From Planctomycetota bacterium (GTDB lineage Bacteria > Planctomycetota > UBA11346): a stretch of 64,000 nucleotides of DNA. Location of the stretch: contig JBBQSO010000007.1 of assembly GCA_038213805.1 (NCBI GenBank), forward strand, positions 32,001 to 96,000. The letters run 5' to 3'. The notes beneath the pieces are model-generated. The model saw nothing but the letters and a program-made list of their open reading frames with translations. It was not told the DNA's origin and did no database searches. Numbering within the stretch: the stretch's first letter is position 1; each line of letters opens with the position of its first letter. Positions 1-64,000 of the stretch are shown piece by piece. The position numbers were made by a program, and so were the translations under genes.

Positions 1-1
1 C

Positions 2-1024
2 ATGGCCATCCTGGAACAGCGCATCCGGGGCGGCGACTACCTGGTCGCGCCGCTGCCAAGCGGCCGCGAGCTGGCGGCCGAACTGGGCGTCAGCTACGTG
101 ACCGCGCGCAAGGCCATCGGCGCGCTCCAGGCGCAGGGTCTGCTCTCGCGTGGTGGCAATGGACGCTTGGTGCTGGGTGGGCGGCGCGCCGGCGGTCAGC
201 TCGCCCAGCTGGCCTTCATCGCCCCCAACTTCCCGTCGCTGGAGGTGATGCGCTGGCGCCTGGCCATCGACCGCCTCGCCGACGAGCACCCGTGCGCGGT
301 GAAGAACCATTTCTTCCGCCACTGGCACGATCCTGCGCTGATCGACATCATCGAACGCAGCGATGGCGCCTTCCTCTATCCCAGCGCCGAGAAGGTGCCG
401 GCCGCGTTCGCTGCACGCCTGCGCGCGCGCCGCATCGTGGTCATCGACCAGGACTGGAGCGCGCTTGGCGTGCCCTCGATCTGCTGCTTCCCCGCAACCT
501 TCGTGCGCGCCCTGCTCGACCACTGCCGCGCGCGCGGGCACCACCGCATCGCAGTCCTCAACACCCAGCCGCACGATCATGCCATCCAGGCGCGCCTCGC
601 CGCCTACCACGGCTGGGCCGTCGACCACGACATGGTCCCGTACCTGATCGACGCCCCGGTGCTCGTCGGCGAGGATCCCGCGGTGCATGCGCAGGCGGTG
701 CTGGCCGCGGCGCTGCGCGGCGGCGTGCGCGACTGGAGCGCGTTGTTCTGCACCACCGGCACGGTCGCGCTCGCGGCGATGCGCGCGCTGCACCTCGCGG
801 GCATCGCGCCCGGTCGCGACGTCGCCGTCTGCACGCTGAACGACGACGGCCTGGGCGAACTCGTCATCCCCTCGCTGACCGCGCAGGCGCCCGTCGACCC
901 GACGCCCTACCTGCGCCAGACGCTGACGTGGATGCTCGATCCGCAGCGGGCGTGGCAGGGCGCGACGCTGATCCAGCCAGAGGGCTGCGAAGTGGCGGTC
1001 AGGGAATCGACGGGCGCGGGGTGA
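2..1024 (+). CDS. GntR-type winged-helix regulator fused to a LacI/periplasmic-binding-protein sensor domain (AraR-like); 5' end may lie outside the window
   Basis: N-terminal LPSGRELAAELGVSYVTARKAIGALQAQGLL is a GntR HTH. The C-terminal part has GHHRIAVL, ALFCTTGTVALAAM, PGRDVAVCTLND, PSLT and VRESTG, typical of LacI sensor domains. Confidence 0.88.
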   Translation: MAILEQRIRGGDYLVAPLPSGRELAAELGVSYVTARKAIGALQAQGLLSRGGNGRLVLGGRRAGGQLAQLAFIAPNFPSLEVMRWRLAIDRLADEHPCAVKNHFFRHWHDPALIDIIERSDGAFLYPSAEKVPAAFAARLRARRIVVIDQDWSALGVPSICCFPATFVRALLDHCRARGHHRIAVLNTQPHDHAIQARLAAYHGWAVDHDMVPYLIDAPVLVGEDPAVHAQAVLAAALRGGVRDWSALFCTTGTVALAAMRALHLAGIAPGRDVAVCTLNDDGLGELVIPSLTAQAPVDPTPYLRQTLTWMLDPQRAWQGATLIQPEGCEVAVRESTGAG

Positions 1025-1142
1025 TGGCGGCGTGCGGGATGCGGGGTGAAGGTGCCATGCGAACCCAGAGCGGGAAAAGCGTGATGGCGGCGTGCGGGCC
1101 GCGGGGTGAAGGTGCCATGCGAACCCAGAGCGGGAAAAGCGT
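1021..1142. repeat. 60-bp direct tandem duplication (2 copies)
   Basis: 1021-1080 and 1081-1140 are identical except at two positions (ggat vs ggcc). The repeat begins at the regulator stop codon. Confidence 0.95.
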
Positions 1143-1235
1143 CGAGCCCAGGACTGCAGGCCACCGCATCATCCGCATCTTCTGGTGATTGCGTTGGCGT
1201 CAGCCGGGCGCGGAAATCCACGTAGCGATTTCGAG

Positions 1236-2133
1236 AGTGCCAACGGCGCGCCCTATCGCAGCCCAGGGCAATGCCCTACCCATTACCCACACCTGTTGTC
1301 GACAGCGCATAATAATCGGAAATCTGCCGATTTCTGAGCCTTCCGAGCAAGCGACATCGACTAGCCCAGGGCGTCAACCCTGCTCACTACCCACAAGTCG
1401 CAGCACTCGGGCACTGACCCTCATATCAACCCAGTCCTGTCCGCAGCCCGCGGAGCGGGCGACACATCGTAGCCCAGGGCGTGAGCCCTGGGAACCTCGG
1501 TTAGAGAGGAGGATAGGAGCCCGCGGAGCGGGCGGCACAGGTCCTGCCACTTCGAAATGAGGTGAATGCCGGGTGAGTCGTGATGATCCACGGACATCCC
1601 CAGATCGGGCCCCAATGGTCGTACATTACCGCTGAGCCTGCTGTGTCGCCACTCCGTGGGCTGGCCCGCAGACACGCCGCGCGACCCAGGGCTGGGGGCC
1701 CTGGGCTACGATGTGTCGCCCGCTCCGCGGGCTCTGAGTGGCTGCGATTCGACTGACGTGTGGGTAATGGGTAGGGCTGAAGATTGGCGCCGCGCCATTG
1801 GCGCTCACGACAGGCGCCCTGCATTTTTCAATGAATTGGAGGGGTTGGTCGACTTGTGGGGAATGAGCAGGGCGTTGTCCTGGGATGACCGTCTGGTCGC
1901 GCCGTTGGCGCTCACAGCAGACGTACTTCCGGCAAATGGTCCCGGACGACCCTGACTTGCGGGTAATGAGCAGAGCTCACGCCCTGGACTGCGCTCTTCC
2001 CCCCGCTCCGCGGGCGGAATTGCCGATGACCGACCATCTCAGCGCTTTGTCACAGGTCACCCAGCCCCACATGGAGTTGCGGGTGATGAGCAGGGCGTTG
2101 CCTTGAGCCAGGAGAGGTCGCGCCCTTGGCGCT
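1236..2133. repeat. REP/REPIN-like non-coding array of imperfect palindromic units in both orientations
   Basis: AGCCCGCGGAGCGGGCG..TAGCCCAGGGC units forward at about 1337, 1445 and 1518 and inverted at 1641, 1685 and about 1981. AG(T/C)GCCAACGGCGCG..GCCCAGGGCAA units forward at 1236 and inverted at about 1790, 1868 and 2091. Shared tail GACTTG(T/C)GGGTAATGAGCAGGG. No convincing ORF. Confidence 0.8.
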
Positions 2134-2571
2134 CGAGATCGCAATCGCGATCGTAGAGGCGCTCCTCTACCACAACATGGAAGCAACGAGCAGGGCATCC
2201 GACACCGGATTTCATCCATGCGGCCGAAGAACGCCGCGGATCAGACGCAGCACTGCCCGCGTCGCATGCCGGCATCCCCCGCTCCACGTGCCCCTGTTCA
2301 CCAACTTCGTATCCCTCCTCCTCCATGCCACGCGACACCATCCGTCGTCGTCACACACGGACTGTCGCGTTACTGGCCGCCTTTCGCCACGCAGCGGAAC
2401 GTTTCCTAAAATCAGGGGATCGTCGACCGCGTGTCCGCCAGGGATGGCCGGGACCCGGATATGGCGATCTCCATCCCCGCTCGCGCGCGCACTGCGGTCA
2501 TTCGCGCTGCGCAGTTCCATTCCGCACCATCGCCATCGTCCTCGCCCACGCCTCCCCCTCCTGAGGTGCCC

Positions 2572-5217
2572 ATGCGCATGCCATTCCTCCCCGTCGCACT
2601 CGCTCTGGCTGCCTGCGCGCCGCTGGCCGCCTCCGACGTGTTCGCAGATTTCGCCATCCCCGACCTGCTGCCGCTGGCCAAAAAACACAGCGTGATGAAC
2701 ACCGGCGCGATCAAGCTCAAGAGCCACTACGACCGCGACCTAGGCAAGCTCGGCGAACTGAAGGCGGGCTCGCTGCGCCTCGACCTGTCGATCGGCAAGC
2801 GCGACGATGCGCCGATGTGGTGGGACGTGGTCAATGGCCCGGATCCCGACCACCTTGGCTACAATTTCGCCAACGTTGACTGGCTGGATGGTGAACTGAC
2901 CAAGCAGGACACCCTGCCCTACTGGGGCCTCGTCTATATCCCGATACCATTCCAGGATCCACGTCAGCCAGCGGACGACTGGCGCTTCCTCGATCCCGAC
3001 CGCTTCAACTGGGACCGCTGGCAGGAGGCTTCACGCACCTTCGCGGGTCACGTGCGCGGCCTGCACCAGCATGGCTACCTCGAGGCGCTGAACGAGCCCG
3101 ACCTGTACCTGCCGTGGATCACCGGAACCGACACCGAAAACCTCAAGAAGGGATATTTCCTGCGCGTGCCCAACATGGACACCCAGCTTGAGCCGACCAC
3201 CTTCCAGATGTACGTGCGCACGGCCAAGGGCTTCAAGGAGGGCGATCCGGACGCGGTCGTCGGCGGTCCGGCGCTGGCGGGCGCAGCGATGCAGTGGACG
3301 GGCCCGTTCCTCGACTATGTCGCGGGCAACCAGGCGCCGATCGACTTCTTCTCGTTCCACGTGATCAGCGGCGACGATCCGTTCAGCGTGGTCATCCCGC
3401 GCACCCAGGGCGTGCGCAATCAGCTCGCCGAACGCGGCTGGGCGCACTCGGTCGAGATCCACATGAACGAGTACAACGCCTACGGTCATCCCTGGGACCA
3501 GGACACCAACTCCAGCGACCTCGCCGTGCATGTCATCGAGAACTGCCACGACCTGCTCGGCCAGCACGACCTGACCGTGATCAGCTGGGCACAGGCGATG
3601 GACAACAGCCAGGTACAGGGCGCAGTGAACGGCGACCAGACCGCCGGCCTGATCGACTGGGAGGGCAACCGCCGGCGCGCCTTCAGCGCCTTCGCGATGT
3701 ACGGCGACATCCCGATGCCGAGCTTTCGCAGCAGCGAAACTGGCAGCATCCACACCATGGCCGGCGCCGACGCGGGCAAGGCCGGCATCATCGTGTGGAA
3801 CAGTGATGGCGCGCAGGCCAGCGACGTGACCGTGACCGCGCACCACATCCCCTTCGCGAACGCGGTGTTCCGCCTGGTGGTGATCGACCCGACCGGCACC
3901 GGCAACCCACAGGGCCTGAACCCGTCGGTGCAGGAGACCCAGGCGATCACCAATCCGATGTTCCGCATCGTGCACCTGCCGCCGCGTTCAGTCGCCTACC
4001 TGTCGTGGACCAGCACCACCGCACCAGCGCTGGCGGCGCCCGCAGGCCAGGTGGTGCGCGTCCACCACGACTACCCGAACCGCGCCACCCACTCGTGGGC
4101 GGAATACGACCGCCGCGCCTGGACCGCGTGCCTGGGCATGGACGACGCGAACGACCTGCAGATCGTCGGCACCACGGTGCGCGAGCTCGCAACCACGGTG
4201 CACGTGTCCTGCCGCACGGCCGGCGCGCCCGCCAGCGGCACGCTGGGCATGCGCATCGACTACCTGACCGGCGGCGGCTATACGAAGAGCGTGCTCTTCC
4301 ACGGCGGCCTGGCCGCTGGCTTCACTCTCCCGTGGGGCAGCGGGCGCCCCGTCGACCAGAGCGTGGCGATCGCGCTCGGTGACGCCGACATCATTCCGGG
4401 CGATTTCGCACCGGCGGGCTGGCTCGGGCAGGCGGTGGTGACGTACGTGATGAACCATACTGGGAACGGCACGCGTGCGACCTTCGTGCTGAGCGCCGGT
4501 GGGTCGACGGGGACGGGAACAGGAACGGGAACGGGAACGGGAACGGGAACGGGAACGGGAACGGGAACGGGAACGGGAACCGGAACCGGTACTGGCACAG
4601 GGACCGGGACGGGTCTGCCCACCGGAGGCAGCGGCGTCGGCCTGACCGGCCAGTACTTCGCCACGAGAGACCTGAGCGGCCCGGCGCTGACGCGCACCGA
4701 CCCGGTGATCGATTTCACCTGGGACACCACGCCACCCATCGCGGGCATCGGTCTGGCCGACTACAGCGTACGCTGGACCGGCACCATCCAGGCGCCGACC
4801 AGCGAGCCCTACACCTTCCACGCGTTCAGCGACGATGGCGTGCGCCTGACGGTCGACGGCCACCAGCTCATCGATCATTGGGTCGACCAGGGGGTGACGG
4901 AATCCACCGGCACCATCGCCCTGACCGCCGGGCACAGCTACGCCATCACCATGGAATACTACCAGCACGCTGGCGGCGCGACCGCGCGGCTGCTGTGGAG
5001 CACGCCCTCAAGTCCGACCGCCGCCGTGGTGCCCCAGTCGCGGCTCATTCCGGCGGCGGGTGGCGCAGCGGGGACGGGAACGGGTGGCGGTACTCCGGCG
5101 ATCTCAAGCACGAACGGCAGCGGCTGCGGCTCAGGAATCGCGGCGGTGGTGCTGATGCTGAGCGCACTGTCGATGATACGCCTGCGCGGCGCGGGTGGGC
5201 GTCAGCCGCCGGAATGA
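2572..5217 (+). CDS. Secreted GH39-like (clan GH-A) glycoside hydrolase with (Thr-Gly)18 linker, PA14 domain and C-terminal CGSG-TM-Arg tail
   Basis: RBS GAGG at 2563 and signal peptide MRMPFLPVALALAACAPLAA. LNEPD acid/base, VGGPA, PIDFFSFH and HMNEYN nucleophile motifs. PA14 motifs YSVRWTG, SDDGVRL and MEYYQ. Confidence 0.82.
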   Translation: MRMPFLPVALALAACAPLAASDVFADFAIPDLLPLAKKHSVMNTGAIKLKSHYDRDLGKLGELKAGSLRLDLSIGKRDDAPMWWDVVNGPDPDHLGYNFANVDWLDGELTKQDTLPYWGLVYIPIPFQDPRQPADDWRFLDPDRFNWDRWQEASRTFAGHVRGLHQHGYLEALNEPDLYLPWITGTDTENLKKGYFLRVPNMDTQLEPTTFQMYVRTAKGFKEGDPDAVVGGPALAGAAMQWTGPFLDYVAGNQAPIDFFSFHVISGDDPFSVVIPRTQGVRNQLAERGWAHSVEIHMNEYNAYGHPWDQDTNSSDLAVHVIENCHDLLGQHDLTVISWAQAMDNSQVQGAVNGDQTAGLIDWEGNRRRAFSAFAMYGDIPMPSFRSSETGSIHTMAGADAGKAGIIVWNSDGAQASDVTVTAHHIPFANAVFRLVVIDPTGTGNPQGLNPSVQETQAITNPMFRIVHLPPRSVAYLSWTSTTAPALAAPAGQVVRVHHDYPNRATHSWAEYDRRAWTACLGMDDANDLQIVGTTVRELATTVHVSCRTAGAPASGTLGMRIDYLTGGGYTKSVLFHGGLAAGFTLPWGSGRPVDQSVAIALGDADIIPGDFAPAGWLGQAVVTYVMNHTGNGTRATFVLSAGGSTGTGTGTGTGTGTGTGTGTGTGTGTGTGTGTGTGTGLPTGGSGVGLTGQYFATRDLSGPALTRTDPVIDFTWDTTPPIAGIGLADYSVRWTGTIQAPTSEPYTFHAFSDDGVRLTVDGHQLIDHWVDQGVTESTGTIALTAGHSYAITMEYYQHAGGATARLLWSTPSSPTAAVVPQSRLIPAAGGAAGTGTGGGTPAISSTNGSGCGSGIAAVVLMLSALSMIRLRGAGGRQPPE
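4507..4614 (+). repeat. In-frame hexamer repeat ACNGGN x18 (nine consecutive perfect ACGGGA) encoding a Thr-Gly linker
   Basis: Counted directly in the sequence. Confidence 0.95.
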
Positions 5218-5371
5218 ACGGCGCTTGAAGCGCGACGCCGGGGATGACTGGGGTCGATGCGCGACGCAGCCGGCCGACACCTCCACCAGCCCACGCCTTG
5301 CATCCTTCCTGTTCCAGGCATTCTGCCCCGCATCGAGGGCTCTCCCATGCGGCTGTGGATGATGCTGGTGG

Positions 5372-6307
5372 GTGACCCTGGCCAGCACTTCGGTGCCGAA
5401 TCCCGCGCTGACCACCGTCACCTACGACCTGCGCGTGCTGACCGCGCCGCTCCATGACCGCAAAGGTCCCAACCTCGAACCGCCGGTGCCGCAGGGCTCG
5501 CACATCGGCCCACCCACCGAGCCCGAGAGCAAGCCGGAGATCAACGAGTTCATCGAACTCGTTCAGAAATTCGTCGCCCCCGAGGCGTGCAGAGGCGAAG
5601 GCGTCGCCATCAGCGAGTATAATGGCGCGGTGGTGGTGACCCAGGTTTCAGCAGTGCAGCAGCTGGTCCGAGCCGCCTTCGCGCAGCTGGAGCGGCGCCG
5701 CGCCACCCAGCTGGTCTGCCGTTTCTACCGCTTGACCAAGCCACCCGCCGCCGCGGGCGCGACCCTGGACGCCGAGCAGTGGGCGGCCGTGGCCCCCACC
5801 GCGACGCTGGTCGAGGCCGCGCTCGCCCACCACGGTATGCGCCAACACATCGCCAGCGGCCACGAGCGGCTCTATGTCCAGGACCTGGACCTCAACCAGT
5901 TCGTCCACGTGCCGATCGTCGCCGCGCTCGGCACCGGCATCGACCTCGACCTGACCGCCACCGCCACCATCGCTGGCGTGCTGGTCGACCTGCGTCTGAT
6001 GGCCACCGTCGACGCGCAGTGGCCGATGCGCGAGGTCAGCGACGACCACGGCCAGGTCGTGGGGGTCATCACCACGCCACGCCTGACCACCGATACGTCG
6101 TCCGAAACCCGCCTCATCCCGCCCGGCGGCGCGGCCATCTCCCGCTGCGGGACACGCGCCTACGCGCTCACCTGCGAGGTGCTGAGCGACGCAGGCGGAC
6201 ACCCGTTCGGACCCTGGCACGCGGATGGCACCATCGGCGACAAGCCCGCCCCGCCGGCGGACCCGGCGCCCACGCCGGCGGACGGTCGGTATCGGGGAAT
6301 CCCGTGA
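5372..6307 (+). CDS. Planctomycete secretin-like / NolW-repeat-like hypothetical protein; probable true start at 5347, separated by a +1 frameshift
   Basis: TVTYDLRVL..EFIELVQKFVAPE..ISEYNGAVVVTQVSAVQQLVRAAFAQL resembles secretin N-domains. An upstream RBS plus ATG at 5347 is out of frame by one base. Confidence 0.55.
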   Translation: MTLASTSVPNPALTTVTYDLRVLTAPLHDRKGPNLEPPVPQGSHIGPPTEPESKPEINEFIELVQKFVAPEACRGEGVAISEYNGAVVVTQVSAVQQLVRAAFAQLERRRATQLVCRFYRLTKPPAAAGATLDAEQWAAVAPTATLVEAALAHHGMRQHIASGHERLYVQDLDLNQFVHVPIVAALGTGIDLDLTATATIAGVLVDLRLMATVDAQWPMREVSDDHGQVVGVITTPRLTTDTSSETRLIPPGGAAISRCGTRAYALTCEVLSDAGGHPFGPWHADGTIGDKPAPPADPAPTPADGRYRGIP

Positions 6308-6338
6308 ACTTCTGAGGCGCGGCAGCGCCGCAGGCCCC

Positions 6339-6782
6339 CTACCCGCGGCTGTCCATGCTCTGCTCCGCACTGCGCGCCAACAGGTTGGCGAGTTGGAGGA
6401 AGCCGTCCCAGCTGCTCGGCTTGGTGAGGAAGTTGCGCGCCGGGATGAGGCCCTCGGAGAGCATGTCCTGGTATTCCGCCACCGACGCGAAGATGTAGAC
6501 CGGGGTCTGGTCGAAGATGGGCTGCGCGCGCACGAAGCGCAGCAGTTGCGCACCGGTGACCACCGGCAGATGCGCGTCGAGGAGGATGCAGTGCGGTGGC
6601 GGGACGTCGCGGGCGCTGACCTTGATCTGGAAATAGTGCAGGGCGTTGTCGCCCTTGTCGATCACCTGCAGGCGCAGGGAATGGCCGGTGACGCGCACGG
6701 CCTCTTCAAGCAGCGTCGCGTCGCCCGCGTTGTCTTCGACGTAGACGATGGTGGGCAGGTGGTCCGGCTTGATGGTGGTCAT
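6339..6782 (-). CDS. Single-domain response regulator receiver (Rcp1/CheY-like)
   Basis: VYVEDNAGD acidic pocket, CILLDAHLP phospho-acceptor Asp, FLTKP motif. Confidence 0.88.
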   Translation of the reverse strand: MTTIKPDHLPTIVYVEDNAGDATLLEEAVRVTGHSLRLQVIDKGDNALHYFQIKVSARDVPPPHCILLDAHLPVVTGAQLLRFVRAQPIFDQTPVYIFASVAEYQDMLSEGLIPARNFLTKPSSWDGFLQLANLLARSAEQSMDSRG

Positions 6783-7019
6783 GGGCGCGAGAATCGCGGG
6801 GGGGCGTCAGGCACAGCGGAATAGTCGCGCACCTTCGGCGCGGTCAGTCACGCAGCGCGCCAGGGATTCCTGACAGAGCGGCGGGCCACTGCGCGTCCAC
6901 CGGGTCACATCGACTCCCGCTGACCAAGTTGTCCTGGTCGGAATCGCGGTCGACCTTGACGCGCGCTGCGCCGGCGCCAAATCGCACGGAGGCTCGGAAG
7001 ACTTTCCCGCAGTCTGCTT

Positions 7020-7032
7020 GCTAAAGTTTAGC
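7020..7032. promoter_or_regulatory. AT-rich palindrome GCTAAAgTTTAGC upstream of the HAD operon (candidate operator)
   Basis: Perfect 6-bp inverted repeat with a 1-bp spacer, inside an AT-rich patch 35 bp before ATG 7068. Confidence 0.5.
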
Positions 7033-7067
7033 TAAATATTAGATTCGGCCGCGGAAGACCTGCGCCA

Positions 7068-7907
7068 ATGACCTGCAACCGCCGTCACCCCACCCCCAGC
7101 GGACCACGCGCCGCCGCCCGCCTGGTGGTCTTCGACTTCGATGGCACGCTGTCCTGGTTGCGCCATGGCTGGCCGTGCATCATGACCGCGGTGATGCGCG
7201 AGCACCTGCCGGCCATTGCAGGCGAGGATGCGGTTGCGATCGACGCGCTGCTGACTGGCATCGTCCTGGGCATGAACGGGCACCCGACCATCATGCAGAT
7301 GACGCGTTTCGCCGCGCTGGTGCAGGAGCGCGGCGGCCAGGTCCGCGCTCCCGAGGACCTGCGCGCGGAGTATCAGGCCCGCCTCGACACCGAGATCGCC
7401 GCGCGCGTGGCACGCATCCGCGGCGGCAGCGCGGCCACCGACGACTTCGTGGTGTGCGGCGCGCGGGCACTGTTGGAGCGCCTCGCGGCCAGCGGCGCTA
7501 CCCTGGCGGTGCTGAGCAGCACGGTCGAGGAGCGCGTACGCGAAGAGGCCGGCATCCTCGGCTTAACCCGCTACTTCGGTGGCCGCATCCACGGCTGCGT
7601 CGGTGATCCCTCCACGTTCACCAAACGCGCGGTGTTCGAGCGGCTACTGCGCGAGACCGGATGCTCAGGCGGTGAACTGCTGTCCTTCGGCGACGGCCCA
7701 GTCGAGATCGCCGAGACCAGGCGGCTTGGCGGCACCGCCATCGCGGTGTGCAGCGACGAGGACGACAACGGCTCCGGCATCTGCGACCCCTTCAAGCGTG
7801 AGCAGCTGCTGCGCGCCGGCGCGCACGAAGCGATCGCGGACTTCCGCGACGCCGACGCGGCACTCGCCCGGCTCCAGCTGGTGGTGGCCGCGTCCGCGCG
7901 CGCCTGA
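7068..7907 (+). CDS. HAD-superfamily hydrolase (phosphatase)
   Basis: Motif I VVFDFDGTL, motif II VLSST, Lys in FTKRA, motif IV SFGDGPVE. Confidence 0.9.
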   Translation: MTCNRRHPTPSGPRAAARLVVFDFDGTLSWLRHGWPCIMTAVMREHLPAIAGEDAVAIDALLTGIVLGMNGHPTIMQMTRFAALVQERGGQVRAPEDLRAEYQARLDTEIAARVARIRGGSAATDDFVVCGARALLERLAASGATLAVLSSTVEERVREEAGILGLTRYFGGRIHGCVGDPSTFTKRAVFERLLRETGCSGGELLSFGDGPVEIAETRRLGGTAIAVCSDEDDNGSGICDPFKREQLLRAGAHEAIADFRDADAALARLQLVVAASARA

Positions 7908-8009
7908 TCCCCCTCCCATACCGAGCGACCGGACCCCCATGCCCCTCATCACCATCGCCACCGCGCTCATGGACATGTTGGCGGAGCCGGTACGGGAGCA
8001 GACGGTCGC

Positions 8010-9122
8010 ATGCCCATGACCACCCGACCCCTCGACCTCAAGCGGTTGAAAGTCCTGCCGCTGGCGCAGCGCGCGAGTCTGACCAAGGCCGACGACATCC
8101 TGATCCAACCGGACGCGACTCCCAAGCCGCTGAACGCCCACCAGGATGCCCTCACCAGCGCCTGCGCGGCGCGCATCCGCGCGGCAGAGGTGCGCGGCGC
8201 CAGCATCATGCTGATCTACGGCGCGCACCTGCTGCGCAACGGCGCCGCGCTGATCCTTGAGCGCATGATGGCGCAGGGTTGGGTCACCCACCTCGCCACC
8301 AACGGCGCCGGCACCATTCACGACTGGGAATACGCGTGGTTCGGCGCCAGCACCGAGAGCGTCGAGATGAACGTCGCCAGCGGCACCTTCGGCACGTGGC
8401 ACGAGACCTCGACGTCGATCCACCTCGCGCTGATGGCGGGCGCGCTCGACGGGCTCGGCTATGGCCAGGCGCTCGGGCGCTTCATCTGCGACGACGGCGC
8501 CACCCTGCCCACCACCGCGTCGCTGGCCGCGGCGATCGCGGCGGAGCCCGGTCACCGTCTCACCCCGGCGCGCGCCGACCTGCTGCGCGCGATGACGGAA
8601 TTCGGGATTCCCCCCGGCCCGTACCGCATGGAGCACCGCTGGAAACACGCCTCGATCGTGGCGTCGGCGTGGCGGCACGGCGTGGCCCTGACGGTGCATC
8701 CCGGCATCGGCTACGACATCATCGCCAACCATCCGATGTTCAACGGCGGCGTGATCGGGCGCGCGGCGGAATGGGACTTCGCGCTGTTCGGCGGCGCGCT
8801 CGACGGCCTCGACGGCGGCGTGGCGATGTCGGTCGGCTCGGCGATCATGGGCCCGCAGGTGTTCGAGAAGTCGGCGAGCTGCGTCAACAACCTGCGCCTG
8901 CAGGACGGCCGCGGGCCGGTGCGCGATCACGCGATCTTCGTCGTCGACCTGCAGGACGGCGGCGGGTGGGACTGGGAAAAAGGTGAACCGCCCAAGACCA
9001 ACCCGGCCTATTACCTGCGCTTCTGCAAGAGCTACTCGCGCATGAACGGTGCCATGCAGTACCTCCAGTGCGACAACGCCGCGTTCATGCACAATCTCTA
9101 CCGCAAGCTGGCAACGCCGTGA
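8010..9122 (+). CDS. Deoxyhypusine-synthase-like / GSU2086-like protein of unknown function
   Basis: YGAHLLRNG, HLATNGAGTIHDWE, TVHPGIGYDII and SVGSAIMGPQVFEK match the DHS-like NAD-binding fold family. Confidence 0.65.
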   Translation: MPMTTRPLDLKRLKVLPLAQRASLTKADDILIQPDATPKPLNAHQDALTSACAARIRAAEVRGASIMLIYGAHLLRNGAALILERMMAQGWVTHLATNGAGTIHDWEYAWFGASTESVEMNVASGTFGTWHETSTSIHLALMAGALDGLGYGQALGRFICDDGATLPTTASLAAAIAAEPGHRLTPARADLLRAMTEFGIPPGPYRMEHRWKHASIVASAWRHGVALTVHPGIGYDIIANHPMFNGGVIGRAAEWDFALFGGALDGLDGGVAMSVGSAIMGPQVFEKSASCVNNLRLQDGRGPVRDHAIFVVDLQDGGGWDWEKGEPPKTNPAYYLRFCKSYSRMNGAMQYLQCDNAAFMHNLYRKLATP

Positions 9123-10144
9123 CGCCGGACCGCCTGCGCGCGCTGACGGCGCGCTACGCCGATCTCGATCTCGCCATCGTCGGCGACTTCTGCCTCGACC
9201 GCTACCTGGAGATCGACCCGGCGCGCGCCGCGGTGTCGATCGAGACCGGCCTGCCGGTGCACAACGTGGTGGCGGTGCGCGCGCAGCCCGGCGGCGCCGG
9301 CACCGTGCTCGGCAACCTGGTCGCGCTGGGCGTGGGCACGCTACGCCTGGTCGGTTTCTGCGGCGACGACGGCGAGGGCTATGAATTGCGCCGCGCGCTG
9401 GGCGCCTTGCGCGGGGTCGCACTCGACCACTTCATCACCACTTCGGCGCGGCGCACCTTCACCTACTGCAAGCCGATGGTCTACTCGCCCGGTGCCCCGC
9501 CGCGCGAACTCGAACGACTCGACTCGAAGAACTGGACGCCGACACCCGTCGACCTTGGCGCGATGTTGACGCGCTCGTTGCGCCAGCTCGCCGCCACCGC
9601 CGATGGCGTGATCGTCATGGATCAGGTCGACGCGGCCGGCACCGGCACGGTCAGCGCCGCGCTGCTCGACACGCTCGGCGCCTGCGCCGCCGCGCGCCCG
9701 CAGATGCCGGTGATCGCGGACTCGCGGCGCAGCCTGCGCGACTATCCGCCGGTGATCTTCAAGATGAACGCCGCCGAGCTTGCCGCCATGTCCGGGGGCG
9801 CGGGCCACCGCGGCCTGGACGACGTGAAAACCGCCGCGCGCGCCCTGGCGGACGCCAACGGCCAGCCGGTGTTCATCACCCTGGCCGAGCAGGGCATCGT
9901 CGGCGCCGCGCCCGGCGGCGCGCTGGAACATGTCCCCGCCCTGCCCCTGCGCGGACCCATCGACATCGTCGGCGCCGGCGACTCGGTCACCGCCAACCTG
10001 ATCGCCGCGACGGCCGCCGGCGCCACCCTGCGCGAGGCCATCGAACTCGCCATCCTCGCCTCGTCGCTGGTCATCCACCAGCTCGGCACCACCGGCACGG
10101 CCAGTGTGGACCAGATCGCGGAGCTGCTGCCGGCGCTGGGGTGA
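9119..10144 (+). CDS. PfkB-family sugar kinase resembling RfaE/HldE domain I
   Basis: IVGDFCLDRY, PGGAGTV, KMNAAE, ITLAEQG and DIVGAGDS motifs. The GTG start overlaps the upstream TGA (GTGA). Confidence 0.87.
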   Translation: MTPDRLRALTARYADLDLAIVGDFCLDRYLEIDPARAAVSIETGLPVHNVVAVRAQPGGAGTVLGNLVALGVGTLRLVGFCGDDGEGYELRRALGALRGVALDHFITTSARRTFTYCKPMVYSPGAPPRELERLDSKNWTPTPVDLGAMLTRSLRQLAATADGVIVMDQVDAAGTGTVSAALLDTLGACAAARPQMPVIADSRRSLRDYPPVIFKMNAAELAAMSGGAGHRGLDDVKTAARALADANGQPVFITLAEQGIVGAAPGGALEHVPALPLRGPIDIVGAGDSVTANLIAATAAGATLREAIELAILASSLVIHQLGTTGTASVDQIAELLPALG

Positions 10145-10195
10145 GGCGCCACGCCGGACCTTGCCATCGCCGCGAAGGCCGATGCACTCGCAGCG

Positions 10196-11038
10196 ATGCC
10201 GGATGTCCCCACGCGCTTCGTGCTGTTCGCCTTCGGCGAGGAGCTGGCCGCCTACACCCAGGCGCACCTCGCCCTGCTGACCACGATGGCCAACGCGCCC
10301 GCGGGCTGTGAATTCGTGGTCGTCACCACCCACCCACGGCATTTCCACTGGTTCGACGGGCGGCTGCGCTTGGTCGTGATCGACAACGCGCAGCTCACGG
10401 CCTGGAAGGGCCCCAGCGGGTTCTTCTGGCGCACCAAGATCGAGGCCATCCGCCACGCGGCCGCGCTCGGCCCGGCGCACATCGTCTACCTCGACTCCGA
10501 CGTGCTCGCCACCGCCCCGCTTGCCGACCTGTGCGCGGGCCTGGCGCAGGGCCGGGTCTACATGCACCAGCGCGAGTTCACCCTCGGCGGCACCCGCCGC
10601 CGGGGCCACCGCCCCCTGCGCCAGCTCATCCCGCGGACCCACGTCGGCACCACCGTGTCGCTGGACACTGAAATGTGGAACGCCGGCGTCGTCGCCGTCG
10701 GCGCTGCGCAGCACGGCCTGCTTGACCGCGCCCTGGCGCTGTGCGACTCCTTCATCGCCGATGGCCAGCACACCTTGCACGAGCAGTTCGCCTTCAGCGT
10801 CGCCCTCGCCGGCACCGGCGCGCTACACGCCGCCGAGCCCTGGATCCTGCACTACTGGGGCAACAAACCCGGCTTCCAGGAGGCGATCAATGCCCAACTC
10901 GCCGCCATCTGGATCCGCCAGCTGAACGTCGACCAGGCCATCGCCTTCGTCCAGGCCAACCCCATCCGCCGCCCGGTCTCAGTGCGCCGGCGCTGGTGGA
11001 ACCGCTGGTTCAAGGGTCTGGCGGGCGTGGCGAGCTGA
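10196..11038 (+). CDS. Nucleotide-diphospho-sugar (GT-A fold, GT8-like) glycosyltransferase
   Basis: VYLDSD DxD motif, MWNAGVV, HEQFAFS, ILHYWG. Confidence 0.7.
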   Translation: MPDVPTRFVLFAFGEELAAYTQAHLALLTTMANAPAGCEFVVVTTHPRHFHWFDGRLRLVVIDNAQLTAWKGPSGFFWRTKIEAIRHAAALGPAHIVYLDSDVLATAPLADLCAGLAQGRVYMHQREFTLGGTRRRGHRPLRQLIPRTHVGTTVSLDTEMWNAGVVAVGAAQHGLLDRALALCDSFIADGQHTLHEQFAFSVALAGTGALHAAEPWILHYWGNKPGFQEAINAQLAAIWIRQLNVDQAIAFVQANPIRRPVSVRRRWWNRWFKGLAGVAS

Positions 11039-11096
11039 AGGATTTGAGGGAGTTCATTTACCTTTTCACGTCACCGGGTAGTTTCGCCGCAGCGCC

Positions 11097-11510
11097 ATGA
11101 TCCACCGCCTTCCACTCCTGATCTGCGCGGTGCTGGTCGCCTTGGCCGCAGCACTGCCGAGTGGCCGTTGGTACCAGTGCCACATGGACGGAACCCTGCA
11201 CGCGGCATGCTGTTGCCAGACCGCGCTGCCCGCCCTTCCTGATGCTGATCAATCCTGCACCGCCCATGACGGCGGCTGCTGCACCGTGATCATCCTTCCC
11301 GACCACCCGGATCAGCAGGTCGCCGCCACGCCGTGCGTTCCGGATGATGGGCTTGCCGTCATCGCTGCGCTCGACCTGCTCGGGGACGGCCCCGTCGTGC
11401 TCGACCTGTGCGACCGGAACCGCCGTTCCCTGGTCACACGTCGACCGTCGGCACCTCGCGAACCGTCGTCGCCGCAGCTTTTCCAGCGGTACTGCTCCTA
11501 CGTGATTTGA
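11097..11510 (+). CDS. Small Cys/His-rich exported-type protein preceding cusCBA (DUF2946/HYC_CC_PP-like)
   Basis: Hydrophobic N-terminus, CHM..CCC..C..H..CC, Pro-rich segment and LFQRYCSYVI terminus; located in front of a metal efflux operon. Confidence 0.65.
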   Translation: MIHRLPLLICAVLVALAAALPSGRWYQCHMDGTLHAACCCQTALPALPDADQSCTAHDGGCCTVIILPDHPDQQVAATPCVPDDGLAVIAALDLLGDGPVVLDLCDRNRRSLVTRRPSAPREPSSPQLFQRYCSYVI

Positions 11511-11739
11511 CGGTCAATGGATGTGCCGGAGCGCCCAGTGGGCGCTTGGCCGCACCGTCTCTCCACACGGATCGCCCGGCTTCTTCCCGTAAGAGTCGTC
11601 GGCGCATCCCCCATCCGCAAACGGTTCGCCACCCGCCAAGCATCGGGCCTCGCGATCACATCACTGCCTGCGTGCAGGATGTGCGCTGCAGGTGTGCTCC
11701 GCATTGCGGCCAGATGGATCTCCCAGAAGGATTGCTCAC

Positions 11740-13146
11740 ATGCACCAGCGACCGCTTCGCCTGATCCTTGCGCCGTCTGGGCTCGCCCTGCTGGCGATGC
11801 TCAGCGGCTGCTCCTCCTCCGATGATGGGACTGGCTCCAGGCAGCAGCGTGCCGATCTCGGACCGAGCGCGTCTCCTTCCGCCATGCCCGACATGGCGGA
11901 CGGATCCGCAGCACATGCGCCGCCAACGGATGAACTGCCAGCGTTGATCGCCAGTGCGACCCTCGAACGGGCAGCGCTCGTCCGGGCTGTCCTTCAGCGC
12001 AATCCCGGCATCGCAGCCGCGCGCGCAGGATGGCTCGCCGCGCTCTCCCGGTATCCCCAGCAGTCGGCCTGGGATGACCCGATGCTCTCCTACCGCACCT
12101 ACCCCAGGAGCATTGGCGCCGGCGTCCACTACGGGCAAGAGATCGAGATCAGCCAGCGCATCCCAATCGGCGGCAAGCTCGACCTGCAGGGCGAGATCAC
12201 CCTGGCTGAGGCCGATGCCGCGCGTGCGGATTACCAGTCCGTGCGGCTGCGGCTGGGGATGATGGCGTCGCAGCTCTGCGACGACTATGGCCTCGCGGTC
12301 CGTTCCCTGGCGATCCTCTCCCGCCAGGCGCAGGTACTGGCCGACCTGAAGGCCAGTGCCCAGGCCCACGTCGCGAATGGCACCGCGTCGATCCAGGATG
12401 CGCTGATGGCCGACGCCGAGGCGGCCGAACTGCAGCAGGAAGTGATCCTGGCGACTGCCGATCGCGATGTCGCCATCACCCAGCTCAATGGACTCCTGCA
12501 CCGTCTTCCCATCGATGCTCCGCTTCCGGTCCCGGGTGATGAGGCCGTGGCCACGCCTGGAACAGCGAGCGCGGCCCTGCAGGAGATCGCGGTGCGGGAA
12601 CGGCCAGAGCTCAGCGCGGTCGAGGCGCGGGCGCGCCGCGCGGATTCGTCGCTGGTGCTGGCCGAGCGCCAGTACCGGCCCGATGTCATGGTCTCCGGCA
12701 CCTACAGCTCGCTCTGGGACCAGCGCGAATACCGCTATGGCCTGGGCGTGTCAGTGGCGCTGCCGGTGCATGGCGACCGCCTGCAGGGCGGCATCGATGA
12801 AGCCCATGCCCAGATCACCCAGGCGCACCTCGAACGCGAGCACATGGAACGCGACATCCGCGTGGAGGTGGCGGAAGCCATCCGTCGCCTGACCGCAGCC
12901 GAGTCCATCGCGACGGTCATCCATGATCAGCTGCTGCCGGCACTCACCAACCGCAGCGACGCCGCACGCACCGCGTTTTCTGCCAACCGCGCATCGTTCG
13001 AAGCGATCATCGCCGCGACGCGCGCGCAACTCAGCGCCGAGCTCAGGTACCAACAGGCCCTGACCGACGTTTCCCGTCGTCGCGCCATGCTCATCCGTGC
13101 CATCGGACGCCTCCCCATACCCGCCCAGGCTGGAGCCACCCCATGA
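11740..13146 (+). CDS. cusC: TolC-family outer-membrane efflux lipoprotein (CusC-like)
   Basis: RBS AAGGA, lipobox LSGC, outer-membrane-factor repeats (LQRNPGI, RERPEL); overlaps the next gene by 4 bp. Confidence 0.85.
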   Translation: MHQRPLRLILAPSGLALLAMLSGCSSSDDGTGSRQQRADLGPSASPSAMPDMADGSAAHAPPTDELPALIASATLERAALVRAVLQRNPGIAAARAGWLAALSRYPQQSAWDDPMLSYRTYPRSIGAGVHYGQEIEISQRIPIGGKLDLQGEITLAEADAARADYQSVRLRLGMMASQLCDDYGLAVRSLAILSRQAQVLADLKASAQAHVANGTASIQDALMADAEAAELQQEVILATADRDVAITQLNGLLHRLPIDAPLPVPGDEAVATPGTASAALQEIAVRERPELSAVEARARRADSSLVLAERQYRPDVMVSGTYSSLWDQREYRYGLGVSVALPVHGDRLQGGIDEAHAQITQAHLEREHMERDIRVEVAEAIRRLTAAESIATVIHDQLLPALTNRSDAARTAFSANRASFEAIIAATRAQLSAELRYQQALTDVSRRRAMLIRAIGRLPIPAQAGATP

Positions 13147-14891
13147 ACACCACCGCGAAGCTCACCGCCATCGTCGCCACGCTCGCCGCGGCGGGTTCGC
13201 TCCTGCTCGGCTGGAGCGTGCGCACCGGCAGCAGTCGTCCGATCCCAGGGGCGGTCAGCGCCAGTGAGCAGGTCGCAGTGGCCCTCAGCAAGCCGATGCC
13301 CGTGCCGGATGCCGCGCTCATGCCCCTCGAGCAGGTCTATGCGGCCTACGAACATCTCCGCGATCACCTGGCGCTGGACCAGCTGCCGGGAGTGGCGACC
13401 GATGCACAGGCGCTGACCGCGGCTTTGACCGCCGCCAAGCTGGCCCTGCCGGCCGATCATCCCGCAGCGGAGCTGGTCATCACCGCCTTGGCACACGGCG
13501 GGCATCTCGCCGCCGCCGCCTCGCTTGAGGATGCGCGGGAACATTTCGCCACCATCAGCCACGCCCTGGTCGCGATCGCCGAGGGCGAGCCCCGCCTTCA
13601 GAAAGGGCATGTCGTCTTCAGCTGCCCGATGACCAAGGGCTACAAGAAATGGATTCAGGGAACCTCGGCCAAGAGCAATCCCTACATGGGCACGATGATG
13701 TCCACCTGCGGGACGACCACCACCTGGATGGCCGACGAGCACGCCACCCCGCACGCGGCGATGAGCCCCGGGGGCGCCAAGGACATCGCCTTCTTCACCT
13801 GCTCCATGCACCCAGCGGTGAAGATGCAGACACCCGGGAGCTGCCCCATCTGCAGCATGGATCTGATTTCGGTGACCAAGGAACAGGTCGCCTCAGGTGA
13901 GATCATGGTGGACGAATCCCGCCGCCAGCTGATCGGCATCCGCACCGCCGCGATCATCAAGCAGCCGATGCACATCCTGATCAATGCGGTCGGCCATGTC
14001 GCCTATGACGAGTCCGGGTATTCCGACGTCAGCCTCAAGGTCGGTGGCTGGGTCACCAAGCTCATCGCCGACACCACCGGGGCATTCGTCGAGCAGGGTC
14101 GGCCGCTCTTCACCCTGTACAGCCCTGAGCTTTACGCGGCAGAGCAGGAATACCTGCTGATGCTCCATGCCCAGCCCACCACCGCCACAGCGGTCGGTGG
14201 TGGCATCCTTGAAGCCGCCCGCGAACGCCTGCGGCTCTGGGACCTCGATGACGCCCAGATCAGCGAGATCCGCGAGCACGGCGCGCAAAAGGACCAGGTC
14301 ATCGTCGCCCCGGCCTCAGGGTACCTCATCGCCAAGGACATCGTGCAGGGCGCTGCGGTGGTGCCGGGACAGCGGCTCTTCCGCATCGCCCCCATCGACC
14401 GCATCTGGATCCTGGCCGAGATCTTCGAGACGGACATCGCGGTGGTCGCGGTCGGCCAGTCGGCGACGGTGACGCTGCCCTACGCGCCTGGCGAGACCTT
14501 CACCGGAACCATCGACTACCTCTATCCCTACCTCAATGCCGATACGCGCAGCGTGCGCGCCCGCATCCGGCTCGAGAACGTCGACCACCACCTGCGACCC
14601 GAAATGTATGCGACGGTGGCCATCGCGGTCGAGGTCGGCGAGCGCCTGCTGGTACCGAAGTCGGCGGTGGTCTACACCGGTCCACGGCGACTGGTGTTCG
14701 TCGACCTGGGTGAAGGGCGGCTGCGTCCACACCAGGTGAAGCTCGGCCTCGCCAACGCCGAGTCCTACGAAGTGCTCAGCGGCTTGGCACCGGGCGACAA
14801 GGTCGTGACCTCCGGCAACTTCCTGGTCGCGGCCGAGAGCCGCATCCGTTCGGCCGAGCAGTACTGGGGAGATGACCATGACGCCAAATGA
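13143..14891 (+). CDS. cusB: RND periplasmic adaptor (CusB-like) with DUF3347-like and heavy-metal-binding domains
   Basis: FSCPM..NPYMG..M..CG (DUF3347-like), FTCSMHP..SCPICSMDL, LYSPELYAAEQEYL, LRPEMYA, VVTSGNFL. Confidence 0.9.
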   Translation: MNTTAKLTAIVATLAAAGSLLLGWSVRTGSSRPIPGAVSASEQVAVALSKPMPVPDAALMPLEQVYAAYEHLRDHLALDQLPGVATDAQALTAALTAAKLALPADHPAAELVITALAHGGHLAAAASLEDAREHFATISHALVAIAEGEPRLQKGHVVFSCPMTKGYKKWIQGTSAKSNPYMGTMMSTCGTTTTWMADEHATPHAAMSPGGAKDIAFFTCSMHPAVKMQTPGSCPICSMDLISVTKEQVASGEIMVDESRRQLIGIRTAAIIKQPMHILINAVGHVAYDESGYSDVSLKVGGWVTKLIADTTGAFVEQGRPLFTLYSPELYAAEQEYLLMLHAQPTTATAVGGGILEAARERLRLWDLDDAQISEIREHGAQKDQVIVAPASGYLIAKDIVQGAAVVPGQRLFRIAPIDRIWILAEIFETDIAVVAVGQSATVTLPYAPGETFTGTIDYLYPYLNADTRSVRARIRLENVDHHLRPEMYATVAIAVEVGERLLVPKSAVVYTGPRRLVFVDLGEGRLRPHQVKLGLANAESYEVLSGLAPGDKVVTSGNFLVAAESRIRSAEQYWGDDHDAK

Positions 14892-17800
14892 GCCACCCGT
14901 GTCCGCGGCGCCGAAACTCGGGCCCATCGCCCGGATCATCGCGGTCTGCGCCCGCCATCCGGCGATGACCATCATCCTGGCCCTGGCCCTGGTGGGCTGG
15001 GGCTATTTCTCACTGCGTAAAACGCCGCTGGACGCCATCCCGGACCTGTCCGACATCCAGGTGATCATCTTCACCGACTGGCAGGGCCGCAGCCCCGACC
15101 TGGTCGAAGACCAGGTCACCTATCCGATCATGACCACGCTGCTCGCGGCGCCGAAGATCAAAGCGGTGCGTGGCCAGTCCTTCTTCGGTCTGTCCTTCGT
15201 CTATGCGATCTTCGAGGACAACACCGACATCTACTGGGCGCGCAGCCGGGTCCTGGAATACCTCAACACCGTGCAGGGGAAGCTGCCCGAAACCGCCAAG
15301 CCACGCATCGGTCCCGATGCGTCGGGCGTCGGCTGGGTCTTCGAATATGCCCTGGTGGACCGGTCCGGCGGACACGACCTCCAACAGCTGCGCGCGCTGC
15401 AGGACTGGAACCTGCGCTATGCGCTGGAGAGCGTTCCGGGCGTCGCCGAGGTCGCCTCGGTGGGCGGATTCGTCAAGCAGTACCAGGTCCAGTGCGACCC
15501 CGCCAAACTGCTCTCCTACCACGTCGCCATCCCGGAGATCGTCAAGGCGATCCGCGCCTCGAACGCGGACGTCGGCGGCGAGGTCATCGAGATCAGCGGT
15601 CACGAGAACATGGTGCGCGGTCGCGGGTACGTGAAGTCCATCGCCGACCTGGAGGACATCCCGGTACGCTTCTCCGACAACGGGGTCCCGGTCTTCCTCA
15701 AGGATGTCGCGGTGATCAACCTCGGCCCGGAGACCCGGCGGGGCATTGCCGATCTCAACGGCGAGGGCGAGGTCGTCGGCGGCATCGTCGTCATGCGCTA
15801 CGGCATGAACGCCCTGTCGGTGATCGATGCAGTGAAGGCCCGCCTGAAGGAGATCCAAGCGGGCCTGCCCGCCGGCATCGAGGTGGTCCCCACCTATGAC
15901 CGTTCCGGTCTGATCCGCGATTCGATCCACACCCTGACACGCACCATCATCGAGGAGATGGTGGTGGTCAGCCTGGTGATCTTCCTGTTCTTGCTGCACG
16001 TGCGCAGCGCGCTGGTGCCGATTCTGACCCTGCCGATCGCGGTCCTGCTCGCATTCATCCCGATGTATTACCAGGGTCTGACCGCCAACATCATGTCGCT
16101 TGGCGGCATCGCCGTGGCGATCGGCGCGATGGTCGACGCCTCGATCATCATGGTCGAGAACATCCACAAGAAGCTGGAAGCCTGGGAGAGCCATGGGCGC
16201 CAGACCCCGCGAATCGAGGTGGTGATCGGGGCGATGCAGGAGGTCGGCCCGTCGATCTTCTTCGCGCTGCTGGTGATCACGGTGTCGTTCATGCCGATCT
16301 TCACCCTGGAAGGCACCGAGGGGAAGCTGTTCAGCCCCCTGGCTTACACCAAGACCTACTCGATGGGCTTCGCGGCGATCCTGGCCGTCACCCTGGCCCC
16401 GGCCCTGGCCGCCATCTTCATCCGCGGCAAGATCCTCAAAGAGGACCACAACCTCGTCAATCGCTGGCTGATCCGCCTGTACGCGCCGGTCGTGCGCTTC
16501 GTGGTGCGCTTCCGCTGGCCGGTGATCATCGCGGCGCTGATCACGGTGCTGGCGACCATTCCCGCCTATCTGCATCTCGGCAGCGAGTTCATGCCGCCGC
16601 TCAATGAAGGCGCCATCCTCTACATGCCGACCAGCCCGCCCGGGATGTCGATCACCGAGGCCGGCAACGTCCTCCAGGCGATGGACCGCGAACTCAAGAC
16701 CTTCCCGGAGGTGGTCTCGGTGTTCGGCAAGATGGGGCGCAGCGAGTCCCCGACCGATCCGGCGCCGATCAACATGGTCGAGACCGTGGTCGTGCTGAAA
16801 CCGCGCAGCGAATGGCGTGCGGGGATGACCTGGGACAAGCTCATCAAGGAGATGGATACCAAGCTGCTCTATCCGGGCATGCCCAACGTCTGGTGGATGC
16901 CGATCCAGACCCGCACCGAGATGCTCGCCACCGGCATCCGCAGCCCGCTCGGCATCGAGGTCTACGGCAACACGCTGGAAGACATCGAGAAGACCACCCT
17001 GGCGATCGAGCGGGTCGTCGGCCAGGTCATGGGCACGCGCTCAGCCTTTGCCGAGCGCACGGTCGGAGGATTCTATATCGACTTCGCGGTCAAGCGCCGC
17101 GAGGCGGCGCGGCTTGGGCTGCGGGTGGAAGACGTCAACCAGATGGTGGCGACCGCGATCGGTGGGCTGAGCGTTGGCGAAACCGTCGAGGGTCGCGAGC
17201 GTTACCCCATCAACGTCCGTTACGCGCGCGAATTCCGCGATGACCCGAACGCCCTCGGCAAGACCCTGATCGCCCTGCCGAGCGGCGCTCAGGTGCCGAT
17301 GTCGGAAGTCGCCGACATCCGCTTCGTCAACGGCCCACCGATGCTGCGCAGCGAAGGCGGCAAGCTGGTGAGCTATGTATTCGTGGACGTGGCCAACCGG
17401 CCGTTCGCCGACTACGTCGACGAGGCCAAGGCGGTGGTCGCCAAGGAAGTCGTGCTGCCAGCTGGCGTGCGCCTGGACTGGGTCGGGCAGTACAAATATT
17501 TTGAACGCGCCAAGGCCAAGCTGGCCCTGGTCGTGCCGATCACGCTGCTGATCGTGATGTTCCTGCTTTTCCTGAACACCAAATCGGTGGTCGAGACCAT
17601 GATCGTCATGATGGCGGTGCCATTCTCGCTGGTCGGAGCGATCTGGTTGTTGTGGCTGCTCGACTACAACATGAGCGTAGCGGTGTGGGTCGGCCTCATC
17701 GCCCTGGCGGGCCTCGATGCGGAGACCGGGGTGATCATGCTCCTCTATCTGACCTTCGCCCATCGCCGCTGGCTTGACGAGGGTCGCCTGAGGACGGCTG

Positions 17801-18066
17801 ATGACCTGCGCGACCTCATCGTCGAAGGTGCGGCCCAGCGCATCCGCCCCAAGCTCATGACCGTCCTCGCGGCCATGGTTGGTCTGATCCCGATCCTGTG
17901 GAGCGACGGCACCGGCGCCGATGTCATGAAACGCATCGCGGCACCGATGATCGGCGGCCTGGTGACCTCCTTCCTGCTGGAGCTGACGGTCTATCCGGCG
18001 CTCTTCGCCCTCTGGAAAAGCCGCAGCCTGCCGGTCACGGCTCCCGCGATCACCTCCCCACTCTGA
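14878..18066 (+). CDS. cusA: CusA/SilA-type heavy-metal RND permease (Cu+/Ag+)
   Basis: LDAIPDLSDIQVII, GPDASGVGWVFEYAL, AIGAMVDASI and RIRPKLMT. The CusA methionine triad is present in LYMPT, INMVET and TEMLATG. Confidence 0.95.
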   Translation: MTPNEPPVSAAPKLGPIARIIAVCARHPAMTIILALALVGWGYFSLRKTPLDAIPDLSDIQVIIFTDWQGRSPDLVEDQVTYPIMTTLLAAPKIKAVRGQSFFGLSFVYAIFEDNTDIYWARSRVLEYLNTVQGKLPETAKPRIGPDASGVGWVFEYALVDRSGGHDLQQLRALQDWNLRYALESVPGVAEVASVGGFVKQYQVQCDPAKLLSYHVAIPEIVKAIRASNADVGGEVIEISGHENMVRGRGYVKSIADLEDIPVRFSDNGVPVFLKDVAVINLGPETRRGIADLNGEGEVVGGIVVMRYGMNALSVIDAVKARLKEIQAGLPAGIEVVPTYDRSGLIRDSIHTLTRTIIEEMVVVSLVIFLFLLHVRSALVPILTLPIAVLLAFIPMYYQGLTANIMSLGGIAVAIGAMVDASIIMVENIHKKLEAWESHGRQTPRIEVVIGAMQEVGPSIFFALLVITVSFMPIFTLEGTEGKLFSPLAYTKTYSMGFAAILAVTLAPALAAIFIRGKILKEDHNLVNRWLIRLYAPVVRFVVRFRWPVIIAALITVLATIPAYLHLGSEFMPPLNEGAILYMPTSPPGMSITEAGNVLQAMDRELKTFPEVVSVFGKMGRSESPTDPAPINMVETVVVLKPRSEWRAGMTWDKLIKEMDTKLLYPGMPNVWWMPIQTRTEMLATGIRSPLGIEVYGNTLEDIEKTTLAIERVVGQVMGTRSAFAERTVGGFYIDFAVKRREAARLGLRVEDVNQMVATAIGGLSVGETVEGRERYPINVRYAREFRDDPNALGKTLIALPSGAQVPMSEVADIRFVNGPPMLRSEGGKLVSYVFVDVANRPFADYVDEAKAVVAKEVVLPAGVRLDWVGQYKYFERAKAKLALVVPITLLIVMFLLFLNTKSVVETMIVMMAVPFSLVGAIWLLWLLDYNMSVAVWVGLIALAGLDAETGVIMLLYLTFAHRRWLDEGRLRTADDLRDLIVEGAAQRIRPKLMTVLAAMVGLIPILWSDGTGADVMKRIAAPMIGGLVTSFLLELTVYPALFALWKSRSLPVTAPAITSPL

Positions 18067-18098
18067 TTCCACGTCGCGGCCTGCGGGCAAAACGGCCC

Positions 18099-18566
18099 TC
18101 ACCCGCTTACGTTTCCGATGCGAACCAAAAGCGCGTCGGGACCTGACTCGCAGTGTGTTCCCGCACGCGCGGTTCCCGGCAGCACAGGATGGCCACGGGT
18201 TGCCCCCCCGTGCAAGCCGGCAGTGCTCCCGCCGGCGCCGGCTACCAGAACCCTGCACTCACTTGCTGGCGGCAACCTCATCACGTGGTCCACATGGACC
18301 ATCAGGGTCGGCAGGGTCTGGGCAGCGAAGACGCGTAATCTGGTGTCCTTTTCGTCCTGACTCTCAGCGGTGAACAGGTAGACCGCTTGTTTGAGGGTCT
18401 TCTCGTGGCATTCGAAGTAGTCCTTCGCGAAGTCCTTGTCCGCGGCGCTGCCGAGCTTGTCGAGTTTCACCTGAAGTTTCTTGTCGAGGTCGTTCGCCAG
18501 CGTGACGCCCTGCTTCGCCGCGAGGGCGAAAAATCCGCTGTTGGCCTTGGTATGATCGTCGATCAT
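18099..18566 (-). pseudogene. 5'-truncated DUF4142-domain (ferritin-like) gene
   Basis: MIDDHTKAN..LAAKQGVTL..DF..Y...LF..E..D..LRVFAAQTLPTL..H matches the C-terminal two-thirds of DUF4142. The signal peptide and first helices are absent, and the C-terminal tail is unrelated read-through. Confidence 0.7.
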
Positions 18567-18618
18567 CTGGCGTCGCCGACTACCTGGTGGCCATGACCGC
18601 CCGAGCAGATACGGTCAT

Positions 18619-19686
18619 ATGCAGACCATGCCATTCGCCCCCGTGCCCAGCCTGCGCGAGATCTCAGAACGTTGCGGCATGGCCAGGTCGACGGTCGGCC
18701 ACATCCTGGGCGGTCGCTCGCACCTGTTCCGGCCCGAAACGCGCGAGCTGGTGCTGCGCACGGCGGAGCAGCTGGGCTGGAAGCGGCCCGCGGACTGGCG
18801 GTCCGTGCGGCGTGCGCGCTTCGGCTGCGCTGTGCTGCTGAAGAGCGTCATGCAGGAATGCAGCTGGATCGGGATGAATTTCCTCGTCGCCCTCGAAGAC
18901 CGCCTGCTGGATCGGAACATGCACCTGGCGATGGCGCGCCTGCCCGACGCCACCCTCGCCTCGGAGACCGCCCTGCGCCGGCTGCTGAAGCAGTGGTCGG
19001 CCGATGGGATGTTCATCAGCTACACGCAGCGGCCCCCACCGCGCCTGCACGCGCTGATCGCCGGCCTGGACCTGCCCGCGGTGTGGCTGAACAGCTGCGC
19101 CGCGATGGATGCGGTGCACCCCGACGACCTGGGGGCTGGACGCAGCGCAGCGGAGCTGCTGCTCGCAGCGGGTCACCGCCGCATCGCCTACGTCGGATAT
19201 GCTTTTCCGCTCAACACGCCAGCCGACAAACTGCACTACAGCGACGCGGATCGTCCAGCCGGCGCCCGGACTGCGGTGCTCGCCTGCGGAGCGGACTGGC
19301 GGCATGTCGGTGGCGTCGACAGCACCTTGGTCGCCACGTGGCGCGAGCGCCTGGCGCGCAGCGACCGCGAGACCGCCGTGATCGCCTACAGTCCGCACCA
19401 GATCCTGCCCGTGCTCCATGCCGCGGCGCTGCTGGGCCTGCGCGTGCCCCATGACCTGTCGCTGATCACTTTCCACGACGAGAACGTGCGGCTGCTCGAC
19501 CAGGAGATCGCTTGTCTCGAGCTGCCCGACGCAAACCTCGCCGAGATCGCTGTCGCGCATCTCTGCGCCCGCATCGGTGGCGCGCCGTCCCGTGCGCTTG
19601 ATCCGGTGCCGTTCACGGTGCGTTCGACGCTGACGGTCGGGCCGCCTCCAGCGCGCGGACCGTCGCGGTCGGGCACGCGGCACTGA
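18619..19686 (+). CDS. LacI-family transcriptional regulator
   Basis: PSLREISERCGMARSTVGHILG HTH, AGHRRIAYVG, LRVPHDLSLITFHD. Confidence 0.9.
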   Translation: MQTMPFAPVPSLREISERCGMARSTVGHILGGRSHLFRPETRELVLRTAEQLGWKRPADWRSVRRARFGCAVLLKSVMQECSWIGMNFLVALEDRLLDRNMHLAMARLPDATLASETALRRLLKQWSADGMFISYTQRPPPRLHALIAGLDLPAVWLNSCAAMDAVHPDDLGAGRSAAELLLAAGHRRIAYVGYAFPLNTPADKLHYSDADRPAGARTAVLACGADWRHVGGVDSTLVATWRERLARSDRETAVIAYSPHQILPVLHAAALLGLRVPHDLSLITFHDENVRLLDQEIACLELPDANLAEIAVAHLCARIGGAPSRALDPVPFTVRSTLTVGPPPARGPSRSGTRH

Positions 19687-19885
19687 CGCGGACGGGCGCT
19701 GCCCGACCAGACGCGGCGCGGCGCGCATCAGCAGCGCTGCAGCGTGGAAGAAAAATCAGCACTACATGAGGCAGGCGCGTTCGCGCCGACCCGCAAGCGT
19801 CCACGTTTCCGGACGTGTCATACTCCACCGATCGTGCCGATTTTTAGACAGCTGCTTAGACATGGGTGGGCTACGCTGCCGGGCC

Positions 19886-20050
19886 ATGCCCCAGCCCGCC
19901 CGACCCGGCCATCCACGCGCACGCGCGCCCTCGGGGCATTGCTTGCCGTTACTTTGCTGGTCGGCGCGACCGCCTGCATCCGGGCCGCGGATCTGCAGGT
20001 GATGACCGTCGGCGACGCGATCACCGCCGGCTTCCAGTATCAGCCTCACT
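19886..20050 (+). pseudogene. Remnant of a secreted SGNH/GDSL hydrolase (signal peptide plus block I only)
   Basis: ALGALLAVTLLVGATACIRAADLQVMTVGDAITAG resembles the (I/V)MPLGDSIT-G block with Ser replaced by Ala. ATG 19886 is out of frame and similarity stops before the GH31 RBS. Confidence 0.5.
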
Positions 20051-20065
20051 CAAAAGGAAAAGCAC

Positions 20066-23000
20066 ATGAGCCTCGCTCCCCGCCGCGACACCACGCTGTC
20101 GATCCGCTCCTCGCGCCTGCTGTCGACCGCCCTTGGCGGGCTTGGCTGCCTGGCCCTGTCCACCGCGGTGGCGGCGGCCGAGCCTGGGAACGTCACGCTC
20201 CAGGCGCAAACCGCGGAATCGGTCACCCTGGCCAACGCCGGGGGTGATCGCGTCTTCGTGCGCGTGCTGAAACCGAATCTGCTGGAGGTCGATTACCGCC
20301 CCGGCAACCAGACCTCGCCAATGACGCTGATCATGGATCCCGGCTTCGCCGCGAAGACCTGGTCGCCGGGCACCGTCTCGATCGCCGATGGCGCGTCCGA
20401 GGTGGTGCTGACCACGTCGGCCATGGTCGTGCGCATCGCCAAGTCCCCCTGCCGCGTGAACGTCTACGAGACCGACGGCACGACGCGCATTTTCGGCGAG
20501 GCGGCCGCCGCGGGCATGACCGACGCGCGGGTGAAGTTCGAGTTCGACGCGAACCTCAACTGGTACGGCATCCAGTCCGCGCCCAGCACGCGCGGACGGG
20601 AGATGGGCTCCACGACCTTGGGCGATTATGTGACCAAGACCTTCGTCACGCAGCTCACCCGGCAGAACGTCACGCCGGCCGTCGACCTGAACGCGCGCTG
20701 GCACGGCAGCGAGACCGGACCCTTCGCGTGGACGACCGGCGCCGCCAGCAAGCGCGGCTTCGGTGTGCTCTGGGACAACGATGGCGGCAGCGTCGCCTTC
20801 TCAAGCACCACGCTGGAGATGAACAAGACCAACGAGCGCTGCGTCAGCGCCGTCTCGTCGACCAAGCTGGACACCCTGTGGTTCGCCATGGTGGGCACGC
20901 CCACCGAAATCACCCAGGCGATGATCGAGCTCAGCGGCCGCCCCCAGATGTTCCCCAAGTACGCCCAGGGCTTCGGCAACACCGAGTGGGGCATCAACGA
21001 GGAGGAGCTGCGCTCGCACATCAACGCCTACCGCTCGCGCCACATCCCGCTCGACCACTTCATCCTCGATTTCGACTGGAAGGCGTGGGATCTGAACGAC
21101 TACGGCAACTTCGAGTGGAACCTGCGCGCAACGAACGTCGCGGCCAGCGACTTCCGCGGCTTCCCCGCGGCCAGCGACACCACGCTCAAGACCTACACCG
21201 ACGCCATGGGTGTGAAGCTGATGGGCATCACCAAACCCCGCCTGCACGTCGACACCGTGCAGGGCGCGGTGATCACCGCGGGGGCGGCGACCGGGGCCAC
21301 CTGGCGCAACGCCGGCAGCGTCGGCTGGTGGCTGCCGTCCGGTAGTCCGAGCACCTTCAAGACCGACTACTGGGGTTCGCAGCGCGGCCGCAGCGACAAG
21401 GTCGGCAACCTGAACTTCTTCATCCCCGCAGCGCGCGCCTGGTATGCGCAGAACAGCATCGACCGCGCCTTCGATAAGGGCATCGTCGGTTACTGGCACG
21501 ATGAAGGCGACGAAGGCCCGGATTCGGGCGACATCCCGTCCGCGAGCAACTTCTACAATCCGCTCTACCAAGAAGGCATCTACACCTACCAGCGCGCCAA
21601 CAAGCCGGGGACCCGCGTCTGGTCGATGAACCGGCACTCGTACCTGGGTTCCCAGCGCTACGGCTATGGCGTCTGGAGCGGCGACATCAGCACCGACTGG
21701 CGCACGCTCAAGACCGAGGCGCCGCGCATGCTGCAGACCATCAACGCCGGCATGGCGCGCACGGGCACTGACGCGGGCGGGACCGCGGGAAGCGCGGATT
21801 CCATCGGCACGATCGCGACCGACGGCGTGAGCAAGAACGTCCCGACCGACGAGTTGTACGCGCGCTGGCTGCAATTCGCGGCCATGCAGCCGACTTTCCG
21901 CATCCACGGCGTCTACCTGATCAACCGCCAGCCGTGGTTCCACGGCAGCGAGGCCGAGATCGCGGCGACCGAGGTCATCCGCCTACGCTCGCGGCTGATG
22001 CCGTACATCTACGCGCACGACCGCATTTACAGCGAGACGGGTGTGCCCTTCGTGCAGCCGCTGGTGTGGGACTATCCCAAGGATGCCAACGTCGCGGAGC
22101 GCACCGACGCGTGGATGTTCGGCCGCGCACTGCTGGCCGCTCCGATCCTCGAACCCCGCGCCACCGTCACCAGCCCCGACGGCAGCCTGTCGATGGCCGG
22201 GACCACCAGCAAGTCCATCTACCTGCCGGCGGGAACCTGGTACGACTACTTCCGCGGGACGGTGCACGCGGGCGGCGCCACTTTCATCTACCCGGTGTCC
22301 ACGTCGACGCTGCGCGAACTCCCGCTCTTCATCAAGAAAGGCGCGATCATCCCCAGCCTGCCCACGGCGCTCGACCACGTCGCTGCCGCGCCCATCACCA
22401 CGGTGCGCCTGGACATGTTCCCGGACACCGCGCTGACCAGCTTCACCTATTACGACGATGACGGCGTCAGCTACCAGTACGAGAGCGGAACCTTCTTCAA
22501 GCAGGCCGTGTCGGTGCAGCAGAGCGGGTCAACCGTCACCGTCGCCTTCGCCGACAAGCAGGGCGGATTCGCACCCGCGCTGCAGCACTATCTGATCGCG
22601 ATCAACAAGTTCTCGGCAACCACGGTGGCCGGCTTCACCAGCTTCGCTTCGCAGGCCGCGCTGGAGGCTGCCTCCGGTGAAGGCTATGCCATCGGGTCGG
22701 GCGTGCACGGCAGCATCACGTACATCAAGGTCGCTGCAGGCTCTGCGCGCACCATCACCGCGACCGGGACGAATCCGGGTCTGGGCATTGCGACCACCAC
22801 GCTGCCCGCGGCGACGCGGAATGCCCCCTATGACGCGCAGCTCGGCGCAGATGGTCTCGGCGCCAGCTCCACCTGGAGCGTCACGCCCGCCCTTCCCGCC
22901 GGCCTGGTCTTGGATGCGCGCACCGGGCGCATCACTGGTGCAGCGACTGTCGCGGGCAGCACCTCGTACACCTTCCAGGTGTCTTCGGGCGCGACCGCCA

Positions 23001-24610
23001 GCAAAGCGCTGACGCTGACCGTGACCGCCGCGCCGCTGCTCGCCCATGAAGCGTTCCCGTACACCAGCGGCGCCATCGACTGGAATGGCCAGGGCGGCGA
23101 GAACGGCTTCGCCGAACCTTGGAACCGGCTGGTCGGCGGAAATGGCCAGGGCCAGGTTCCGGTGTATCCCGCAAGCTACGTGGCTGGGCTTTCCGCTTTC
23201 GGAGTCACCGCCACGGGCGGCGCCGTGCAGCTGACGAGCGTGCAGCAAATCCCCGGAAATACCAACAGCCAGAAGAACCCCGAGTATGCGCGGCGCCTGC
23301 TGACCGGGTTCAGCGATGGCGGCTCTGCTGGCGCCAACGCCTGGATCAGCTTCATCGGCAAGGGTACGACTCCCGGCACAGGCTATCTCGGCGTCGGCCT
23401 CTTCAACGGCAACACCGAGAAGATGTTCATCGGACAGCGCTTCGGGATGAGCAACTGGGGTGTCGAGGTCGCCGGTGGTGGTGGATCCGCCGACAGCACC
23501 TCCAGCCTGTCGAGCACCGCCTTCGTGGTGGTGAACATCCGCGTGCTCAGCGGCAGCTCGCGGGAGGTGCGGCTGTGGGTGAACCCGACCCCTGGAACGT
23601 CGGCGCCGAGCGATGCGGGCGCCGCCCTGGTCACCACGGGCACGGAGCTGTCATTCGACACGCTGCGCCTGCGCGGCGACAGCATGGTATCCAAGCTGAC
23701 CGTCGACGAGTTGCGCGTGGGCGCATCCTTCGCCGATATCAGCGGCGTCACCGTGGCGCATCCGACGCTGCAGGTGTCGCGGGCCGGCAACGCGATCGGC
23801 GATGGCGGCAGCGATGTGGTCGTCGGAAGCGCTGCGGGCACCGCCCAGGCGCTGACCTTCGTACTGACGAATTCAGGCTCCGCCCCGCTTTCGGTCACCA
23901 CACCGGTCACGGTGTCGGGCATGACGAACTGCTCTGCGTCGGTCACGACCCAACCGGGCAGCGCGATCGGCACTGGAGCCACGTCCGACCTGGTGGTGAC
24001 CGTGACGCCGACCGCCGTCGGCGCGTGGTCGCTCGCGCTGGCGGTGGTGAACACCGACAGCAATGCCACCCCGTACGACTGGACGGTGACGGGCACGGCG
24101 GGCGCCGTCGCGGTTCCCGGACTCGCCATCACCCGCAGCGGGACGACCATCGCCGATGGCGGGACGGATGGGGTCGCCGGTGCAGTCGCCGGCTCGCCCC
24201 AGGCGCTGACCTACGTGCTCGCCAACAGCGGCGGCGCTGTGCTCGGAGTGACCGTTCCCGTGACCCTGTCGGGCGTGACCAACTGCACCGCGACCGTGAC
24301 GACGCAGCCTGCTGCATCGATCCCCGCCGGTGGAAACGGCACGTTCGTGCTGACGGTCACCCCGACAGTCGCCGGGCCGTGGTCGTGCTTGGTCTCGATC
24401 ACGAACACCGACGTCAGCCACGCGCCCTACGACTGGACCGTCTCCGGCACCGCGCAGGCGGCCGTCAGCGGGCCGACGGGCGGCTCGAGTGGTGGCTCGA
24501 GTGGTGGCGGCAGCCATGGCTGCGGCCTGGGGCAGGGCATTGCGTTGGTACTCATGCTCGGGTTCAGCCTGATGTGGCGATTCAGGAGCGGGCGTCGGCC
24601 CACGGGCTGA
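20066..24610 (+). CDS. Secreted multidomain GH31 alpha-glycosidase with DUF5110-like, putative Ig and two choice-of-anchor-D-like repeats and C-terminal CGLG-TM-Arg tail
   Basis: RBS AAAGGA and signal peptide. IPLDHFILDFDW, GYWHDEGDE nucleophile, VWSGD acid/base, ELYARWLQF and YLPAGTWYDYF. Two internal repeats of about 115 aa ending PYDWTV. Confidence 0.9.
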   Translation: MSLAPRRDTTLSIRSSRLLSTALGGLGCLALSTAVAAAEPGNVTLQAQTAESVTLANAGGDRVFVRVLKPNLLEVDYRPGNQTSPMTLIMDPGFAAKTWSPGTVSIADGASEVVLTTSAMVVRIAKSPCRVNVYETDGTTRIFGEAAAAGMTDARVKFEFDANLNWYGIQSAPSTRGREMGSTTLGDYVTKTFVTQLTRQNVTPAVDLNARWHGSETGPFAWTTGAASKRGFGVLWDNDGGSVAFSSTTLEMNKTNERCVSAVSSTKLDTLWFAMVGTPTEITQAMIELSGRPQMFPKYAQGFGNTEWGINEEELRSHINAYRSRHIPLDHFILDFDWKAWDLNDYGNFEWNLRATNVAASDFRGFPAASDTTLKTYTDAMGVKLMGITKPRLHVDTVQGAVITAGAATGATWRNAGSVGWWLPSGSPSTFKTDYWGSQRGRSDKVGNLNFFIPAARAWYAQNSIDRAFDKGIVGYWHDEGDEGPDSGDIPSASNFYNPLYQEGIYTYQRANKPGTRVWSMNRHSYLGSQRYGYGVWSGDISTDWRTLKTEAPRMLQTINAGMARTGTDAGGTAGSADSIGTIATDGVSKNVPTDELYARWLQFAAMQPTFRIHGVYLINRQPWFHGSEAEIAATEVIRLRSRLMPYIYAHDRIYSETGVPFVQPLVWDYPKDANVAERTDAWMFGRALLAAPILEPRATVTSPDGSLSMAGTTSKSIYLPAGTWYDYFRGTVHAGGATFIYPVSTSTLRELPLFIKKGAIIPSLPTALDHVAAAPITTVRLDMFPDTALTSFTYYDDDGVSYQYESGTFFKQAVSVQQSGSTVTVAFADKQGGFAPALQHYLIAINKFSATTVAGFTSFASQAALEAASGEGYAIGSGVHGSITYIKVAAGSARTITATGTNPGLGIATTTLPAATRNAPYDAQLGADGLGASSTWSVTPALPAGLVLDARTGRITGAATVAGSTSYTFQVSSGATASKALTLTVTAAPLLAHEAFPYTSGAIDWNGQGGENGFAEPWNRLVGGNGQGQVPVYPASYVAGLSAFGVTATGGAVQLTSVQQIPGNTNSQKNPEYARRLLTGFSDGGSAGANAWISFIGKGTTPGTGYLGVGLFNGNTEKMFIGQRFGMSNWGVEVAGGGGSADSTSSLSSTAFVVVNIRVLSGSSREVRLWVNPTPGTSAPSDAGAALVTTGTELSFDTLRLRGDSMVSKLTVDELRVGASFADISGVTVAHPTLQVSRAGNAIGDGGSDVVVGSAAGTAQALTFVLTNSGSAPLSVTTPVTVSGMTNCSASVTTQPGSAIGTGATSDLVVTVTPTAVGAWSLALAVVNTDSNATPYDWTVTGTAGAVAVPGLAITRSGTTIADGGTDGVAGAVAGSPQALTYVLANSGGAVLGVTVPVTLSGVTNCTATVTTQPAASIPAGGNGTFVLTVTPTVAGPWSCLVSITNTDVSHAPYDWTVSGTAQAAVSGPTGGSSGGSSGGGSHGCGLGQGIALVLMLGFSLMWRFRSGRRPTG

Positions 24611-24729
24611 GGGCATCGTCCGCCAGGTGCCCGTGGAAGCGATCCCCGTGATCGATCCCGCATGGATGGGCGAGGGCTCTCAACCGACGAAATCCATGCG
24701 GACACGCCCCTACCATCGAGCCAACGCCA

Positions 24730-25014
24730 ATGAGCCAGGTCACCACCCGCACCTATCGTCAGAAATCAGACCACGCTGCCAGGGCAGACGAAGTAACCTG
24801 CCTGGGCTGCAAGAAAAGTGCACCGTGTGCATGCGGAGACGCCGCCAAGGACCCGGTGCGCATCTTCCAACAGCTGTTCGCGACCGCGATCCGCGCGTCC
24901 CGCCAACCAAAATTGTATCTGAGCGCGTGGGTCGAGGCACATCAGAGACGCGTACGGTGGGGCAGTCGGCGCCTCAGCCGGTGGAGCAAGGGCCCTGAAG
25001 GCCACATGGAGTGA
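24730..25014 (+). CDS. Possible small hypothetical protein with CxxC..CxC
   Basis: 94-aa ORF with non-shadow composition (TCLGCKKSAPCACG); no family recognised. Confidence 0.3.
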   Translation: MSQVTTRTYRQKSDHAARADEVTCLGCKKSAPCACGDAAKDPVRIFQQLFATAIRASRQPKLYLSAWVEAHQRRVRWGSRRLSRWSKGPEGHME

Positions 25015-25524
25015 GGAATCGCGATCACTCATCGGTGCGGGACCCGCCTTCGATGACTGTGCTGGCGAAACGCCTGAAGGTCAGGCGCGAACACCTGGGC
25101 CGGCTTGCGCACGGTGCCTGAGGACAGCCCCGGAGGTGTGGTTGCGCAGGTACCGGCTGGGACAGACCGTCGACCTGCCCGAATCGGGCATGGCCATCCC
25201 GCCGCGGTCACCTGCGGCTGCAGTTCCACGGCGCACCGCATCCATGCCTGCGGCCGGCTCCGCGGCACCACACCCAGACGCGGCTGACCGATCGCCACCC
25301 ATGAATGGTCCGCCATCACCTACTGTGCAGCTGCTGCCGCTCCACTACCCTGGCTGCGTCAGCCCCGATCAGCCGTCGTGCAGGATGGGTGGATTTGTGG
25401 TTTCATAAATACTGGTCCCATCGTACCTTTACCACGATGACGCATGGCATTGCCCCGCATAGCAGCATGGCCGCGCACCGGCACCACGCCGACTGCGAGC
25501 GCCCGTCGCGAGGCATGGTGAACG

Positions 25525-27498
25525 ATGGCTGATGCGGCTGCACCTTTGCCTCCTCGCGGACCGTTTCGCCTCCGCGGCCAGTGGGGCGAATTGGAGGTGG
25601 CACGCGCAGCCGATGTACCCCGCGCCCTCGCCAGCGCCTTCGCTGGAGAATCGGGGATTGAGATCACCGATGCGCGGAGTGGCGAGCACATCTCCAGGGA
25701 TTCGCTTCGCGAATGGTTCGGGGACGATGCTGACCGCTTCCTCACCTTGTCGCCATCCATCATCATCCCGCCGATGAAACAACGTGCCTCATCGGAAGAG
25801 GTTTCTGAGAGATTGCGGCAGCTTCGCAGCACAGCGCCTTCAGCAAGCGACTCCAGTGGGAATCGCAAGCCCGTAGCGCGCTCGAGGATGATCGCCGGCG
25901 GGGCGGTTGGCATCTCCGCGCTGGCGGTCGTGGGCTACTTTCTTGTCACCATCGCTAGCGCCCATGACCCCGTTTCGGCCAACCTCCCACAGGCCGAAAT
26001 CCAGATTCCCCGGGGGTCAGCCCAGGCGGACGCTCGCGCGCCTCGCTCTGACCAGGGCGGCCATCCCGCGGTGCCGGCAGCCCTCCACGAAATCCATTTC
26101 AGCAGCAGCACCCCGATCGCGTGTGACCCCGGGCGCTCCGTCACTCTCGGAAGGGCATCGCTTGCGCTGGCCCAGTCCGGGGCGACGCCTGACGAGCTCA
26201 TCTATAAACTAACGGTAGCGCCAGCGCACGGCTGGCTGCGCAGGGATTGCCTGCCCCTGGTTGCGGGCGCGACTTTCAGCCAAGCGGACGTGGACGACGA
26301 CCGCATCAGTTATGAGGCGGGCGACCTGGCGATGGCCGGAGACGCGTTCCAGGTCTCAGCCATGGGTCTTCAGCATGGGACCGTGCAGCCCACAGGGTGT
26401 CCGATCGTCGTCAGGAGCGCGGGCGCGGACCAGGGCCTGATCGCGTGGTACTCATTCGAGGAGGGAGTGGGCGATACCGTCGCTGATCGTAGCGGCCACG
26501 GCAACACCGGTACGCTTCGCCATGCCACATGGACCGCCGGTCCCCTCGGCACCGCCGTGACGTTCGATGGCCACGGCGGCATGGACGGTGGGAACGCGGC
26601 ACTGACTCGGCCATCACAAGCCACAACGCTGAGCGGCTGGGTGCGGACCACGCAGCGGACCTCTGATGCTTCGGTTTTCCGGCACGACGGGTACTTCACC
26701 CCCCTGCAGGTTCTATTCGGGAAGTCGTGGGTATCGCTTTGGAGCAATAACTCGTGGAGTAAGCTTGAGTTCGCCTGGAACGGCGTCCTCGCTACCGGCA
26801 CCTGGCACCATTTCGCAGCGAGTTATGGCGCTTCCAGTGGATTGAAAGTCTATGTGGATGGACACACGTACGCCAGCAACGACCAACTGCGTGGCCCACT
26901 GGCGAGCGGCACCACGAGCTCGTTCCTCATTGGAAATAGCGAAAATGGCAAGGAGCCCTACTTCGGGGACATCGATGAGGTGCGCATCTATGACCGAGTG
27001 CTGGAGCCAGGTGAAATCCGGTTACTCGCCCAACAAGCAGCGCCTGTGATATCGCATCTCGATGGCGGGACCGCTGCATATGTGACGGGCGGACCTGCAG
27101 TCACACTTGATGGGGCCAAGGTCGCGGCGGTCAGCGACCAGGACGACCTCTGCTTCGCGGGAGGCGGACTCCTAGTCGAACTGGCCAATCCGCTCGACGG
27201 CGACCTGCTCGGAATAAACGCCGCTGGGGCCATCAGCGCCACCGGCCAGGAAGTAAGCTTCCAGGGCAAGCATCTCGGCCTCATCTCAACGACGCATGAC
27301 GGTGCGCACGGGCATTCGCTCGAGATCACTTTCGACACCCAGATCGCCAGCCCAGAAGCCGTGTCCAACCTCATTCACGCGCTGGCGTATAGCAGTAGCG
27401 CGCCAACGGTGGAGGGCTCACGGACTGTCCGCATCCGGCTGAGTGATGGGGTGCTGACGAGTCTGGCTGCGACGGTGGTGGTGACGATCACGCCCTGA
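25525..27498 (+). CDS. Membrane-anchored protein with cadherin-like (CSPG-type) repeat, LamG/concanavalin-like domain and C-terminal Ig-like domain
   Basis: TM helix MIAGGAVGISALAVVGYFLV. TVAPAHGWL..FSQADVDDDRISY. LamG motifs LIAWYSFEEG..DRSGHGNTG, WHHFA and GDIDEVRIYDRVL. Confidence 0.8.
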   Translation: MADAAAPLPPRGPFRLRGQWGELEVARAADVPRALASAFAGESGIEITDARSGEHISRDSLREWFGDDADRFLTLSPSIIIPPMKQRASSEEVSERLRQLRSTAPSASDSSGNRKPVARSRMIAGGAVGISALAVVGYFLVTIASAHDPVSANLPQAEIQIPRGSAQADARAPRSDQGGHPAVPAALHEIHFSSSTPIACDPGRSVTLGRASLALAQSGATPDELIYKLTVAPAHGWLRRDCLPLVAGATFSQADVDDDRISYEAGDLAMAGDAFQVSAMGLQHGTVQPTGCPIVVRSAGADQGLIAWYSFEEGVGDTVADRSGHGNTGTLRHATWTAGPLGTAVTFDGHGGMDGGNAALTRPSQATTLSGWVRTTQRTSDASVFRHDGYFTPLQVLFGKSWVSLWSNNSWSKLEFAWNGVLATGTWHHFAASYGASSGLKVYVDGHTYASNDQLRGPLASGTTSSFLIGNSENGKEPYFGDIDEVRIYDRVLEPGEIRLLAQQAAPVISHLDGGTAAYVTGGPAVTLDGAKVAAVSDQDDLCFAGGGLLVELANPLDGDLLGINAAGAISATGQEVSFQGKHLGLISTTHDGAHGHSLEITFDTQIASPEAVSNLIHALAYSSSAPTVEGSRTVRIRLSDGVLTSLAATVVVTITP

Positions 27499-27564
27499 AC
27501 CGGTGCCGGCGCTCGTCCGCACGTGCTGCCCAACGCCGTCTGGCTGGGCCGCTTTCCCGGCTGA

Positions 27565-27801
27565 TCAACACGCCACCATCGGCGGTCGGAAACATGGGAT
27601 CCGCGTGGTACGCGAAACCTCGACCAAGGCGGCGCTGCGTGCGGCGAGGAACTCCTCGAGGGACTCCTGCCGCCGCCATTCCGGGCGGTGGGCGGCCAGC
27701 GCCTGGGCCTTGGCGTCATCGCTGGCCAGCTCGCGTTGACCGCAGCCAGCGAGCACGAGGGCGAGCGCGAGCGTTGGACCCACCAGCGAGCCGCTCACCA
27801 T
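27565..27801 (-). CDS. Small putative lipoprotein (possibly truncated)
   Basis: MVSGSLVGPTLALALVLAGC lipobox followed by a charged helical segment. Confidence 0.45.
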   Translation of the reverse strand: MVSGSLVGPTLALALVLAGCGQRELASDDAKAQALAAHRPEWRRQESLEEFLAARSAALVEVSRTTRIPCFRPPMVAC

Positions 27802-27984
27802 CGCAGATCCAGGTCGAGCCAGGGAATTCGTGCAGCGTCGCCGGCCCCGATTCCGCTCTGGCCACCACCGTCCACTCGCCCTCCCCTCCACGGGGCATGG
27901 TCGCCACGCAGCGCGTTCGGCAGGCGCAGCTGCAGGACGGCAAGATCCGCTCACCTGCGCGGGAAACCCGCGCGACCTCCCCCA

Positions 27985-28983
27985 TCACTTGCCGCGCAGC
28001 TTGTGCAGCTTTGCGCGGAACGCCGCCACATCCGGCGCGCGGATCGTCTGGGTGGGGACGTAGATGTGCTTGTCCGCGGGAATGAAGGATGCATCGCCGG
28101 CGAGCTGGCGAGCCAGCAATTTCAACGACTGGTAGCCGAACTCGTACGGTTGCTGCACGATGGTGCCCACCACGGTGCCGGATTCGATGCCGACCAGGGT
28201 CGCGTCTTCTTCATCGAACCCCACAACCTTGACCTTGCCGAGCTTGCCCGCGTCCGCGAGCGCGCTGAGGATGGCGGGAACGTTGTAGCCCGAAAGCCCG
28301 ACCATGCCGGCGAGCGCCGCATGGCTGACCAGGCTGTCGGCGGCGTTGGCCTTGGAGCGCGCGCGGTCGCCATCGTCGGCACGCAGGTCGAGGATGGTGA
28401 CATTGCTGCCGGCCAACCCCTCTTTCAGGCCCTGGAAGCGCTCGATGGAGTTCTGCTGGTCCTTCTTGCTGATAAAGACCATGATCTCGCCCCCGGCAGG
28501 CAGGGCCTCCTTGACCAGCACAGCGGCAGCGCGCCCGGCGGCGACGTTGTCGGTGCCCAGGTAGTACGCGCGTTTCGAGGCGGGCGCGTCGCTGTCCTGA
28601 CAGATCAGCAGCGCCTGCTGCGCCGCGTGGTCGAGCATCGCGCCCTGGTTGCCGGCGTCGACCGGGCTGATGGCGATCCCGACCGCGCCCTTCACCAGCA
28701 GATCTTCGACAATCTCCTTCTGCTTGGCGGCCGTGCCGTCGCCGATGCGGAACTCGAGGACGTAGCCCGGCAGTTCCCGTTGTGCCGCTTCGGCACCTGC
28801 GCGCGCGATGTTCCAGAAATCGGCAGGAAGGTTCGTGACGAAACCGAGCGTGCGTACCTGCGCAGCGCCAGCGGCCGGACCGGTCGGCACGGTGGAGTGC
28901 GGATCCTCGCCGCAGCTGACGAGCAGCAGGAGCGCGAGCGAGGTCAGTCCGAGAGCGGAAGCTGGGTGGGAGGCGATACGCAT
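27985..28983 (-). CDS. Sugar ABC-transporter substrate-binding lipoprotein (RbsB-like)
   Basis: Lipobox LVSC; DFWNIARAGAE, GIAISPVD, DSDAP, YLGTDN, VVGFDE and IVQQPYEFGY. Confidence 0.9.
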   Translation of the reverse strand: MRIASHPASALGLTSLALLLLVSCGEDPHSTVPTGPAAGAAQVRTLGFVTNLPADFWNIARAGAEAAQRELPGYVLEFRIGDGTAAKQKEIVEDLLVKGAVGIAISPVDAGNQGAMLDHAAQQALLICQDSDAPASKRAYYLGTDNVAAGRAAAVLVKEALPAGGEIMVFISKKDQQNSIERFQGLKEGLAGSNVTILDLRADDGDRARSKANAADSLVSHAALAGMVGLSGYNVPAILSALADAGKLGKVKVVGFDEEDATLVGIESGTVVGTIVQQPYEFGYQSLKLLARQLAGDASFIPADKHIYVPTQTIRAPDVAAFRAKLHKLRGK

Positions 28984-29078
28984 GGGGAAGTTCCAGGGGA
29001 TGGTGCCGGCGTGCAAATCACGTGCAGGTCGCGCTTGCAGAAGTGATGGATCACGCGCGGGAGCGCGCGGCCTGACGT

Positions 29079-29951
29079 TCAGCAAGCCGCCCGCGCGACA
29101 TCCCGGAAGATCCCTTCCAGGGCTTGGCGCATGACCATCGCGTCGGGCTGGATCCCGGTCCAATAGTGGACGCCGATGACGCCCTGGCCGACCAGCATGG
29201 CGAGTCCATCGATGACGCGGCAGCCGCGCTGCCGCGCCGCCCGAACCAAGTGCGTGGCGGGTGGATTGGGTATCACGTCCGCGACCACCATGTGCGGTCG
29301 CAGCGTCGCCACATCAAGCGCGAGTCGCGCATCCCCGTGCGGATGAAGGCCGATGCTGGTCGCGTTGATCACGATGTCGACGTCGTCGGGGACGGCGTAT
29401 TCCGTGGCCCAAGCCACGCCTTCGGCAGCGACGCGCAGGCTGGTGCGCAGCAGGTCGACAAGGTCGGCCCGTCGCTGTCCGCCCCGATTGACGATGACGA
29501 AGGAGGCCGCGCCGGCCAAGGCCAGTTCGACGGCGATCGCGCGCGCCGCGCCGCCGGCGCCGAGGATCACCACCCGTCTGCCGGCGGGGTTGGCGACCCC
29601 CTGCAGCGCCTGCACGAAGCCCTTGCCGTCCGTATTCTCGCCGATCAGGCGGTCACCGCGTCGCACCACGCAGTTCACCGCGCCCATGAGCGCCGCCGAC
29701 TCGCCGAGACCGTCGAGATACGGTATGATCGCCAGCTTGTGCGGCTGGGTGCAGTTGAAGCCGCGAAAACCCATGGCCCGCGCTCCGCGCACCGCGGCCG
29801 CCAGATCCGTGGGCGCGACTTCGATGGTGAGGTAGCGCCATGGCAGCCCGAGGTGGCGGTAGGCCGCCTCCACCATCGGTTGGGAGGGGTTTTCGGCGAC
29901 GGGCTGGCCGAACACGCCGGTCAGCTCCTGCTTGAAATCAAGGTCGGTCAT
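29079..29951 (-). CDS. aroE: Shikimate/quinate 5-dehydrogenase family protein
   Basis: GFNCTQPHK, GAVNCV, ENTDGKGF, LGAGGAARA, INATSIG and DGLAMLVGQG. Confidence 0.9.
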   Translation of the reverse strand: MTDLDFKQELTGVFGQPVAENPSQPMVEAAYRHLGLPWRYLTIEVAPTDLAAAVRGARAMGFRGFNCTQPHKLAIIPYLDGLGESAALMGAVNCVVRRGDRLIGENTDGKGFVQALQGVANPAGRRVVILGAGGAARAIAVELALAGAASFVIVNRGGQRRADLVDLLRTSLRVAAEGVAWATEYAVPDDVDIVINATSIGLHPHGDARLALDVATLRPHMVVADVIPNPPATHLVRAARQRGCRVIDGLAMLVGQGVIGVHYWTGIQPDAMVMRQALEGIFRDVARAAC

Positions 29952-30005
29952 GGCCTGTGCTCCAACGGGGTGCGGCGGATGATCGGCGCGGCAGAGACGA
30001 CTGGA

Positions 30006-32813
30006 TCAGGGCCCATCGGTCGTGCCCAGCTTGTTGATCGTACCGTAGAAGTCCCGCTGGATGGACGTGCCATCCGCGCCGGTGAGTTCGTACTTGAGCT
30101 TGATCTGCATCACCGGCTGGATCTTCGGAATCGCCAGGAACACCGTCCTGCCGTCGGCCGAGAGCGTCGCGGCCGTGATGTCGATGGCATCGTGGCCGTT
30201 CTTTCGGGGATCGTCGACATGCACTTCGGGCGAGCCGTAGCTGCTGGTCCAGAGGTAGTTCCACTGCTCGCCGCCGTAGTTGTCCTTGTCGGTGGCGGAA
30301 GCGCGGTCGAGGGGACTGGAGAAGGTCAAGCTCAACCCGTTCTTCTTCACGACCATGCCTACCACCAAGTGCGAGGTCTTGCCGGTGTAACGTACGCGCT
30401 GGAATCCGCCGTCCTTGGCGCCAGTGGTCTGCCAGCCCTTGAGACCGGTGAGGTAAAGCTGACCGTCGCGGTCATTGAAGCGGGCGCGCATGACCCCCGT
30501 ATTGAACTCCAGGGGGACGCGCGTCACGCCGCCTTGGGGAACGCCGCCTTCCTTGCTCCACGCGACCACGAACAGCGAGCAGGTCCCGTACGACAGGTGC
30601 AGCAACTGGCCCTTGGGCATGCCCCACTTATCGCTCGGCACCCACGCCTGACCGCCGCAGGAGTTGTCGACGCCACCATGGGGCAGCCAGACGATCGGGC
30701 GGTCGTAGTCGGTCGGTGCCTCTTTGCGATGGGCCAGGTCGGGAACACCGTAGAAGCCGCCGCGCTGGACCAGGTTGATGCGCGATGTCGGAGTCCACGT
30801 GCCTTCATTGTCGCCGCAGGTGATCTGGCCATCCGGACTGACGCTCATGCCATTGGGCGCGCGGAATCCTGTAGCGACGATCTCCATTGACGAGCCGTCC
30901 TTGGCAATCTCGAACATGCAGCCGTGGTGCTCGCTGATGCGCTCCCAGCCACGCCCGCCGTCGCGCACCGGACCCGCCTTGGCGAAGTAGAAGTTCCCCT
31001 TGGGGTCGGTCCACAGGTCGAAGGCGAACTCATGGAAGGCCGGGGTGGTGTGGATGTCGTTGTTAAAGTTCTCATAGAAGTCCGCTTCGCCGTCCTTGTT
31101 GAGATCGTTGAGGCGCACCAGGCCCTCGCGGCAGAGCACATAGACCAGGTTGTCGACGATTTTCAGGCCGAGCGGCTGGTGAAGACCGGTCGCGAACCGC
31201 TTCCAGCTGAGCCTGGTGAGCTTGTCATCGACGCCCGAGACCACCCACACATCGCCATTCCAGGTGCAGACCGCAGCGCGGCCGTCGCTGAAGAAATCAT
31301 GGCCGGCAAGGCGCATCTTGGACTTGAACGGATTGTCATAGGGGACGGTGATGGTATCGACGACGTACGCACCCTGGCCCTTGCCGAGCTCGCCCACTGT
31401 TTCCACGGACTGAGGATAGCGCGCCGCGCCCCCTTTGATTAGGGTGGCGGGGTCGATGACGTCGAGGGCGGCCTTGACCAGGGCGGCGCACTCGGCCGCA
31501 GCTGCCTTGGCGATCACCACTTTGAAGTTCGCGGCCTTGAGCGCCGGGATCTTGAGCACGATGCGGTTTTCGACCACCGCCAGGGTCACACCGGCGGGGG
31601 CGCCGACCAGGCCCGCGCTGACGTGGTCGCCGCCGGCGCTGAGCGTGGCGAGACCGTCGCCCACGGTGCCCGTCGCCCCCGTGAGCTCCGCGACCAGCAT
31701 GGTCGACGCCGAGAAGCCGCTTACCGATAAGGTGCGCGACACGGCCTGGCCGTTGGCCTCGAAACTTGGCAGCTCGAGAACCTTGCCAGTGCCGACCGTG
31801 TACGAGAAGACGACCTTGTCGCCGTTGATGTAGTGGCCGATATAGTGGGCCCAGTTTCGAGGCAACGGACCGAACGGTTCACTGCGTGGATCTGCGAAGC
31901 TGTCGCCCTTGGCCCAGCCGGGCACCGCGGCCGTTCCGAAAATCTGGGTGCCCACGGTCTTGGGACCGGTCGAGCTGTCCCCGAGGTACGCGATACCCCT
32001 GAGTTCCAGGTACCCACCTGTCCAGCCCGCGCTCATGCGCATCAGGTCGGAATCGAAGCACATTCCACCGATGACCGGTGCGCCAGCCGCCCCGGTCCCC
32101 TTGGCCGACAGCTTCACCGCGTGGCCCTTGATGGCCACGTTGTCCTTCGGCGCCGGCGAGAGGATGGTGTCGTCGATCAGCGGGCCGTAGTCCATCAGGT
32201 TGACCCAGGCGTTGGGGTCAGCCCTGGGCCTGTCCCAAGCGGCCTTGTCCCAGGCGATCTTCTGCTCGGCGCCCTGCGTGTGGACCAGGGCGCTGCCAGG
32301 AATCAGCGCCTCGGCGCCACCGGGGACGATCCAGGAGACCTTGCAGCCGGCTCCGGCGGTGCCCTGGAAATACTCGATGCGGATGGTGTGGTCACCCGCG
32401 CTCAATATGGCCTTGCCGGATTCCTTCTTCATTCCGTGGATGCCGCTGTTGTCGACCACGCGCTGGTCGTCGATGAACAGCCGCGAACCATCGTCGGATT
32501 CGGTCGTGAAGGTGTAATCGCCGGGCTTATCGATGCGGACCCGGCCGGTCCAGCGCGCGATGAAGTTGTTCCTGAGCTTGGTACCGTAGAAGTCGCCCCC
32601 GGTGCTGTCGAAGGCGACCTCCTGGTCGATGCGCACCAGTGCGGGCTGGCGCGGGGCGCTGAGCGCGGTGAAATCACCGACGTCGCTGTCGAAGGCGAAG
32701 TACTCGCCGATCAGACCGGGTGCATCCTCCGCAGCGCAGGTGCTGGCGAGGCTGGCGACCAGTGCGACAAGGATCGTCCACCGGGCGGGCGTGGGAAGGA
32801 AGGCGGAGACCAT
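30006..32813 (-). CDS. Secreted PA14 + DUF6797-type beta-propeller (sorbosone-dehydrogenase-like) protein
   Basis: Signal peptide; PA14 motifs ARWTG, ESDDGSRL and IEYFQG; RFATGLHQPLGL, DGEADFYENFN, ATGFRAPNG, DNEGTWTP and LYLTGLKGWQT. Confidence 0.78.
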   Translation of the reverse strand: MVSAFLPTPARWTILVALVASLASTCAAEDAPGLIGEYFAFDSDVGDFTALSAPRQPALVRIDQEVAFDSTGGDFYGTKLRNNFIARWTGRVRIDKPGDYTFTTESDDGSRLFIDDQRVVDNSGIHGMKKESGKAILSAGDHTIRIEYFQGTAGAGCKVSWIVPGGAEALIPGSALVHTQGAEQKIAWDKAAWDRPRADPNAWVNLMDYGPLIDDTILSPAPKDNVAIKGHAVKLSAKGTGAAGAPVIGGMCFDSDLMRMSAGWTGGYLELRGIAYLGDSSTGPKTVGTQIFGTAAVPGWAKGDSFADPRSEPFGPLPRNWAHYIGHYINGDKVVFSYTVGTGKVLELPSFEANGQAVSRTLSVSGFSASTMLVAELTGATGTVGDGLATLSAGGDHVSAGLVGAPAGVTLAVVENRIVLKIPALKAANFKVVIAKAAAAECAALVKAALDVIDPATLIKGGAARYPQSVETVGELGKGQGAYVVDTITVPYDNPFKSKMRLAGHDFFSDGRAAVCTWNGDVWVVSGVDDKLTRLSWKRFATGLHQPLGLKIVDNLVYVLCREGLVRLNDLNKDGEADFYENFNNDIHTTPAFHEFAFDLWTDPKGNFYFAKAGPVRDGGRGWERISEHHGCMFEIAKDGSSMEIVATGFRAPNGMSVSPDGQITCGDNEGTWTPTSRINLVQRGGFYGVPDLAHRKEAPTDYDRPIVWLPHGGVDNSCGGQAWVPSDKWGMPKGQLLHLSYGTCSLFVVAWSKEGGVPQGGVTRVPLEFNTGVMRARFNDRDGQLYLTGLKGWQTTGAKDGGFQRVRYTGKTSHLVVGMVVKKNGLSLTFSSPLDRASATDKDNYGGEQWNYLWTSSYGSPEVHVDDPRKNGHDAIDITAATLSADGRTVFLAIPKIQPVMQIKLKYELTGADGTSIQRDFYGTINKLGTTDGP

Positions 32814-32878
32814 AGTGCAAGATCCTGTCAGTGATTGAAGATCGAGCCGTCGATGGCGGCCCTACCAGGCCGCAGGGA

Positions 32879-33943
32879 TCACCAGTTGGTGGGCTCGGTA
32901 CGCAGGCGCTGGATCCACAGGATGGTGCCGCCCATGTTGCGAGCATGGTTCTGGGTGCGGTACTCGCAGACGTCCTCGGTGTGCGAGGCGTTGAGGGGCC
33001 AGATCACATAGTGGTCGAATTCGCGGCCGCGCGAGTGCAGCAGATAATGGTAGTCCATGGCCATGCAGGCGCCGTTCCATTCGACGCGATAGAACAGGCG
33101 GCACTCGCTGGAGTTCAGGCTGGTAAACAAGTTGGGGTCGTCGCCGAAGGCCGAGGTCTGGCCGGCGGCCTGGACCTCGCTCCAGCTGCGGAAGCCCAGG
33201 GTGCCGCCGCCGCCGCAGGTCACCACGAAGGTCGCGCCGCCATCGCGGAACAGGCGGAACCACGACATGCCGGTGGAGTTGCCGCGCGGCCGCGCGTCCC
33301 CGGCCAGGTAGGCGGCCCAGTTGTTGTGCAACGTGCCATCGGCCTCGGTGATGGTCAGCGCCGCGCCCACGTTGGCGCCCAGGTCGCTGGCGAGCCAGCC
33401 GTTGCGCACCACCGGCTGAGGGTCCGGATTGCACAGGTAGGGCATGCCGAAACGCGCGTCGCCTTCGCCGACCGGCTGTGGCGAGACGGTGGTGCGGATC
33501 GGGTTGTAGGCGGCGGTCAGCTGCACGGCGCAGGGCGCACGCTGCCGCACGTACATCGGGAAGCGACGGGAGCTGCCGAGCGGGAAGCGCGAGTCGTCGT
33601 CGACGTTGTCGCCGTAGTACTTGGGTCCGAGCTTGCCATCGCGCACGTCGATCCAGCCGAAGGTCTCGAGGTGATCGACCGGAGCGCCGCCGACGGCGGC
33701 GGGTTCCCAGCCGATGCGCGAGGCCTCCTGCAGATAGTTGCAGGCGGCGAGCAACATGATGCGCGCCTGCGATTCGCGCATGACGCTGGCCATCTCCTCG
33801 GCATCGCTGCGCATGCGCGCGAGGAAGGCAGCGGCAAGGGAGACCAGCAGCGCCGAGATGCCGGCGACCAGGATCAGAATGGTGGCCTGGCGCAACGGGC
33901 GGCGGGACGTGGACGTGGACGTGGACGTGGACGTGGCGGGCAT
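32879..33943 (-). CDS. PilX/GspK-like minor pilin-type protein
   Basis: RRPLRQA/TILILVAGISALLVSLAAAF: basic leader and hydrophobic helix without Glu5, followed by SQARIMLLAA; last gene of a pilin-like trio. Confidence 0.6.
   Translation of the reverse strand: MPATSTSTSTSTSRRPLRQATILILVAGISALLVSLAAAFLARMRSDAEEMASVMRESQARIMLLAACNYLQEASRIGWEPAAVGGAPVDHLETFGWIDVRDGKLGPKYYGDNVDDDSRFPLGSSRRFPMYVRQRAPCAVQLTAAYNPIRTTVSPQPVGEGDARFGMPYLCNPDPQPVVRNGWLASDLGANVGAALTITEADGTLHNNWAAYLAGDARPRGNSTGMSWFRLFRDGGATFVVTCGGGGTLGFRSWSEVQAAGQTSAFGDDPNLFTSLNSSECRLFYRVEWNGACMAMDYHYLLHSRGREFDHYVIWPLNASHTEDVCEYRTQNHARNMGGTILWIQRLRTEPTNW
33905..33934. repeat. GGACGT x5 hexamer repeat encoding (Thr-Ser)5 in the leader of the PilX-like gene
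   Basis: Counted directly in the sequence. Confidence 0.9.
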
Positions 33944-33950
33944 GGCGGTT

Positions 33951-35225
33951 TCAGTAGGAATCGAGGTTTGCCGGAGGCGCGGAGAAGGCGCCCTTGGTGG
34001 TGTTGTTGTCCCACGCCGCCCAGCCGGTGCCGGGTGCGCGCTGCTGGCGCGCGCCGCGCAGCGAGGTGCCGAAGCCGGCGAAGGACAGCTCGATGGCCTC
34101 GCCGGTCAGCGGGCTGACCCAGCGCACCTTGCACAGCGCGACATGGCGGGTGTTCTTGATGAAGCGCGCGACCGCCACGCTGACCTCCGGCCAGCCGGCC
34201 GGCTTGGCGGCCAGCAGGCGATAGGGGATGGTGGTCATGCGGTTGAAATTCTGCATCGCGTTGGCGTCGTTCTGGTACCCGACACTGTACTTGCGGCGAT
34301 TGTCGGTGAGCGGCGCGCCGTTCACAGACCAGTCGGGGTTGGCGATGGCGTAGGCGGTCATGTAGGTGTTACGGTACTTCCCGCGCGCGGTAGTCTGGCC
34401 ACCGTCGTCATTGTTGAACATGTAGGGGTTGCCCGTGGGTCGGTTGCACCACGAGGGGATGCCGCCGGCATTGGTCTGCACCCAATCCGACATGCCGCCG
34501 GTGTTCGCCGGCTTGTACAGTTCGTAGATCGCGTTGGCGGGCATGTATTCGCACAATCCGTAGAAGCCAAGGGCGTTGACCAGTCCCTCGACCTGGTTGC
34601 CGTACCAGCTGCGGGGCACCGTGCCGTCGCCGCTGAGGGGCCCGAAACCCACTGCTACCGAGGTAGCCATCCCCTCACTGGTCGGGGGACCCGCCTTCAT
34701 CAGCTGCGCGAAATCGCCGATGCCGGGAATGCGCTTGGTGTTGGTGAACATCGCGTAGCGGCCGAAACGCAGATCGAGCGCGTTGCCGTCGGACTTCTCG
34801 GCCATGTTGCCGGCGTACCAGCTGCGCGGGTTGTCGACCGACCAGCTGATGTCGCGCGGGTCCCAGCCGGTGGCGGACTCGTCGTCGGCCAGGGTGCCGC
34901 CGCCGCCACTGCGCGGATAGACCGCCGGGAAGGGGGTGAACGGCAGGCCCTGCGGGCCGCCTGCGGTGCCGGTCCCGCCGCTTGCGCGCAGCGCCTGGCG
35001 GGTGATGTCGTTGGGGTCGTCCAGGCTGGTCCAGAAATCGAGCTCTTCGTGGGCGGCGAGGACGGCGGCGCGCAGCATGCCGTTCTCAAGCGACATGCGG
35101 TTGGCCAGGGTCACCGACTGTGAGGCGACGCGGAACCCGGCGGCGGCGGTGTAGATCAACACCAGGCCCAGGCCGATGGCGATCATCATCTCGATCAGGG
35201 TGAAGGCGGAGCGGTGCGTGGACAT
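33951..35225 (-). CDS. Prepilin-type N-terminal cleavage/methylation protein (PilW/GspJ-like, about 424 aa)
   Basis: MSTHRSA/FTLIEMMIAIGLGLVLIYTAAAGF class III signal with Glu5. Confidence 0.85.
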   Translation of the reverse strand: MSTHRSAFTLIEMMIAIGLGLVLIYTAAAGFRVASQSVTLANRMSLENGMLRAAVLAAHEELDFWTSLDDPNDITRQALRASGGTGTAGGPQGLPFTPFPAVYPRSGGGGTLADDESATGWDPRDISWSVDNPRSWYAGNMAEKSDGNALDLRFGRYAMFTNTKRIPGIGDFAQLMKAGPPTSEGMATSVAVGFGPLSGDGTVPRSWYGNQVEGLVNALGFYGLCEYMPANAIYELYKPANTGGMSDWVQTNAGGIPSWCNRPTGNPYMFNNDDGGQTTARGKYRNTYMTAYAIANPDWSVNGAPLTDNRRKYSVGYQNDANAMQNFNRMTTIPYRLLAAKPAGWPEVSVAVARFIKNTRHVALCKVRWVSPLTGEAIELSFAGFGTSLRGARQQRAPGTGWAAWDNNTTKGAFSAPPANLDSY

Positions 35226-35235
35226 GGTCGCCCTT

Positions 35236-37128
35236 TCAGCGCACGATGCAGGGCAGGCGCGGATCGTAGTAGTTGAAGCGCCCGACCGAGGTGGCGCGCA
35301 TGCGCACCGAGCGCGGCACGGTGCCGCGATCGAAGCGCTTGTTGAAGTTGCGATCGGCGCCAAACGTCCCACTGAACACCTTGCGCGCCTGCAGGCTCGA
35401 GCCCTTGTCGCGGTAGCCGTTGCTGTTGAACGTGTTGTTCAGCAGCATCTTCCCCGAGACGTCGGCCCCGACCGTGTCCTGGGCGGAGGCCTCGGCGAAG
35501 AGCAGCACCTTCTCGGGGTTGCGGTAGGCATAGAGCTGCTCATCGCGGAAGTCGACCTTGTCCATGCGCGCGTTCGCGTCCTCGGTGCCGACCGGCGAGC
35601 GGAAAGGGTACTTGCTGGCGTCGACCGGCGCGCTGGGCGCGGATTCGAAGTCCTCGTAGGACTGCCAATCCACCGCCCAGAACACTAGCTGCCGGCAGCG
35701 CTCGTCGGCGTCAAAGCGGCGCGTGAGCGTGAAGTGGTCGAGTTCGCCCCAGAATGGCGATCCGCTGGCGACGCCCACGGGCGGCGATGAGTCGGGAAAC
35801 TGATAGCTGCAGCCGGGGTTCTTGACCAGTTGCGCGGCGATCGGCTTCCACTGCGCCGCGTCGACCGAACCCATGCCCTGGCCGCCGGCGAAGATCTTGC
35901 CGCTGGCCGGTGGGGTGAAGAGGTCCCACTCCAGCAGCGGGTAGTCCATCATGATGCTGCGCTGCAGCGGACGGGGGCAGGCCCAGTCGTAGGGACAGCT
36001 GGCGGCGTAGGTCATGATCGTGCGCAGACAGCGCTCGTGGTAGTACGCGATCAGGTCCTGGGTCAGGGTCAGGCCCGGAAAGCCTCCGCTGGCGGGGATG
36101 GGCAGGCCGCCCGTGCCCGAGGCGCCGAGCTCGGCGCTGGTCTTCCAGCGCGTCACGCAGGTGGCCGCGTGCGAGACGAAGCGCAGCGACTGGACCTGCT
36201 TCCACAGCACCGAGGTGTCGGCCAGCGGCCCCGGCGTATAATGGAGGAACACCGTGCTTGGCGTGGCGAATTCCGCAGTCAGCGTCGAGGTCGGCTTGAA
36301 CAGCGCATCGAAATCGGAAGAGCCCAGCTTCTGCACCGCATAGACCAGCGCGGCCTGCAGGTAGAGGATCGCGTGGGCCTCGTCCGTCGCACCCGGCGCC
36401 TGGGTGTAGGCGAGGTAGGCGTCGAACACCGGCTTGACCTGGGGATCGCCGCCCGGCAGCGAAGCTTCCGGACAGATGATGGGGAATGAGGGCGCTTCGT
36501 TGAAGGTGGCCATCACCGCCCCGCCCTTCGACCACTCATCCTTGTGCGGCCCGTGCAGCGGCGGCGACGGATACGGGTTCTCGTAGGGCCAGTTCTTCTG
36601 CGCCAGGATGTGCACGGCGTTGGCCTGGGCGTAGCCGGTGACGGCGAAGACCAGCTTCTGCGCCTCATTGGGTGGGGCGGTGGCCAGAGCCTGCTCTTCC
36701 AGATTCGACGTCGCCATCGGCTGCGAGTAGTAGAGGTAGCCGCCCTCCGCGAGGATCTTCTGCATCTCATCGCCGTCGCTGTCGAGTCGGCGCGCGATGT
36801 CGAGAGGCAGCGGCAGCACGCCGAAGCGGTGCGAAGCGACGCGCGATTCGAGGTCCCACTCCTGGCTGCGGTAGCTGACCGGGACGTCCCAGGCGTTGGG
36901 CGCCTCGGTGTCGATCGCCGGGTTCGCGTTGTGGGTGGCGTTAAAGCACTCCACGAGCTCCTCGGCCTTGGCCCCGGCGTAGAGCTGGAAGCGCGCCAGC
37001 TGCTGCGACCTGATGCCCATGGGAAAGAGCATGATCACGCTGACCACGCCGAAGGCGAGCAGGCCGAGCGACAGCGCCACTTCGAACAGCGTGAAGCCGC
37101 AGGCCAGGGGGGAGCGAGTAGCGATCAT
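35236..37128 (-). CDS. Large prepilin-type protein (PilV/GspI-like N-terminus, 630 aa)
   Basis: MIATRSPLACG/FTLFEVALSLGLLAFGVVSVIMLFP class III signal with Glu5. Confidence 0.85.
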   Translation of the reverse strand: MIATRSPLACGFTLFEVALSLGLLAFGVVSVIMLFPMGIRSQQLARFQLYAGAKAEELVECFNATHNANPAIDTEAPNAWDVPVSYRSQEWDLESRVASHRFGVLPLPLDIARRLDSDGDEMQKILAEGGYLYYSQPMATSNLEEQALATAPPNEAQKLVFAVTGYAQANAVHILAQKNWPYENPYPSPPLHGPHKDEWSKGGAVMATFNEAPSFPIICPEASLPGGDPQVKPVFDAYLAYTQAPGATDEAHAILYLQAALVYAVQKLGSSDFDALFKPTSTLTAEFATPSTVFLHYTPGPLADTSVLWKQVQSLRFVSHAATCVTRWKTSAELGASGTGGLPIPASGGFPGLTLTQDLIAYYHERCLRTIMTYAASCPYDWACPRPLQRSIMMDYPLLEWDLFTPPASGKIFAGGQGMGSVDAAQWKPIAAQLVKNPGCSYQFPDSSPPVGVASGSPFWGELDHFTLTRRFDADERCRQLVFWAVDWQSYEDFESAPSAPVDASKYPFRSPVGTEDANARMDKVDFRDEQLYAYRNPEKVLLFAEASAQDTVGADVSGKMLLNNTFNSNGYRDKGSSLQARKVFSGTFGADRNFNKRFDRGTVPRSVRMRATSVGRFNYYDPRLPCIVR

Positions 37129-37237
37129 GGCGTGCCCTTGAGGGATCTGCAGTACAGCAACCGAACCTTCGTCAGGAAGGCGGCTCCGGTGGTGGCGCGT
37201 CTCGCCTGGATCATGGTAAAATCGTGCATTTCTATTG

Positions 37238-37255
37238 TGCTATCTCGGTGCAGCA
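37238..37255. promoter_or_regulatory. Degenerate copy of the 18-bp operator (TGCTATCTCGGTGCAGCA) upstream of the pilin-like cassette
   Basis: Differs from the 52167 copy at only 2 of 18 positions; AT-rich context about 110 bp upstream of ATG 37128. Confidence 0.55.
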
Positions 37256-37339
37256 TTTGTTCCTTTCCGAGGGTGTCAAGGCGCGCAGGCGGCAAGGGTG
37301 AGCGCTTGCGAGCCCGACGAAGACGACACCTCCCCGTGC

Positions 37340-40309
37340 TCACGTGCGCGTCCGGCATGATGGCGCTCCCAGCGCTGCGGCGCGACCGGGCGCGCACCTG
37401 GGGTCTTTAGCGAGCGCGAGACGCCGTCGCCGGATGATCCCGCCCGGGGTGAGCAGAGCGGCGAGGATCATCGCGGCGCCGAGCAGGGACCCGCTCCCAC
37501 AGGGGTGCTTCGCGCCACCAGCGCCGGTCCCGGACGCGGCAATGGGAGGCAGCGGATCCGGAGCCGAAACCGTCTGCAGGTTGGCGCTGCCGATGATCGC
37601 CGGCGCGGGGTCGTCAGCGTTCGTAGACCACGCGACCGAGGCGTGGTCCTCGGCGTCGTTGGCGTCGCTCTTCTGCAGCAGTTCAAGCGCATACGCGATC
37701 CCAGCGACCAGGACGATCGGCCCTGATCTCTGCGTGGTCTGGGTGGTCCAGGCGCGGTACGCCGTGCCACTGCCCATCACCTCGGCGATCTTGACCCGGC
37801 CCGCGGGATCGGCGGTCGGAGAGAGCCACAGTTCGCTGCGTCCCCGGGAAGCCACCCAGAAGGTGTAGGTGCCCGAACTGGTCGGCACGACGTTCGCGCG
37901 CACCCGGTTCCCCGCCTCCTTTGACCAGTTGCGACCGATGTCGAGGCTTTCGAGTTCCTGCCGGACCGCCCAATGGTTGGGGAATTCTGGACGGATGTGG
38001 CTGCTATCGCCAGTCAGCTGCCAGATCTCGGTGCCGAAGCTCAGCACCCACCCCTCGCGGCGGGCGGTCCCGGTGCCGAGCGCGCCGTCAGGCCTGGCAA
38101 CGATCACCTGCCGCGGGAGCACTTCGCGGCCATGGTGGTGCACGCCATCGGCAGGCGGGACCCAGGCGAGCGCGAATTGCTGGTTCTTGGGACTCGCACT
38201 GCCCGTCGTGCCGTCGGTGCTGTCGGTGGTCTGAACCAGCTCGAACCAGTAGCGCCGGCCGGCGCTCAGGGTCCGCGGGGCGACCGCCTGGCCAGCGTCC
38301 TTGTCCCATTCCCGCGCCAGCGAACCACGGCCAGCGGTGCTCGCGACCAGGGTGGCGTCGGCCTCCTGATCCGTGGTCGATAGCCGCAGGCGGACCTGCT
38401 CGCCACCGGCGATCCAGAACCGGTAGCTGCCACTCGCCGGCGGCACGATCCAGCCGCGCGCCACCCGCGCTGAACTGCCGACGACATTTGGTTGGCCTTC
38501 GCACACCGGTGGCAGCGCGCGGAAGAGCGGGGCCTTGCGCACGTAGCGCGCGTCCTTGGCGAGGTTGAGCGCCGCCGCGGTGGCGGGATCGCGGCCGCCA
38601 GCGCCCTCGTACCACTCGATGTCGAGCAGGCCATCGCTCGCCACGGGGACGCGGTCGGGTTCGCTGCAGGTCGAGCCGGCCTCGAGCGTGACGCCACCAC
38701 GGCCCACCTGATTCTTCCAGGTCGCGAAATCGGCACCCGCGAACCCCTTGCGGAACAGCGGGCTGTCCTGGTGATAGGTGTTGCCGCTGCACACCAGGGT
38801 CGCGATCAGCGGCGGCGCATGGCTGGCGTCATCTTCGTGGGCGATCAGCGACTGGAGGTAGCTTTGCGCTACCAGGGTGTTGCCGGTGATGGTCACGTCC
38901 TGGGTGCTGGCGACGGTCGCGGACAGGCCGGTGTCGCGGTCGGTGGTGCTGCCCGTGCGGCTGCCGACGCTGAGGTTGATCGCGCCATCGATGTTGTTGG
39001 CGATGGCATTGCCGGTGATGGTGACCTGGCGGGTGGTGTTGAGGTGGATGCCCCACGAGCCGTTGTCGCGGATGACGCAGTCGCGCACCACGTCGCCTGG
39101 CAGGTTGATCTCGAAATACGCGCCGCCGCCCCAGTTCGCAGCAATCGAGCAACCCTCGACCGTCACATCCTTGCAATAGACGTCGAACCACAGGCCGCGG
39201 GCGAGGTTGCCTTCCACGGTGAGGTTCTTGAACAATGCATGGTAGAGACCGCCATTCTTGCTGCCCGCATCGATGTCTCCGGATTGGCGTCCCCACAGGC
39301 CGCGCCACCAGTTGCGGGCGATGGTGCTGTTCTCGAAGCGTACGTAGGAAGACCCGCCGAACGAGACCCCGGTGCCGCCGTTGTCCGCCATCGAGCACGC
39401 GCGGACCGTCATCCGCTGAACTGCGTTGGTCGTCAGGCCACTGCCGCCGTTCCAGTCGAAGTGGCAGTTCTCGATCAGGACGTTCTCCACCCAGGGGTGC
39501 GATGAGTCGCCGTTGGTGATGTCCACCGCGGACCCATAGTTGCCGTCCCACAGGTAACCGGCCGCGCCCTCGAAGCTGATGTTGCGGATCACCAGATTGG
39601 AATGACGCCGCAGGCCGAGCAGCTTCTGATGGGCACCGAACTCGATGACCGCAGCGTTCGGGTCGGTTGCGGTGCGCAGAACGATGGTGTGGGCACCCTC
39701 ATCGACCGTGAAGCATTCCGGTCCAAGACCAGCCACGGCGGTGCGCTGTTCGAGCAGGCGGTTCCCGATCATGACGATCTCGCGCCGCGCAGCGATCTGA
39801 TTGTCCGTGGGCAGCGGGTTGAATGTGGATGGCCAGCCGACGGTTCCGTAGTGCAACGTCCACGGGTGGGTCCAGGTGCCGTCGCCATTGTCGGTCCAGG
39901 CTCCGCCCAGGACCTCGAGTCCGCTGAACAGGGTGGTGGGGCGTCCGCTGGAATCGGCCTCTCCGGTGATGACCAGCGTTTTCACGGAATCCTGGTTGGT
40001 GTTCGATTCGATGTCGCCTTCGCGGTACGTCCCAGCCTTGATGAGCACCTTGACCCGCTTGGCATCCGGATTGGGGACCTCGGTACCACCTACGAAGATG
40101 CGCGGCACGCCCAACGTCCGCGCCACGGCCAGCCCCTTGGCGATTGTGCGGTACGGACTGGCGGCCGTGCCGGCGCCGGTGGCATCGTCGCCAGTCAGCG
40201 CGACGACCACGGTGACGTCGACCGTCTCGTCGCTGAGCGTGGTTCCCGGCACGTCGGCTGCCGGCAGGCGGGACACCATCAGCAGCGTCACGATGAGGAG
40301 AGGTCGCAT
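37340..40309 (-). CDS. Secreted right-handed beta-helix (pectin-lyase-like) protein with two PA14-like domains and C-terminal CGSG-TM-Arg tail
   Basis: RBS GGAG and MRPLLIVTLLM. GDDATGAGTAASPYRTIAKG, IKAGTYRE and GLWFDV repeats of PbH1 type. PA14-like SGSYRFWIAG and SGTYTFWVAS. Confidence 0.8.
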   Translation of the reverse strand: MRPLLIVTLLMVSRLPAADVPGTTLSDETVDVTVVVALTGDDATGAGTAASPYRTIAKGLAVARTLGVPRIFVGGTEVPNPDAKRVKVLIKAGTYREGDIESNTNQDSVKTLVITGEADSSGRPTTLFSGLEVLGGAWTDNGDGTWTHPWTLHYGTVGWPSTFNPLPTDNQIAARREIVMIGNRLLEQRTAVAGLGPECFTVDEGAHTIVLRTATDPNAAVIEFGAHQKLLGLRRHSNLVIRNISFEGAAGYLWDGNYGSAVDITNGDSSHPWVENVLIENCHFDWNGGSGLTTNAVQRMTVRACSMADNGGTGVSFGGSSYVRFENSTIARNWWRGLWGRQSGDIDAGSKNGGLYHALFKNLTVEGNLARGLWFDVYCKDVTVEGCSIAANWGGGAYFEINLPGDVVRDCVIRDNGSWGIHLNTTRQVTITGNAIANNIDGAINLSVGSRTGSTTDRDTGLSATVASTQDVTITGNTLVAQSYLQSLIAHEDDASHAPPLIATLVCSGNTYHQDSPLFRKGFAGADFATWKNQVGRGGVTLEAGSTCSEPDRVPVASDGLLDIEWYEGAGGRDPATAAALNLAKDARYVRKAPLFRALPPVCEGQPNVVGSSARVARGWIVPPASGSYRFWIAGGEQVRLRLSTTDQEADATLVASTAGRGSLAREWDKDAGQAVAPRTLSAGRRYWFELVQTTDSTDGTTGSASPKNQQFALAWVPPADGVHHHGREVLPRQVIVARPDGALGTGTARREGWVLSFGTEIWQLTGDSSHIRPEFPNHWAVRQELESLDIGRNWSKEAGNRVRANVVPTSSGTYTFWVASRGRSELWLSPTADPAGRVKIAEVMGSGTAYRAWTTQTTQRSGPIVLVAGIAYALELLQKSDANDAEDHASVAWSTNADDPAPAIIGSANLQTVSAPDPLPPIAASGTGAGGAKHPCGSGSLLGAAMILAALLTPGGIIRRRRLALAKDPRCAPGRAAALGAPSCRTRT

Positions 40310-40544
40310 GGGAACTCCGTGAATGGGGAGCATCGGTCGGCTGGTGGACAGGTGGCCGAGACCACCGCTTCGCGGTCCGCGTTCCCCCCGGATGGCATCC
40401 AGCGGGACGATCCAGGCGCAGGCGTAGCACCTTGGGAAAACCATGTCATTTCTGTGCAGGTCCTGGCCAGAATTCGCGGCTGGTGTTTTTCCAGGTCGGC
40501 CACTGCAGGCCAAGTCTCGTTTCCTTGATCGGCGTTCATCCTCG

Positions 40545-40562
40545 TGCTACACCGGTATAGTT
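40545..40562. promoter_or_regulatory. 18-bp palindromic operator TGCTACACCGGTATAGTT
   Basis: Lies between the divergent starts 40309 (-) and 40703 (+); matches the other copies. Confidence 0.75.
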
Positions 40563-40702
40563 GATCATCAGCGGCGGCGATCGGCGACCCACCACGCCTA
40601 TCGCCGCCAAGCTCTGCCTGCACATTTCATGAGCGTATCATACTCGGTGGAGAATCCCGATTTTCAGACAATCCATTAGACGATGGGCGCTGAAAATCCC
40701 AC

Positions 40703-43012
40703 ATGCTCCAAATTCTCGAGGCCTTCGTGCGCCAGCTCGCGCCCGTCGCCCTCCTCGTCGTCGGACTGGCGCGGCTGTGCGCTGCCGTTGATCCATACCT
40801 GGTGACCTGGGACGCCCCCGGCATCGGCCATCGCGATTCCATGCCGATCGGCAACGGCGACCTGGGCATGAACCTGTGGACCGAGGCGAGCGGCGATGTC
40901 GTGCTGCTGATCGGCAAGACCGACGCATGGAGCGAGAACGGCCAGCTGCTCAAGCTCGGACGGGTGCGCGTGGCCTTCACTCCCAGCCCCTTCCGCGCGG
41001 GCGCGTCATTTCGGCAGGTGCTGCGCACCCGCGACGGCGTGATCGAAATCCACGGCGACGGGCAGGCCGTGCTGCAGGCGTGGGTCGACGCCGATGCCCC
41101 GGTCATCCACGTGCAGCTGGTCGACGCGCGGCCCCGCGCGGCCCACGTCAGCCTCGAATCGTGGCGCACCGCGCCCCGGCGCCTGGTCGATGTCACCGGC
41201 AATGCGGAACTCGCGCAAGGCCTGCGCGAACTCCAGGGCTCGCCGGCGGGTGGGCCGACCATCGATCCCGACACCGTGCTGGCGGCGCCGGACAGCCTGA
41301 TCTGGCTGCACCACAACGCGCGCAGCATCTACGGCGACCTGCTGCGTAACCAGCACCTCGAGGCGCTGCAGGGCGCATTTTCCGATCCTCTGCTGCACCG
41401 CAACGTCGGCGCGCTGGCGCGTGGGCCCGGGCTGACCGTCGTGGACGACCACACGCTGACGACTGCGACGCCGCAGGCCGGCCTGCGCCTGGACATCACC
41501 GCCTTCGCGAACGTGGCGGAGCGCACCGACGTCTGGCGCGCCGGCGTGCAGGCGGCCGCCGACCAGGCGGCGGCGCGCGATGCAGCCGCTGCGCGCGCGG
41601 CCACGCAGGCGTGGTGGAACCGCTTCTGGGAACGCAGCTGGATCCTGGTCGGCGGCGAGGCGCACGCTGCCGAGGTCACCCAGGGCTTCATCATGCAGCG
41701 CTGGATGACGGCCTGCGGCGGTCGCGGGCCAGCGCCGATCAAGTTCAACGGCGGCACCTTCACGGTCGGCCAGGAACCGCCATCCGGCACGCCATACGTC
41801 CCGGAGCAAGGCCGGGTGGATCCCGATTTCCGCGTCTGGGGCAGCAACGTGTGGTTCCAGAACACGCGCCTGATCTATTGGCCGATGATCGCGAACGGCG
41901 ACCTGGACACCCTGGCGCCGTTCTACGCGATGTACAAAGCAGCCCTGCCGCTGGCGACGGCGCGCACCCGCCTGGCCTGGAGGCACGACGGCGCGATCTT
42001 TCCCGAGACCATCTTCTTCTTCGGCTTGCCGTCCAACAACGACTTCGGCTGGGGGAATCCCGGTCCGGAGATGACCAATCCCTACATCGGTCGCCACTTC
42101 AACAACGCGCCCGAACTGATGATGATGCTGCTCGACACCTGGGACCTGCATCATGATGCGGATCTGGCCACAGGCACGCTCCTGCCGCTCGCCGATGCCT
42201 TCACGCTGTGGTTCGACCAGCACTGGCCGCGCGTCGCCGGCAAGCTGCGCTTCGAGCCGTCCGAGGCGCTCGAAACGCGCCAGCACGCCGCAGACCCGCT
42301 GCCCGACATCGCCGGCCTGATGCAGGTGCTGACGCGCCTGTGCGCGCTGCCCGAGGCGCTGACCACGCCGGCGCAGCGGGCGCGGTGGCACACCATGCTC
42401 GCCGACCTGCCACCGCTGCCACGCGGCCTGACCGACGCCGCCGGCAAGGTGCCGGTCACGCCCGACCAGGCCTCACCCACCGGCACCCCCATCCTGTGGC
42501 CCGCGGCGTCGTTCGATGCGCCGAAGAACAGCGAAAATCCGGAATTGTACGCCGTCCACCCCTACCGGCTCTTCGGTGTCGGCCTGCCGGAGCTGGAACT
42601 CGCCCGCGCCACCTACGAGGCCAAGCGCTTCGCGGACAGCACCTGCTGGGGCCAGCAGGGCATCCAGGCAGCGTGCCTGGGCTTCGCCGCCCGCGCACAG
42701 CGGGAAGCGGTGGCTAATTTCACCGCGTACGACAGCCAGCGTTTCCGCTGGTTCTGGAAGTCCGGGGACTGGCAGCCTGACCTGGACAATGGCGGCGCCG
42801 GCCAGCTCATCCTGCAGTCGATGCTGATGCAGGCGCGCGGCGACAGGATCCTGCTCTTCCCGGCGTGGCCGAAAGCGTGGGACGTCGATTTCCGCCTGCA
42901 CGCCGCGCATGACACGGTGGTCTCCGGCACCGTGCGCGGCGGCCGCGTGATCGATGTGACGGTCATCCCGGAAAGCCGGCGGAAAGATGTCGTCCAGATG
43001 GAGTTGCAGTGA
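40703..43012 (+). CDS. DUF5703-domain / GH95-like glycoside hydrolase, copy 1
   Basis: DSMPIGNGDLG, KTDAWSENGQLLKLGRVR, IKFNGG, WFQNTRLIYWP, NSENPELYAVHP, ILLFPAWPKAWDVDFRLHA. Confidence 0.8.
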   Translation: MLQILEAFVRQLAPVALLVVGLARLCAAVDPYLVTWDAPGIGHRDSMPIGNGDLGMNLWTEASGDVVLLIGKTDAWSENGQLLKLGRVRVAFTPSPFRAGASFRQVLRTRDGVIEIHGDGQAVLQAWVDADAPVIHVQLVDARPRAAHVSLESWRTAPRRLVDVTGNAELAQGLRELQGSPAGGPTIDPDTVLAAPDSLIWLHHNARSIYGDLLRNQHLEALQGAFSDPLLHRNVGALARGPGLTVVDDHTLTTATPQAGLRLDITAFANVAERTDVWRAGVQAAADQAAARDAAAARAATQAWWNRFWERSWILVGGEAHAAEVTQGFIMQRWMTACGGRGPAPIKFNGGTFTVGQEPPSGTPYVPEQGRVDPDFRVWGSNVWFQNTRLIYWPMIANGDLDTLAPFYAMYKAALPLATARTRLAWRHDGAIFPETIFFFGLPSNNDFGWGNPGPEMTNPYIGRHFNNAPELMMMLLDTWDLHHDADLATGTLLPLADAFTLWFDQHWPRVAGKLRFEPSEALETRQHAADPLPDIAGLMQVLTRLCALPEALTTPAQRARWHTMLADLPPLPRGLTDAAGKVPVTPDQASPTGTPILWPAASFDAPKNSENPELYAVHPYRLFGVGLPELELARATYEAKRFADSTCWGQQGIQAACLGFAARAQREAVANFTAYDSQRFRWFWKSGDWQPDLDNGGAGQLILQSMLMQARGDRILLFPAWPKAWDVDFRLHAAHDTVVSGTVRGGRVIDVTVIPESRRKDVVQMELQ

Positions 43013-43282
43013 GCGCACCCTGACCACCGGGTCCGTCGGTCAGGCTGCGGATGCGGTCGGTGGTCCTGATGTGCGCCCGCCCGCCTTCAGCGACCGCTTG
43101 GTCCAATTGCCGATGGATGAGGCAAGTGGCAAACGCATTGCAAATTGTGCGCGCGAGTATCGACGCGCGCCGACGAGGCGCAGCGACGTGATGACATGCG
43201 TGACGGTGCCTGCACCACTGCGTACGGCAACGGGCGCACATGGTTGCGGTACTCACGCCGGCCCCGACCTGGGTCCATGCGT

Positions 43283-45682
43283 TCAGGGTCGGGCGGCGCG
43301 CACCATGGCGAGGGCGAGGCCGAGGCCGGCTAGCAGCGCCGCCACGCCCGCACCGAGTCCGCAGCCACCTCCACCTCCACCGCTGCTGCTGCTGCCGCTG
43401 CCACCGCCTGCGCCTCCGCCGCTTCCGACTGGCGCCGGCGCGACGGTGAGAATGGCGCTGGCGCTGAGTGCGGTACCCGCGGCGTTCGAGACTTGGCAGC
43501 GCCAACTCGACCCGTCATCCGCGACGCTCGTCGCGACATCCAACACCGGGCCAGTGGCGCCCGCCACCGTGGCCCAGGTCCCGCTGCCCGCGGCTTGGCG
43601 CTGCCACAGCCAGCTCAGCGGCTGCGTGCCGCTCGCGGCCACATGCATACCCGGCGCCGCCGGGGCGGTAACGCTGGCGGCGGCGGGGTCGGCGGTGATG
43701 GCGGGCGCGATGACGGCCAGGGGCGGCGTCGGCGCGGAGCGGTAGTCGGTGCCCGAGGCCGCGTAATAGGCCGGCGTCGCGGGCGGCGCCGACGCACCGA
43801 CCAGCACCACGCTGCGGTATGCGGCAACGGCGACGGTCGATCCGACCGTCGCCCCCGCGAGGTCGTGCCAGGTGCCCGCAGGCACGGCGATGCTGGCGGT
43901 GCTCTCGGTGTCATTGAAGAGCAGGATGGGATGGCCCAGCACGGCGGTGGCGCTGCCCGCCCACGAGCCGTTGGCCGCCTGCCACGCCGCCGCCGTCTGG
44001 CTGGTCCCGCCGTCGGTGCGCGCTGCCAGGCTGGCGGTCGGCATCACGAAGGTCGACGTCGACATTGCGCCGTAGTCGATCCCAGTCTCATAGCTCAGAC
44101 CAGTGGCCACCGGGTTCGCCCACGAGGCCAGGTTCTCGGTCCAGGCCTGGCGTCGGGTGGGACTCACCACGCCCAGCACGTTGCCGCCGAGCGTGTGGTT
44201 CTGGCTCGCCGGCTTGCTGGCGTTGCCGCGGCTTAGGCTGATCCCGCCCAGGCGGTTGTCGATGCAGGTATTGCCGCTGACCGTGCACGAGTAGTTGTTG
44301 GGCAGGAAGATGCCGTTGCCGCCGCACCCGTACACGGTGTTGTCGAGCAGCTGGGTGTCGTGGAAATCACTGAGGAATTCCGGCCAGATGCCGTGTCCCA
44401 GCGGCGTCCACGGGTGCGACGTCTCGAGGTTCCCCACGCTGTCGAGGACGATGTTCTCGCTGATGTGTGAGAACGAGCAGTTGGCGTAGACCGCGGCGCC
44501 GTCGTTCAGCGAGGCCACGCAGCGCACGAAGACGTTGCGCGCCACCGTGTGCCCGTCGGACCCCAGGATCACCCCACAGTAGCCGACATCGGTGAAGCGA
44601 TTGAGCCGAATGGTGAGCGCCTTGGCGCCCAGCACCACGACGCCGCACGCGTGCCACGCGCCGCTGCCGCCATAGCCGTATTGCATGCCAACGCGTTCGA
44701 AGACGTTGCGTTCGATGATGGTGCCGCCGGTCTTGCTGGAATCCTCGATCCACTGCACGCCGTTGTTGCGGATGTCGCGGAACGTGCAGCCCGTGACGAG
44801 GCTGCCATAGGCGTTCCAGGTGCCAGCGATGGCGTCGGTATCGCATTCGCGGAATTCGCAGGAGCGCACGGTCGTGGGCCCACCCAGGCTGAGCGCGGTC
44901 CCTGCGAAACGGCAGAAGGCGATGCTGTCGATCGTCCCACCGTTGGCGATGATGCCCTCGGTGGTGGTGGCCACCTCGACCGTCGACGCGCCGGCGGGCA
45001 CCTGCACGCTGAGGACGCCTGCGCCCCAGAACCACTCGCGGTCGCGGTCGAGCTCGGCCAGGACGTTGTCGATGTAGTAGGCGGAACCGATGCCGACCAG
45101 GTTGGCGTCAACCTCTGCGGTGCCGCCGATGGTCAGGTGCGTCGCGTCGACGTCGGTGGTGATGGGGCGCGTCTCCCACCACCAGCTCCAGCGGCGCCAG
45201 CGCACCTGACCACCGCCGAATCTGTGGCCGGCGGTACGCGCACTGAGGCCGGCGTCGACCAGGCTGGTAGCGGTAGTGCCGTCATCGACGGTCAGCCAGC
45301 CGCTGTTGGGAAAGCGCGCCAACGGCGCGAACGTCCCGTCGATCCACAGCGCGCGCACCGCACTGGCCACGCTGGCGGTCTTGATGGTGCCGCCGCCGGG
45401 CGCAACCACGGTGCTGATGGTGACGATCGGCAGAGCGCCGGTGCCATAGGCGGTCAGGGTGCGGCCGGCCGGCAGCGTGAAGGTGCCGCGGTAGGTGCCG
45501 CCGCGCTCGAGCAGCACGCGGTCGCCTGATCCGGCCTTAACCAGGGCGGCCGCGACCGTCGCCAGCGCGGAGCCCGGCGACGTGCCACTGGCGGCGTCCG
45601 AACCGGTCGGTGCGACATGGTAGTCGGCGGCGTGCAACGAGCCGCCCAGTACCGCGAGGAGGATGGCGTGGCGCAGTTTCAT
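43283..45682 (-). CDS. Secreted right-handed beta-helix protein with Ig domain and C-terminal CGLG-TM-Arg tail
   Basis: RBS AGGAG and signal peptide. YHVAPTGSDAASGTSP, GDRVLLERGGTY, LARFPN and LNDGAAVY. Ig domain PLSWLWQR..WRCQVSNAAG. Confidence 0.8.
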   Translation of the reverse strand: MKLRHAILLAVLGGSLHAADYHVAPTGSDAASGTSPGSALATVAAALVKAGSGDRVLLERGGTYRGTFTLPAGRTLTAYGTGALPIVTISTVVAPGGGTIKTASVASAVRALWIDGTFAPLARFPNSGWLTVDDGTTATSLVDAGLSARTAGHRFGGGQVRWRRWSWWWETRPITTDVDATHLTIGGTAEVDANLVGIGSAYYIDNVLAELDRDREWFWGAGVLSVQVPAGASTVEVATTTEGIIANGGTIDSIAFCRFAGTALSLGGPTTVRSCEFRECDTDAIAGTWNAYGSLVTGCTFRDIRNNGVQWIEDSSKTGGTIIERNVFERVGMQYGYGGSGAWHACGVVVLGAKALTIRLNRFTDVGYCGVILGSDGHTVARNVFVRCVASLNDGAAVYANCSFSHISENIVLDSVGNLETSHPWTPLGHGIWPEFLSDFHDTQLLDNTVYGCGGNGIFLPNNYSCTVSGNTCIDNRLGGISLSRGNASKPASQNHTLGGNVLGVVSPTRRQAWTENLASWANPVATGLSYETGIDYGAMSTSTFVMPTASLAARTDGGTSQTAAAWQAANGSWAGSATAVLGHPILLFNDTESTASIAVPAGTWHDLAGATVGSTVAVAAYRSVVLVGASAPPATPAYYAASGTDYRSAPTPPLAVIAPAITADPAAASVTAPAAPGMHVAASGTQPLSWLWQRQAAGSGTWATVAGATGPVLDVATSVADDGSSWRCQVSNAAGTALSASAILTVAPAPVGSGGGAGGGSGSSSSGGGGGGCGLGAGVAALLAGLGLALAMVRAARP

Positions 45683-45741
45683 GGCAGTGCTCCTGGTCCG
45701 GAAACCAGACCGACAGCGTGGCAGGCACCCAGGTATATCAC

Positions 45742-45759
45742 AGCTATACCGGTATAGCA
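45742..45759. promoter_or_regulatory. 18-bp palindromic operator AGCTATACCGGTATAGCA
   Basis: Perfect 16-bp core palindrome 60 bp upstream of ATG 45682. Confidence 0.8.
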
Positions 45760-45861
45760 CAGTCGAACACTCGCGTGGCGGTAGGCGCATCACCCAGCCG
45801 GAGGGCGCAGCTGACGGCGAGTCGAGCCGTGACGTCGCTCACATCCAGCTGTCTACGCCTG

Positions 45862-48800
45862 CTACCAATTGTAATACCGCGCCGGCTCATCGCCCAGGGC
45901 CCAGTCCTTGCGGTGATCGGGGTGGTACATGGTCGCTTCGGGCGTTTTGGTTCCCTCGTGCGCGCTGAACACGCGCTCGTCGAGCGTGAACGCGGCGCCC
46001 AGGTCGGCGAGCACCTGGGCCAGAGCGCGGGTCGAGCGCCAACGGCTGAAGCGGAGATAGGTGCGCTTGTCGGCCTCGAAGCGGTCGGGATCGATCTGGC
46101 AGAAGACCATCGAGCCCTTGCCCACGATCCGCCGCCCGATGAGTCCATCGGCACCCAGGTCGGCGCCATCCGCGATCACCCAGGCCGGAGATTCGACGCG
46201 CACGCGCAGGTCCGACGCGCTCAGACCACGGCATTCCGGCCACGCCGGCGGCTGCAGCGATCCGAGGTGGTCGTCGCGCCTGACGAGGTGCACACCGAAG
46301 CCGGCGTCCGCCTGCGCCCGGGGCAGCACCAGCACATGGCCGCCCTGGGCGGCGAAGGCTTCGAGCGCAGCAGCGTCGACCTGCGCATCGGCGCCGACCA
46401 CCGCCAATCCGCCAGCCGGTAGGGCCGCCGCACGCTGGTAGGTGACGCCAACCTCATCGAGCAGCGCCGCCCCGCGGTCCCCACCCAGGTAGGTCGCGGC
46501 GACCCGCGGCGCCAGCGGCGCGGTGCGCGCGTATTCGAAGAGCTGCCGCGCCAGGCGCGCCGCGGCCGGGTCGGTGGCGGCGTGGTCCTCCAGATCGAGC
46601 TGGCACCATAGCGCACGACCCCTGCCGCAATCGAGCTCCATCAGCGGACTGTAGGCGAGATCAAATTCGCATTCGAGGATCGGCCGCCAGCCGCTGCGAT
46701 GCGGCTTCTCGGGCGCGCCGGTCGCGACTGTACCGCGCAGTCCCCAGCGCCAGCCGTTGGCGGGCAGTCCCGTCTCGACTGCCAGGGCGACGTCCGGACC
46801 GCTGCCGTCGACGTAGTCGGGCCTGGCCTCCACCAGCGTGCCCTGACCGGACCAGTCGCGCAGGTCCTCGGCGTCGAGACCGGCCAGAGCCGGGTGACCG
46901 GGGTCGGTGGGGTAGACCCGGCGGGACGCCTTGTAGGACATACGCAGCCCGCGCTGGTCCCGCGCGTGCTGCGGATCCTGGGCCTGGATGATGGCGCGTC
47001 CCCCCGCGCGGACGAACGCCGCCAGGTCGCCGGGCAGCGGCACGGCGGCGGTGAACGCGCCACGGCCGATGACCAGCAGGCGGTTCGGGTCTGCGGCGCC
47101 CTTCCACGGCACCGCACGGTAGCCGAGCTGCTTGAGCAGCGCGCCGGTGCGCCCGGTCGGGTCGTGGACCAGCACCTCGCCGGTGACCGCAGCGAGCGGA
47201 GCGAACACGCGCAAAGCGAAGCGGTCGCGATGCTGGGCTTCGCCAATGCTCGCCTCGACCGTGATCTCGCCGTCCGCCTTGCCATCCGCGACCGTGGCGG
47301 GCAGCGTGAAGGCGAACGGTGCGAATACCGTCTCGGCGATGGCGAGCGTGCCGGAGGCGCGGCCGGTGGCCACCTCGCGTCCTCCGACCGCGGCGCGCCA
47401 GGTCAGCGACCAGGCCTGTTGCGCGCGGCTGTCATTGAGCAGCGCCACGCGCTTGGCGACGCGGGCACCAGCGGTGAAGGAATGGTCCTTGGCGGTAAAC
47501 GCCGCGCGGTCGCCCTCGCTCGCTGCGCCGCAGATCCACGCCAGGGTCGGCGCGTTCGCGACCTGCATCGCAGTCCCGGCGCGGGTGACCTTGCCGTCGA
47601 GCTCGTAGTAGCCGTCATCCCACGGTATCATGCCACCCGTGATCCCCATCGTGCGCCAGCTGCGCCAGGTGTTGGTGATGAAGCGATCCTGCACCGCAAG
47701 GAAGGACGGCATGCGGAAGAAGTCCCGGTTCATGTGCATCCACCCGTAGGTCTGGTCCTGCTTGAAGGAGTCGTGGATCACCTTGCGGTAGGCCCCGGTC
47801 TCTTTGCGGTAGGCCTCGGCGCCGAGTTCGCTGGCGAGGAACTCGGTGAGCAGCGGCTCGCTGGTGGCCGCGAGGACGAAGCCTTTGCGACCACGCATGT
47901 AGTCGAACGACACCGGGGTGCCGAATTCAACGTACATCAGCGGCATGTCCCCCTTCTGCACGTACGTCGACAGCCATTCCTCGCGCTCCTGGAGCGGAAT
48001 GGCGACCAGGTAGTTGTTGATGGTGTAGATGTCGCCATTTGCACCGCCGTTGTGGATGAAAACTGGGCGGGTCGGATCGAGTTCGTGGATGGCGTCGATG
48101 CCGGCCTTGGCGCGGGCGGTGACGGCGACATGATCGTTGTCCTTGTTCCTGGCGTCCTCGGCGCGCGCGGCGTCGCGCTGGCCGACGTTCGCCGGGTTCA
48201 TCGACCCGCCGGACATGTTGCCGCTGGTCCCCCACATCACGATCGAGGGGTGGTTGCGCGCGCGCCGCATCAGTCGCGCGCACGCGTCGTGGAACAGCGC
48301 GACGCGGTCGGGACTCATCATGTTGGTGCCGTGCCAGCCCATGTGCGGGGTGACGCCGTTGACCGGCAGCCCGGCCTCATCGGCGATCGGATAGTTGGCC
48401 TCGAACCCTGGACTGCTGCGGTACCAGGGGTCGTCCGGCCAGAGTTCGCAGAAGTTGTGACCGCGGGCGAGCGCTTCGCGGGCGAGTTCCGGGGTCTTGA
48501 GCTGGCGCACGATCGGACGCATGCGCCATTCGCTGCCGTTCAGCATGAACTTACGGCCATCCACCCAGCATTCGCGGAAGCCGAAGCGCTGCGGATAGGC
48601 GTCGACGATGCCGGCGCCGCGCGCGCCGATGGTGGCGACATACAGGTTCGGCTGGCCGACATCCCAGCGCTTGGCGTTCGCCCATGGCCAAGCCACGCTC
48701 ACCGTCTGCCGCTCCGCCACCTTGGCTGCGACCGTGGCGCTGAAGCGTTTCGCCACGACACCATCGGCCCCCGTGATAACGGTCTCGATCGCGACGTCCC

Positions 48801-49518
48801 CCGCTTGGGTGACGTCGGCGAGTTCGAGATCGAACGCGAGTTCGTCGCGACGCACACTGGTGCGCACGAAAGCGTCCTCGATGCGCGGGCCCTTAGGACG
48901 GGACAGCAGGCGCACCGTGCCGGTGAGGCCACCCGTCTGCAGTTCTGCCTTGGCCACGGAATTCTGCCCGGGCAGGTCGCCCATCAGCACCATCACCTCG
49001 GCCTTGTCCAGGGTGGCGATGACGTGCAGGCGCAGGCGTTGCGTGGTGCCCGGCCTGATCACGGACGTGAGGTCCACGCTGCCCTCTGGCCAGGCGACCG
49101 TGCCGCACCGCACCTGATCGACGAAGACGGTGGCGTCGGTGCTGACCCGCGCCAGGTCGAGCAGGATCGCACGCCCCTGCCACTCGGCGGGCACCGTGAT
49201 CTCGCGCTCGTACCAGGCGCTGCGCAAGGCATCGCGATCGTATGTCTTCCAGTGCTCCCCCTCGCCACGCGCCACGACGCTGCGCTCGTCGCGCCACGAC
49301 GCCGGCACCGAAATCCAACCCCATCCCTGGGCAGGCGCCTCCTTCTCCGCGGGCGCGAAGTGCCAGACGCCGTCCAACGCCATCTCACCGCGCAGGGGCG
49401 ACGTGGCCACGGCCTTGGCATCGCTCCAGCGCGGCGCACCGGCGGGAGGAGCATCCTGCGCGGCGGCGCTGGCGACGAAGACGAGGGTGGTAAGGGCCAG
49501 ATGGCTGATCGCGCGCAT
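45862..49518 (-). CDS. Secreted GH2-like glycoside hydrolase (1218 aa)
   Basis: LDGVWHF, ISVPASW, WYEREITVP, WDVGQPNLY, FGFRECWVDG, RNHPSIVMW and MYVEFG. Confidence 0.82.
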   Translation of the reverse strand: MRAISHLALTTLVFVASAAAQDAPPAGAPRWSDAKAVATSPLRGEMALDGVWHFAPAEKEAPAQGWGWISVPASWRDERSVVARGEGEHWKTYDRDALRSAWYEREITVPAEWQGRAILLDLARVSTDATVFVDQVRCGTVAWPEGSVDLTSVIRPGTTQRLRLHVIATLDKAEVMVLMGDLPGQNSVAKAELQTGGLTGTVRLLSRPKGPRIEDAFVRTSVRRDELAFDLELADVTQAGDVAIETVITGADGVVAKRFSATVAAKVAERQTVSVAWPWANAKRWDVGQPNLYVATIGARGAGIVDAYPQRFGFRECWVDGRKFMLNGSEWRMRPIVRQLKTPELAREALARGHNFCELWPDDPWYRSSPGFEANYPIADEAGLPVNGVTPHMGWHGTNMMSPDRVALFHDACARLMRRARNHPSIVMWGTSGNMSGGSMNPANVGQRDAARAEDARNKDNDHVAVTARAKAGIDAIHELDPTRPVFIHNGGANGDIYTINNYLVAIPLQEREEWLSTYVQKGDMPLMYVEFGTPVSFDYMRGRKGFVLAATSEPLLTEFLASELGAEAYRKETGAYRKVIHDSFKQDQTYGWMHMNRDFFRMPSFLAVQDRFITNTWRSWRTMGITGGMIPWDDGYYELDGKVTRAGTAMQVANAPTLAWICGAASEGDRAAFTAKDHSFTAGARVAKRVALLNDSRAQQAWSLTWRAAVGGREVATGRASGTLAIAETVFAPFAFTLPATVADGKADGEITVEASIGEAQHRDRFALRVFAPLAAVTGEVLVHDPTGRTGALLKQLGYRAVPWKGAADPNRLLVIGRGAFTAAVPLPGDLAAFVRAGGRAIIQAQDPQHARDQRGLRMSYKASRRVYPTDPGHPALAGLDAEDLRDWSGQGTLVEARPDYVDGSGPDVALAVETGLPANGWRWGLRGTVATGAPEKPHRSGWRPILECEFDLAYSPLMELDCGRGRALWCQLDLEDHAATDPAAARLARQLFEYARTAPLAPRVAATYLGGDRGAALLDEVGVTYQRAAALPAGGLAVVGADAQVDAAALEAFAAQGGHVLVLPRAQADAGFGVHLVRRDDHLGSLQPPAWPECRGLSASDLRVRVESPAWVIADGADLGADGLIGRRIVGKGSMVFCQIDPDRFEADKRTYLRFSRWRSTRALAQVLADLGAAFTLDERVFSAHEGTKTPEATMYHPDHRKDWALGDEPARYYNW

Positions 49519-49808
49519 GGCAGGCTCCGATTAGTCGCTCGCTGTCCATTGCGCCGGTTGGCCGATGAGGTGACCGCAATGATTCGAGGTTCACCCGGCC
49601 GTCTCACACGCGGCGCGACCGTTCACCCCGCCACGGGCCGACCGCGCACGGGCCCCGCGTGAGACGTACAGGTGGCTCCGCCACTTCGTCGTCACATCGC
49701 GCATGCTCGGCGCTTAGCGAGGCACTACGCCACCATGACACCCACCGGGGCAATGCACCGGATCATGGATGCTCCGGAACCGGGGGCGCGCGCCAACGCG
49801 CTCGTGCA

Positions 49809-52064
49809 TCAGGGCGTCAGCACGACGTACAGCACGTCCGGCGGCAGGGTGACGATCAGCTTGCCGCTCTCGCGCTTCACCTGCACGACGGCGGCGGTGG
49901 GGAAGCCAGCGGGGTCGAGCGCCACTGCCTTGGCCAGCCCGCGATTGGCGAGGGTCACGGTGGCATCAGCCTTGACCACCTGCCACGGCTTGTGACCGAC
50001 GTTGACGATCTCCTCCTTGTCGTGGCCGAGATCCTTGGTCTCCCAACCGGTCGGTTTGGCGATCGAACCGTACTGGATCAGCACCTGCCGCGAAGTCGTC
50101 AGCGGCTGGTCGTCCATCGCCACGACGTTGATCACCGCGTAGCGGTTGCCGCTGGCGATGACCGCGTCGGTCAAGGCGAAGCTGCCGCCGGCCTCTTTGA
50201 GGAAACCGCAGACGCCCTTGGTCTTGGGGGCATCGACCAGGCACACCCCGCGACCGTAGTCCATGGTCACCTCGCCGGTCGCGCTGGTGACGATCTTCTT
50301 CGCCGCGTCGATGTGCGCCTTGAGATCCGGCGCGACCACCGTCTTGGCCGGGTCGGCGCCGTACTCGACCTCGACGGGGCCGACCAGGAACGCGAGCGGA
50401 TCGACGCCACCGGTCAGCTTATTCCTTTCGGCCTGCGCCTGTGCCTCTCCGCCCTCGCGGCGGTTCGGATCGAACTCGGCGTCCTCGGCGATCATGGGGT
50501 ATTCGCGCTGGAAGACGCTCTGCAGCGAGCGCGCCTCGTGCACCACTGGCTTGGCCTTCTTGATGTAGCCGCCGCGCAGGGCGATCGCATTTGCGGGGAA
50601 GGCGCCCAGCATGCCTGGGATCATGCAGCTCCACTTGAAAGGCGGGTGCTGGTCGTGTGCGGTGATGTACGGCATGTTGATCGCGAGGTCGTCATCGTAC
50701 GCGACCGTGGTCTGGCAGAACCAGCAGAATGCGTCGACCCCCGTCAGCGACTGGTAGGCCGCCATCAGGAACGGGCCTTCGGCCTGGTAGCGGTTGGGGC
50801 TGACCCACGACGATTCGGTGATGATCATCGCCTTGCCGGCGACCTGCTTGAGGTTGGTGGGCAGCCCGCGCAGGTCGCGCAAGCCGGTCTCGTTGGCGAT
50901 GGTGTGGCCCGGATCGATGCGCCAGCCGTTGTTCTCGCCCTCGTGCCGGCTGCCGTAGTACTTATTGACCGCGATGACCTCGTCGCCGGTGTAGCTCCAG
51001 CGCTCGACATCGCTCAGGCGCAGGGGATCAGCGGTGATCCAGTTGCTCGAATTGACCACCTGTTTGCAGCCCAGCGAGCGGTAGTGCGCGTGGAGGTCCT
51101 GGTAGTAGTCGTGCTGCGTGCGCGCCATGAACTCGACCTGGTCGGCGGCGCGGTTGGCCTTGCCGGTGGGCGCGGTGTTGATCGTGTAGGTCGCCAGCAG
51201 GCCGACGGTGCCGTTGGCGAGGTCGTCCCCCTCCGCCTTCTCGCCGCCCCATGCCGCCAGCGCCTTGTCCAGGCTGCCGTGCTTGGTCACCAGCCACGCG
51301 GCGAACTGCTTGGCGAACAGGCGCTTCTGCGGCTCCTTCATGGTCCCGAAGGTCCAGAACAGCAGACTGTCCTCGTTCTGCGTCTCGATGACGGCCACCG
51401 CGGGGTCGTCGGCCAGACGCATGCCGGAATAAGGGTTCTTGTCGCCGAACAATTTCGCCGTCCAGGCCTTGATCGCCTTTCGGAACGTCGGATTGAAGAA
51501 TCCGACGCTCCAGCTCTCCGCGTCGCCGGCGTACCCCTCGATGCCGTGCGAGGCCTTCAGCGTCATCTTCCAGAAGGGGCAGATGATGACGTAGATGCCC
51601 TGCTTCTTCAGGGCCGCCTCGGTGCGCCACAGGTTGTCGATGGCCTTGGCGTCGGGCACGTCCAGGGCGCCATCCTTGGGCGCCAGCTCGACGAACAGGC
51701 GTGCCAGGTTCACCCCCATCTTGGCGAGATTGCGCGCCGAGCGGTCGAAGTCGGCGGGATTCTCGAAGTCGGACTTGGCGTTGATCGCCCAGAAGCGCAG
51801 CGGCTTGCCGGCGCCGTCCAGGAAATCACCGTCGGCCGAGACCGTGACGAAGCCCTTCTCGCCGGCCACTGATTCATTGAGGTGGCGCAGATCAAGCAGC
51901 GCGCCCTCGCGCTGGCCATCGGCGGGATAATTGAACGCCCAGGTCTGGTCGCCGCCGAAGACATACGTGCCGGCGTCGGCCGCCTGGCAGGTGCTGAAGC
52001 CCATCAGGGCCGGCACCAGGACGGTCAGCGCGGCGGCGGTGAGGCGGATCAGGGTGGTCGTCAT
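49809..52064 (-). CDS. Secreted clan GH-A (GH5/GH42-like) glycoside hydrolase
   Basis: Signal peptide; PLRFWAIN, AKMGVNLAR, NPYSGMRLADDPAV, TQNEDSL acid/base and IITESSW nucleophile. Confidence 0.75.
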   Translation of the reverse strand: MTTTLIRLTAAALTVLVPALMGFSTCQAADAGTYVFGGDQTWAFNYPADGQREGALLDLRHLNESVAGEKGFVTVSADGDFLDGAGKPLRFWAINAKSDFENPADFDRSARNLAKMGVNLARLFVELAPKDGALDVPDAKAIDNLWRTEAALKKQGIYVIICPFWKMTLKASHGIEGYAGDAESWSVGFFNPTFRKAIKAWTAKLFGDKNPYSGMRLADDPAVAVIETQNEDSLLFWTFGTMKEPQKRLFAKQFAAWLVTKHGSLDKALAAWGGEKAEGDDLANGTVGLLATYTINTAPTGKANRAADQVEFMARTQHDYYQDLHAHYRSLGCKQVVNSSNWITADPLRLSDVERWSYTGDEVIAVNKYYGSRHEGENNGWRIDPGHTIANETGLRDLRGLPTNLKQVAGKAMIITESSWVSPNRYQAEGPFLMAAYQSLTGVDAFCWFCQTTVAYDDDLAINMPYITAHDQHPPFKWSCMIPGMLGAFPANAIALRGGYIKKAKPVVHEARSLQSVFQREYPMIAEDAEFDPNRREGGEAQAQAERNKLTGGVDPLAFLVGPVEVEYGADPAKTVVAPDLKAHIDAAKKIVTSATGEVTMDYGRGVCLVDAPKTKGVCGFLKEAGGSFALTDAVIASGNRYAVINVVAMDDQPLTTSRQVLIQYGSIAKPTGWETKDLGHDKEEIVNVGHKPWQVVKADATVTLANRGLAKAVALDPAGFPTAAVVQVKRESGKLIVTLPPDVLYVVLTP

Positions 52065-52094
52065 GGACAGGCTCCGTTTTTCTGGAAAGTTTCA

Positions 52095-52112
52095 TGCTAT
52101 ACCGGTATAGCT
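52095..52112. promoter_or_regulatory. 18-bp palindromic operator TGCTATACCGGTATAGCT
   Basis: Perfect 16-bp core palindrome 31 bp upstream of ATG 52064. Confidence 0.8.
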
Positions 52113-52166
52113 TCGTGACGTTGGCACCTGTTCTGCGGGGCATGCTGTTGCTCGCCCAGGACAGCC

Positions 52167-52184
52167 TGCTATACCGGTGCAGCA
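52167..52184. promoter_or_regulatory. Second operator copy TGCTATACCGGTGCAGCA
   Basis: 72 bp from the 52095 copy, in the same divergent intergenic region. Confidence 0.7.
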
Positions 52185-52327
52185 TTGGAGGGCGGACGGC
52201 CCGGTCCAGCGCGCGCAAGACCCCGGCGCAGATGCTGTGGCATATGCATGTGGAAGGTTCCCCATCCCCTCCAGGTGGCGCACAACGGGGCGCATGCGCA
52301 CCCCCCGCCAAAGCAGGAAAGCCCGTG

Positions 52328-54355
52328 ATGAGTCGATGCCCGAGAGCAAGATCCAGAGTCGAGTACGATGGCGCATGGAGCATTCCACCGTGGCCGCCGC
52401 GCTTGTGGAGGTCGACGCAGCTCATCTGGATCCTGCTCCTCGTCACGCTCGCCACTCAATCGTCGGCGGTCGAGGTCACCACCCTCGCGGACAGCGGCCC
52501 CGGCAGCCTGCGCAACGCCTGCACGGCGAAAAGCGTCATCCTGGGACCTGCGCTGGCGGGCAAGACCATCGTGCTCGCTTCGCGCATCGCCCTGACCGGC
52601 GACGTGGTCATAGACGCCACCGCGGCGCCGGGCGTGATCATCAGCGGCGGCGGCACGAGCCGGATGTTCTTCATCCCGATGAAGGCGAAGGTGGTCTTCG
52701 CGGGGCTGACCTTCACCGCCGGTTCCGCCGTCGATCCCGACAAGCACAAGGGCATCAACAGCAGCGGCGGCGCGATCTACGGCGACATGTTCTGCGACCT
52801 GACCCTGGTGCGCTGCGTCTTCCGCGCAAACCTGGCGAAGGTGCCCGAGGGCGGCGGCGCCGCGGTGTTCATGAGCTACCACAGCAAGCTGTCCGTCCTG
52901 GACTGCGTTTTCGAAGACAACGACGCGACCGGCTGCGGCGGCGAGCGCGGCGGCACCGTCACCCTGGCCACCGATACCACCTCGATCTTCCGCTCCACGC
53001 AGTTCCGCGGCAACAAGGGCTTCACAGGAGGCATCAACAACCTGCTCGGGACGATGACGGTCGAGGACTGCGTGTTCGAAGACAACGACGGCCACGATGT
53101 CGGCGGGGCGATCTACTCCGACGGCGCCAGCGAGAAGATCGATGACGACAAGGGCGGCGTGTTGACCATCGCGCGCACGCGTTTCGTCAACAACCGCTCT
53201 CCGGGCCTGGGCGGCGCCTGCTATCTGTTCATGTACCGCCTTGACCGCCTGCTGGTCGACCACTGCCTCTTCGACGGTAACAGCGGCGGTCACGGTGGTG
53301 GTTTCGCGAGCGGCAACGGCATCATCGAGATTGCGGACAGCGTCTTCCTGCACAACACCGCCACCTATGGCGGCGCCTTCTGGACCTCGGCCTCGACCGT
53401 CGTCGGATCCGCACCGCTGACGGTGCGCAACTGCCTGTTCGTGGAGAATGACGCGAAGAACGGCCTCGGCGGTGGCGTCTCGACCGAGACCACCGATCTG
53501 GTCCGCCTCGAGCGCTGTACCTTCTGGAAGAACACCGGGCGCGGCGGCGCCGTGCAGTTGTGGAAGCCGGGCACGTCATCGATCCTGGGCTGCATCTTCG
53601 CCGAGAACGCCTCCCCCGTCTGGACCGGCACCGCACCCGTCGCGACAGGGGCCAATGTGGTGTGGCCTGCCGATGACGCGATTCCGCAGAGCGACGCCGT
53701 GGTCCGCGCCGATCCGTTGCTGGAGGCGCTCGCGCCCGCCGACGACCGCTTGCCCGCAGCCGTCCCGCGCTCGCCCGGCATGGCCGGCAAGGTCGGTGCG
53801 ACGGGCGTCACGCTCAGCGGCGGCGGGAAGAAGGGCCACAAGAGGGTGGCTGCGACAAAAGTCAGACCCGGCGGGCCGCCGAAGCTTGCAGCGTCCGCGA
53901 AGGCGCCAGATCCCATCCAACTGGAATCCGCCGCGCTGGCCAAGGCCATCGCCGCCGCACCAGACGCGCCAGCACGCGCAGCGGCCGCCACGACGCTGCG
54001 TGGCAATCTGGTCGGGGCTGGCCGCGGCGCGAGCGGACCACTCACCGATTTCGGGCAGATCACCATCCACGGCGGTGACGAGGTCAGCCTGCGCTTCACC
54101 ACGCCGGCCGGCAGCGAGCAGGCGCTGCCCTGGAAACTCGTCGACGACACCGCGCTGCTCGCCCTCGCCAGGCCCAGCCTGGGCGCGGCGCCCCCCGCGA
54201 TCCGCGTCGCCTGGATCGCGCTGGCGTGTCACGTCGGCCGTCCGCTGCCCGAGATCCGCACCGAGCTGGAGCGCCTGAAAGCGGTGGATGCGGACGCGTT
54301 CAAGCGTCTCGATGCGCTCGTCGCGGGCGCCAAGGCTGCGGTGCCGGCGCCATAG
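52328..54355 (+). CDS. Secreted beta-helix protein with Pmp-like GGA(I/F/V) repeats, Lys/Pro linker and helical C-terminal domain; start uncertain (52328 or TTG 52403)
   Basis: VTTLADSGPGSLRNA N-terminal motif; repeated FxxN..GGA(I/V/F/C). Confidence 0.75.
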   Translation: MSRCPRARSRVEYDGAWSIPPWPPRLWRSTQLIWILLLVTLATQSSAVEVTTLADSGPGSLRNACTAKSVILGPALAGKTIVLASRIALTGDVVIDATAAPGVIISGGGTSRMFFIPMKAKVVFAGLTFTAGSAVDPDKHKGINSSGGAIYGDMFCDLTLVRCVFRANLAKVPEGGGAAVFMSYHSKLSVLDCVFEDNDATGCGGERGGTVTLATDTTSIFRSTQFRGNKGFTGGINNLLGTMTVEDCVFEDNDGHDVGGAIYSDGASEKIDDDKGGVLTIARTRFVNNRSPGLGGACYLFMYRLDRLLVDHCLFDGNSGGHGGGFASGNGIIEIADSVFLHNTATYGGAFWTSASTVVGSAPLTVRNCLFVENDAKNGLGGGVSTETTDLVRLERCTFWKNTGRGGAVQLWKPGTSSILGCIFAENASPVWTGTAPVATGANVVWPADDAIPQSDAVVRADPLLEALAPADDRLPAAVPRSPGMAGKVGATGVTLSGGGKKGHKRVAATKVRPGGPPKLAASAKAPDPIQLESAALAKAIAAAPDAPARAAAATTLRGNLVGAGRGASGPLTDFGQITIHGGDEVSLRFTTPAGSEQALPWKLVDDTALLALARPSLGAAPPAIRVAWIALACHVGRPLPEIRTELERLKAVDADAFKRLDALVAGAKAAVPAP

Positions 54356-54468
54356 CATCCGGTCGCCACGCCCGGCGCGATGCGGATCGCGGACGACCAG
54401 CCGGTTACCTACCGGCTCTGCTGATTTCCCGATGCACTGAGCCGCGCCTGGGCGCGACGTCTACTCGT

Positions 54469-54735
54469 TCACGTCGCCGCCTGCCGCTTCGCGGGCAGGA
54501 ACGCGGACAGTTCGCCCACGGGCCCACGCGTGCGCCTCGTGGCTCCCTTGACGTTCGGAGCGCGACGGCGCTGTGACTCGGGAAGCTCGCCGTGCTGTTC
54601 GAGAAATTCGCGTGCGGCCGCTGCAGAGACCAGCTCGCGGTGGATCAGATCGACGGTGACGAATGGCGACCGTCTGGGCACGGGTACGGACTCCTGGTGG
54701 GTCGGGGCGCAGGCGGGCCTGAGCATCAGGGCCAA
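54469..54735 (-). CDS. Possible small hypothetical protein
   Basis: Overlaps the stop of the PAS gene on the same strand; no family recognised. Confidence 0.3.
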   Translation of the reverse strand: MALMLRPACAPTHQESVPVPRRSPFVTVDLIHRELVSAAAAREFLEQHGELPESQRRRAPNVKGATRRTRGPVGELSAFLPAKRQAAT

Positions 54736-55259
54736 CGGGACACGACGCCGGGAGGCGCGGGGCTGGACAGTCCGGTGGCGATGATACAGGTCCCCTCCAC
54801 ATGCCCCCGGCCGCTGCGGATCGGACTGAAATGGTAGGTGACCGGCCTGGGCGGATAGGGGATCCGGAACGCCGCCGGCATGTGCCGGTCATCCACCTGC
54901 ACTGCCCGGCCATCCGTCATCACGGTCAGGAACGCGTCCTTCAACAGGTGCCACGTGTCGGCGTAGATGGTGCGCGCGCGCTGTCCCTGCAGGGCCGCCG
55001 ACTGCGGTCCCAGCAGCGGTTGATAGGCGTCGTTATGCAGAACGGTGAGTTCGCGCTGCCAGCAGATGGCCATCGGGACGTGGCTCTCCAGGCACACCTC
55101 CAGTACCGCATGCAGGCGCGGGGACCACGTCGCCGGGACGCCCATGGCGGTCATCGACCAATCCAGGTGCTCCAGGCGATGGCCGGCCTGTCCACCATGG
55201 GCGAACCACGGCTGGAAGATTGCGGCGGCCAGCTTGGGGAGGTCGGTGGCACGGTGCAT
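54726..55259 (-). CDS. Stand-alone PAS-like domain protein (N-terminal module of soluble histidine kinases)
   Basis: DWSMTAMG..W..L...L..CLES..PMAICW..EL..LHNDAY..LLG...YHFSPIR matches the DWSxTPLG PAS module; no kinase domain follows. Confidence 0.7.
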   Translation of the reverse strand: MHRATDLPKLAAAIFQPWFAHGGQAGHRLEHLDWSMTAMGVPATWSPRLHAVLEVCLESHVPMAICWQRELTVLHNDAYQPLLGPQSAALQGQRARTIYADTWHLLKDAFLTVMTDGRAVQVDDRHMPAAFRIPYPPRPVTYHFSPIRSGRGHVEGTCIIATGLSSPAPPGVVSRWP

Positions 55260-55309
55260 GGGCGGGGATCCGCAGGTTTCGCAGCGCCGTCCGAATCAGG
55301 ACGGGCACT

Positions 55310-55327
55310 TGCTATACCGGTGTAGCA
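55310..55327. promoter_or_regulatory. 18-bp palindromic operator TGCTATACCGGTGTAGCA
   Basis: 51 bp upstream of ATG 55259; near-perfect palindrome. Confidence 0.75.
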
Positions 55328-55435
55328 TGCAGGCGATGGCGGCATTGTACAGCGTGGCCTGCGGGCAGATCTGGGCGTGTCTGCAGCGGCCTGTTCGGCG
55401 CCGGCCGGGCATCAATCGGGATCGTGATCCGCGTT

Positions 55436-56515
55436 CTAGGAACCTGCGCGCGGCGCCGCCGTGCTGGCGCGCACCACCAGGCGCGCCGCGACCAGGCTGA
55501 CCGCCGGCGCCGGCCTGCCTGCCAGCAGGTCGATGACGACGTGCACCGCAGTCGAGCCGATCTCGGCGAGAGCGTGACTGACGGTGGTCAGGGGCGGAGA
55601 GGCGGCGGCACCGAGCAGGTCGTCGAAGCCGATCACCGACAGATCGCGCGGCACGCGCCGGCCGCGATCGCGGGACAGCTCGAGCAGAGCGATCGCGACC
55701 ATGTCGTTGTGGCAGCAGACGGCGGTGACGTCATCAGGCCACGTCACCTTGGCGAGCGCTGCGCGCAGGTCGGCCAGGCCCTCATCGACGTGGCCATCGC
55801 GGTAGACCGGCTCCTGGATCGCCACTTCGCGCCCCACCAGCCGGTGCGCGCGCATCGCGGCGCGGAACGCCGCCCGGCGCTCCGGCAGACTCGTGGTCCT
55901 GCCGCGTGCGTAGCCGATCCACAGCACCGAGCGGTGACCCAGTTCCGCGAGGTGCGCGACCGCGGCGGCGATACCGGGAGCGGGATCAAGCCGGACGTCA
56001 TGAGGCGAGCCGACATCGTGGCCGCCGATGGTCACCACCGGCCGGCGGCTGGCGAAGAGTGCGGCGGGCAGGGTGGGGAAGAGTTGCCGCGGCGCCACCA
56101 GCGCGTCGATGCGACCGGTCTCGAGCAGCTGCAGCGCATGGGCGACCGCATCATCGCACGAGCTGCCACCGGCCAGCAGCACGTCATAGCCATGCTGGCG
56201 CGCCGCCTGCCCGATACCGCCCAGGATCGCCCCCCAGAAATCGACGCCCAGGATGCCCTGACCACCGAATCCCGTGGTCAGACCGATGGTGAAGGAGCGC
56301 CCGGTCGCGAGCGTGCTGGCGTGATAGTTGCCGCGGTAACCGAGCGACTGCGCGGCGGCGCGCACGCGCGCCCCGCATGCGTCGCTAATGCGCAGTTCAG
56401 CCGCCCGCCCACGCAGGACGGCAGCGGCAGTGGATTTGCTGACCCTGGCGAGTGCCGCGACCTGAAGCAGGGTCGGCGCCCGGGAGCGCGGCGGCAGGGC
56501 GGTCACCGCCGCCAT
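55436..56515 (-). CDS. LacI-family transcriptional regulator
   Basis: PTLLQVAALARVSKSTAAAVL HTH, LGYRGNYHASTL hinge, CCHNDMVA, VPRDLSVIGFDD, PPLTTV and LVVRAST. Confidence 0.92.
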   Translation of the reverse strand: MAAVTALPPRSRAPTLLQVAALARVSKSTAAAVLRGRAAELRISDACGARVRAAAQSLGYRGNYHASTLATGRSFTIGLTTGFGGQGILGVDFWGAILGGIGQAARQHGYDVLLAGGSSCDDAVAHALQLLETGRIDALVAPRQLFPTLPAALFASRRPVVTIGGHDVGSPHDVRLDPAPGIAAAVAHLAELGHRSVLWIGYARGRTTSLPERRAAFRAAMRAHRLVGREVAIQEPVYRDGHVDEGLADLRAALAKVTWPDDVTAVCCHNDMVAIALLELSRDRGRRVPRDLSVIGFDDLLGAAASPPLTTVSHALAEIGSTAVHVVIDLLAGRPAPAVSLVAARLVVRASTAAPRAGS

Positions 56516-56716
56516 CCGCGGCTGCGCACGCAGGGTGACCGCCGGACTGGCCCAAGGTGGACGGATGCGACGTGGGATGCGGCCAGGGGAGACTCCAGAG
56601 GCGGTGGACCGGTCAGCCCGCGAGGGTCGCGGACCTGGATCACGAATCTGCAACCGGCCCGCTGCCGTGCAAGGTCACGGCTGGGGCGGCCGGCCGCCCG
56701 GCCAGCAGCGGGGCCC

Positions 56717-59023
56717 TCATTGGAGCTCCATCTGCACGACGTCCTTCCGCCGGCTCTCGGGGCTGACCACGACCGTGGTCACGCGGCCGCCGCGCACCGT
56801 GGCGGCGATCACCGTGTCGTGCGCGGCGTGCAGGCGGAAGTCGACATCCCACGCCTTCGGCCACGCCGGGAAGAGCAGGATCTTGTCGCCGCGCGCCTGC
56901 ATCAGCATGGACTGCAGGATGAGCTGCCCGGCGCCGCCGTTGTCCAGGTCGGGCTCCCAATCATGCGCCGGCTTCCAGAACCAGCGGAAGCGCTCGCTGC
57001 CGTAATTCATGAAGTTGGCGGCCACCTCCGTCTGCGCGCGCGCCGCCCAGCCCAGGCAGGCGGCCTGGATGCCCTGCTGACCCCAGCAGGTGCTGTCAAC
57101 GAAGCGCTTGGCTTCGTAGGTGGCGCGGGCGAGCTCCAGTTCCGGCAGACCGACACCGAAGAGCCGGTAGGGATGGACGGCGTACAGTTCCGGATTCTCG
57201 CTGTTCTTCGGCGCATCGAACGACGCGGCCGGCCACAGGATGGCGGTGCCGGTTGGCGATGCCTGGTCGGACGTCACCGGCACCTTGCCAGCGGCGTCGG
57301 TGCGGCCCCGCGGCAGCGGCGGCAGGTCGGCGAGCGTGGTGCGCCAGCGCGCGCGCTGCGTCGGCGTGGTCAACCCCTCGGGCATCGCAAGCAGGCGGGT
57401 CAGCACCTGCATCAGGCCGGCGATGTCGGGCAGCGGATCAGCCGCATGCTGGCGCGTCTCGAGCGCCTCCGACGGTGCGAAGCGCAGCTTGCCGGCGACG
57501 CGCGGCCAGTGCTGGTCGAACCACAGCGTGAAGGCGTCGGCGAGCGGTAGAAGCGTGCCTGTGGCCAGCTCCGCATCATGATGCAGGTCCCAGGTGTCGA
57601 GCAACATCATCATCAGCTCAGGCCCGTTATTGAAGTGGCGACCAATGTACGGATTGGTCATCTCCGGGCCGGGATTTCCCCAGCCAAAGTCGTTGTTGGA
57701 CGGCAGACCGAAGAAGAAGATGGTCTCGGGGAAGATCGCGCCGTCGTGCTTCCAGTACAGGCGCGTGCGTGCGGTCGCCAGCGGCAGCGCGGCTTTGTAC
57801 ATTGCGAAGAACGGTGCCAGACTGTCGAGGTCGCCGTCGGCGATCATCGGCCAATAGACCAGGCGATTGTTCTGGAACCACACGTTGCTGCCCCAGGCAC
57901 GGAAATCGGGGTCCATGCGGCCCTTCTCCGGGACGTAGGGCGTTCCGGGAGCCGGCTCCTGGCCGACCGTGAAGATGCCTCCATTGAACTTCATCGGCGC
58001 CGGTCCGCGACCCTCGCACGCTGTCATCCAGCGCTGCATGATGTACCCCTGGGTGACCTCCGCCGCGTGCGCGGCGCCGCCGACCAGGATCCAGCTGCGT
58101 TCCCAGAAGCGGTTCCACCACACCTGCGTCGCGGCGCGCGCGTCTGCGGCATCGCGCGCCGCGGCCTGTGCCGCGGCCGCCTGCACGCCGCTGCGCCAGT
58201 CGTCGACGCTCTCCGCCACGTTCGCGAACGCGGTGATGTCCAGACGTAGCCCTGCCTGCGGCGTCGCAGTGGCCAGCGTGTGGGCGTCCACGACCGCCAG
58301 CCCCGGCCCGCGCGCCAGCGCGCCGACGTTGCGGTTGATCAGCGGATCGGGGTGCGCGCTCTGCAGCGCCTCGAGGTGCTGGTTGCGCAGCAGGTCGCCG
58401 TAGATGCTGCGCGCGTTGTGGTGCAGCCAGATCAGGCTGTCCGGCGCCGCCAGCACGGTGTCGGGATCGATGGTCGGCCCGCCCGCGGGCGAGCCCTGCA
58501 GTTCGCGCAACCCCTGCCCGAGTTCGGCGTTTCCGGCGGCATCGACCAGCGGGCGCGGTGCAGTGCGCCACAATTCGAGACCGACCCGGGCCGCGCGAGG
58601 TTGCGTGTCCACCAGCTGCACGTGGATGACCGGCGCATCGACGTCGACCCACGCCTGCAGCACGGCCTGCCCGTCGCCATGGATCTCGATCACGCCGTCG
58701 CGGGTGCGCAGCACCTGCCGAAATGACGCGCCCGCGCGGAAGGGGCTCGGAGTGAAGGTCACGCGCACCCGTCCGAGCTTCAGCAGCTGGCCGTTCTCGC
58801 TCCACGCATCGGTCTTGCTGATCAGCAGCACGACGTCGCCGTTCGCCTCGGTCCACAGGTTCATGCCCAGGTCACCGTTGCCGATCGGCATCGAGTCACG
58901 GTAGTCGGTGCCGGGGGCGTCCCAAGTCAGGGTGTACGGGTCTTCCGCGGCGCCGAGAGGCACCAGCAGGGCGCAGAGTGCGGTGAGCGCGGTGAGCAGG
59001 ACGGGCATGAGGAGGTGACGCAT
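56717..59023 (-). CDS. DUF5703-domain / GH95-like glycoside hydrolase, copy 2
   Basis: Colinear paralog of 40703..43012 with the same motifs and the identical C-terminus RRKDVVQMELQ. Confidence 0.8.
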   Translation of the reverse strand: MRHLLMPVLLTALTALCALLVPLGAAEDPYTLTWDAPGTDYRDSMPIGNGDLGMNLWTEANGDVVLLISKTDAWSENGQLLKLGRVRVTFTPSPFRAGASFRQVLRTRDGVIEIHGDGQAVLQAWVDVDAPVIHVQLVDTQPRAARVGLELWRTAPRPLVDAAGNAELGQGLRELQGSPAGGPTIDPDTVLAAPDSLIWLHHNARSIYGDLLRNQHLEALQSAHPDPLINRNVGALARGPGLAVVDAHTLATATPQAGLRLDITAFANVAESVDDWRSGVQAAAAQAAARDAADARAATQVWWNRFWERSWILVGGAAHAAEVTQGYIMQRWMTACEGRGPAPMKFNGGIFTVGQEPAPGTPYVPEKGRMDPDFRAWGSNVWFQNNRLVYWPMIADGDLDSLAPFFAMYKAALPLATARTRLYWKHDGAIFPETIFFFGLPSNNDFGWGNPGPEMTNPYIGRHFNNGPELMMMLLDTWDLHHDAELATGTLLPLADAFTLWFDQHWPRVAGKLRFAPSEALETRQHAADPLPDIAGLMQVLTRLLAMPEGLTTPTQRARWRTTLADLPPLPRGRTDAAGKVPVTSDQASPTGTAILWPAASFDAPKNSENPELYAVHPYRLFGVGLPELELARATYEAKRFVDSTCWGQQGIQAACLGWAARAQTEVAANFMNYGSERFRWFWKPAHDWEPDLDNGGAGQLILQSMLMQARGDKILLFPAWPKAWDVDFRLHAAHDTVIAATVRGGRVTTVVVSPESRRKDVVQMELQ

Positions 59024-59077
59024 AGAGCTTCCTTGGGTAACCGTGTCGCTGCCGACGCGCTGCGCGAGCGCGCGTTC

Positions 59078-59995
59078 CTACTTGACTGTCTTCAGCTCGG
59101 CCAGGCGCTTCTCGTATTGGGCCAGTTTATCTTCGCCAGCGGGATACTGCACGTCGAGGGCGACATCCGGCCGTTGGGCCGCGAACGCCTGCTGGTCTGC
59201 CGCGCCGATGTAGGCCCAGGCGAGTTTGAGCTTCTTTAGCGACGGGATGGCGGCGAGGTGCGCGAGGCCATCGGCGTAGGGCAGTACCATGTCGTGGATC
59301 TCGACCTCGCGCAGCGCCTTCATCCCACTGAAGGCGGCGAAGTCGTGCGCCGTGTACGCCTGTGGATCCCAGTTGGGGGTGATCTCCAGGCGTTCGAGGT
59401 GCGCGAGACCGGCGATCAGCGGGAAGCTGGCGCGCGTGATGCGGACGTGGCCGAGGCGCAGGTCCTTCAGCTGCTTCAACCGGGCGATCACGGCGACGCC
59501 TTCGTCGCCGATGATGCAACCGCCAAATTCGATGGTCGTCAGGCTGCCGCAGCCCGTGAAGGCGGACAGTCCGCTACCGGTCAGCGTCTGCGAGTGGTGG
59601 AAGCCGAGGTACTGCAGCTCGGGCAGCGTGGCGGCCGCGGCCAGACCGGCATCCGTCACCGCGCAGCCGTTGAGGAAGATGCGCCGCAGCGAGGGGATCT
59701 TCGCGAGGCGCGCGAACTCCGCGTCGCCGAACTTCTCGCCGCCCGAAGAGAAGGCGCGCAGATCGGGCAGCGTCCCGAGCGCCTGACAGGTGGCCTCCGT
59801 CATCAGCTCCGGCGACTTGACCTCGACCTCCCAGCCGCCCGCGGTGGGATGCACCGTGATGCCCGCGGCCGTCAGCTGCGCGACCTGCTGCGGCTCGGCT
59901 GCCCCGGCGCCGCAGCCCAGGGCCACCGCGGCGCACAGGAGCAGGATGGGTGCGATCGTGCGAACGATGGACAGGACGGGGATGCGCGGGGACAT
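59078..59995 (-). CDS. Secreted leucine-rich-repeat protein (RI-like, planctomycete type)
   Basis: Signal peptide; repeats LRRIFLNGCAVTDAGL, LTTIEFGGCIIGDEGV and LKDLRLGHVRIT. Confidence 0.82.
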   Translation of the reverse strand: MSPRIPVLSIVRTIAPILLLCAAVALGCGAGAAEPQQVAQLTAAGITVHPTAGGWEVEVKSPELMTEATCQALGTLPDLRAFSSGGEKFGDAEFARLAKIPSLRRIFLNGCAVTDAGLAAAATLPELQYLGFHHSQTLTGSGLSAFTGCGSLTTIEFGGCIIGDEGVAVIARLKQLKDLRLGHVRITRASFPLIAGLAHLERLEITPNWDPQAYTAHDFAAFSGMKALREVEIHDMVLPYADGLAHLAAIPSLKKLKLAWAYIGAADQQAFAAQRPDVALDVQYPAGEDKLAQYEKRLAELKTVK

Positions 59996-60045
59996 GGGAT
60001 GACCTCGTTGGGGAGACGGAGCGGGTGCGTTCCAGAAGAGACCGC

Positions 60046-61395
60046 TCACGCGAGTTCCTTGACCGGGCCGGTCGCCACGCCGCCCTGGAAATTCACAGGC
60101 ACGGGCATGCCGATGCGGTCCACCACGGTACGCCACACGTTGGCGACCGGCATGTCCTTCTTGACCAGGTGGCCCTGGTGCTTGATGCCGAGGCCGGCGC
60201 CACCGCAGAGTATCAGCGGCAGCTGATTAGCGTCGTGCGCGCCGAAGCCGCCGTTGGTGGTGGCCCACGCGGCCACGGTGTGGTCGAGCACTGTGCCAGC
60301 ACCCTCCTTCACACCTTTCAGGCGGCCTAGGAAATACGCCCACTCCTCCATGTACATGGGGTCGATCTTGCGCCAGAAGGCGATCTTGTCCTCCTGTTCG
60401 TCGTGGTGGGTGATCGAGTGCAGGTCCCACTTGCTGCCGCTGGTGTAGGCGTAGCAGTGCGCCTCGTCGCCCTCGCTGCGCGGGATGTGACTGACCACGC
60501 GCGTGCTGTCGGTCTGGAAGGCCAGCGCGATGACGTCGAACATCAGCCGGGTATAATCACGGTAGCCCCGCCCATCACTGGCGACGCGGTCGCGCGGGGC
60601 GCCCTGGCCGAAGTCGGGCCTGGTCACGGTCGGCTTTGGGCGGTCGGCCCACGCGGCGTCGACTTTGATGCGGGCCTCCAAATCTCGGATGGCGGTGAAG
60701 TACTGATCCAGGCGATCGCGATCGGCGGCGCCGAGGCGGCCCTGCAGGCGTTTCGCCTGGTCTTTGATCGAATCAAGCAGGCTGGCGCGCTCCGCCTGGG
60801 CCTGTTTTGCCGCTGCGATCGAAGTGGCGTCCTCGGCGGCGAAGAGGCGTTCGAACAGCACCTCAGGGCGGTTCTCCGGGGTCATCGGCGTGTGATTCAT
60901 GCTCCACGACAGCGTAGACGGGAAGGGGCCGCCGAAGCCGGTCTCACGCACCATGCCCAGCACCAGCGAAGGATGGCGCGTCGCGCTGCCGTGGAAGCTG
61001 GCGAGTTGCTGATCGACCGACGGCAGTGTCTGGGCATTGCGGATCGTGTTGACGCCCGTCAGCAGGCAGCTGCACGACCCGTGGCCGCCGCTGTATGAAG
61101 TCAGGCCTGTCAGCACCGTGCAATCGTCCTTGAAGGGGGCGAGCGGCTGCAGCGTGGGCGTCAGCGTATAACCGCGGCCCTGATCGACGGGGGTGAAGGC
61201 GCGGATCTCCAGACCCAAGCCCCAGTAGGTGAACATCGCACGGCGCGGGATCTCGTGCGCGGCCATCGAACCTGCGGTGGTGACGTCCTCGGCGTTCGCG
61301 CTCATCACCTCAAGCCAAGGCAGGGCCAGCGCCGTGCCGAGACCCTTGAGGAAGGTGCGACGCGGCAGCCGCCAGCTGGAGGTGCGATTACGCAT
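60046..61395 (-). CDS. DUF1552-domain protein (Tat-exported)
   Basis: RRTFLKGLGTALALPWLE, LTPTLQPL, SVDQ, LDQYFTAIRDLE, ALAFQTDSTRV and GTVLDH. Confidence 0.9.
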   Translation of the reverse strand: MRNRTSSWRLPRRTFLKGLGTALALPWLEVMSANAEDVTTAGSMAAHEIPRRAMFTYWGLGLEIRAFTPVDQGRGYTLTPTLQPLAPFKDDCTVLTGLTSYSGGHGSCSCLLTGVNTIRNAQTLPSVDQQLASFHGSATRHPSLVLGMVRETGFGGPFPSTLSWSMNHTPMTPENRPEVLFERLFAAEDATSIAAAKQAQAERASLLDSIKDQAKRLQGRLGAADRDRLDQYFTAIRDLEARIKVDAAWADRPKPTVTRPDFGQGAPRDRVASDGRGYRDYTRLMFDVIALAFQTDSTRVVSHIPRSEGDEAHCYAYTSGSKWDLHSITHHDEQEDKIAFWRKIDPMYMEEWAYFLGRLKGVKEGAGTVLDHTVAAWATTNGGFGAHDANQLPLILCGGAGLGIKHQGHLVKKDMPVANVWRTVVDRIGMPVPVNFQGGVATGPVKELA

Positions 61396-61408
61396 GGGGG
61401 ATCCTTGG

Positions 61409-64000
61409 TCAGCGGGTCTGGAAGAAGGGGCTGGCGACCGTCGCCTGGATGATCTCCTGCAGATGCAGGCCGTGCGCCTTGGCGTGCGCGACGATTTGAT
61501 CCACCACGGTATGGTCGCCGTACGCGATCGGACGCGTCAAAGCGTAGCAGAGCAGCTTCTCGGCGAAGGCCTTGAGAAAGGTCTCCTGGTGCGCCCGCAG
61601 CGCGGCCTTGAATTCCTGCACGGTCGCGAAGGCGGTGCCGTCCGGCAACTGGCCACCGATGACCAGCGCCGGCGCATTGTCATCGCCGTTCATGCCCTCG
61701 CCATTCTGTCGGTCGCGCCACTTGCCGACGGCGTCGTAATTCTCGAGAGCAAGGCCGAACGGGTCCACGCGCGTGTGGCAGCTGGCACAGTTGTCAGAGG
61801 CTCGGTGCGCGTCGAGTCGGTCGCGCACGCTCAGGGTCTTGCCCTTGATCGCTGGCAGGGCGCCGGCGTTGGGCGGCGGCGGCGGCACCTGCTGGTTCCA
61901 CAGGGTGTCGAGCAGCCACGTCGCGCGTCGCACCGGCAGGGTGCGCGTGCCATCCGCCAAGTAGGTCAGGATGCCCGTCATACCGAGCACGCCACCGCGG
62001 CGGCCGTCGGCGGGCGCGGGCACGCGACGGAACTGCTCACCGATGACGCCAGGGATGCCGTAGTGGCGCGCGAGGCGTTCATCGACGACGATGAAATCGC
62101 TGTCCAGGATGGCGGTGATGGGCAGGTCGGCGGTCAGCAGCTGGTGGAAGAACTCCAAAGGTTCGCGCTTCGAACTGTCGCGCAGGCGGTCGTCGTACTC
62201 GCGGTACACGTCGCGGTTGGGCGCGGTGCCGTTATCGAAGTTGCGCACGCCCAACCACTGGCCCGCAAAATTGCGGGTAAACTCGCGCGCGCGCGGGTCG
62301 CCGAGCATGCGCGTGACCTGCGCGCGCAGCGCCTCGCTGCGGTGCAGCTGGCCCTTGCTGGCGAGCGCCGTCAGCACCTCATCGGGAGCGCTGCTCCACA
62401 GCAGATAGGACAGCCGGCTGGCGAGCTGCCAATCATCGAGCGCCTGCGGGCCCGCTTTGGCCTGCGGCCGGTGCTCGGCCCCATCGGCAGCTTCGGCAGC
62501 TTCGGCGCCCAGATAGAGGAATGCCGGCGAACACAGCACGTTCTTCACGCCGACGCGCACCGCGTCCGCCAGGACCAGGTGCCGATCCGCCTGCTGCTTC
62601 TGCACCCAAGCGACCAGTGCAGCCACTTCGACGGGCAGGGCCGGCCGCCGGTACGCCTTGGGCAGGAAGCGCGCAAAGATCTCGCGCAGGTACTGCGCGT
62701 CGCTGCGTGTCTCGCCCGCGAACAGCAGCGTCGTCCGCCCGTGCGGCGGCCACTCGGTGATGGGCCCCTCGAAGGAGAACGTTCCCAGCCACAGCCGCGG
62801 GCGGTCCGCGACCACCAGCTTGGGGTTGAAGACGAACATGGGTCCAGCGAAGGTGCGACGGCTCTGCAGGGCCGCGGCCAGGGCCTCCTCGGACTTGCGC
62901 TTCACGGTGGCGATCGCCTCAGCGGACTGCTTCTCCTGCTGGGCGCGCTGGATCTCCTGCGCGACCAGCACCGGCTTCCACTGCACCTCCTCATAGGCCG
63001 GGTTGACGACGGCGACGCTCTTGTCGCCGTTGTCCCAGCCGATCTCAAGCGGGTGATTCATGCCCGGCGGACCGGACTGCAGATACATCATCACCTCGTA
63101 GTCCTTCGGGGCGTCCAACGGCGCGTCGATGACCACGGTCTTGACCACCTCGATGGGCGTTCCGAAGGCGTATTCGATCTGCAGGCGGACGTCGGACTGG
63201 GCCTCCTTGCCGCGGCCGACAAAGGCGCCGGCCTTGAAGCGCAGCCGGTACCAACCGTCGCGAGTGACGCCCTTCTGCCCCCAATCCCACGCGCAGAACG
63301 GCGAGCGCAGGTTGCCCGGGTTGCGGTAATTGCTGCCGCCCGACAAATATTCGATGCCGTCGCCCTTCACCGCCCAATCGTACACGCCATGCGCAACGTA
63401 GCGCTTCTCCTTGCCGCCATCGGTCTGATCGACGGTAATCTCGCTCAGCGGTTCGGCGATGGTGGCGGCCACGCCCGGCGGCGGGTTGTCGTTGACGACC
63501 TTGCCCGTGGCGTCGCGGTGGCAGACACCGATGCCGTGGATGAATTGCTTCGCCCGCGCGTCCCAGGTCAGGTGCTGGACTTCGGGCTTGGCCAGGAAGA
63601 CGCCATCGTCCAGGACCAGCTCGGCGACGGCCAGGTACTGGCCGAGCTGCCCCTCGTCCATGAACAGGCCGGCGGCGCCGCGGTCGAAACCACCGACCTT
63701 CCCATCCGCGGGCAGTTCCTTCTCCACGCGCCGCGCGAAGCCCTCCTCCAAACTGAACAGGTCGCGCACGGTGTTGGCGTACTCGACGCGGTTCATGCGC
63801 CGCAGCGGCACGCGACCACCGGCGCCCATGGCCAGGTCATCGGTCTGCTTCAGCCGGCCGGCGATCCACGAAGTGACCGCGTACGAGGCCTTGGCGTCGG
63901 GGCGCGCCTTCTTCTTGGGCGGCATCTCTCCGCCGCTGATGCGGTCCATGATCTCCTTCCACTGCGCGGCGGTGTCGCCGACCGTGAAATCCGCGCTCAC
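61409..64000 (-). CDS. DUF1587/1595/1592/1588/1585-type planctomycete cytochrome-c protein; 5' end outside the window
   Basis: EMPPK, LRRMNRVEYANTVRDL, LASRLSYLLWSSAPD, NFAGQWLG, CASCH heme motif, DPFGLALENYDAVG. Confidence 0.92.
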   Translation of the reverse strand: MSADFTVGDTAAQWKEIMDRISGGEMPPKKKARPDAKASYAVTSWIAGRLKQTDDLAMGAGGRVPLRRMNRVEYANTVRDLFSLEEGFARRVEKELPADGKVGGFDRGAAGLFMDEGQLGQYLAVAELVLDDGVFLAKPEVQHLTWDARAKQFIHGIGVCHRDATGKVVNDNPPPGVAATIAEPLSEITVDQTDGGKEKRYVAHGVYDWAVKGDGIEYLSGGSNYRNPGNLRSPFCAWDWGQKGVTRDGWYRLRFKAGAFVGRGKEAQSDVRLQIEYAFGTPIEVVKTVVIDAPLDAPKDYEVMMYLQSGPPGMNHPLEIGWDNGDKSVAVVNPAYEEVQWKPVLVAQEIQRAQQEKQSAEAIATVKRKSEEALAAALQSRRTFAGPMFVFNPKLVVADRPRLWLGTFSFEGPITEWPPHGRTTLLFAGETRSDAQYLREIFARFLPKAYRRPALPVEVAALVAWVQKQQADRHLVLADAVRVGVKNVLCSPAFLYLGAEAAEAADGAEHRPQAKAGPQALDDWQLASRLSYLLWSSAPDEVLTALASKGQLHRSEALRAQVTRMLGDPRAREFTRNFAGQWLGVRNFDNGTAPNRDVYREYDDRLRDSSKREPLEFFHQLLTADLPITAILDSDFIVVDERLARHYGIPGVIGEQFRRVPAPADGRRGGVLGMTGILTYLADGTRTLPVRRATWLLDTLWNQQVPPPPPNAGALPAIKGKTLSVRDRLDAHRASDNCASCHTRVDPFGLALENYDAVGKWRDRQNGEGMNGDDNAPALVIGGQLPDGTAFATVQEFKAALRAHQETFLKAFAEKLLCYALTRPIAYGDHTVVDQIVAHAKAHGLHLQEIIQATVASPFFQTR

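Follow-up and report, generated by a model that had tools for sequence, protein, structure and literature searches.

C-terminal Cys signals and the tails of this genome

For each of the four published Cys-type C-terminal sorting signals a protease has been named; the lipidating enzyme has no name and Lgt is a guess, discussed as the leading candidate for the MYXO-CTERM acyl-transferase (Guo et al., 2025, PMC11980579). Criteria for recognizing tripartite C-terminal sorting signals are given in the Methods of the Haft preprint (bioRxiv 10.1101/2023.06.07.544157), which mentions neither Planctomyc nor Lgt. The words sortase and CTERM are absent from a 2025 planctomycete review, and a literature search found no paper joining Planctomycetota with CTERM or sorting-signal terms. 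In the window, the whole stretch of 64,000 nucleotides analyzed here, four secreted proteins carry a Gly/Ser linker, Cys-Gly-x-Gly, a membrane helix and an Arg cluster at their C-termini (Table 1). The four tails, with their sequences and Cys codons, are as the initial annotation had described them, and Pfam returned GH39 plus PA14, GH31 with He_PIG, beta-helix plus PA14 and beta-helix as the four domain sets, the Ig domain claimed for the fourth protein giving no match at E ≤ 0.01. The third protein had been said to end in its Arg run; Cys position and tail are correct, but RRRR is followed by 26 more residues before the protein end. Its tail has GVDTG_CTERM as top NCBIfam match (15.8 bits versus a cut-off of 29).

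Table 1. Positions of the tails, the proteins that carry them and lgt2 (window numbering unless a contig is given)
Feature	Position	Strand	Remarks
Cargo 1: secreted GH39-like + PA14 protein, about 881 aa	2572..5217	+	Pfam PF01229, PF07691; start from gene caller
Tail 1 (CGxG-TM-Arg) on GH39-like cargo	5101..5205	+	Cys codon 5125-5127
Cargo 2: secreted GH31 + Ig-like protein, 1514 aa	20066..24610	+	Pfam PF01055, PF21365, PF05345
Tail 2 (CGxG-TM-Arg) on GH31 cargo	24497..24601	+	Cys codon 24521-24523
Cargo 3: secreted beta-helix + PA14 protein, about 990 aa	37340..40309	-	Pfam PF13229, PF07691; start by eye from signal peptide
Tail 3 (CGxG-TM-Arg) on beta-helix/PA14 cargo	37421..37525	-	Cys codon 37499-37501
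Cargo 4: secreted beta-helix protein, 799 aa	43283..45682	-	Pfam PF13229
Tail 4 (CGxG-TM-Arg) on beta-helix cargo 4	43286..43387	-	Cys codon 43361-43363
lgt2 (second, divergent Lgt)	G000:C62:27007-28041 (outside the window)		PF01790, Lgt fold

Screening of all six frames of this genome (G000) with a regular expression and a hydrophobicity filter gave 35 matches, 27 of which were judged true tails, each within 25 residues of the stop. An HMM built from the 27 tails scored its members at 18.0-42.8 bits, as seeds do by construction, versus 12.0 for the next sequence. When the HMM was built from only the four window tails, a check proposed in the initial annotation, further tails of the genome were indeed found, 7 of the other 23 being regained at ≥10 bits together with one non-terminal stray. 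A motif-blind screen returned 38 proteins of at least 250 aa that have a single TM at the C-terminus together with a cluster of basic residues; 21 contained CGxG and the remaining 17 had no common motif visible by eye.

Outside the tail, BLAST detected similarity in only 7 of 351 cargo pairs. Display of CAZymes had been proposed, but the cargo is not mainly CAZymes and includes M36 and S8 peptidases, PhoX/phytase, GDSL lipase, GSDH and NHL/MBG/cadherin repeat proteins, many cargos being repeat adhesins. By eye most cargo N-termini resemble Sec signals; an N-terminal hydrophobicity heuristic passed 23/27 cargos but also 824/1432 background proteins and is hence uninformative. Among non-redundant C-terminal matches from the fetched family loci, C, G+1 and G+3 were present in 78 of 79 (with an HMM that favors CG). 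Of the motif proposed earlier, CG[L/S]G, the CG and second G held, whereas the third position admits several residues (L in 46%; also V, F, A and I) and the motif becomes CGxG. At least two basic residues follow the helix in 77/78 tails, and a median of 19 residues from the Cys to the first basic residue makes the helix able to span the membrane. The helix sequence varies freely; Cys-Gly-x-Gly is constant across unrelated proteins.

Homologues of the GH39 cargo (n = 10) comprised three with the tail, five without it, one with a T9SS C-terminal domain and one with an apparently shifted end, six of ten thus lacking the tail, and tail-less adhesin orthologues were also seen. Judged by the Haft criteria on copy number, conserved residues and cargo relatedness, the tail qualifies as a sorting signal, as it occurs in 27 C-terminal copies with near-invariant residues (CG in 78/79), helix and basic cluster, on unrelated cargos whose homologues are without it or have a T9SS domain. 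None of the 27 tails reached the cut-off of any NCBIfam sorting-signal model, so no existing model claims the tail.

Distribution of the tail and of a second Lgt

In this Planctomycetota family the tail was found in 39 of 48 genomes, the 48 together giving 374 matches to the tail model, and genus by genus it was all or none. Beyond the family, 17 of 236 genomes sampled from the phylum had one or two weak matches (no more than 31 candidates being scored in each). Of 17 loci inspected, 13 gave rows: one genome (G178) has a clear Gly-Cys tail of another flavor, another (G249) is ambiguous, and the remaining matches are not tails. A lineage-specific signal, as had been supposed, is supported.

Lgt2, a second and divergent Lgt, was present in 33/39 tail-bearing genomes, representing 13/13 genera, and in 0/9 tail-less ones; the six tail-bearing genomes without it are 61-83% complete. 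Its HMM separated Lgt2 (≥276 bits, one split gene 182+154) from other Lgts (≤118). Genome G020, tail-negative at E ≤ 0.005 and Lgt2-positive, turned out to have two true tails once the threshold was relaxed, and presence of Lgt2 had thus correctly foretold overlooked tails; the other nine tail-negative genomes had none even at E ≤ 2. In a single-gene quick RpoB tree, G023, which has both tail and Lgt2, was nested among negatives (SH-aLRT 99), and the AU test, run on a set excluding G020 and two long outgroups, rejected a single clade of positives (p-AU 0.0015). Only two phylogenetically independent contrasts are available (sign test p 0.5), and any main-clade gene could therefore look similar to lgt2.

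In this genome lgt2 starts 18 bases past a tail gene. At 11 of the 34 lgt2 loci, spread over 5 genera, a tail gene lies within about 8 kb; no tail gene was called at the other 23, many of them on short contigs. In G023, lgt2 has as neighbors a giant protein lacking the tail and an FGE lipoprotein whose lipobox is of the ordinary kind. An Lgt adjoining a tail gene in another genome (G050:C24) was considered and found to be the housekeeping Lgt. Frequently lgt2 is located just upstream of rplS. The barrel gene of the operon has nearly the same distribution as the tail (34/39 tail-bearing versus 2/9 tail-less genomes). Two tail-less genomes, G016 and G055, retain the adhesin-kinase-barrel-FecR module; there the adhesin is without the tail and the genomes without Lgt2. 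The possible lipidation of the Cys suggested earlier has gained genomic backing from a co-distributed and adjacent Lgt paralogue.

Lgt2 matches PF01790 with 172 bits and reaches 105 bits against TIGR00544, under the cut-off of 118.9 that the housekeeping Lgt of the genome passes at 192, and it forms a clade apart from housekeeping Lgt (tree of 17 rows, 100/94). Its predicted structure has the Lgt fold (pLDDT 87), with PDB 5AZB as Foldseek's only match at E ≤ 0.001. Nine of 13 Lgt motif residues are invariant in 15/15 Lgt2 rows, R143, G154, Y235, R239, E243 and R246 being present in all, and Y26 is found in 12/15. Lgt2 differs from Lgt by N146C and E151C in 15/15 rows and H103Y in 13/15, which leaves the 13-residue motif incomplete, and by an N-terminal extension of about 55 residues in which two helices are predicted. 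According to one preprint (bioRxiv 10.1101/2025.03.27.645668), the N146A variant of Lgt does not function in E. coli, low activity is presumed for an N146C homologue, and replacements at motif positions of the H103/N146/E151 type are natural Lgt variants. CC-type Lgts are widespread (at least 583 confirmed matches); a crude screen of 80 of them found a clear adjoining tail in one, itself a near relative of Lgt2. In five of five genomes checked from other families, two to four Lgt copies were present.

Candidate mechanism and competing readings

Established here are the signal and where it occurs, the connection between it and lgt2, and the lack of a known cognate sortase. We give an even chance to the reading that the tail is a family-specific, MYXO-CTERM-like Cys sorting or anchoring signal (CGxG-CTERM) whose Cys, as part of a reversed lipobox, would receive its lipid from Lgt2. 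Cargos would be exported by Sec through their N-terminal signal peptides, as their sequences suggest; judging from topology, the helix would then stop transfer, with the Arg cluster inside and the Cys on the side of the inner membrane that faces the periplasm. A lipobox Cys is located there too, but on a chain of opposite direction: in reverse order the tail goes from basic through hydrophobic to G-x-G-C. Co-occurrence and synteny suggest that dedicated Lgt2 puts diacylglycerol on this Cys, after which the helix would be either cut by some protease or retained and the lipidated enzyme or adhesin kept at the envelope, probably on display at the surface rather than anchored facing the periplasm. 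In a fuller version, proposed only tentatively, Lgt2 might be a specialized "reverse" Lgt that adds diacylglycerol to a backwards lipobox at the C-terminus, giving the family C-terminally lipid-anchored envelope proteins without any myxosortase, the helix being kept or cut by an unrecognized protease and export possibly aided by the co-inherited 16-strand barrel.

Cleavage at the Cys had also been proposed, but among the CPBP, rhomboid, exosortase, PrsW and LspA proteins tested none follows the tail distribution; genome profiling, as the initial annotation had advised, thus gave no CPBP/myxosortase, rhombosortase or exosortase that tracks the tail among those tested. Two genes on each side of the 27 tail genes, inspected by eye, include nothing protease-like. 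PrsW was seen in 0/5 genomes, LspA is single-copy in nearly all genomes, and no extra LspA follows the tail. Nor does the T2SS cluster (GspF) of contig C5 follow the tail (10/39 tail-bearing, 2/9 tail-less); other GspF/PilC paralogues are in 48/48 genomes.

The same signal could instead be handled in MYXO-CTERM style by housekeeping enzymes, ordinary Lgt and then a general CPBP, in which case Lgt2 would merely hitchhike with the kinase-barrel-FecR-rplS locus or would serve N-terminal lipoproteins of the module. We consider this rather unlikely. In its favor, an FGE lipoprotein adjoins lgt2 in G023. CPBP proteases have been assigned to all four published Cys signals (Haft preprint, 10.1101/2023.06.07.544157), and MrtX is functional in E. 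coli, where it cut TraA (Guo et al., 2025, PMC11980579), an argument that MYXO-CTERM can manage with a housekeeping Lgt or without lipid. This genome has four CPBPs, and a search with a local CPBP HMM added none to them; the best (C100; 33.7 bits to Mrt_core, 42.5 to MrtJ) has orthologues in 22 family genomes among the loci fetched. However, the maximum for Mrt_core (NF040914) in 48 family genomes was 41.7 bits versus a cut-off of 100, each of the four CPBP types is also seen in genomes without the tail, and no type was found in every positive, only an ABC-permease/CPBP fusion being seen in G014 and G042 (94 and 96% complete) and only an unrelated CPBP in G011. Moreover, the module survives without Lgt2 exactly where the adhesin is without the tail.

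An uncleaved, unmodified single-pass anchor that keeps the enzymes at the inner membrane, facing the periplasm, with CGxG as a helix-packing, turn or disulfide motif, would agree with a helix long enough to cross the membrane, with the lack of a tested protease that follows the tail and with the scattered T2SS cluster. Such an anchor appears improbable, since it does not account for a constant Cys-Gly-x-Gly beside a variable helix, nor for the many repeat adhesins and the homologue with a T9SS domain, and it leaves the link with an extra Cys-lipidating enzyme unexplained. That the tail is a GlyGly-CTERM variant with a Cys, to be cut by a rhomboid protease, is likewise improbable. The Gly-rich linker, weak matches of the tails to models related to GlyGly-CTERM (at best 10.8 bits versus 15.5), the four rhomboids of the genome and a rhombosortase-like gene of G023 (69.6 versus 84) about 4 kb from a tail gene speak for it; that gene, however, has its own Cys-less GlyGly-like neighbor, and Gly-Gly precedes the Cys in only 30/78 tails. 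The tails stay under the cut-off of GlyGly-CTERM (TIGR03501), and the rhomboids of the genome reach 22-38 bits versus the 84 of rhombosortase (TIGR03902). One of them, common to G000, G011 and G042 and profiled in 48 genomes, is present in 6/9 genomes without the tail, whereas neither G023 nor G020 showed it; among the other three, compared in five genomes, two have orthologues in negatives and one is without the catalytic Ser.

Tail and divergent Lgt paralogue, joined by common distribution and operon, provide a concrete candidate for Cys-CTERM lipidation. If the proposal holds, Lgt2 would be the first identified enzyme to lipidate any Cys-CTERM signal, Lgt chemistry would act on a reversed chain, and C-terminal lipoproteins would be a genome-wide class. 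The lack of a myxosortase suggests that the conserved core may be lipidation instead of cleavage by a CPBP. The tail also provides a model by which several hundred enzymes and adhesins of the envelope can be annotated in an uncultured planctomycete family.

Comparison with known sorting signals

For PEP-CTERM, exosortase PF09721 was rejected as tail enzyme, being in 9/39 tail-bearing, 2/9 tail-less and 0/11 genomes of this genus. With CGP-CTERM (TIGR04288)/MrtA of Thermococcales the CGxG tail shares a Gly directly after the Cys; however, CGP occurs in 0/78 tails, the host is bacterial and the best MrtA score is 13.2/200. Synerg-CTERM (TIGR04564)/MrtS and JDVT-CTERM (NF033191)/MrtJ likewise have a single Cys closing a Ser/Gly cluster, followed by helix and Arg cluster. 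The 27 tails gave no match to either model at E ≤ 10 with HMMER filters on, and CGxG tails differ by having no DP (0/78) and no invariant Pro (Pro in 5/78) and, unlike JDVT, by residing on many cargos per genome; MrtS and MrtJ reach at best 34.8/130 and 42.5/75.

MYXO-CTERM (TIGR03901, TIGR03382) resembles the CGxG tail in its tripartite layout with an invariant Cys after a Gly/Ser linker and no spacer, in the many unrelated secreted cargos per genome and in the rarity of Pro in the helix. CGxG tails score at most 14.1 versus 20 and at most 13.9 versus 15.85 (0/27 over cut-off), although true MYXO-CTERM members may score low (Haft, 10.1101/2023.06.07.544157); one match of the genome at the cut-off was a non-terminal frame opposite a real gene. 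The CGxG tails further differ from MYXO-CTERM by a different phylum, by the lack of a second Cys (0/78) and of any Mrt_core protein over cut-off in the family, by an invariant G at +1 and +3 and by the dedicated Lgt paralogue that co-occurs with them.

The C-terminal tail and its cargo proteins

The four C-terminal tails in the window, G000:C7:32001-96000, and their Cys codons were found exactly as the initial annotation had given them, and Pfam agreed with its domain assignments, except that it gave no support for an Ig domain in the fourth cargo. A six-frame screen of the source genome (5.5 Mb, 69% GC, 90.3% complete) for C-terminal CGxG followed by a hydrophobic stretch returned 35 matches, and 27 were retained as tails, two of them partial (at a contig edge on C39 and in a short frame on C20); the other eight lacked a linker or basic end, or lay in a non-coding frame, and were discarded. 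An HMM from the 27 tails scored these at 18.0 bits or more and all other sequences at 12.0 bits or less. A motif-blind screen for a lone C-terminal helix with a basic cluster yielded 38 proteins, of which 21 carried CGxG, and as no second shared motif was seen among them by eye, the Cys is not an artefact of the search pattern. The Cys tail is conserved, family-specific and present on unrelated secreted proteins, and the CGxG tail is very probably a true sorting or anchoring signal. A 28th tail, in a 51-codon frame on C36 that overlaps the end of an opposite-strand gene, is probably the remnant of a lost cargo gene.

Only 7 of 351 cargo pairs were similar outside the tail. The glycan-active cargos first noted are part of a diverse set: Pfam recognized GH5, GH31, GH39, CBM6 and beta-helix domains, and also M36 and S8 peptidases, PhoX/phytase, GDSL, GSDH, NHL, MBG and cadherin repeats, while 5 of 23 cargos had no Pfam match. 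Ten homologues of the window's GH39 protein ended in a tail (three), a plain stop (five), a T9SS C-terminal domain (one) or an apparently shifted end (one). By eye, at least five of the 27 tail genes adjoin an apparent ECF sigma/anti-sigma pair, a neighborhood which suggests that cargo expression may be induced by substrate. A pseudopilin-like cassette similar to that in the window also lies 3' of a tail gene on C24.

Coordinates of features (G000, source genome; G023, a tail-bearing genome; C, contig)
Feature	Location	Strand	Remark
Tail gene by apparent ECF sigma/anti-sigma pair	G000:C6:75081
Tail gene by apparent ECF sigma/anti-sigma pair	G000:C17:50628
Tail gene by apparent ECF sigma/anti-sigma pair	G000:C18:3529
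Tail gene by apparent ECF sigma/anti-sigma pair	G000:C28:30099
Tail gene by apparent ECF sigma/anti-sigma pair	G000:C110:7183
28th tail	G000:C36:8508-8597	-
Three-gene pseudopilin-like cassette	window 32879-37128	-	directly downstream of cargo 3; weak Verru_Chthon, PilV matches
DUF5703 paralogue	window 40703-43012	+	shares near-identical stretches with next
DUF5703 paralogue	window 56717-59023	-
Operon: Ser/Thr kinase (C-terminal FGE), barrel, FecR-like, tailed protein, lgt2, rplS	G000:C62:16945-28719 (L168)		conserved
Third, very divergent Lgt-like gene	G000:C5:10205-10867		64 bits
VIT/VWA protein with Cys-less GlyGly-like tail, then rhombosortase-like gene	L079:12137-14814 (G023:C32)		69.6/84

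Distribution of the tail and of Lgt2

A family-wide search with a 52-row alignment gave 374 tail matches, few of them inspected singly, in 38 of 48 family genomes, all-or-none by genus. No matches occurred in a first sample of 16 other families, and among 236 genomes outside the family, with up to 31 candidates scored in each, 17 had one or two weak matches; a single one of these was a clear Cys tail, though of a different type. As the initial annotation had inferred, the form is lineage-specific: CGxG is essentially confined to the family among the genomes searched. Outside it, locus L438 (G178) has a Gly-run-Cys tail nearer the MYXO type, and L447 shows an ambiguous CGIG-helix-Arg end; its genome (G249) additionally encodes a WYGG-variant Lgt.

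Because a C-terminal Cys-helix-Arg tail would amount to a lipoprotein signal in reverse, Lgt genes were counted, and most tail-bearing genomes had a second one; parts of Guo et al. 2025 (PMC11980579) also point to Lgt and inverted topology. In a tree of 44 rows chosen from Lgt matches, this Lgt2 formed a clade of its own, and an HMM with a wide score gap detected it at first scoring in 32 of 38 tail positives and 1 of 10 negatives. The sole Lgt2-bearing negative (G020) turned out to carry two true tails once the threshold was relaxed, and the other nine had none at E<=2, giving a final table of 33/39 tail-bearing vs 0/9 tail-less genomes (13/13 vs 0/5 genera). Completeness is 61-83% in the six tail-bearing genomes without Lgt2, and in four of them the linked barrel gene is missing too, the pattern expected of assembly gaps. 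In an RpoB tree the positives fall into one clade of 16, except for G023, which sits within the negatives; a common clade for all positives is rejected (p-AU 0.0015), leaving only two independent contrasts. Fisher's test overstates the case both by genome (p 3e-6) and by genus (p 1e-4). Carrying several Lgt genes is also common in other parts of the phylum. Low-scoring matches similar to the Lgt-like gene on C5 occur in about 12 family genomes, all tail-bearing.

Lgt2 retains the Lgt fold with nine motif residues invariant. It differs from Lgt in two additional predicted N-terminal helices and in replacement of H103, N146 and E151. CC-type Lgts, with Lgt2-like replacements, are widespread among the matches listed, in general not beside Cys tails, and parts of one preprint (10.1101/2025.03.27.645668) treat them as natural variants, possibly of low activity.

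The lgt2 locus

The tail and Lgt2 are co-inherited and syntenic. In the source genome lgt2 starts 18 bases past a tail-gene stop. The genes repeatedly follow one another as tailed adhesin, FGE-domain Ser/Thr kinase, beta-barrel, FecR-like protein, in some loci another tailed protein, then lgt2 and rplS. Of 34 lgt2 loci, 11 have a called tail gene no more than about 8 kb away. The barrel, a 16-stranded outer-membrane orphan with porin-like matches only (a weak EpsL match reached 20.7/275), is single-copy in most genomes and present in 34/39 positives and 2/9 negatives. Those two negatives keep the whole module, with the homologous adhesin ending tail-less and Lgt2 absent; all 12 adhesin homologues from 10 positive genomes had the tail, ten having been picked as known tailed and two without that knowledge. 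Of the genes in this module that were compared, it is lgt2 that goes with the tail. In G023, lgt2 stands beside an FGE lipoprotein with an ordinary signal and the tail gene beside the kinase-barrel module. At locus L346 (G004:C140) lgt2 and downstream rplS are each split across two frames, possibly through assembly errors, and two near-identical barrel-FecR-lgt2 contigs in G018 (L335, L336) could reflect duplication or strain mixing.

Processing and comparison with known signals

The initial annotation suggested looking for a co-occurring intramembrane protease, and none of the candidates tested follows the tail. The four CPBP proteins of the source genome were not near any myxosortase cut-off, Mrt_core reached at best 41.7 against a cut-off of 100 across 48 family genomes, each CPBP type also occurred in tail-less genomes and none in all well-assembled positives; neither exosortase, PrsW, profiled rhomboid, LspA nor the tested T2SS cluster tracks the tail. 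As assemblies were incomplete and the first-pass filter loose, a divergent protease may be missed in this search; the tail is one without a known cognate sortase. The rhombosortase-like gene of G023 and its VIT/VWA neighbor form a separate dedicated sorting pair, at a distance of 2-4 kb from the tail gene in G023.

Cargo would be exported by Sec, with the tail Cys at the periplasmic membrane face, where Lgt2 could diacylglycerylate it; we give this modification an even chance. Afterwards the tail might be cut by some protease, or the helix retained, and the final location could be the cell surface or the periplasm. By itself the tail would be a modest addition; its link to Lgt2 makes the question of which enzyme lipidates such a Cys testable.

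None of the 27 tails reached any cut-off of the existing NCBIfam CTERM models. Best scores were 10.0/20 and 13.9/15.85 bits for MYXO-CTERM, 10.8 against 15.5 for GlyGly-CTERM and 15.8 against 29 for GVDTG_CTERM; a TIGR03901 search of the genome listed one tail, at 14.1 bits. A second Cys, DP, CGP and a Pro within the helix, which parts of the Haft preprint (10.1101/2023.06.07.544157) give as marks of four published Cys signals, were found in 0/78 tails each for the former three and 5/78 for the last. The CGxG tail is like MYXO-CTERM in its working, but falls outside it both by model score and by enzyme.

Follow-up and report, generated by a model that had tools for sequence, protein, structure and literature searches.

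Among the minor pilins PilV/PilW/PilX and their counterparts GspI/GspJ/GspK, the defining pattern is a Glu5 in the first two genes and none in the third. The Verru_Chthon cassette of Verrucomicrobia is a multi-copy prepilin cassette with a PEP-CTERM neighbour. Myxococcus xanthus carries three minor pilin/PilY1 clusters, presented as alternative tips for one machine and proposed to recognise different targets (PMC12288465). For planctomycetes, one study calls the mechanism of polysaccharide uptake unknown (PMC11131199), and another describes dextran on pili-like fibres (PMC5394234).

The window analysed here is a stretch of 64,000 nt, positions 32,001-96,000 (forward strand) of contig JBBQSO010000007.1 from a Planctomycetota bacterium (GCA_038213805.1). 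Its genome, G000 among the relatives compared, comprises 5,497,005 positions and 4014 genes and is 90% complete. The initial annotation had proposed a pilus-linked glycan capture locus in this window, and its tagged beta-helix, GH2, PA14-propeller, sugar-binding lipoprotein and LacI genes and its prepilin-like trio (genes A, B and C) are all present where it placed them. The features, operators having no strand, are:

27985..28983, minus: RbsB-like sugar-binding lipoprotein (Peripla_BP_4) without its own permease; 81% identical to a copy on contig C8
29079..29951, minus: AroE family shikimate/quinate dehydrogenase, duplicate of a gene in the C8 operon
30006..32813, minus: PA14 + DUF6797 + propeller protein (Pfam), starting 65 bp past trio gene C
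32879..33943, minus: trio gene C, subunit in the PilX/GspK position (354 aa) whose hydrophobic helix lacks Glu5
33951..35225, minus: trio gene B, PilW/GspJ-position prepilin, 424 aa, A/FTLIE (PF07963 and TIGR02532 above cut-off)
35236..37128, minus: trio gene A, oversized prepilin-like protein in the PilV/GspI position (630 aa, family range 568-847 aa), G/FTLFE
37238..37255: weak operator of LacI type in the trio leader; on the minus strand, TTGACA lies 18 bp upstream of it
37340..40309, minus: beta-helix + PA14 protein with a Cys-Gly C-terminal tag (Pfam scan)
40545..40562: operator between divergent beta-helix and GH139 genes (matrix scan)
40703..43012, plus: GH139 copy 1 (DUF5703), phmmer E 1e-206 to 9HMB and 3e-110 to 9HYQ
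43283..45682, minus: beta-helix + Ig-like protein with a Cys-Gly C-terminal tag (Pfam scan); orthologues in G010 and G002
45742..45759: operator before the tagged beta-helix gene 43283..45682, same position in G010
45862..49518, minus: secreted GH2-family glycoside hydrolase (Pfam GH2 domains); 76-89% orthologues in G010 and G002
49809..52064, minus: putative clan GH-A (GH5/GH42-like) hydrolase (Atlas lead)
52095..52112 and 52167..52184: two operators between divergent clan GH-A-like and PMP-like genes, also in G010, G002 and G001
52403..54355, plus: untagged PMP-like beta-helix protein (Pfam scan); 88% orthologue in G010
54726..55259, minus: small PAS-fold protein downstream of an operator (weak PAS_4 match), kept in G010
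55310..55327: operator before the PAS-domain gene, same position in G010
55436..56515, minus: LacI-family repressor (Pfam LacI + Peripla_BP_3)
56717..59023, minus: GH139 copy 2, with catalytic residues retained and 87-88% identity to copy 1
59078..64000, minus: genes for LRR, DUF1552 and DUF1592 proteins in the orientation of GH139 copy 2, preceded by the operator at 64569

The 18-bp palindromic operator occurs at seven sites in 5.5 Mb, all intergenic and all in this locus, six within the window and one at 64569 (scan of 5,497,005 positions, threshold 16.4 bits). Scored with a matrix built from 15 other sites, the trio site at 37238 is the weakest of the seven, at 19.4 bits versus 27-33, and ranks 7th of 5.5 million positions. 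The shared operator of the initial annotation is therefore real and precedes the trio as well as the CAZyme genes. Its likely binder, judging from sequence, is the LacI protein encoded at 55436-56515: orthologues of this repressor (53-79% identical) and the operator co-occur in the same 4 of 48 family genomes, on shared contigs. A palindrome in the regulated leaders, co-occurring with its repressor, is the pattern of a LacI carbohydrate regulon. The regulon extends beyond 59023 to the DUF1552/DUF1592 genes, a part that has the same order and operator in G010 and an operator beside DUF1592 in G002. A consensus scan of 27400-46000 found no full sigma70 promoter. In our best reading, the regulon core would consist of LacI, the clan GH-A-like hydrolase, GH2, a tagged beta-helix protein and DUF1592/1552, with GH139 and the sugar-binding protein attached to it, and the regulon would serve Sus-less, LacI-controlled glycan degradation.

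The two hydrolases first labelled GH95-like are in fact GH139. A GH95 identity was rejected, the only Pfam match being DUF5703_N and the only PDB matches 9HMB (SDT91673.1) and 9HYQ (BT0984), both GH139 2-O-methyl-alpha-L-fucosidases (PMC12282258). Homology to these is full-length, and Q411, N412, E561, N639, E641, W683, D723 and W403 are aligned and kept, including N412/E561, D723 and W683, on which the assignment was based; compared with 9HMB, the window copies retain the catalytic acid. The Trp triad for RG-II chain B is W162/W403/W490 (PMC12282258). Only W403 is kept here, W490 being Tyr and W162 lost, so the triad is incomplete and the substrate probably differs. The enzyme annotated as GH5 stands as a lead only: it has no match in Pfam (including PF00150) or the PDB, and nearby Atlas clusters mix GH42 (10-18% of members) with GH5 (11-16%). 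This gene is the most conserved of the regulon, with 69-95% orthologues adjoining LacI in three relatives.

The continuous minus-strand run from 40309 to 27565 proposed initially is confirmed as to co-orientation and fails as a single unit, since the 211-bp gap at 37129-37339 holds its own promoter elements (TTGACA and the operator) and aroE lies inside the run. The ORF that ends at 27565 has a weak coding signal and matches nothing in Pfam. Contigs from two runs jointly span the pilin C-PA14, PA14-aroE and aroE-binding protein junctions, the two runs being of one study and one of them possibly the source sample; the 37128-37340 junction is not spanned by the pieces listed, and read depth across it is continuous. 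Duplicates (aroE, binding protein, PA14 propeller, GH139) make the 25-43 kb block a mosaic, which G010 lacks between the syntenic GH31 and beta-helix genes. The PA14-propeller protein belongs to a large paralogue family, with 64% and 61% paralogues on contigs C51 and C2. The sole orthologue found for the 37340-40309 beta-helix protein is in G002, in a different context without operator or trio. Both tagged beta-helix proteins end in a Gly-rich linker, Cys-Gly, a hydrophobic segment and basic residues. None of the four C-terminal tags in the window matched the NCBIfam sorting-tag models (MYXO-CTERM, GlyGly-CTERM and others), the best being GVDTG_CTERM at 13.7 of 29 bits; about 26 of the 4014 genes carry Cys-Gly tags.

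As first reported, no TonB receptor, SusD, MFS or ABC permease was found among the 33 window proteins scanned, and the SusC/SusD pair of a classical PUL is lacking. SusD was not found in the 90% complete genome by a search whose control was positive in B. thetaiotaomicron. The missing permease of the window is explained by an ABC operon on C8, where 81-82% identical duplicates of aroE and the binding protein are followed by ATPase and permease genes.

All three reading frames of the trio are intact. Class III signal peptides, Glu5 in A and B and its absence in C, and the V-W-X/I-J-K order place the trio among core minor pilins; against the PilV, GspJ/PilW and GspK/PilX models there was no full-length match, A and C matching at the N-terminal helix only. 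Gene A scores 21 bits on TIGR02523 (PilV; residues 10-66, cut-off 52.2) and gene C 10.6 bits on GspK (cut-off 130), while 43 of 67 gene B family members match TIGR02532 and 3 of 67 match GspJ (E 3e-4). An AlphaFold2 model of A from 69 sequences (pLDDT 85, pTM 0.80) has a long N-terminal helix (14-64) and strands drawn from distant segments; fold searches, mainly with residues 208-387, gave no pilin or other clear match. Conserved and variable blocks alternate along the proteins, and domain and fold searches found no known lectin or adhesin domain in any of them. A Verru_Chthon identity was considered and rejected, as A reached 14.3 bits on the protein B model (cut-off 51.4) and TIGR02599 had no match genome-wide.

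The complex modelling suggested by the initial annotation yielded the A-C pair, from which any heterotrimer would be extrapolated. The A-C model scores 0.91, the best control 0.00, with runs agreeing in at least 82% of contacts and partner pLDDT at least 79; the mark used is reached by 116 of 157 solved pairs and 2 of 215 mismatched pairs. The predicted contact is between the N-terminal helices, and the model may have passed because it resembles pilin-tip complexes of solved structure. Interface conservation is slight (A, 0.58 versus 0.53, p=0.03; C, 0.54 versus 0.51, p=0.34). Our best reading is a predicted, enlarged tip complex of the PilV/PilW/PilX (GspI/J/K) type.

The trio occurs only in one Planctomycetota family, with 11 dispersed copies in G000 and matches on at least 20 contigs of G022. 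A-B-C order is seen in 55 of 70 loci, 10 others being broken at contig ends and 5 missed by the gene caller. No recurring large secreted neighbour was found, and a genome search for PilY1 gave no match, nor did its positive control. Neighbours elsewhere are mainly housekeeping genes or regulators: glycoside hydrolases account for 2 of 152 (0 of 116 control genes) and carbohydrate-domain genes for 12 of 152 (4 of 116; p=0.19, not significant). Homologous trios elsewhere thus mostly do not lie beside CAZymes, largely the outcome that the initial annotation had named as speaking against its proposal. The nearest orthologue, on contig C64 of G010 (75-83%), has other downstream genes and its upstream side is cut, so that recruitment is seen in one genome only.

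These neighbourhoods bear on glycan import, in which the trio would be a SusD-equivalent lectin tip: pilus retraction would pull in oligo- or polysaccharide by way of a secretin, and the signal-peptide hydrolases would act on it in the periplasm. The trio does lie under the LacI operator, and the genome has only two TonB receptors, neither at any of the seven operator sites, in line with the annotation's expectation that no dedicated receptor with this operator exists elsewhere. Four of the ten other G000 trio loci have a GH27, GH29, tagged esterase or chitobiase-domain gene within three genes. Other planctomycetes bind dextran on pili-like fibres and accumulate it in the periplasm (PMC5394234), and in Akkermansiaceae glycan use is linked to a type IV-like pilus locus (PMC13174399). 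However, an ordinary ABC route exists, trio neighbours elsewhere are those given above, the 7 contigs that bear the operator in the three relatives with the regulon, all of them short, yielded no trio, and the SusD rows of the fold search (Z 5.0-5.5) tie with unrelated TPR proteins and cover a helical bundle only. We consider import improbable.

What sets the window copy apart is its leader. Many trio copies carry an ECF-type bipartite promoter common to other pilin clusters. Strict criteria place it before 24 of the relatives' 66 A genes and the matrix before 41 of the 66, as against 4 of 300 random genes; the counts of 24 and 41 are circular in that the motif was trained on these upstream regions. 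In G000, 7 of 12 strict upstream matches stand before pilin clusters, of which three are not trios and had no part in the training, and in G004 and G007 a multi-pilin cluster likewise follows the promoter; 5 of the 11 G000 trios score under 13. The window leader scores 3.0 and, without an ECF-type promoter, has the LacI operator and a sigma70-type -35 instead; among 73 trio upstream regions it alone has the operator.

Such a leader could also have been inherited from another gene, a mobile trio having landed behind a LacI promoter that once drove the sugar-binding protein; the trio would then be functionally unrelated to the enzymes. The binding protein has a homologue in G010 whose gene directly follows the operator and a similarly spaced TTGAC -35, the 25-43 kb mosaic is absent there, and trios come and go at unrelated sites: four loci in 4 MAGs have one between two housekeeping genes that are adjacent in G000. 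On the other hand, the frames are intact, and the window and G010 leaders, apart from their common elements, are dissimilar by eye. Furthermore, the five clade-mates with upstream DNA have the ECF-type promoter and an ECF sigma/FecR-PA14 pair, which ties the clade already to a carbohydrate-domain sensor, a PA14-domain anti-sigma. A passenger origin is rather unlikely.

The genome holds 9 PilB/PilT/GspE-type ATPases, 6 secretins and one prepilin peptidase, and includes a full T2SS. The trio might accordingly act as an alternative GspI/J/K pseudopilus tip with which the T2SS exports the co-induced Cys-Gly-tagged beta-helix proteins. The cassette consists of the three core tip genes alone in each of the 55 complete loci; 2 of the 11 G000 trios directly follow one of the rare tagged genes (C7, C24); and MYXO-CTERM proteins reach the surface through the T2SS (PMC12288465). 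Yet none of the relatives' 65 called loci has a tagged gene within two genes of the trio (the tag pattern matched once, distantly), and the T2SS operons come with minor pseudopilin genes of their own and lack the promoter common to trios and pilin clusters (gspE 8.3). This role seems unlikely.

With one of eleven scattered trios under LacI control, the link between pilus and enzymes looks like local recruitment and not a conserved uptake machine. From the operator, regulon membership, paralogy and promoter difference, all read from the DNA, we are confident that the locus is a glycan regulon plus one recruited trio paralogue, of different age. That this anatomy is right and that the trio also works in adhesion is, taken together, an even call. 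Under this recruitment reading, an oligosaccharide would relieve LacI repression, secreted and surface-tagged enzymes would cut a polysaccharide that, going by GH139, probably contains modified fucose, and small products would be taken up by the binding protein together with an ABC permease whose gene lies elsewhere. The prepilin peptidase would process the trio, which would assemble as a trimer (A-C modelled, B presumed) and prime a type IV pilus built from genes elsewhere, its tip attaching the cell to the substrate. A broader proposal, which we consider unlikely, is that each genome of this Planctomycetota family keeps a repertoire of 10-20 oversized, mutually exchangeable tip trimers, each locally or globally regulated, with the binding surface inside the pilins; some, including the window copy, would perform a glycan-binding and import step like SusC/SusD and be the proteins of the planctomycete polysaccharide-binding fibres.

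What stands of the initial annotation's undescribed system is a trio and CAZymes that share one LacI operator; the locus does not amount to a conserved new system, and this copy looks locally recruited. The literature searched held no description of the wider trio family with its ECF-type promoter. The trio resembles PilV/PilW/PilX and GspI/GspJ/GspK in gene order, Glu5 pattern, weak N-terminal PilV and GspK matches and predicted helix contact, but its subunits greatly exceed theirs in size (A has 568-847 aa, the PilV model 139 positions), it has no full-length family or fold match, fimU, pilE and pilY1 are absent from the cassette, and its 11 copies are dispersed. With the Verru_Chthon cassette (TIGR02596/02598/02599/02600) it shares being a lineage-specific, multi-copy prepilin cassette of a PVC bacterium, although it has three genes, not four, and no regular CTERM neighbour. 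The Akkermansiaceae MUL2 locus and the dextran-binding fibres likewise tie pilus-type structures to PVC glycan use (PMC13174399, PMC5394234); MUL2 is a syntenic four-gene locus with PilM and one pilin (PMC13174399), whereas the trio is a tip-only, dispersed paralogue family. Planctomycetota CAZyme gene clusters similarly combine co-localised CAZymes with a local regulator (PMC11131199). Unlike Bacteroidota PULs, the locus is without SusC/SusD and places a pilin tip cassette and DUF1592/1552 under one operator. This makes it a named candidate for Sus-less polysaccharide binding, a tip cassette with a predicted A-C complex sharing its operator with GH139 and GH2 genes. The several alternative tip complexes of Myxococcus xanthus are a precedent for alternative tips (PMC12288465); there each cluster has a PilY1, whereas here 11 clusters are without an adjacent PilY1-like gene and the extra mass is inside the pilins. 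The trio family extends the alternative pilus tip idea beyond the three of Myxococcus.

The predicted pilus-tip cassette in the window (genes A, B and C, of PilV/PilW/PilX or GspI/GspJ/GspK type; hereafter the trio) had been linked to the glycan-degrading genes around it through a shared LacI-type operator, and this link was borne out by a genome-wide search. The features concerned are as follows.

32879..33943, minus strand: trio gene C
33951..35225, minus strand: trio gene B
35236..37128, minus strand: trio gene A
37238: operator site of the trio
37340-40309: beta-helix gene with a Cys-Gly C-terminal tag
43283-45682: second such beta-helix gene
55436-56515, minus strand: gene of the LacI repressor

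The source genome (5.5 Mb, 90% complete) contains six occurrences of the palindrome with three mismatches or fewer, every one on contig C7, of which the window covers 32001-96000. With a matrix built from 15 sites (six of its own and nine from relatives, the trio site being left out), the site before the trio scored 19.4 bits, and only seven of 5,497,005 positions reached 16.4 bits or more, all of them intergenic and within this locus. The operator pattern occurs in four of 48 family genomes, as against one of 48 for a control pattern, and those same four genomes hold a LacI orthologue (at least 53% identity) on contigs shared with the operator. In the relatives G010, G002 and G001 operators flank LacI and a GH-A-like gene; G010 and G002 have them also at GH2, at the 43283 beta-helix gene and at DUF1592, and G010 at a sugar-binding protein as well. 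No trio was found on the seven operator-bearing contigs of these three genomes, which are short. In G010 a GH31-LacI pair comes after the 43283 orthologue, without the block that occupies 25-43 kb of the window, and the sole orthologue found for the 37340 gene stands alone in G002 with no operator. The LacI regulon at this locus is real and belongs to a known type; its combination with the trio is seen in one genome only. A DUF1592/DUF1552 pair and an LRR protein also lie under the operator, ahead of GH139 (59078-64000 of the window and on to 96586 of its contig), an arrangement kept in G010 and partly in G002; we note as a lead that such planctomycete pairs may act in glycan use.

The reported lack of a Sus-type uptake system also stood: both TonB receptors of the genome are without the operator, and no SusD was found in the 90% of the genome represented. 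A shikimate dehydrogenase gene sits inside the minus-strand run. Contig C8 has an operon with counterparts of this gene (82% identity) and of the gene for the sugar-binding lipoprotein (81%), and that operon runs on into an ABC ATPase and a permease (both named from sequence pattern), so that an ordinary import route is on offer. Import driven by the pilus itself, one option of the initial proposal, would suit a locus with no TonB receptor under its operator; set beside the ABC route, we consider it improbable, the least likely of the readings weighed here.

Gene calling with a purpose-built dicodon model and annotation with Pfam and NCBIfam recovered the genes of the initial annotation in the window, with corrections. 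The two hydrolases described as GH95-like are DUF5703 proteins, 87.5% identical to each other, that match PDB entries 9HMB (E 1e-206) and 9HYQ, both presented as GH139 enzymes in their report (PMC12282258). Aligned to BT0984, copy 2 keeps the base N412, the acid E561, Q411, N639, E641, W683, D723 and W403, while W490 is replaced by Tyr and W162 is lost; copy 1 has the same motifs. Judged by these residues, both copies are probably active GH139 enzymes with a substrate different from RG-II chain B. The gene is duplicated as an inverted 2.3-kb unit (40703-43019 and 56710-59023; 87-88% identical, 13.7 kb apart). The supposed GH5 gene (49809..52064) had no match in Pfam and PDB searches, and an Atlas lead to GH42/GH5 is the sole clue to its family. 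For the 43283-45682 beta-helix protein, which we had taken to resemble GH141, Pfam and PDB gave no support to that identity.

Other features of the window lie outside this finding. Two regulator-CAZyme pairs were seen within 18619-24610 (LacI-like and tagged GH31, without operator and in synteny with the regulon in G010) and 1-5217 (a GntR/sugar-binding regulator and tagged GH39-PA14). A CusCBA-type heavy-metal efflux operon (OEP, HlyD/HMBD, ACR_tran) occupies 11692-18066, and the non-coding stretch 1021-2106 contains a tandem duplicate of 60 nt together with several repeats of 32-46 nt, both direct and inverted. A LamG and cadherin-like protein (25525-27498), whose gene converges on the end of the minus-strand run and has no operator, was unmatched in five relatives among the matches listed.

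Relatives of gene A, the largest pilin-like gene, were found at 70 loci, all in Planctomycetota MAGs (14 different ones), with the order A-B-C in 55; ten loci are cut and five are without gene calls. The gene C profile matched seven of 15 other genomes of the family and none of 285 genomes sampled elsewhere in the phylum; among 1.84 billion representatives it gave 346 clusters at E <=0.001 and 313 at 1e-10. The source genome has 11 copies each of A, B and C, with ten complete sets. The pieces at the ends of contigs C24 (A and B) and C58 (B-tail and C) adjoin each other in the numbering of B (residues 8-372 and 371-402), which makes the cassette count 11, not twelve. In another relative, G022, trio matches occur on at least 20 contigs.

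Proteins A and B carry a G/A|FTLxE motif and C a hydrophobic helix without Glu5, a pattern that we take to be that of PilV-W-X or GspI-J-K. Family models match the trio proteins at the N-terminal helix only, the alignment of profile A with profile B is confined to the signal helix, and the trio does not fit the models of the Verru_Chthon cassette. In PDB sequence searches profiles A4 and A6 had no match and A5 found N-terminal pilin helices only (E 0.03-0.11). The model of A (pLDDT 85, pTM 0.80; an earlier one from 11 sequences, pLDDT 46.7, was set aside) has no clear structural match: Foldseek returned nothing at E <=0.001, which is no proof of a new fold, and a SusD-like fold was rejected, the SusD rows (Z 5.0-5.5) being tied with unrelated helical proteins. 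Modelled together, A(36-630) and C(40-354) scored 0.91, against 0.00 for the best control, with 464-539 contacts, agreement between runs of at least 82% and partner pLDDT of at least 79. Of the solved pairs 116 of 157 passed the score mark, as did 2 of 215 mismatched ones; with our own alignments these counts apply only roughly, and part of the score may come from a resemblance to solved pilin tips. Genes for assembly ATPases, secretins and a prepilin peptidase lie at other places in the genome; the search for PilY1 was blank, as was its control. The trio is one member of a lineage-specific, apparently undescribed library of predicted oversized pilin tips. The same genome has two four-gene pilin clusters with a giant protein (1750-1850 aa) in the PilX position (C38:6969-15579 and C55:21501-30142), presumably resembling the Verru_Chthon layout, and three tandem secretin-domain genes near pilin and ExbB/ExbD-like genes (C101:2286-15412).

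Conservation of the trio with CAZymes in relatives was checked through the genes within two of each trio (193 genes in 152 clusters; one representative per cluster scanned, 118 + 34, E up to 1e-8); the controls come from the source genome only, kin are not independent and five loci lack gene calls. Trios are mostly not CAZyme-linked, and conserved synteny was rejected: true glycoside hydrolases made up 2/152 clusters versus 0/116 random genes (p=0.51), carbohydrate-type domains 11-13/152 (LamG in or out) versus 4/116 (p=0.19 for 12) and regulators 13/152 versus 4/116 (p=0.13). Enolase, pyruvate kinase, PriA, NadA, FtsH, DnaJ and nitrite reductase are among the neighbours. At four loci from four MAGs the trio lies, inverted, between S26 peptidase and acyltransferase genes that are 25 bp apart in the source genome, which indicates gain or loss of whole cassettes. 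A partial link to carbohydrates is favoured by the ten other trio loci of that genome, four with a GH27, GH29, tagged esterase or chitobiase-domain neighbour and one with a TonB receptor directly upstream, and by the clade of the window gene (SH-aLRT 97, quick tree), in which five of seven members lie beside an ECF sigma factor and a FecR-PA14 anti-sigma factor. That TonB receptor locus is C3:45110-52278; at one relative's locus (L057) the trio has a receptor fragment two genes upstream. At three others (L034, L047, L053) trio, sigma and anti-sigma genes adjoin a homologue of C23:37900-38394, where the source genome has a five-pilin cluster (C23:32677-38394).

The C-terminal tag, a sorting tag, consists of a Gly-rich linker, Cys-Gly-x-Gly, a hydrophobic helix and a basic tail; it occurs in about 26 genes genome-wide and matched none of the curated NCBIfam tag models. 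Its sites in the window are:

5038-5217: C-terminal tag
24431-24610: C-terminal tag
37340-37564: C-terminal tag
43283-43462: C-terminal tag

A role of the trio as an adaptor in the type II secretion of the tagged proteins would suit its GspI/GspJ/GspK-like features; regular pairing with CTERM proteins was not seen in relatives, and we regard this role as unlikely.

A bipartite motif, TGTCCGGW-N15/16-BRTC, precedes many A genes, and from its shape we infer an ECF type. It was found before 24 of 66 A genes of relatives by strict match and 41 of 66 by matrix (random genes, 4/300), counts that are circular in that the motif was derived from that very set. Out of sample, 12 of 3870 upstream regions of the source genome carry it (two on the opposite strand), and seven of the 12 hits lead pilin clusters: four trios, and three minor-pilin clusters unrelated to them. 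Together these make up a candidate sigma regulon for pilins:

C23:37882, motif at a pilin cluster
C38:15712, motif at a pilin cluster
C55:21347, motif at a pilin cluster
C24:61756, motif at a pilin cluster
C26:37376, motif at a pilin cluster
C81:19719, motif at a pilin cluster
C86:15721, motif at a pilin cluster

A multi-pilin cluster in the relatives G004 and G007 also has the motif ahead, with genome-wide counts there 2-5 times those of a reversed-pattern control. No sigma-54 motif was found in 43 trio upstream regions, and in an autoregulation check the pilin promoter was not found before the adjacent ECF sigma genes at C72 and C1.

Six of the 11 trios of the source genome score at least 13 for this promoter. 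The window's trio scores 3.0, versus 15-24 for its five clade-mates with upstream DNA, and the LacI operator occurs in one of 73 trio leaders, that of the window copy; this copy therefore appears to have been rewired into the sugar regulon. In the orthologue nearest to it (G010:C64) the sequence breaks off 22 codons into A, and the downstream genes differ from those of the window. A trio that is a mere passenger would agree with mobile cassettes among mixed neighbours; we consider this unlikely, if the least so of the three rivals. The reading that we prefer, and to which we give an even chance, is a joint one: an inducer would lift LacI, the enzymes and the binding protein would be made, small products would pass through the ABC system, and the trio would prime a type IV pilus whose tip would fit the surface of the substrate.

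We found no description of the trio cassette in the open-access main texts searched. Related systems are on record. In Myxococcus, several alternative tips serve one pilus (PMC12288465). Links between pili and glycans are reported for Akkermansiaceae MUL2 (PMC13174399) and for planctomycete fibres (PMC5394234), and CAZyme clusters are described as common in Planctomycetota and functionally uncharacterised (PMC11131199).
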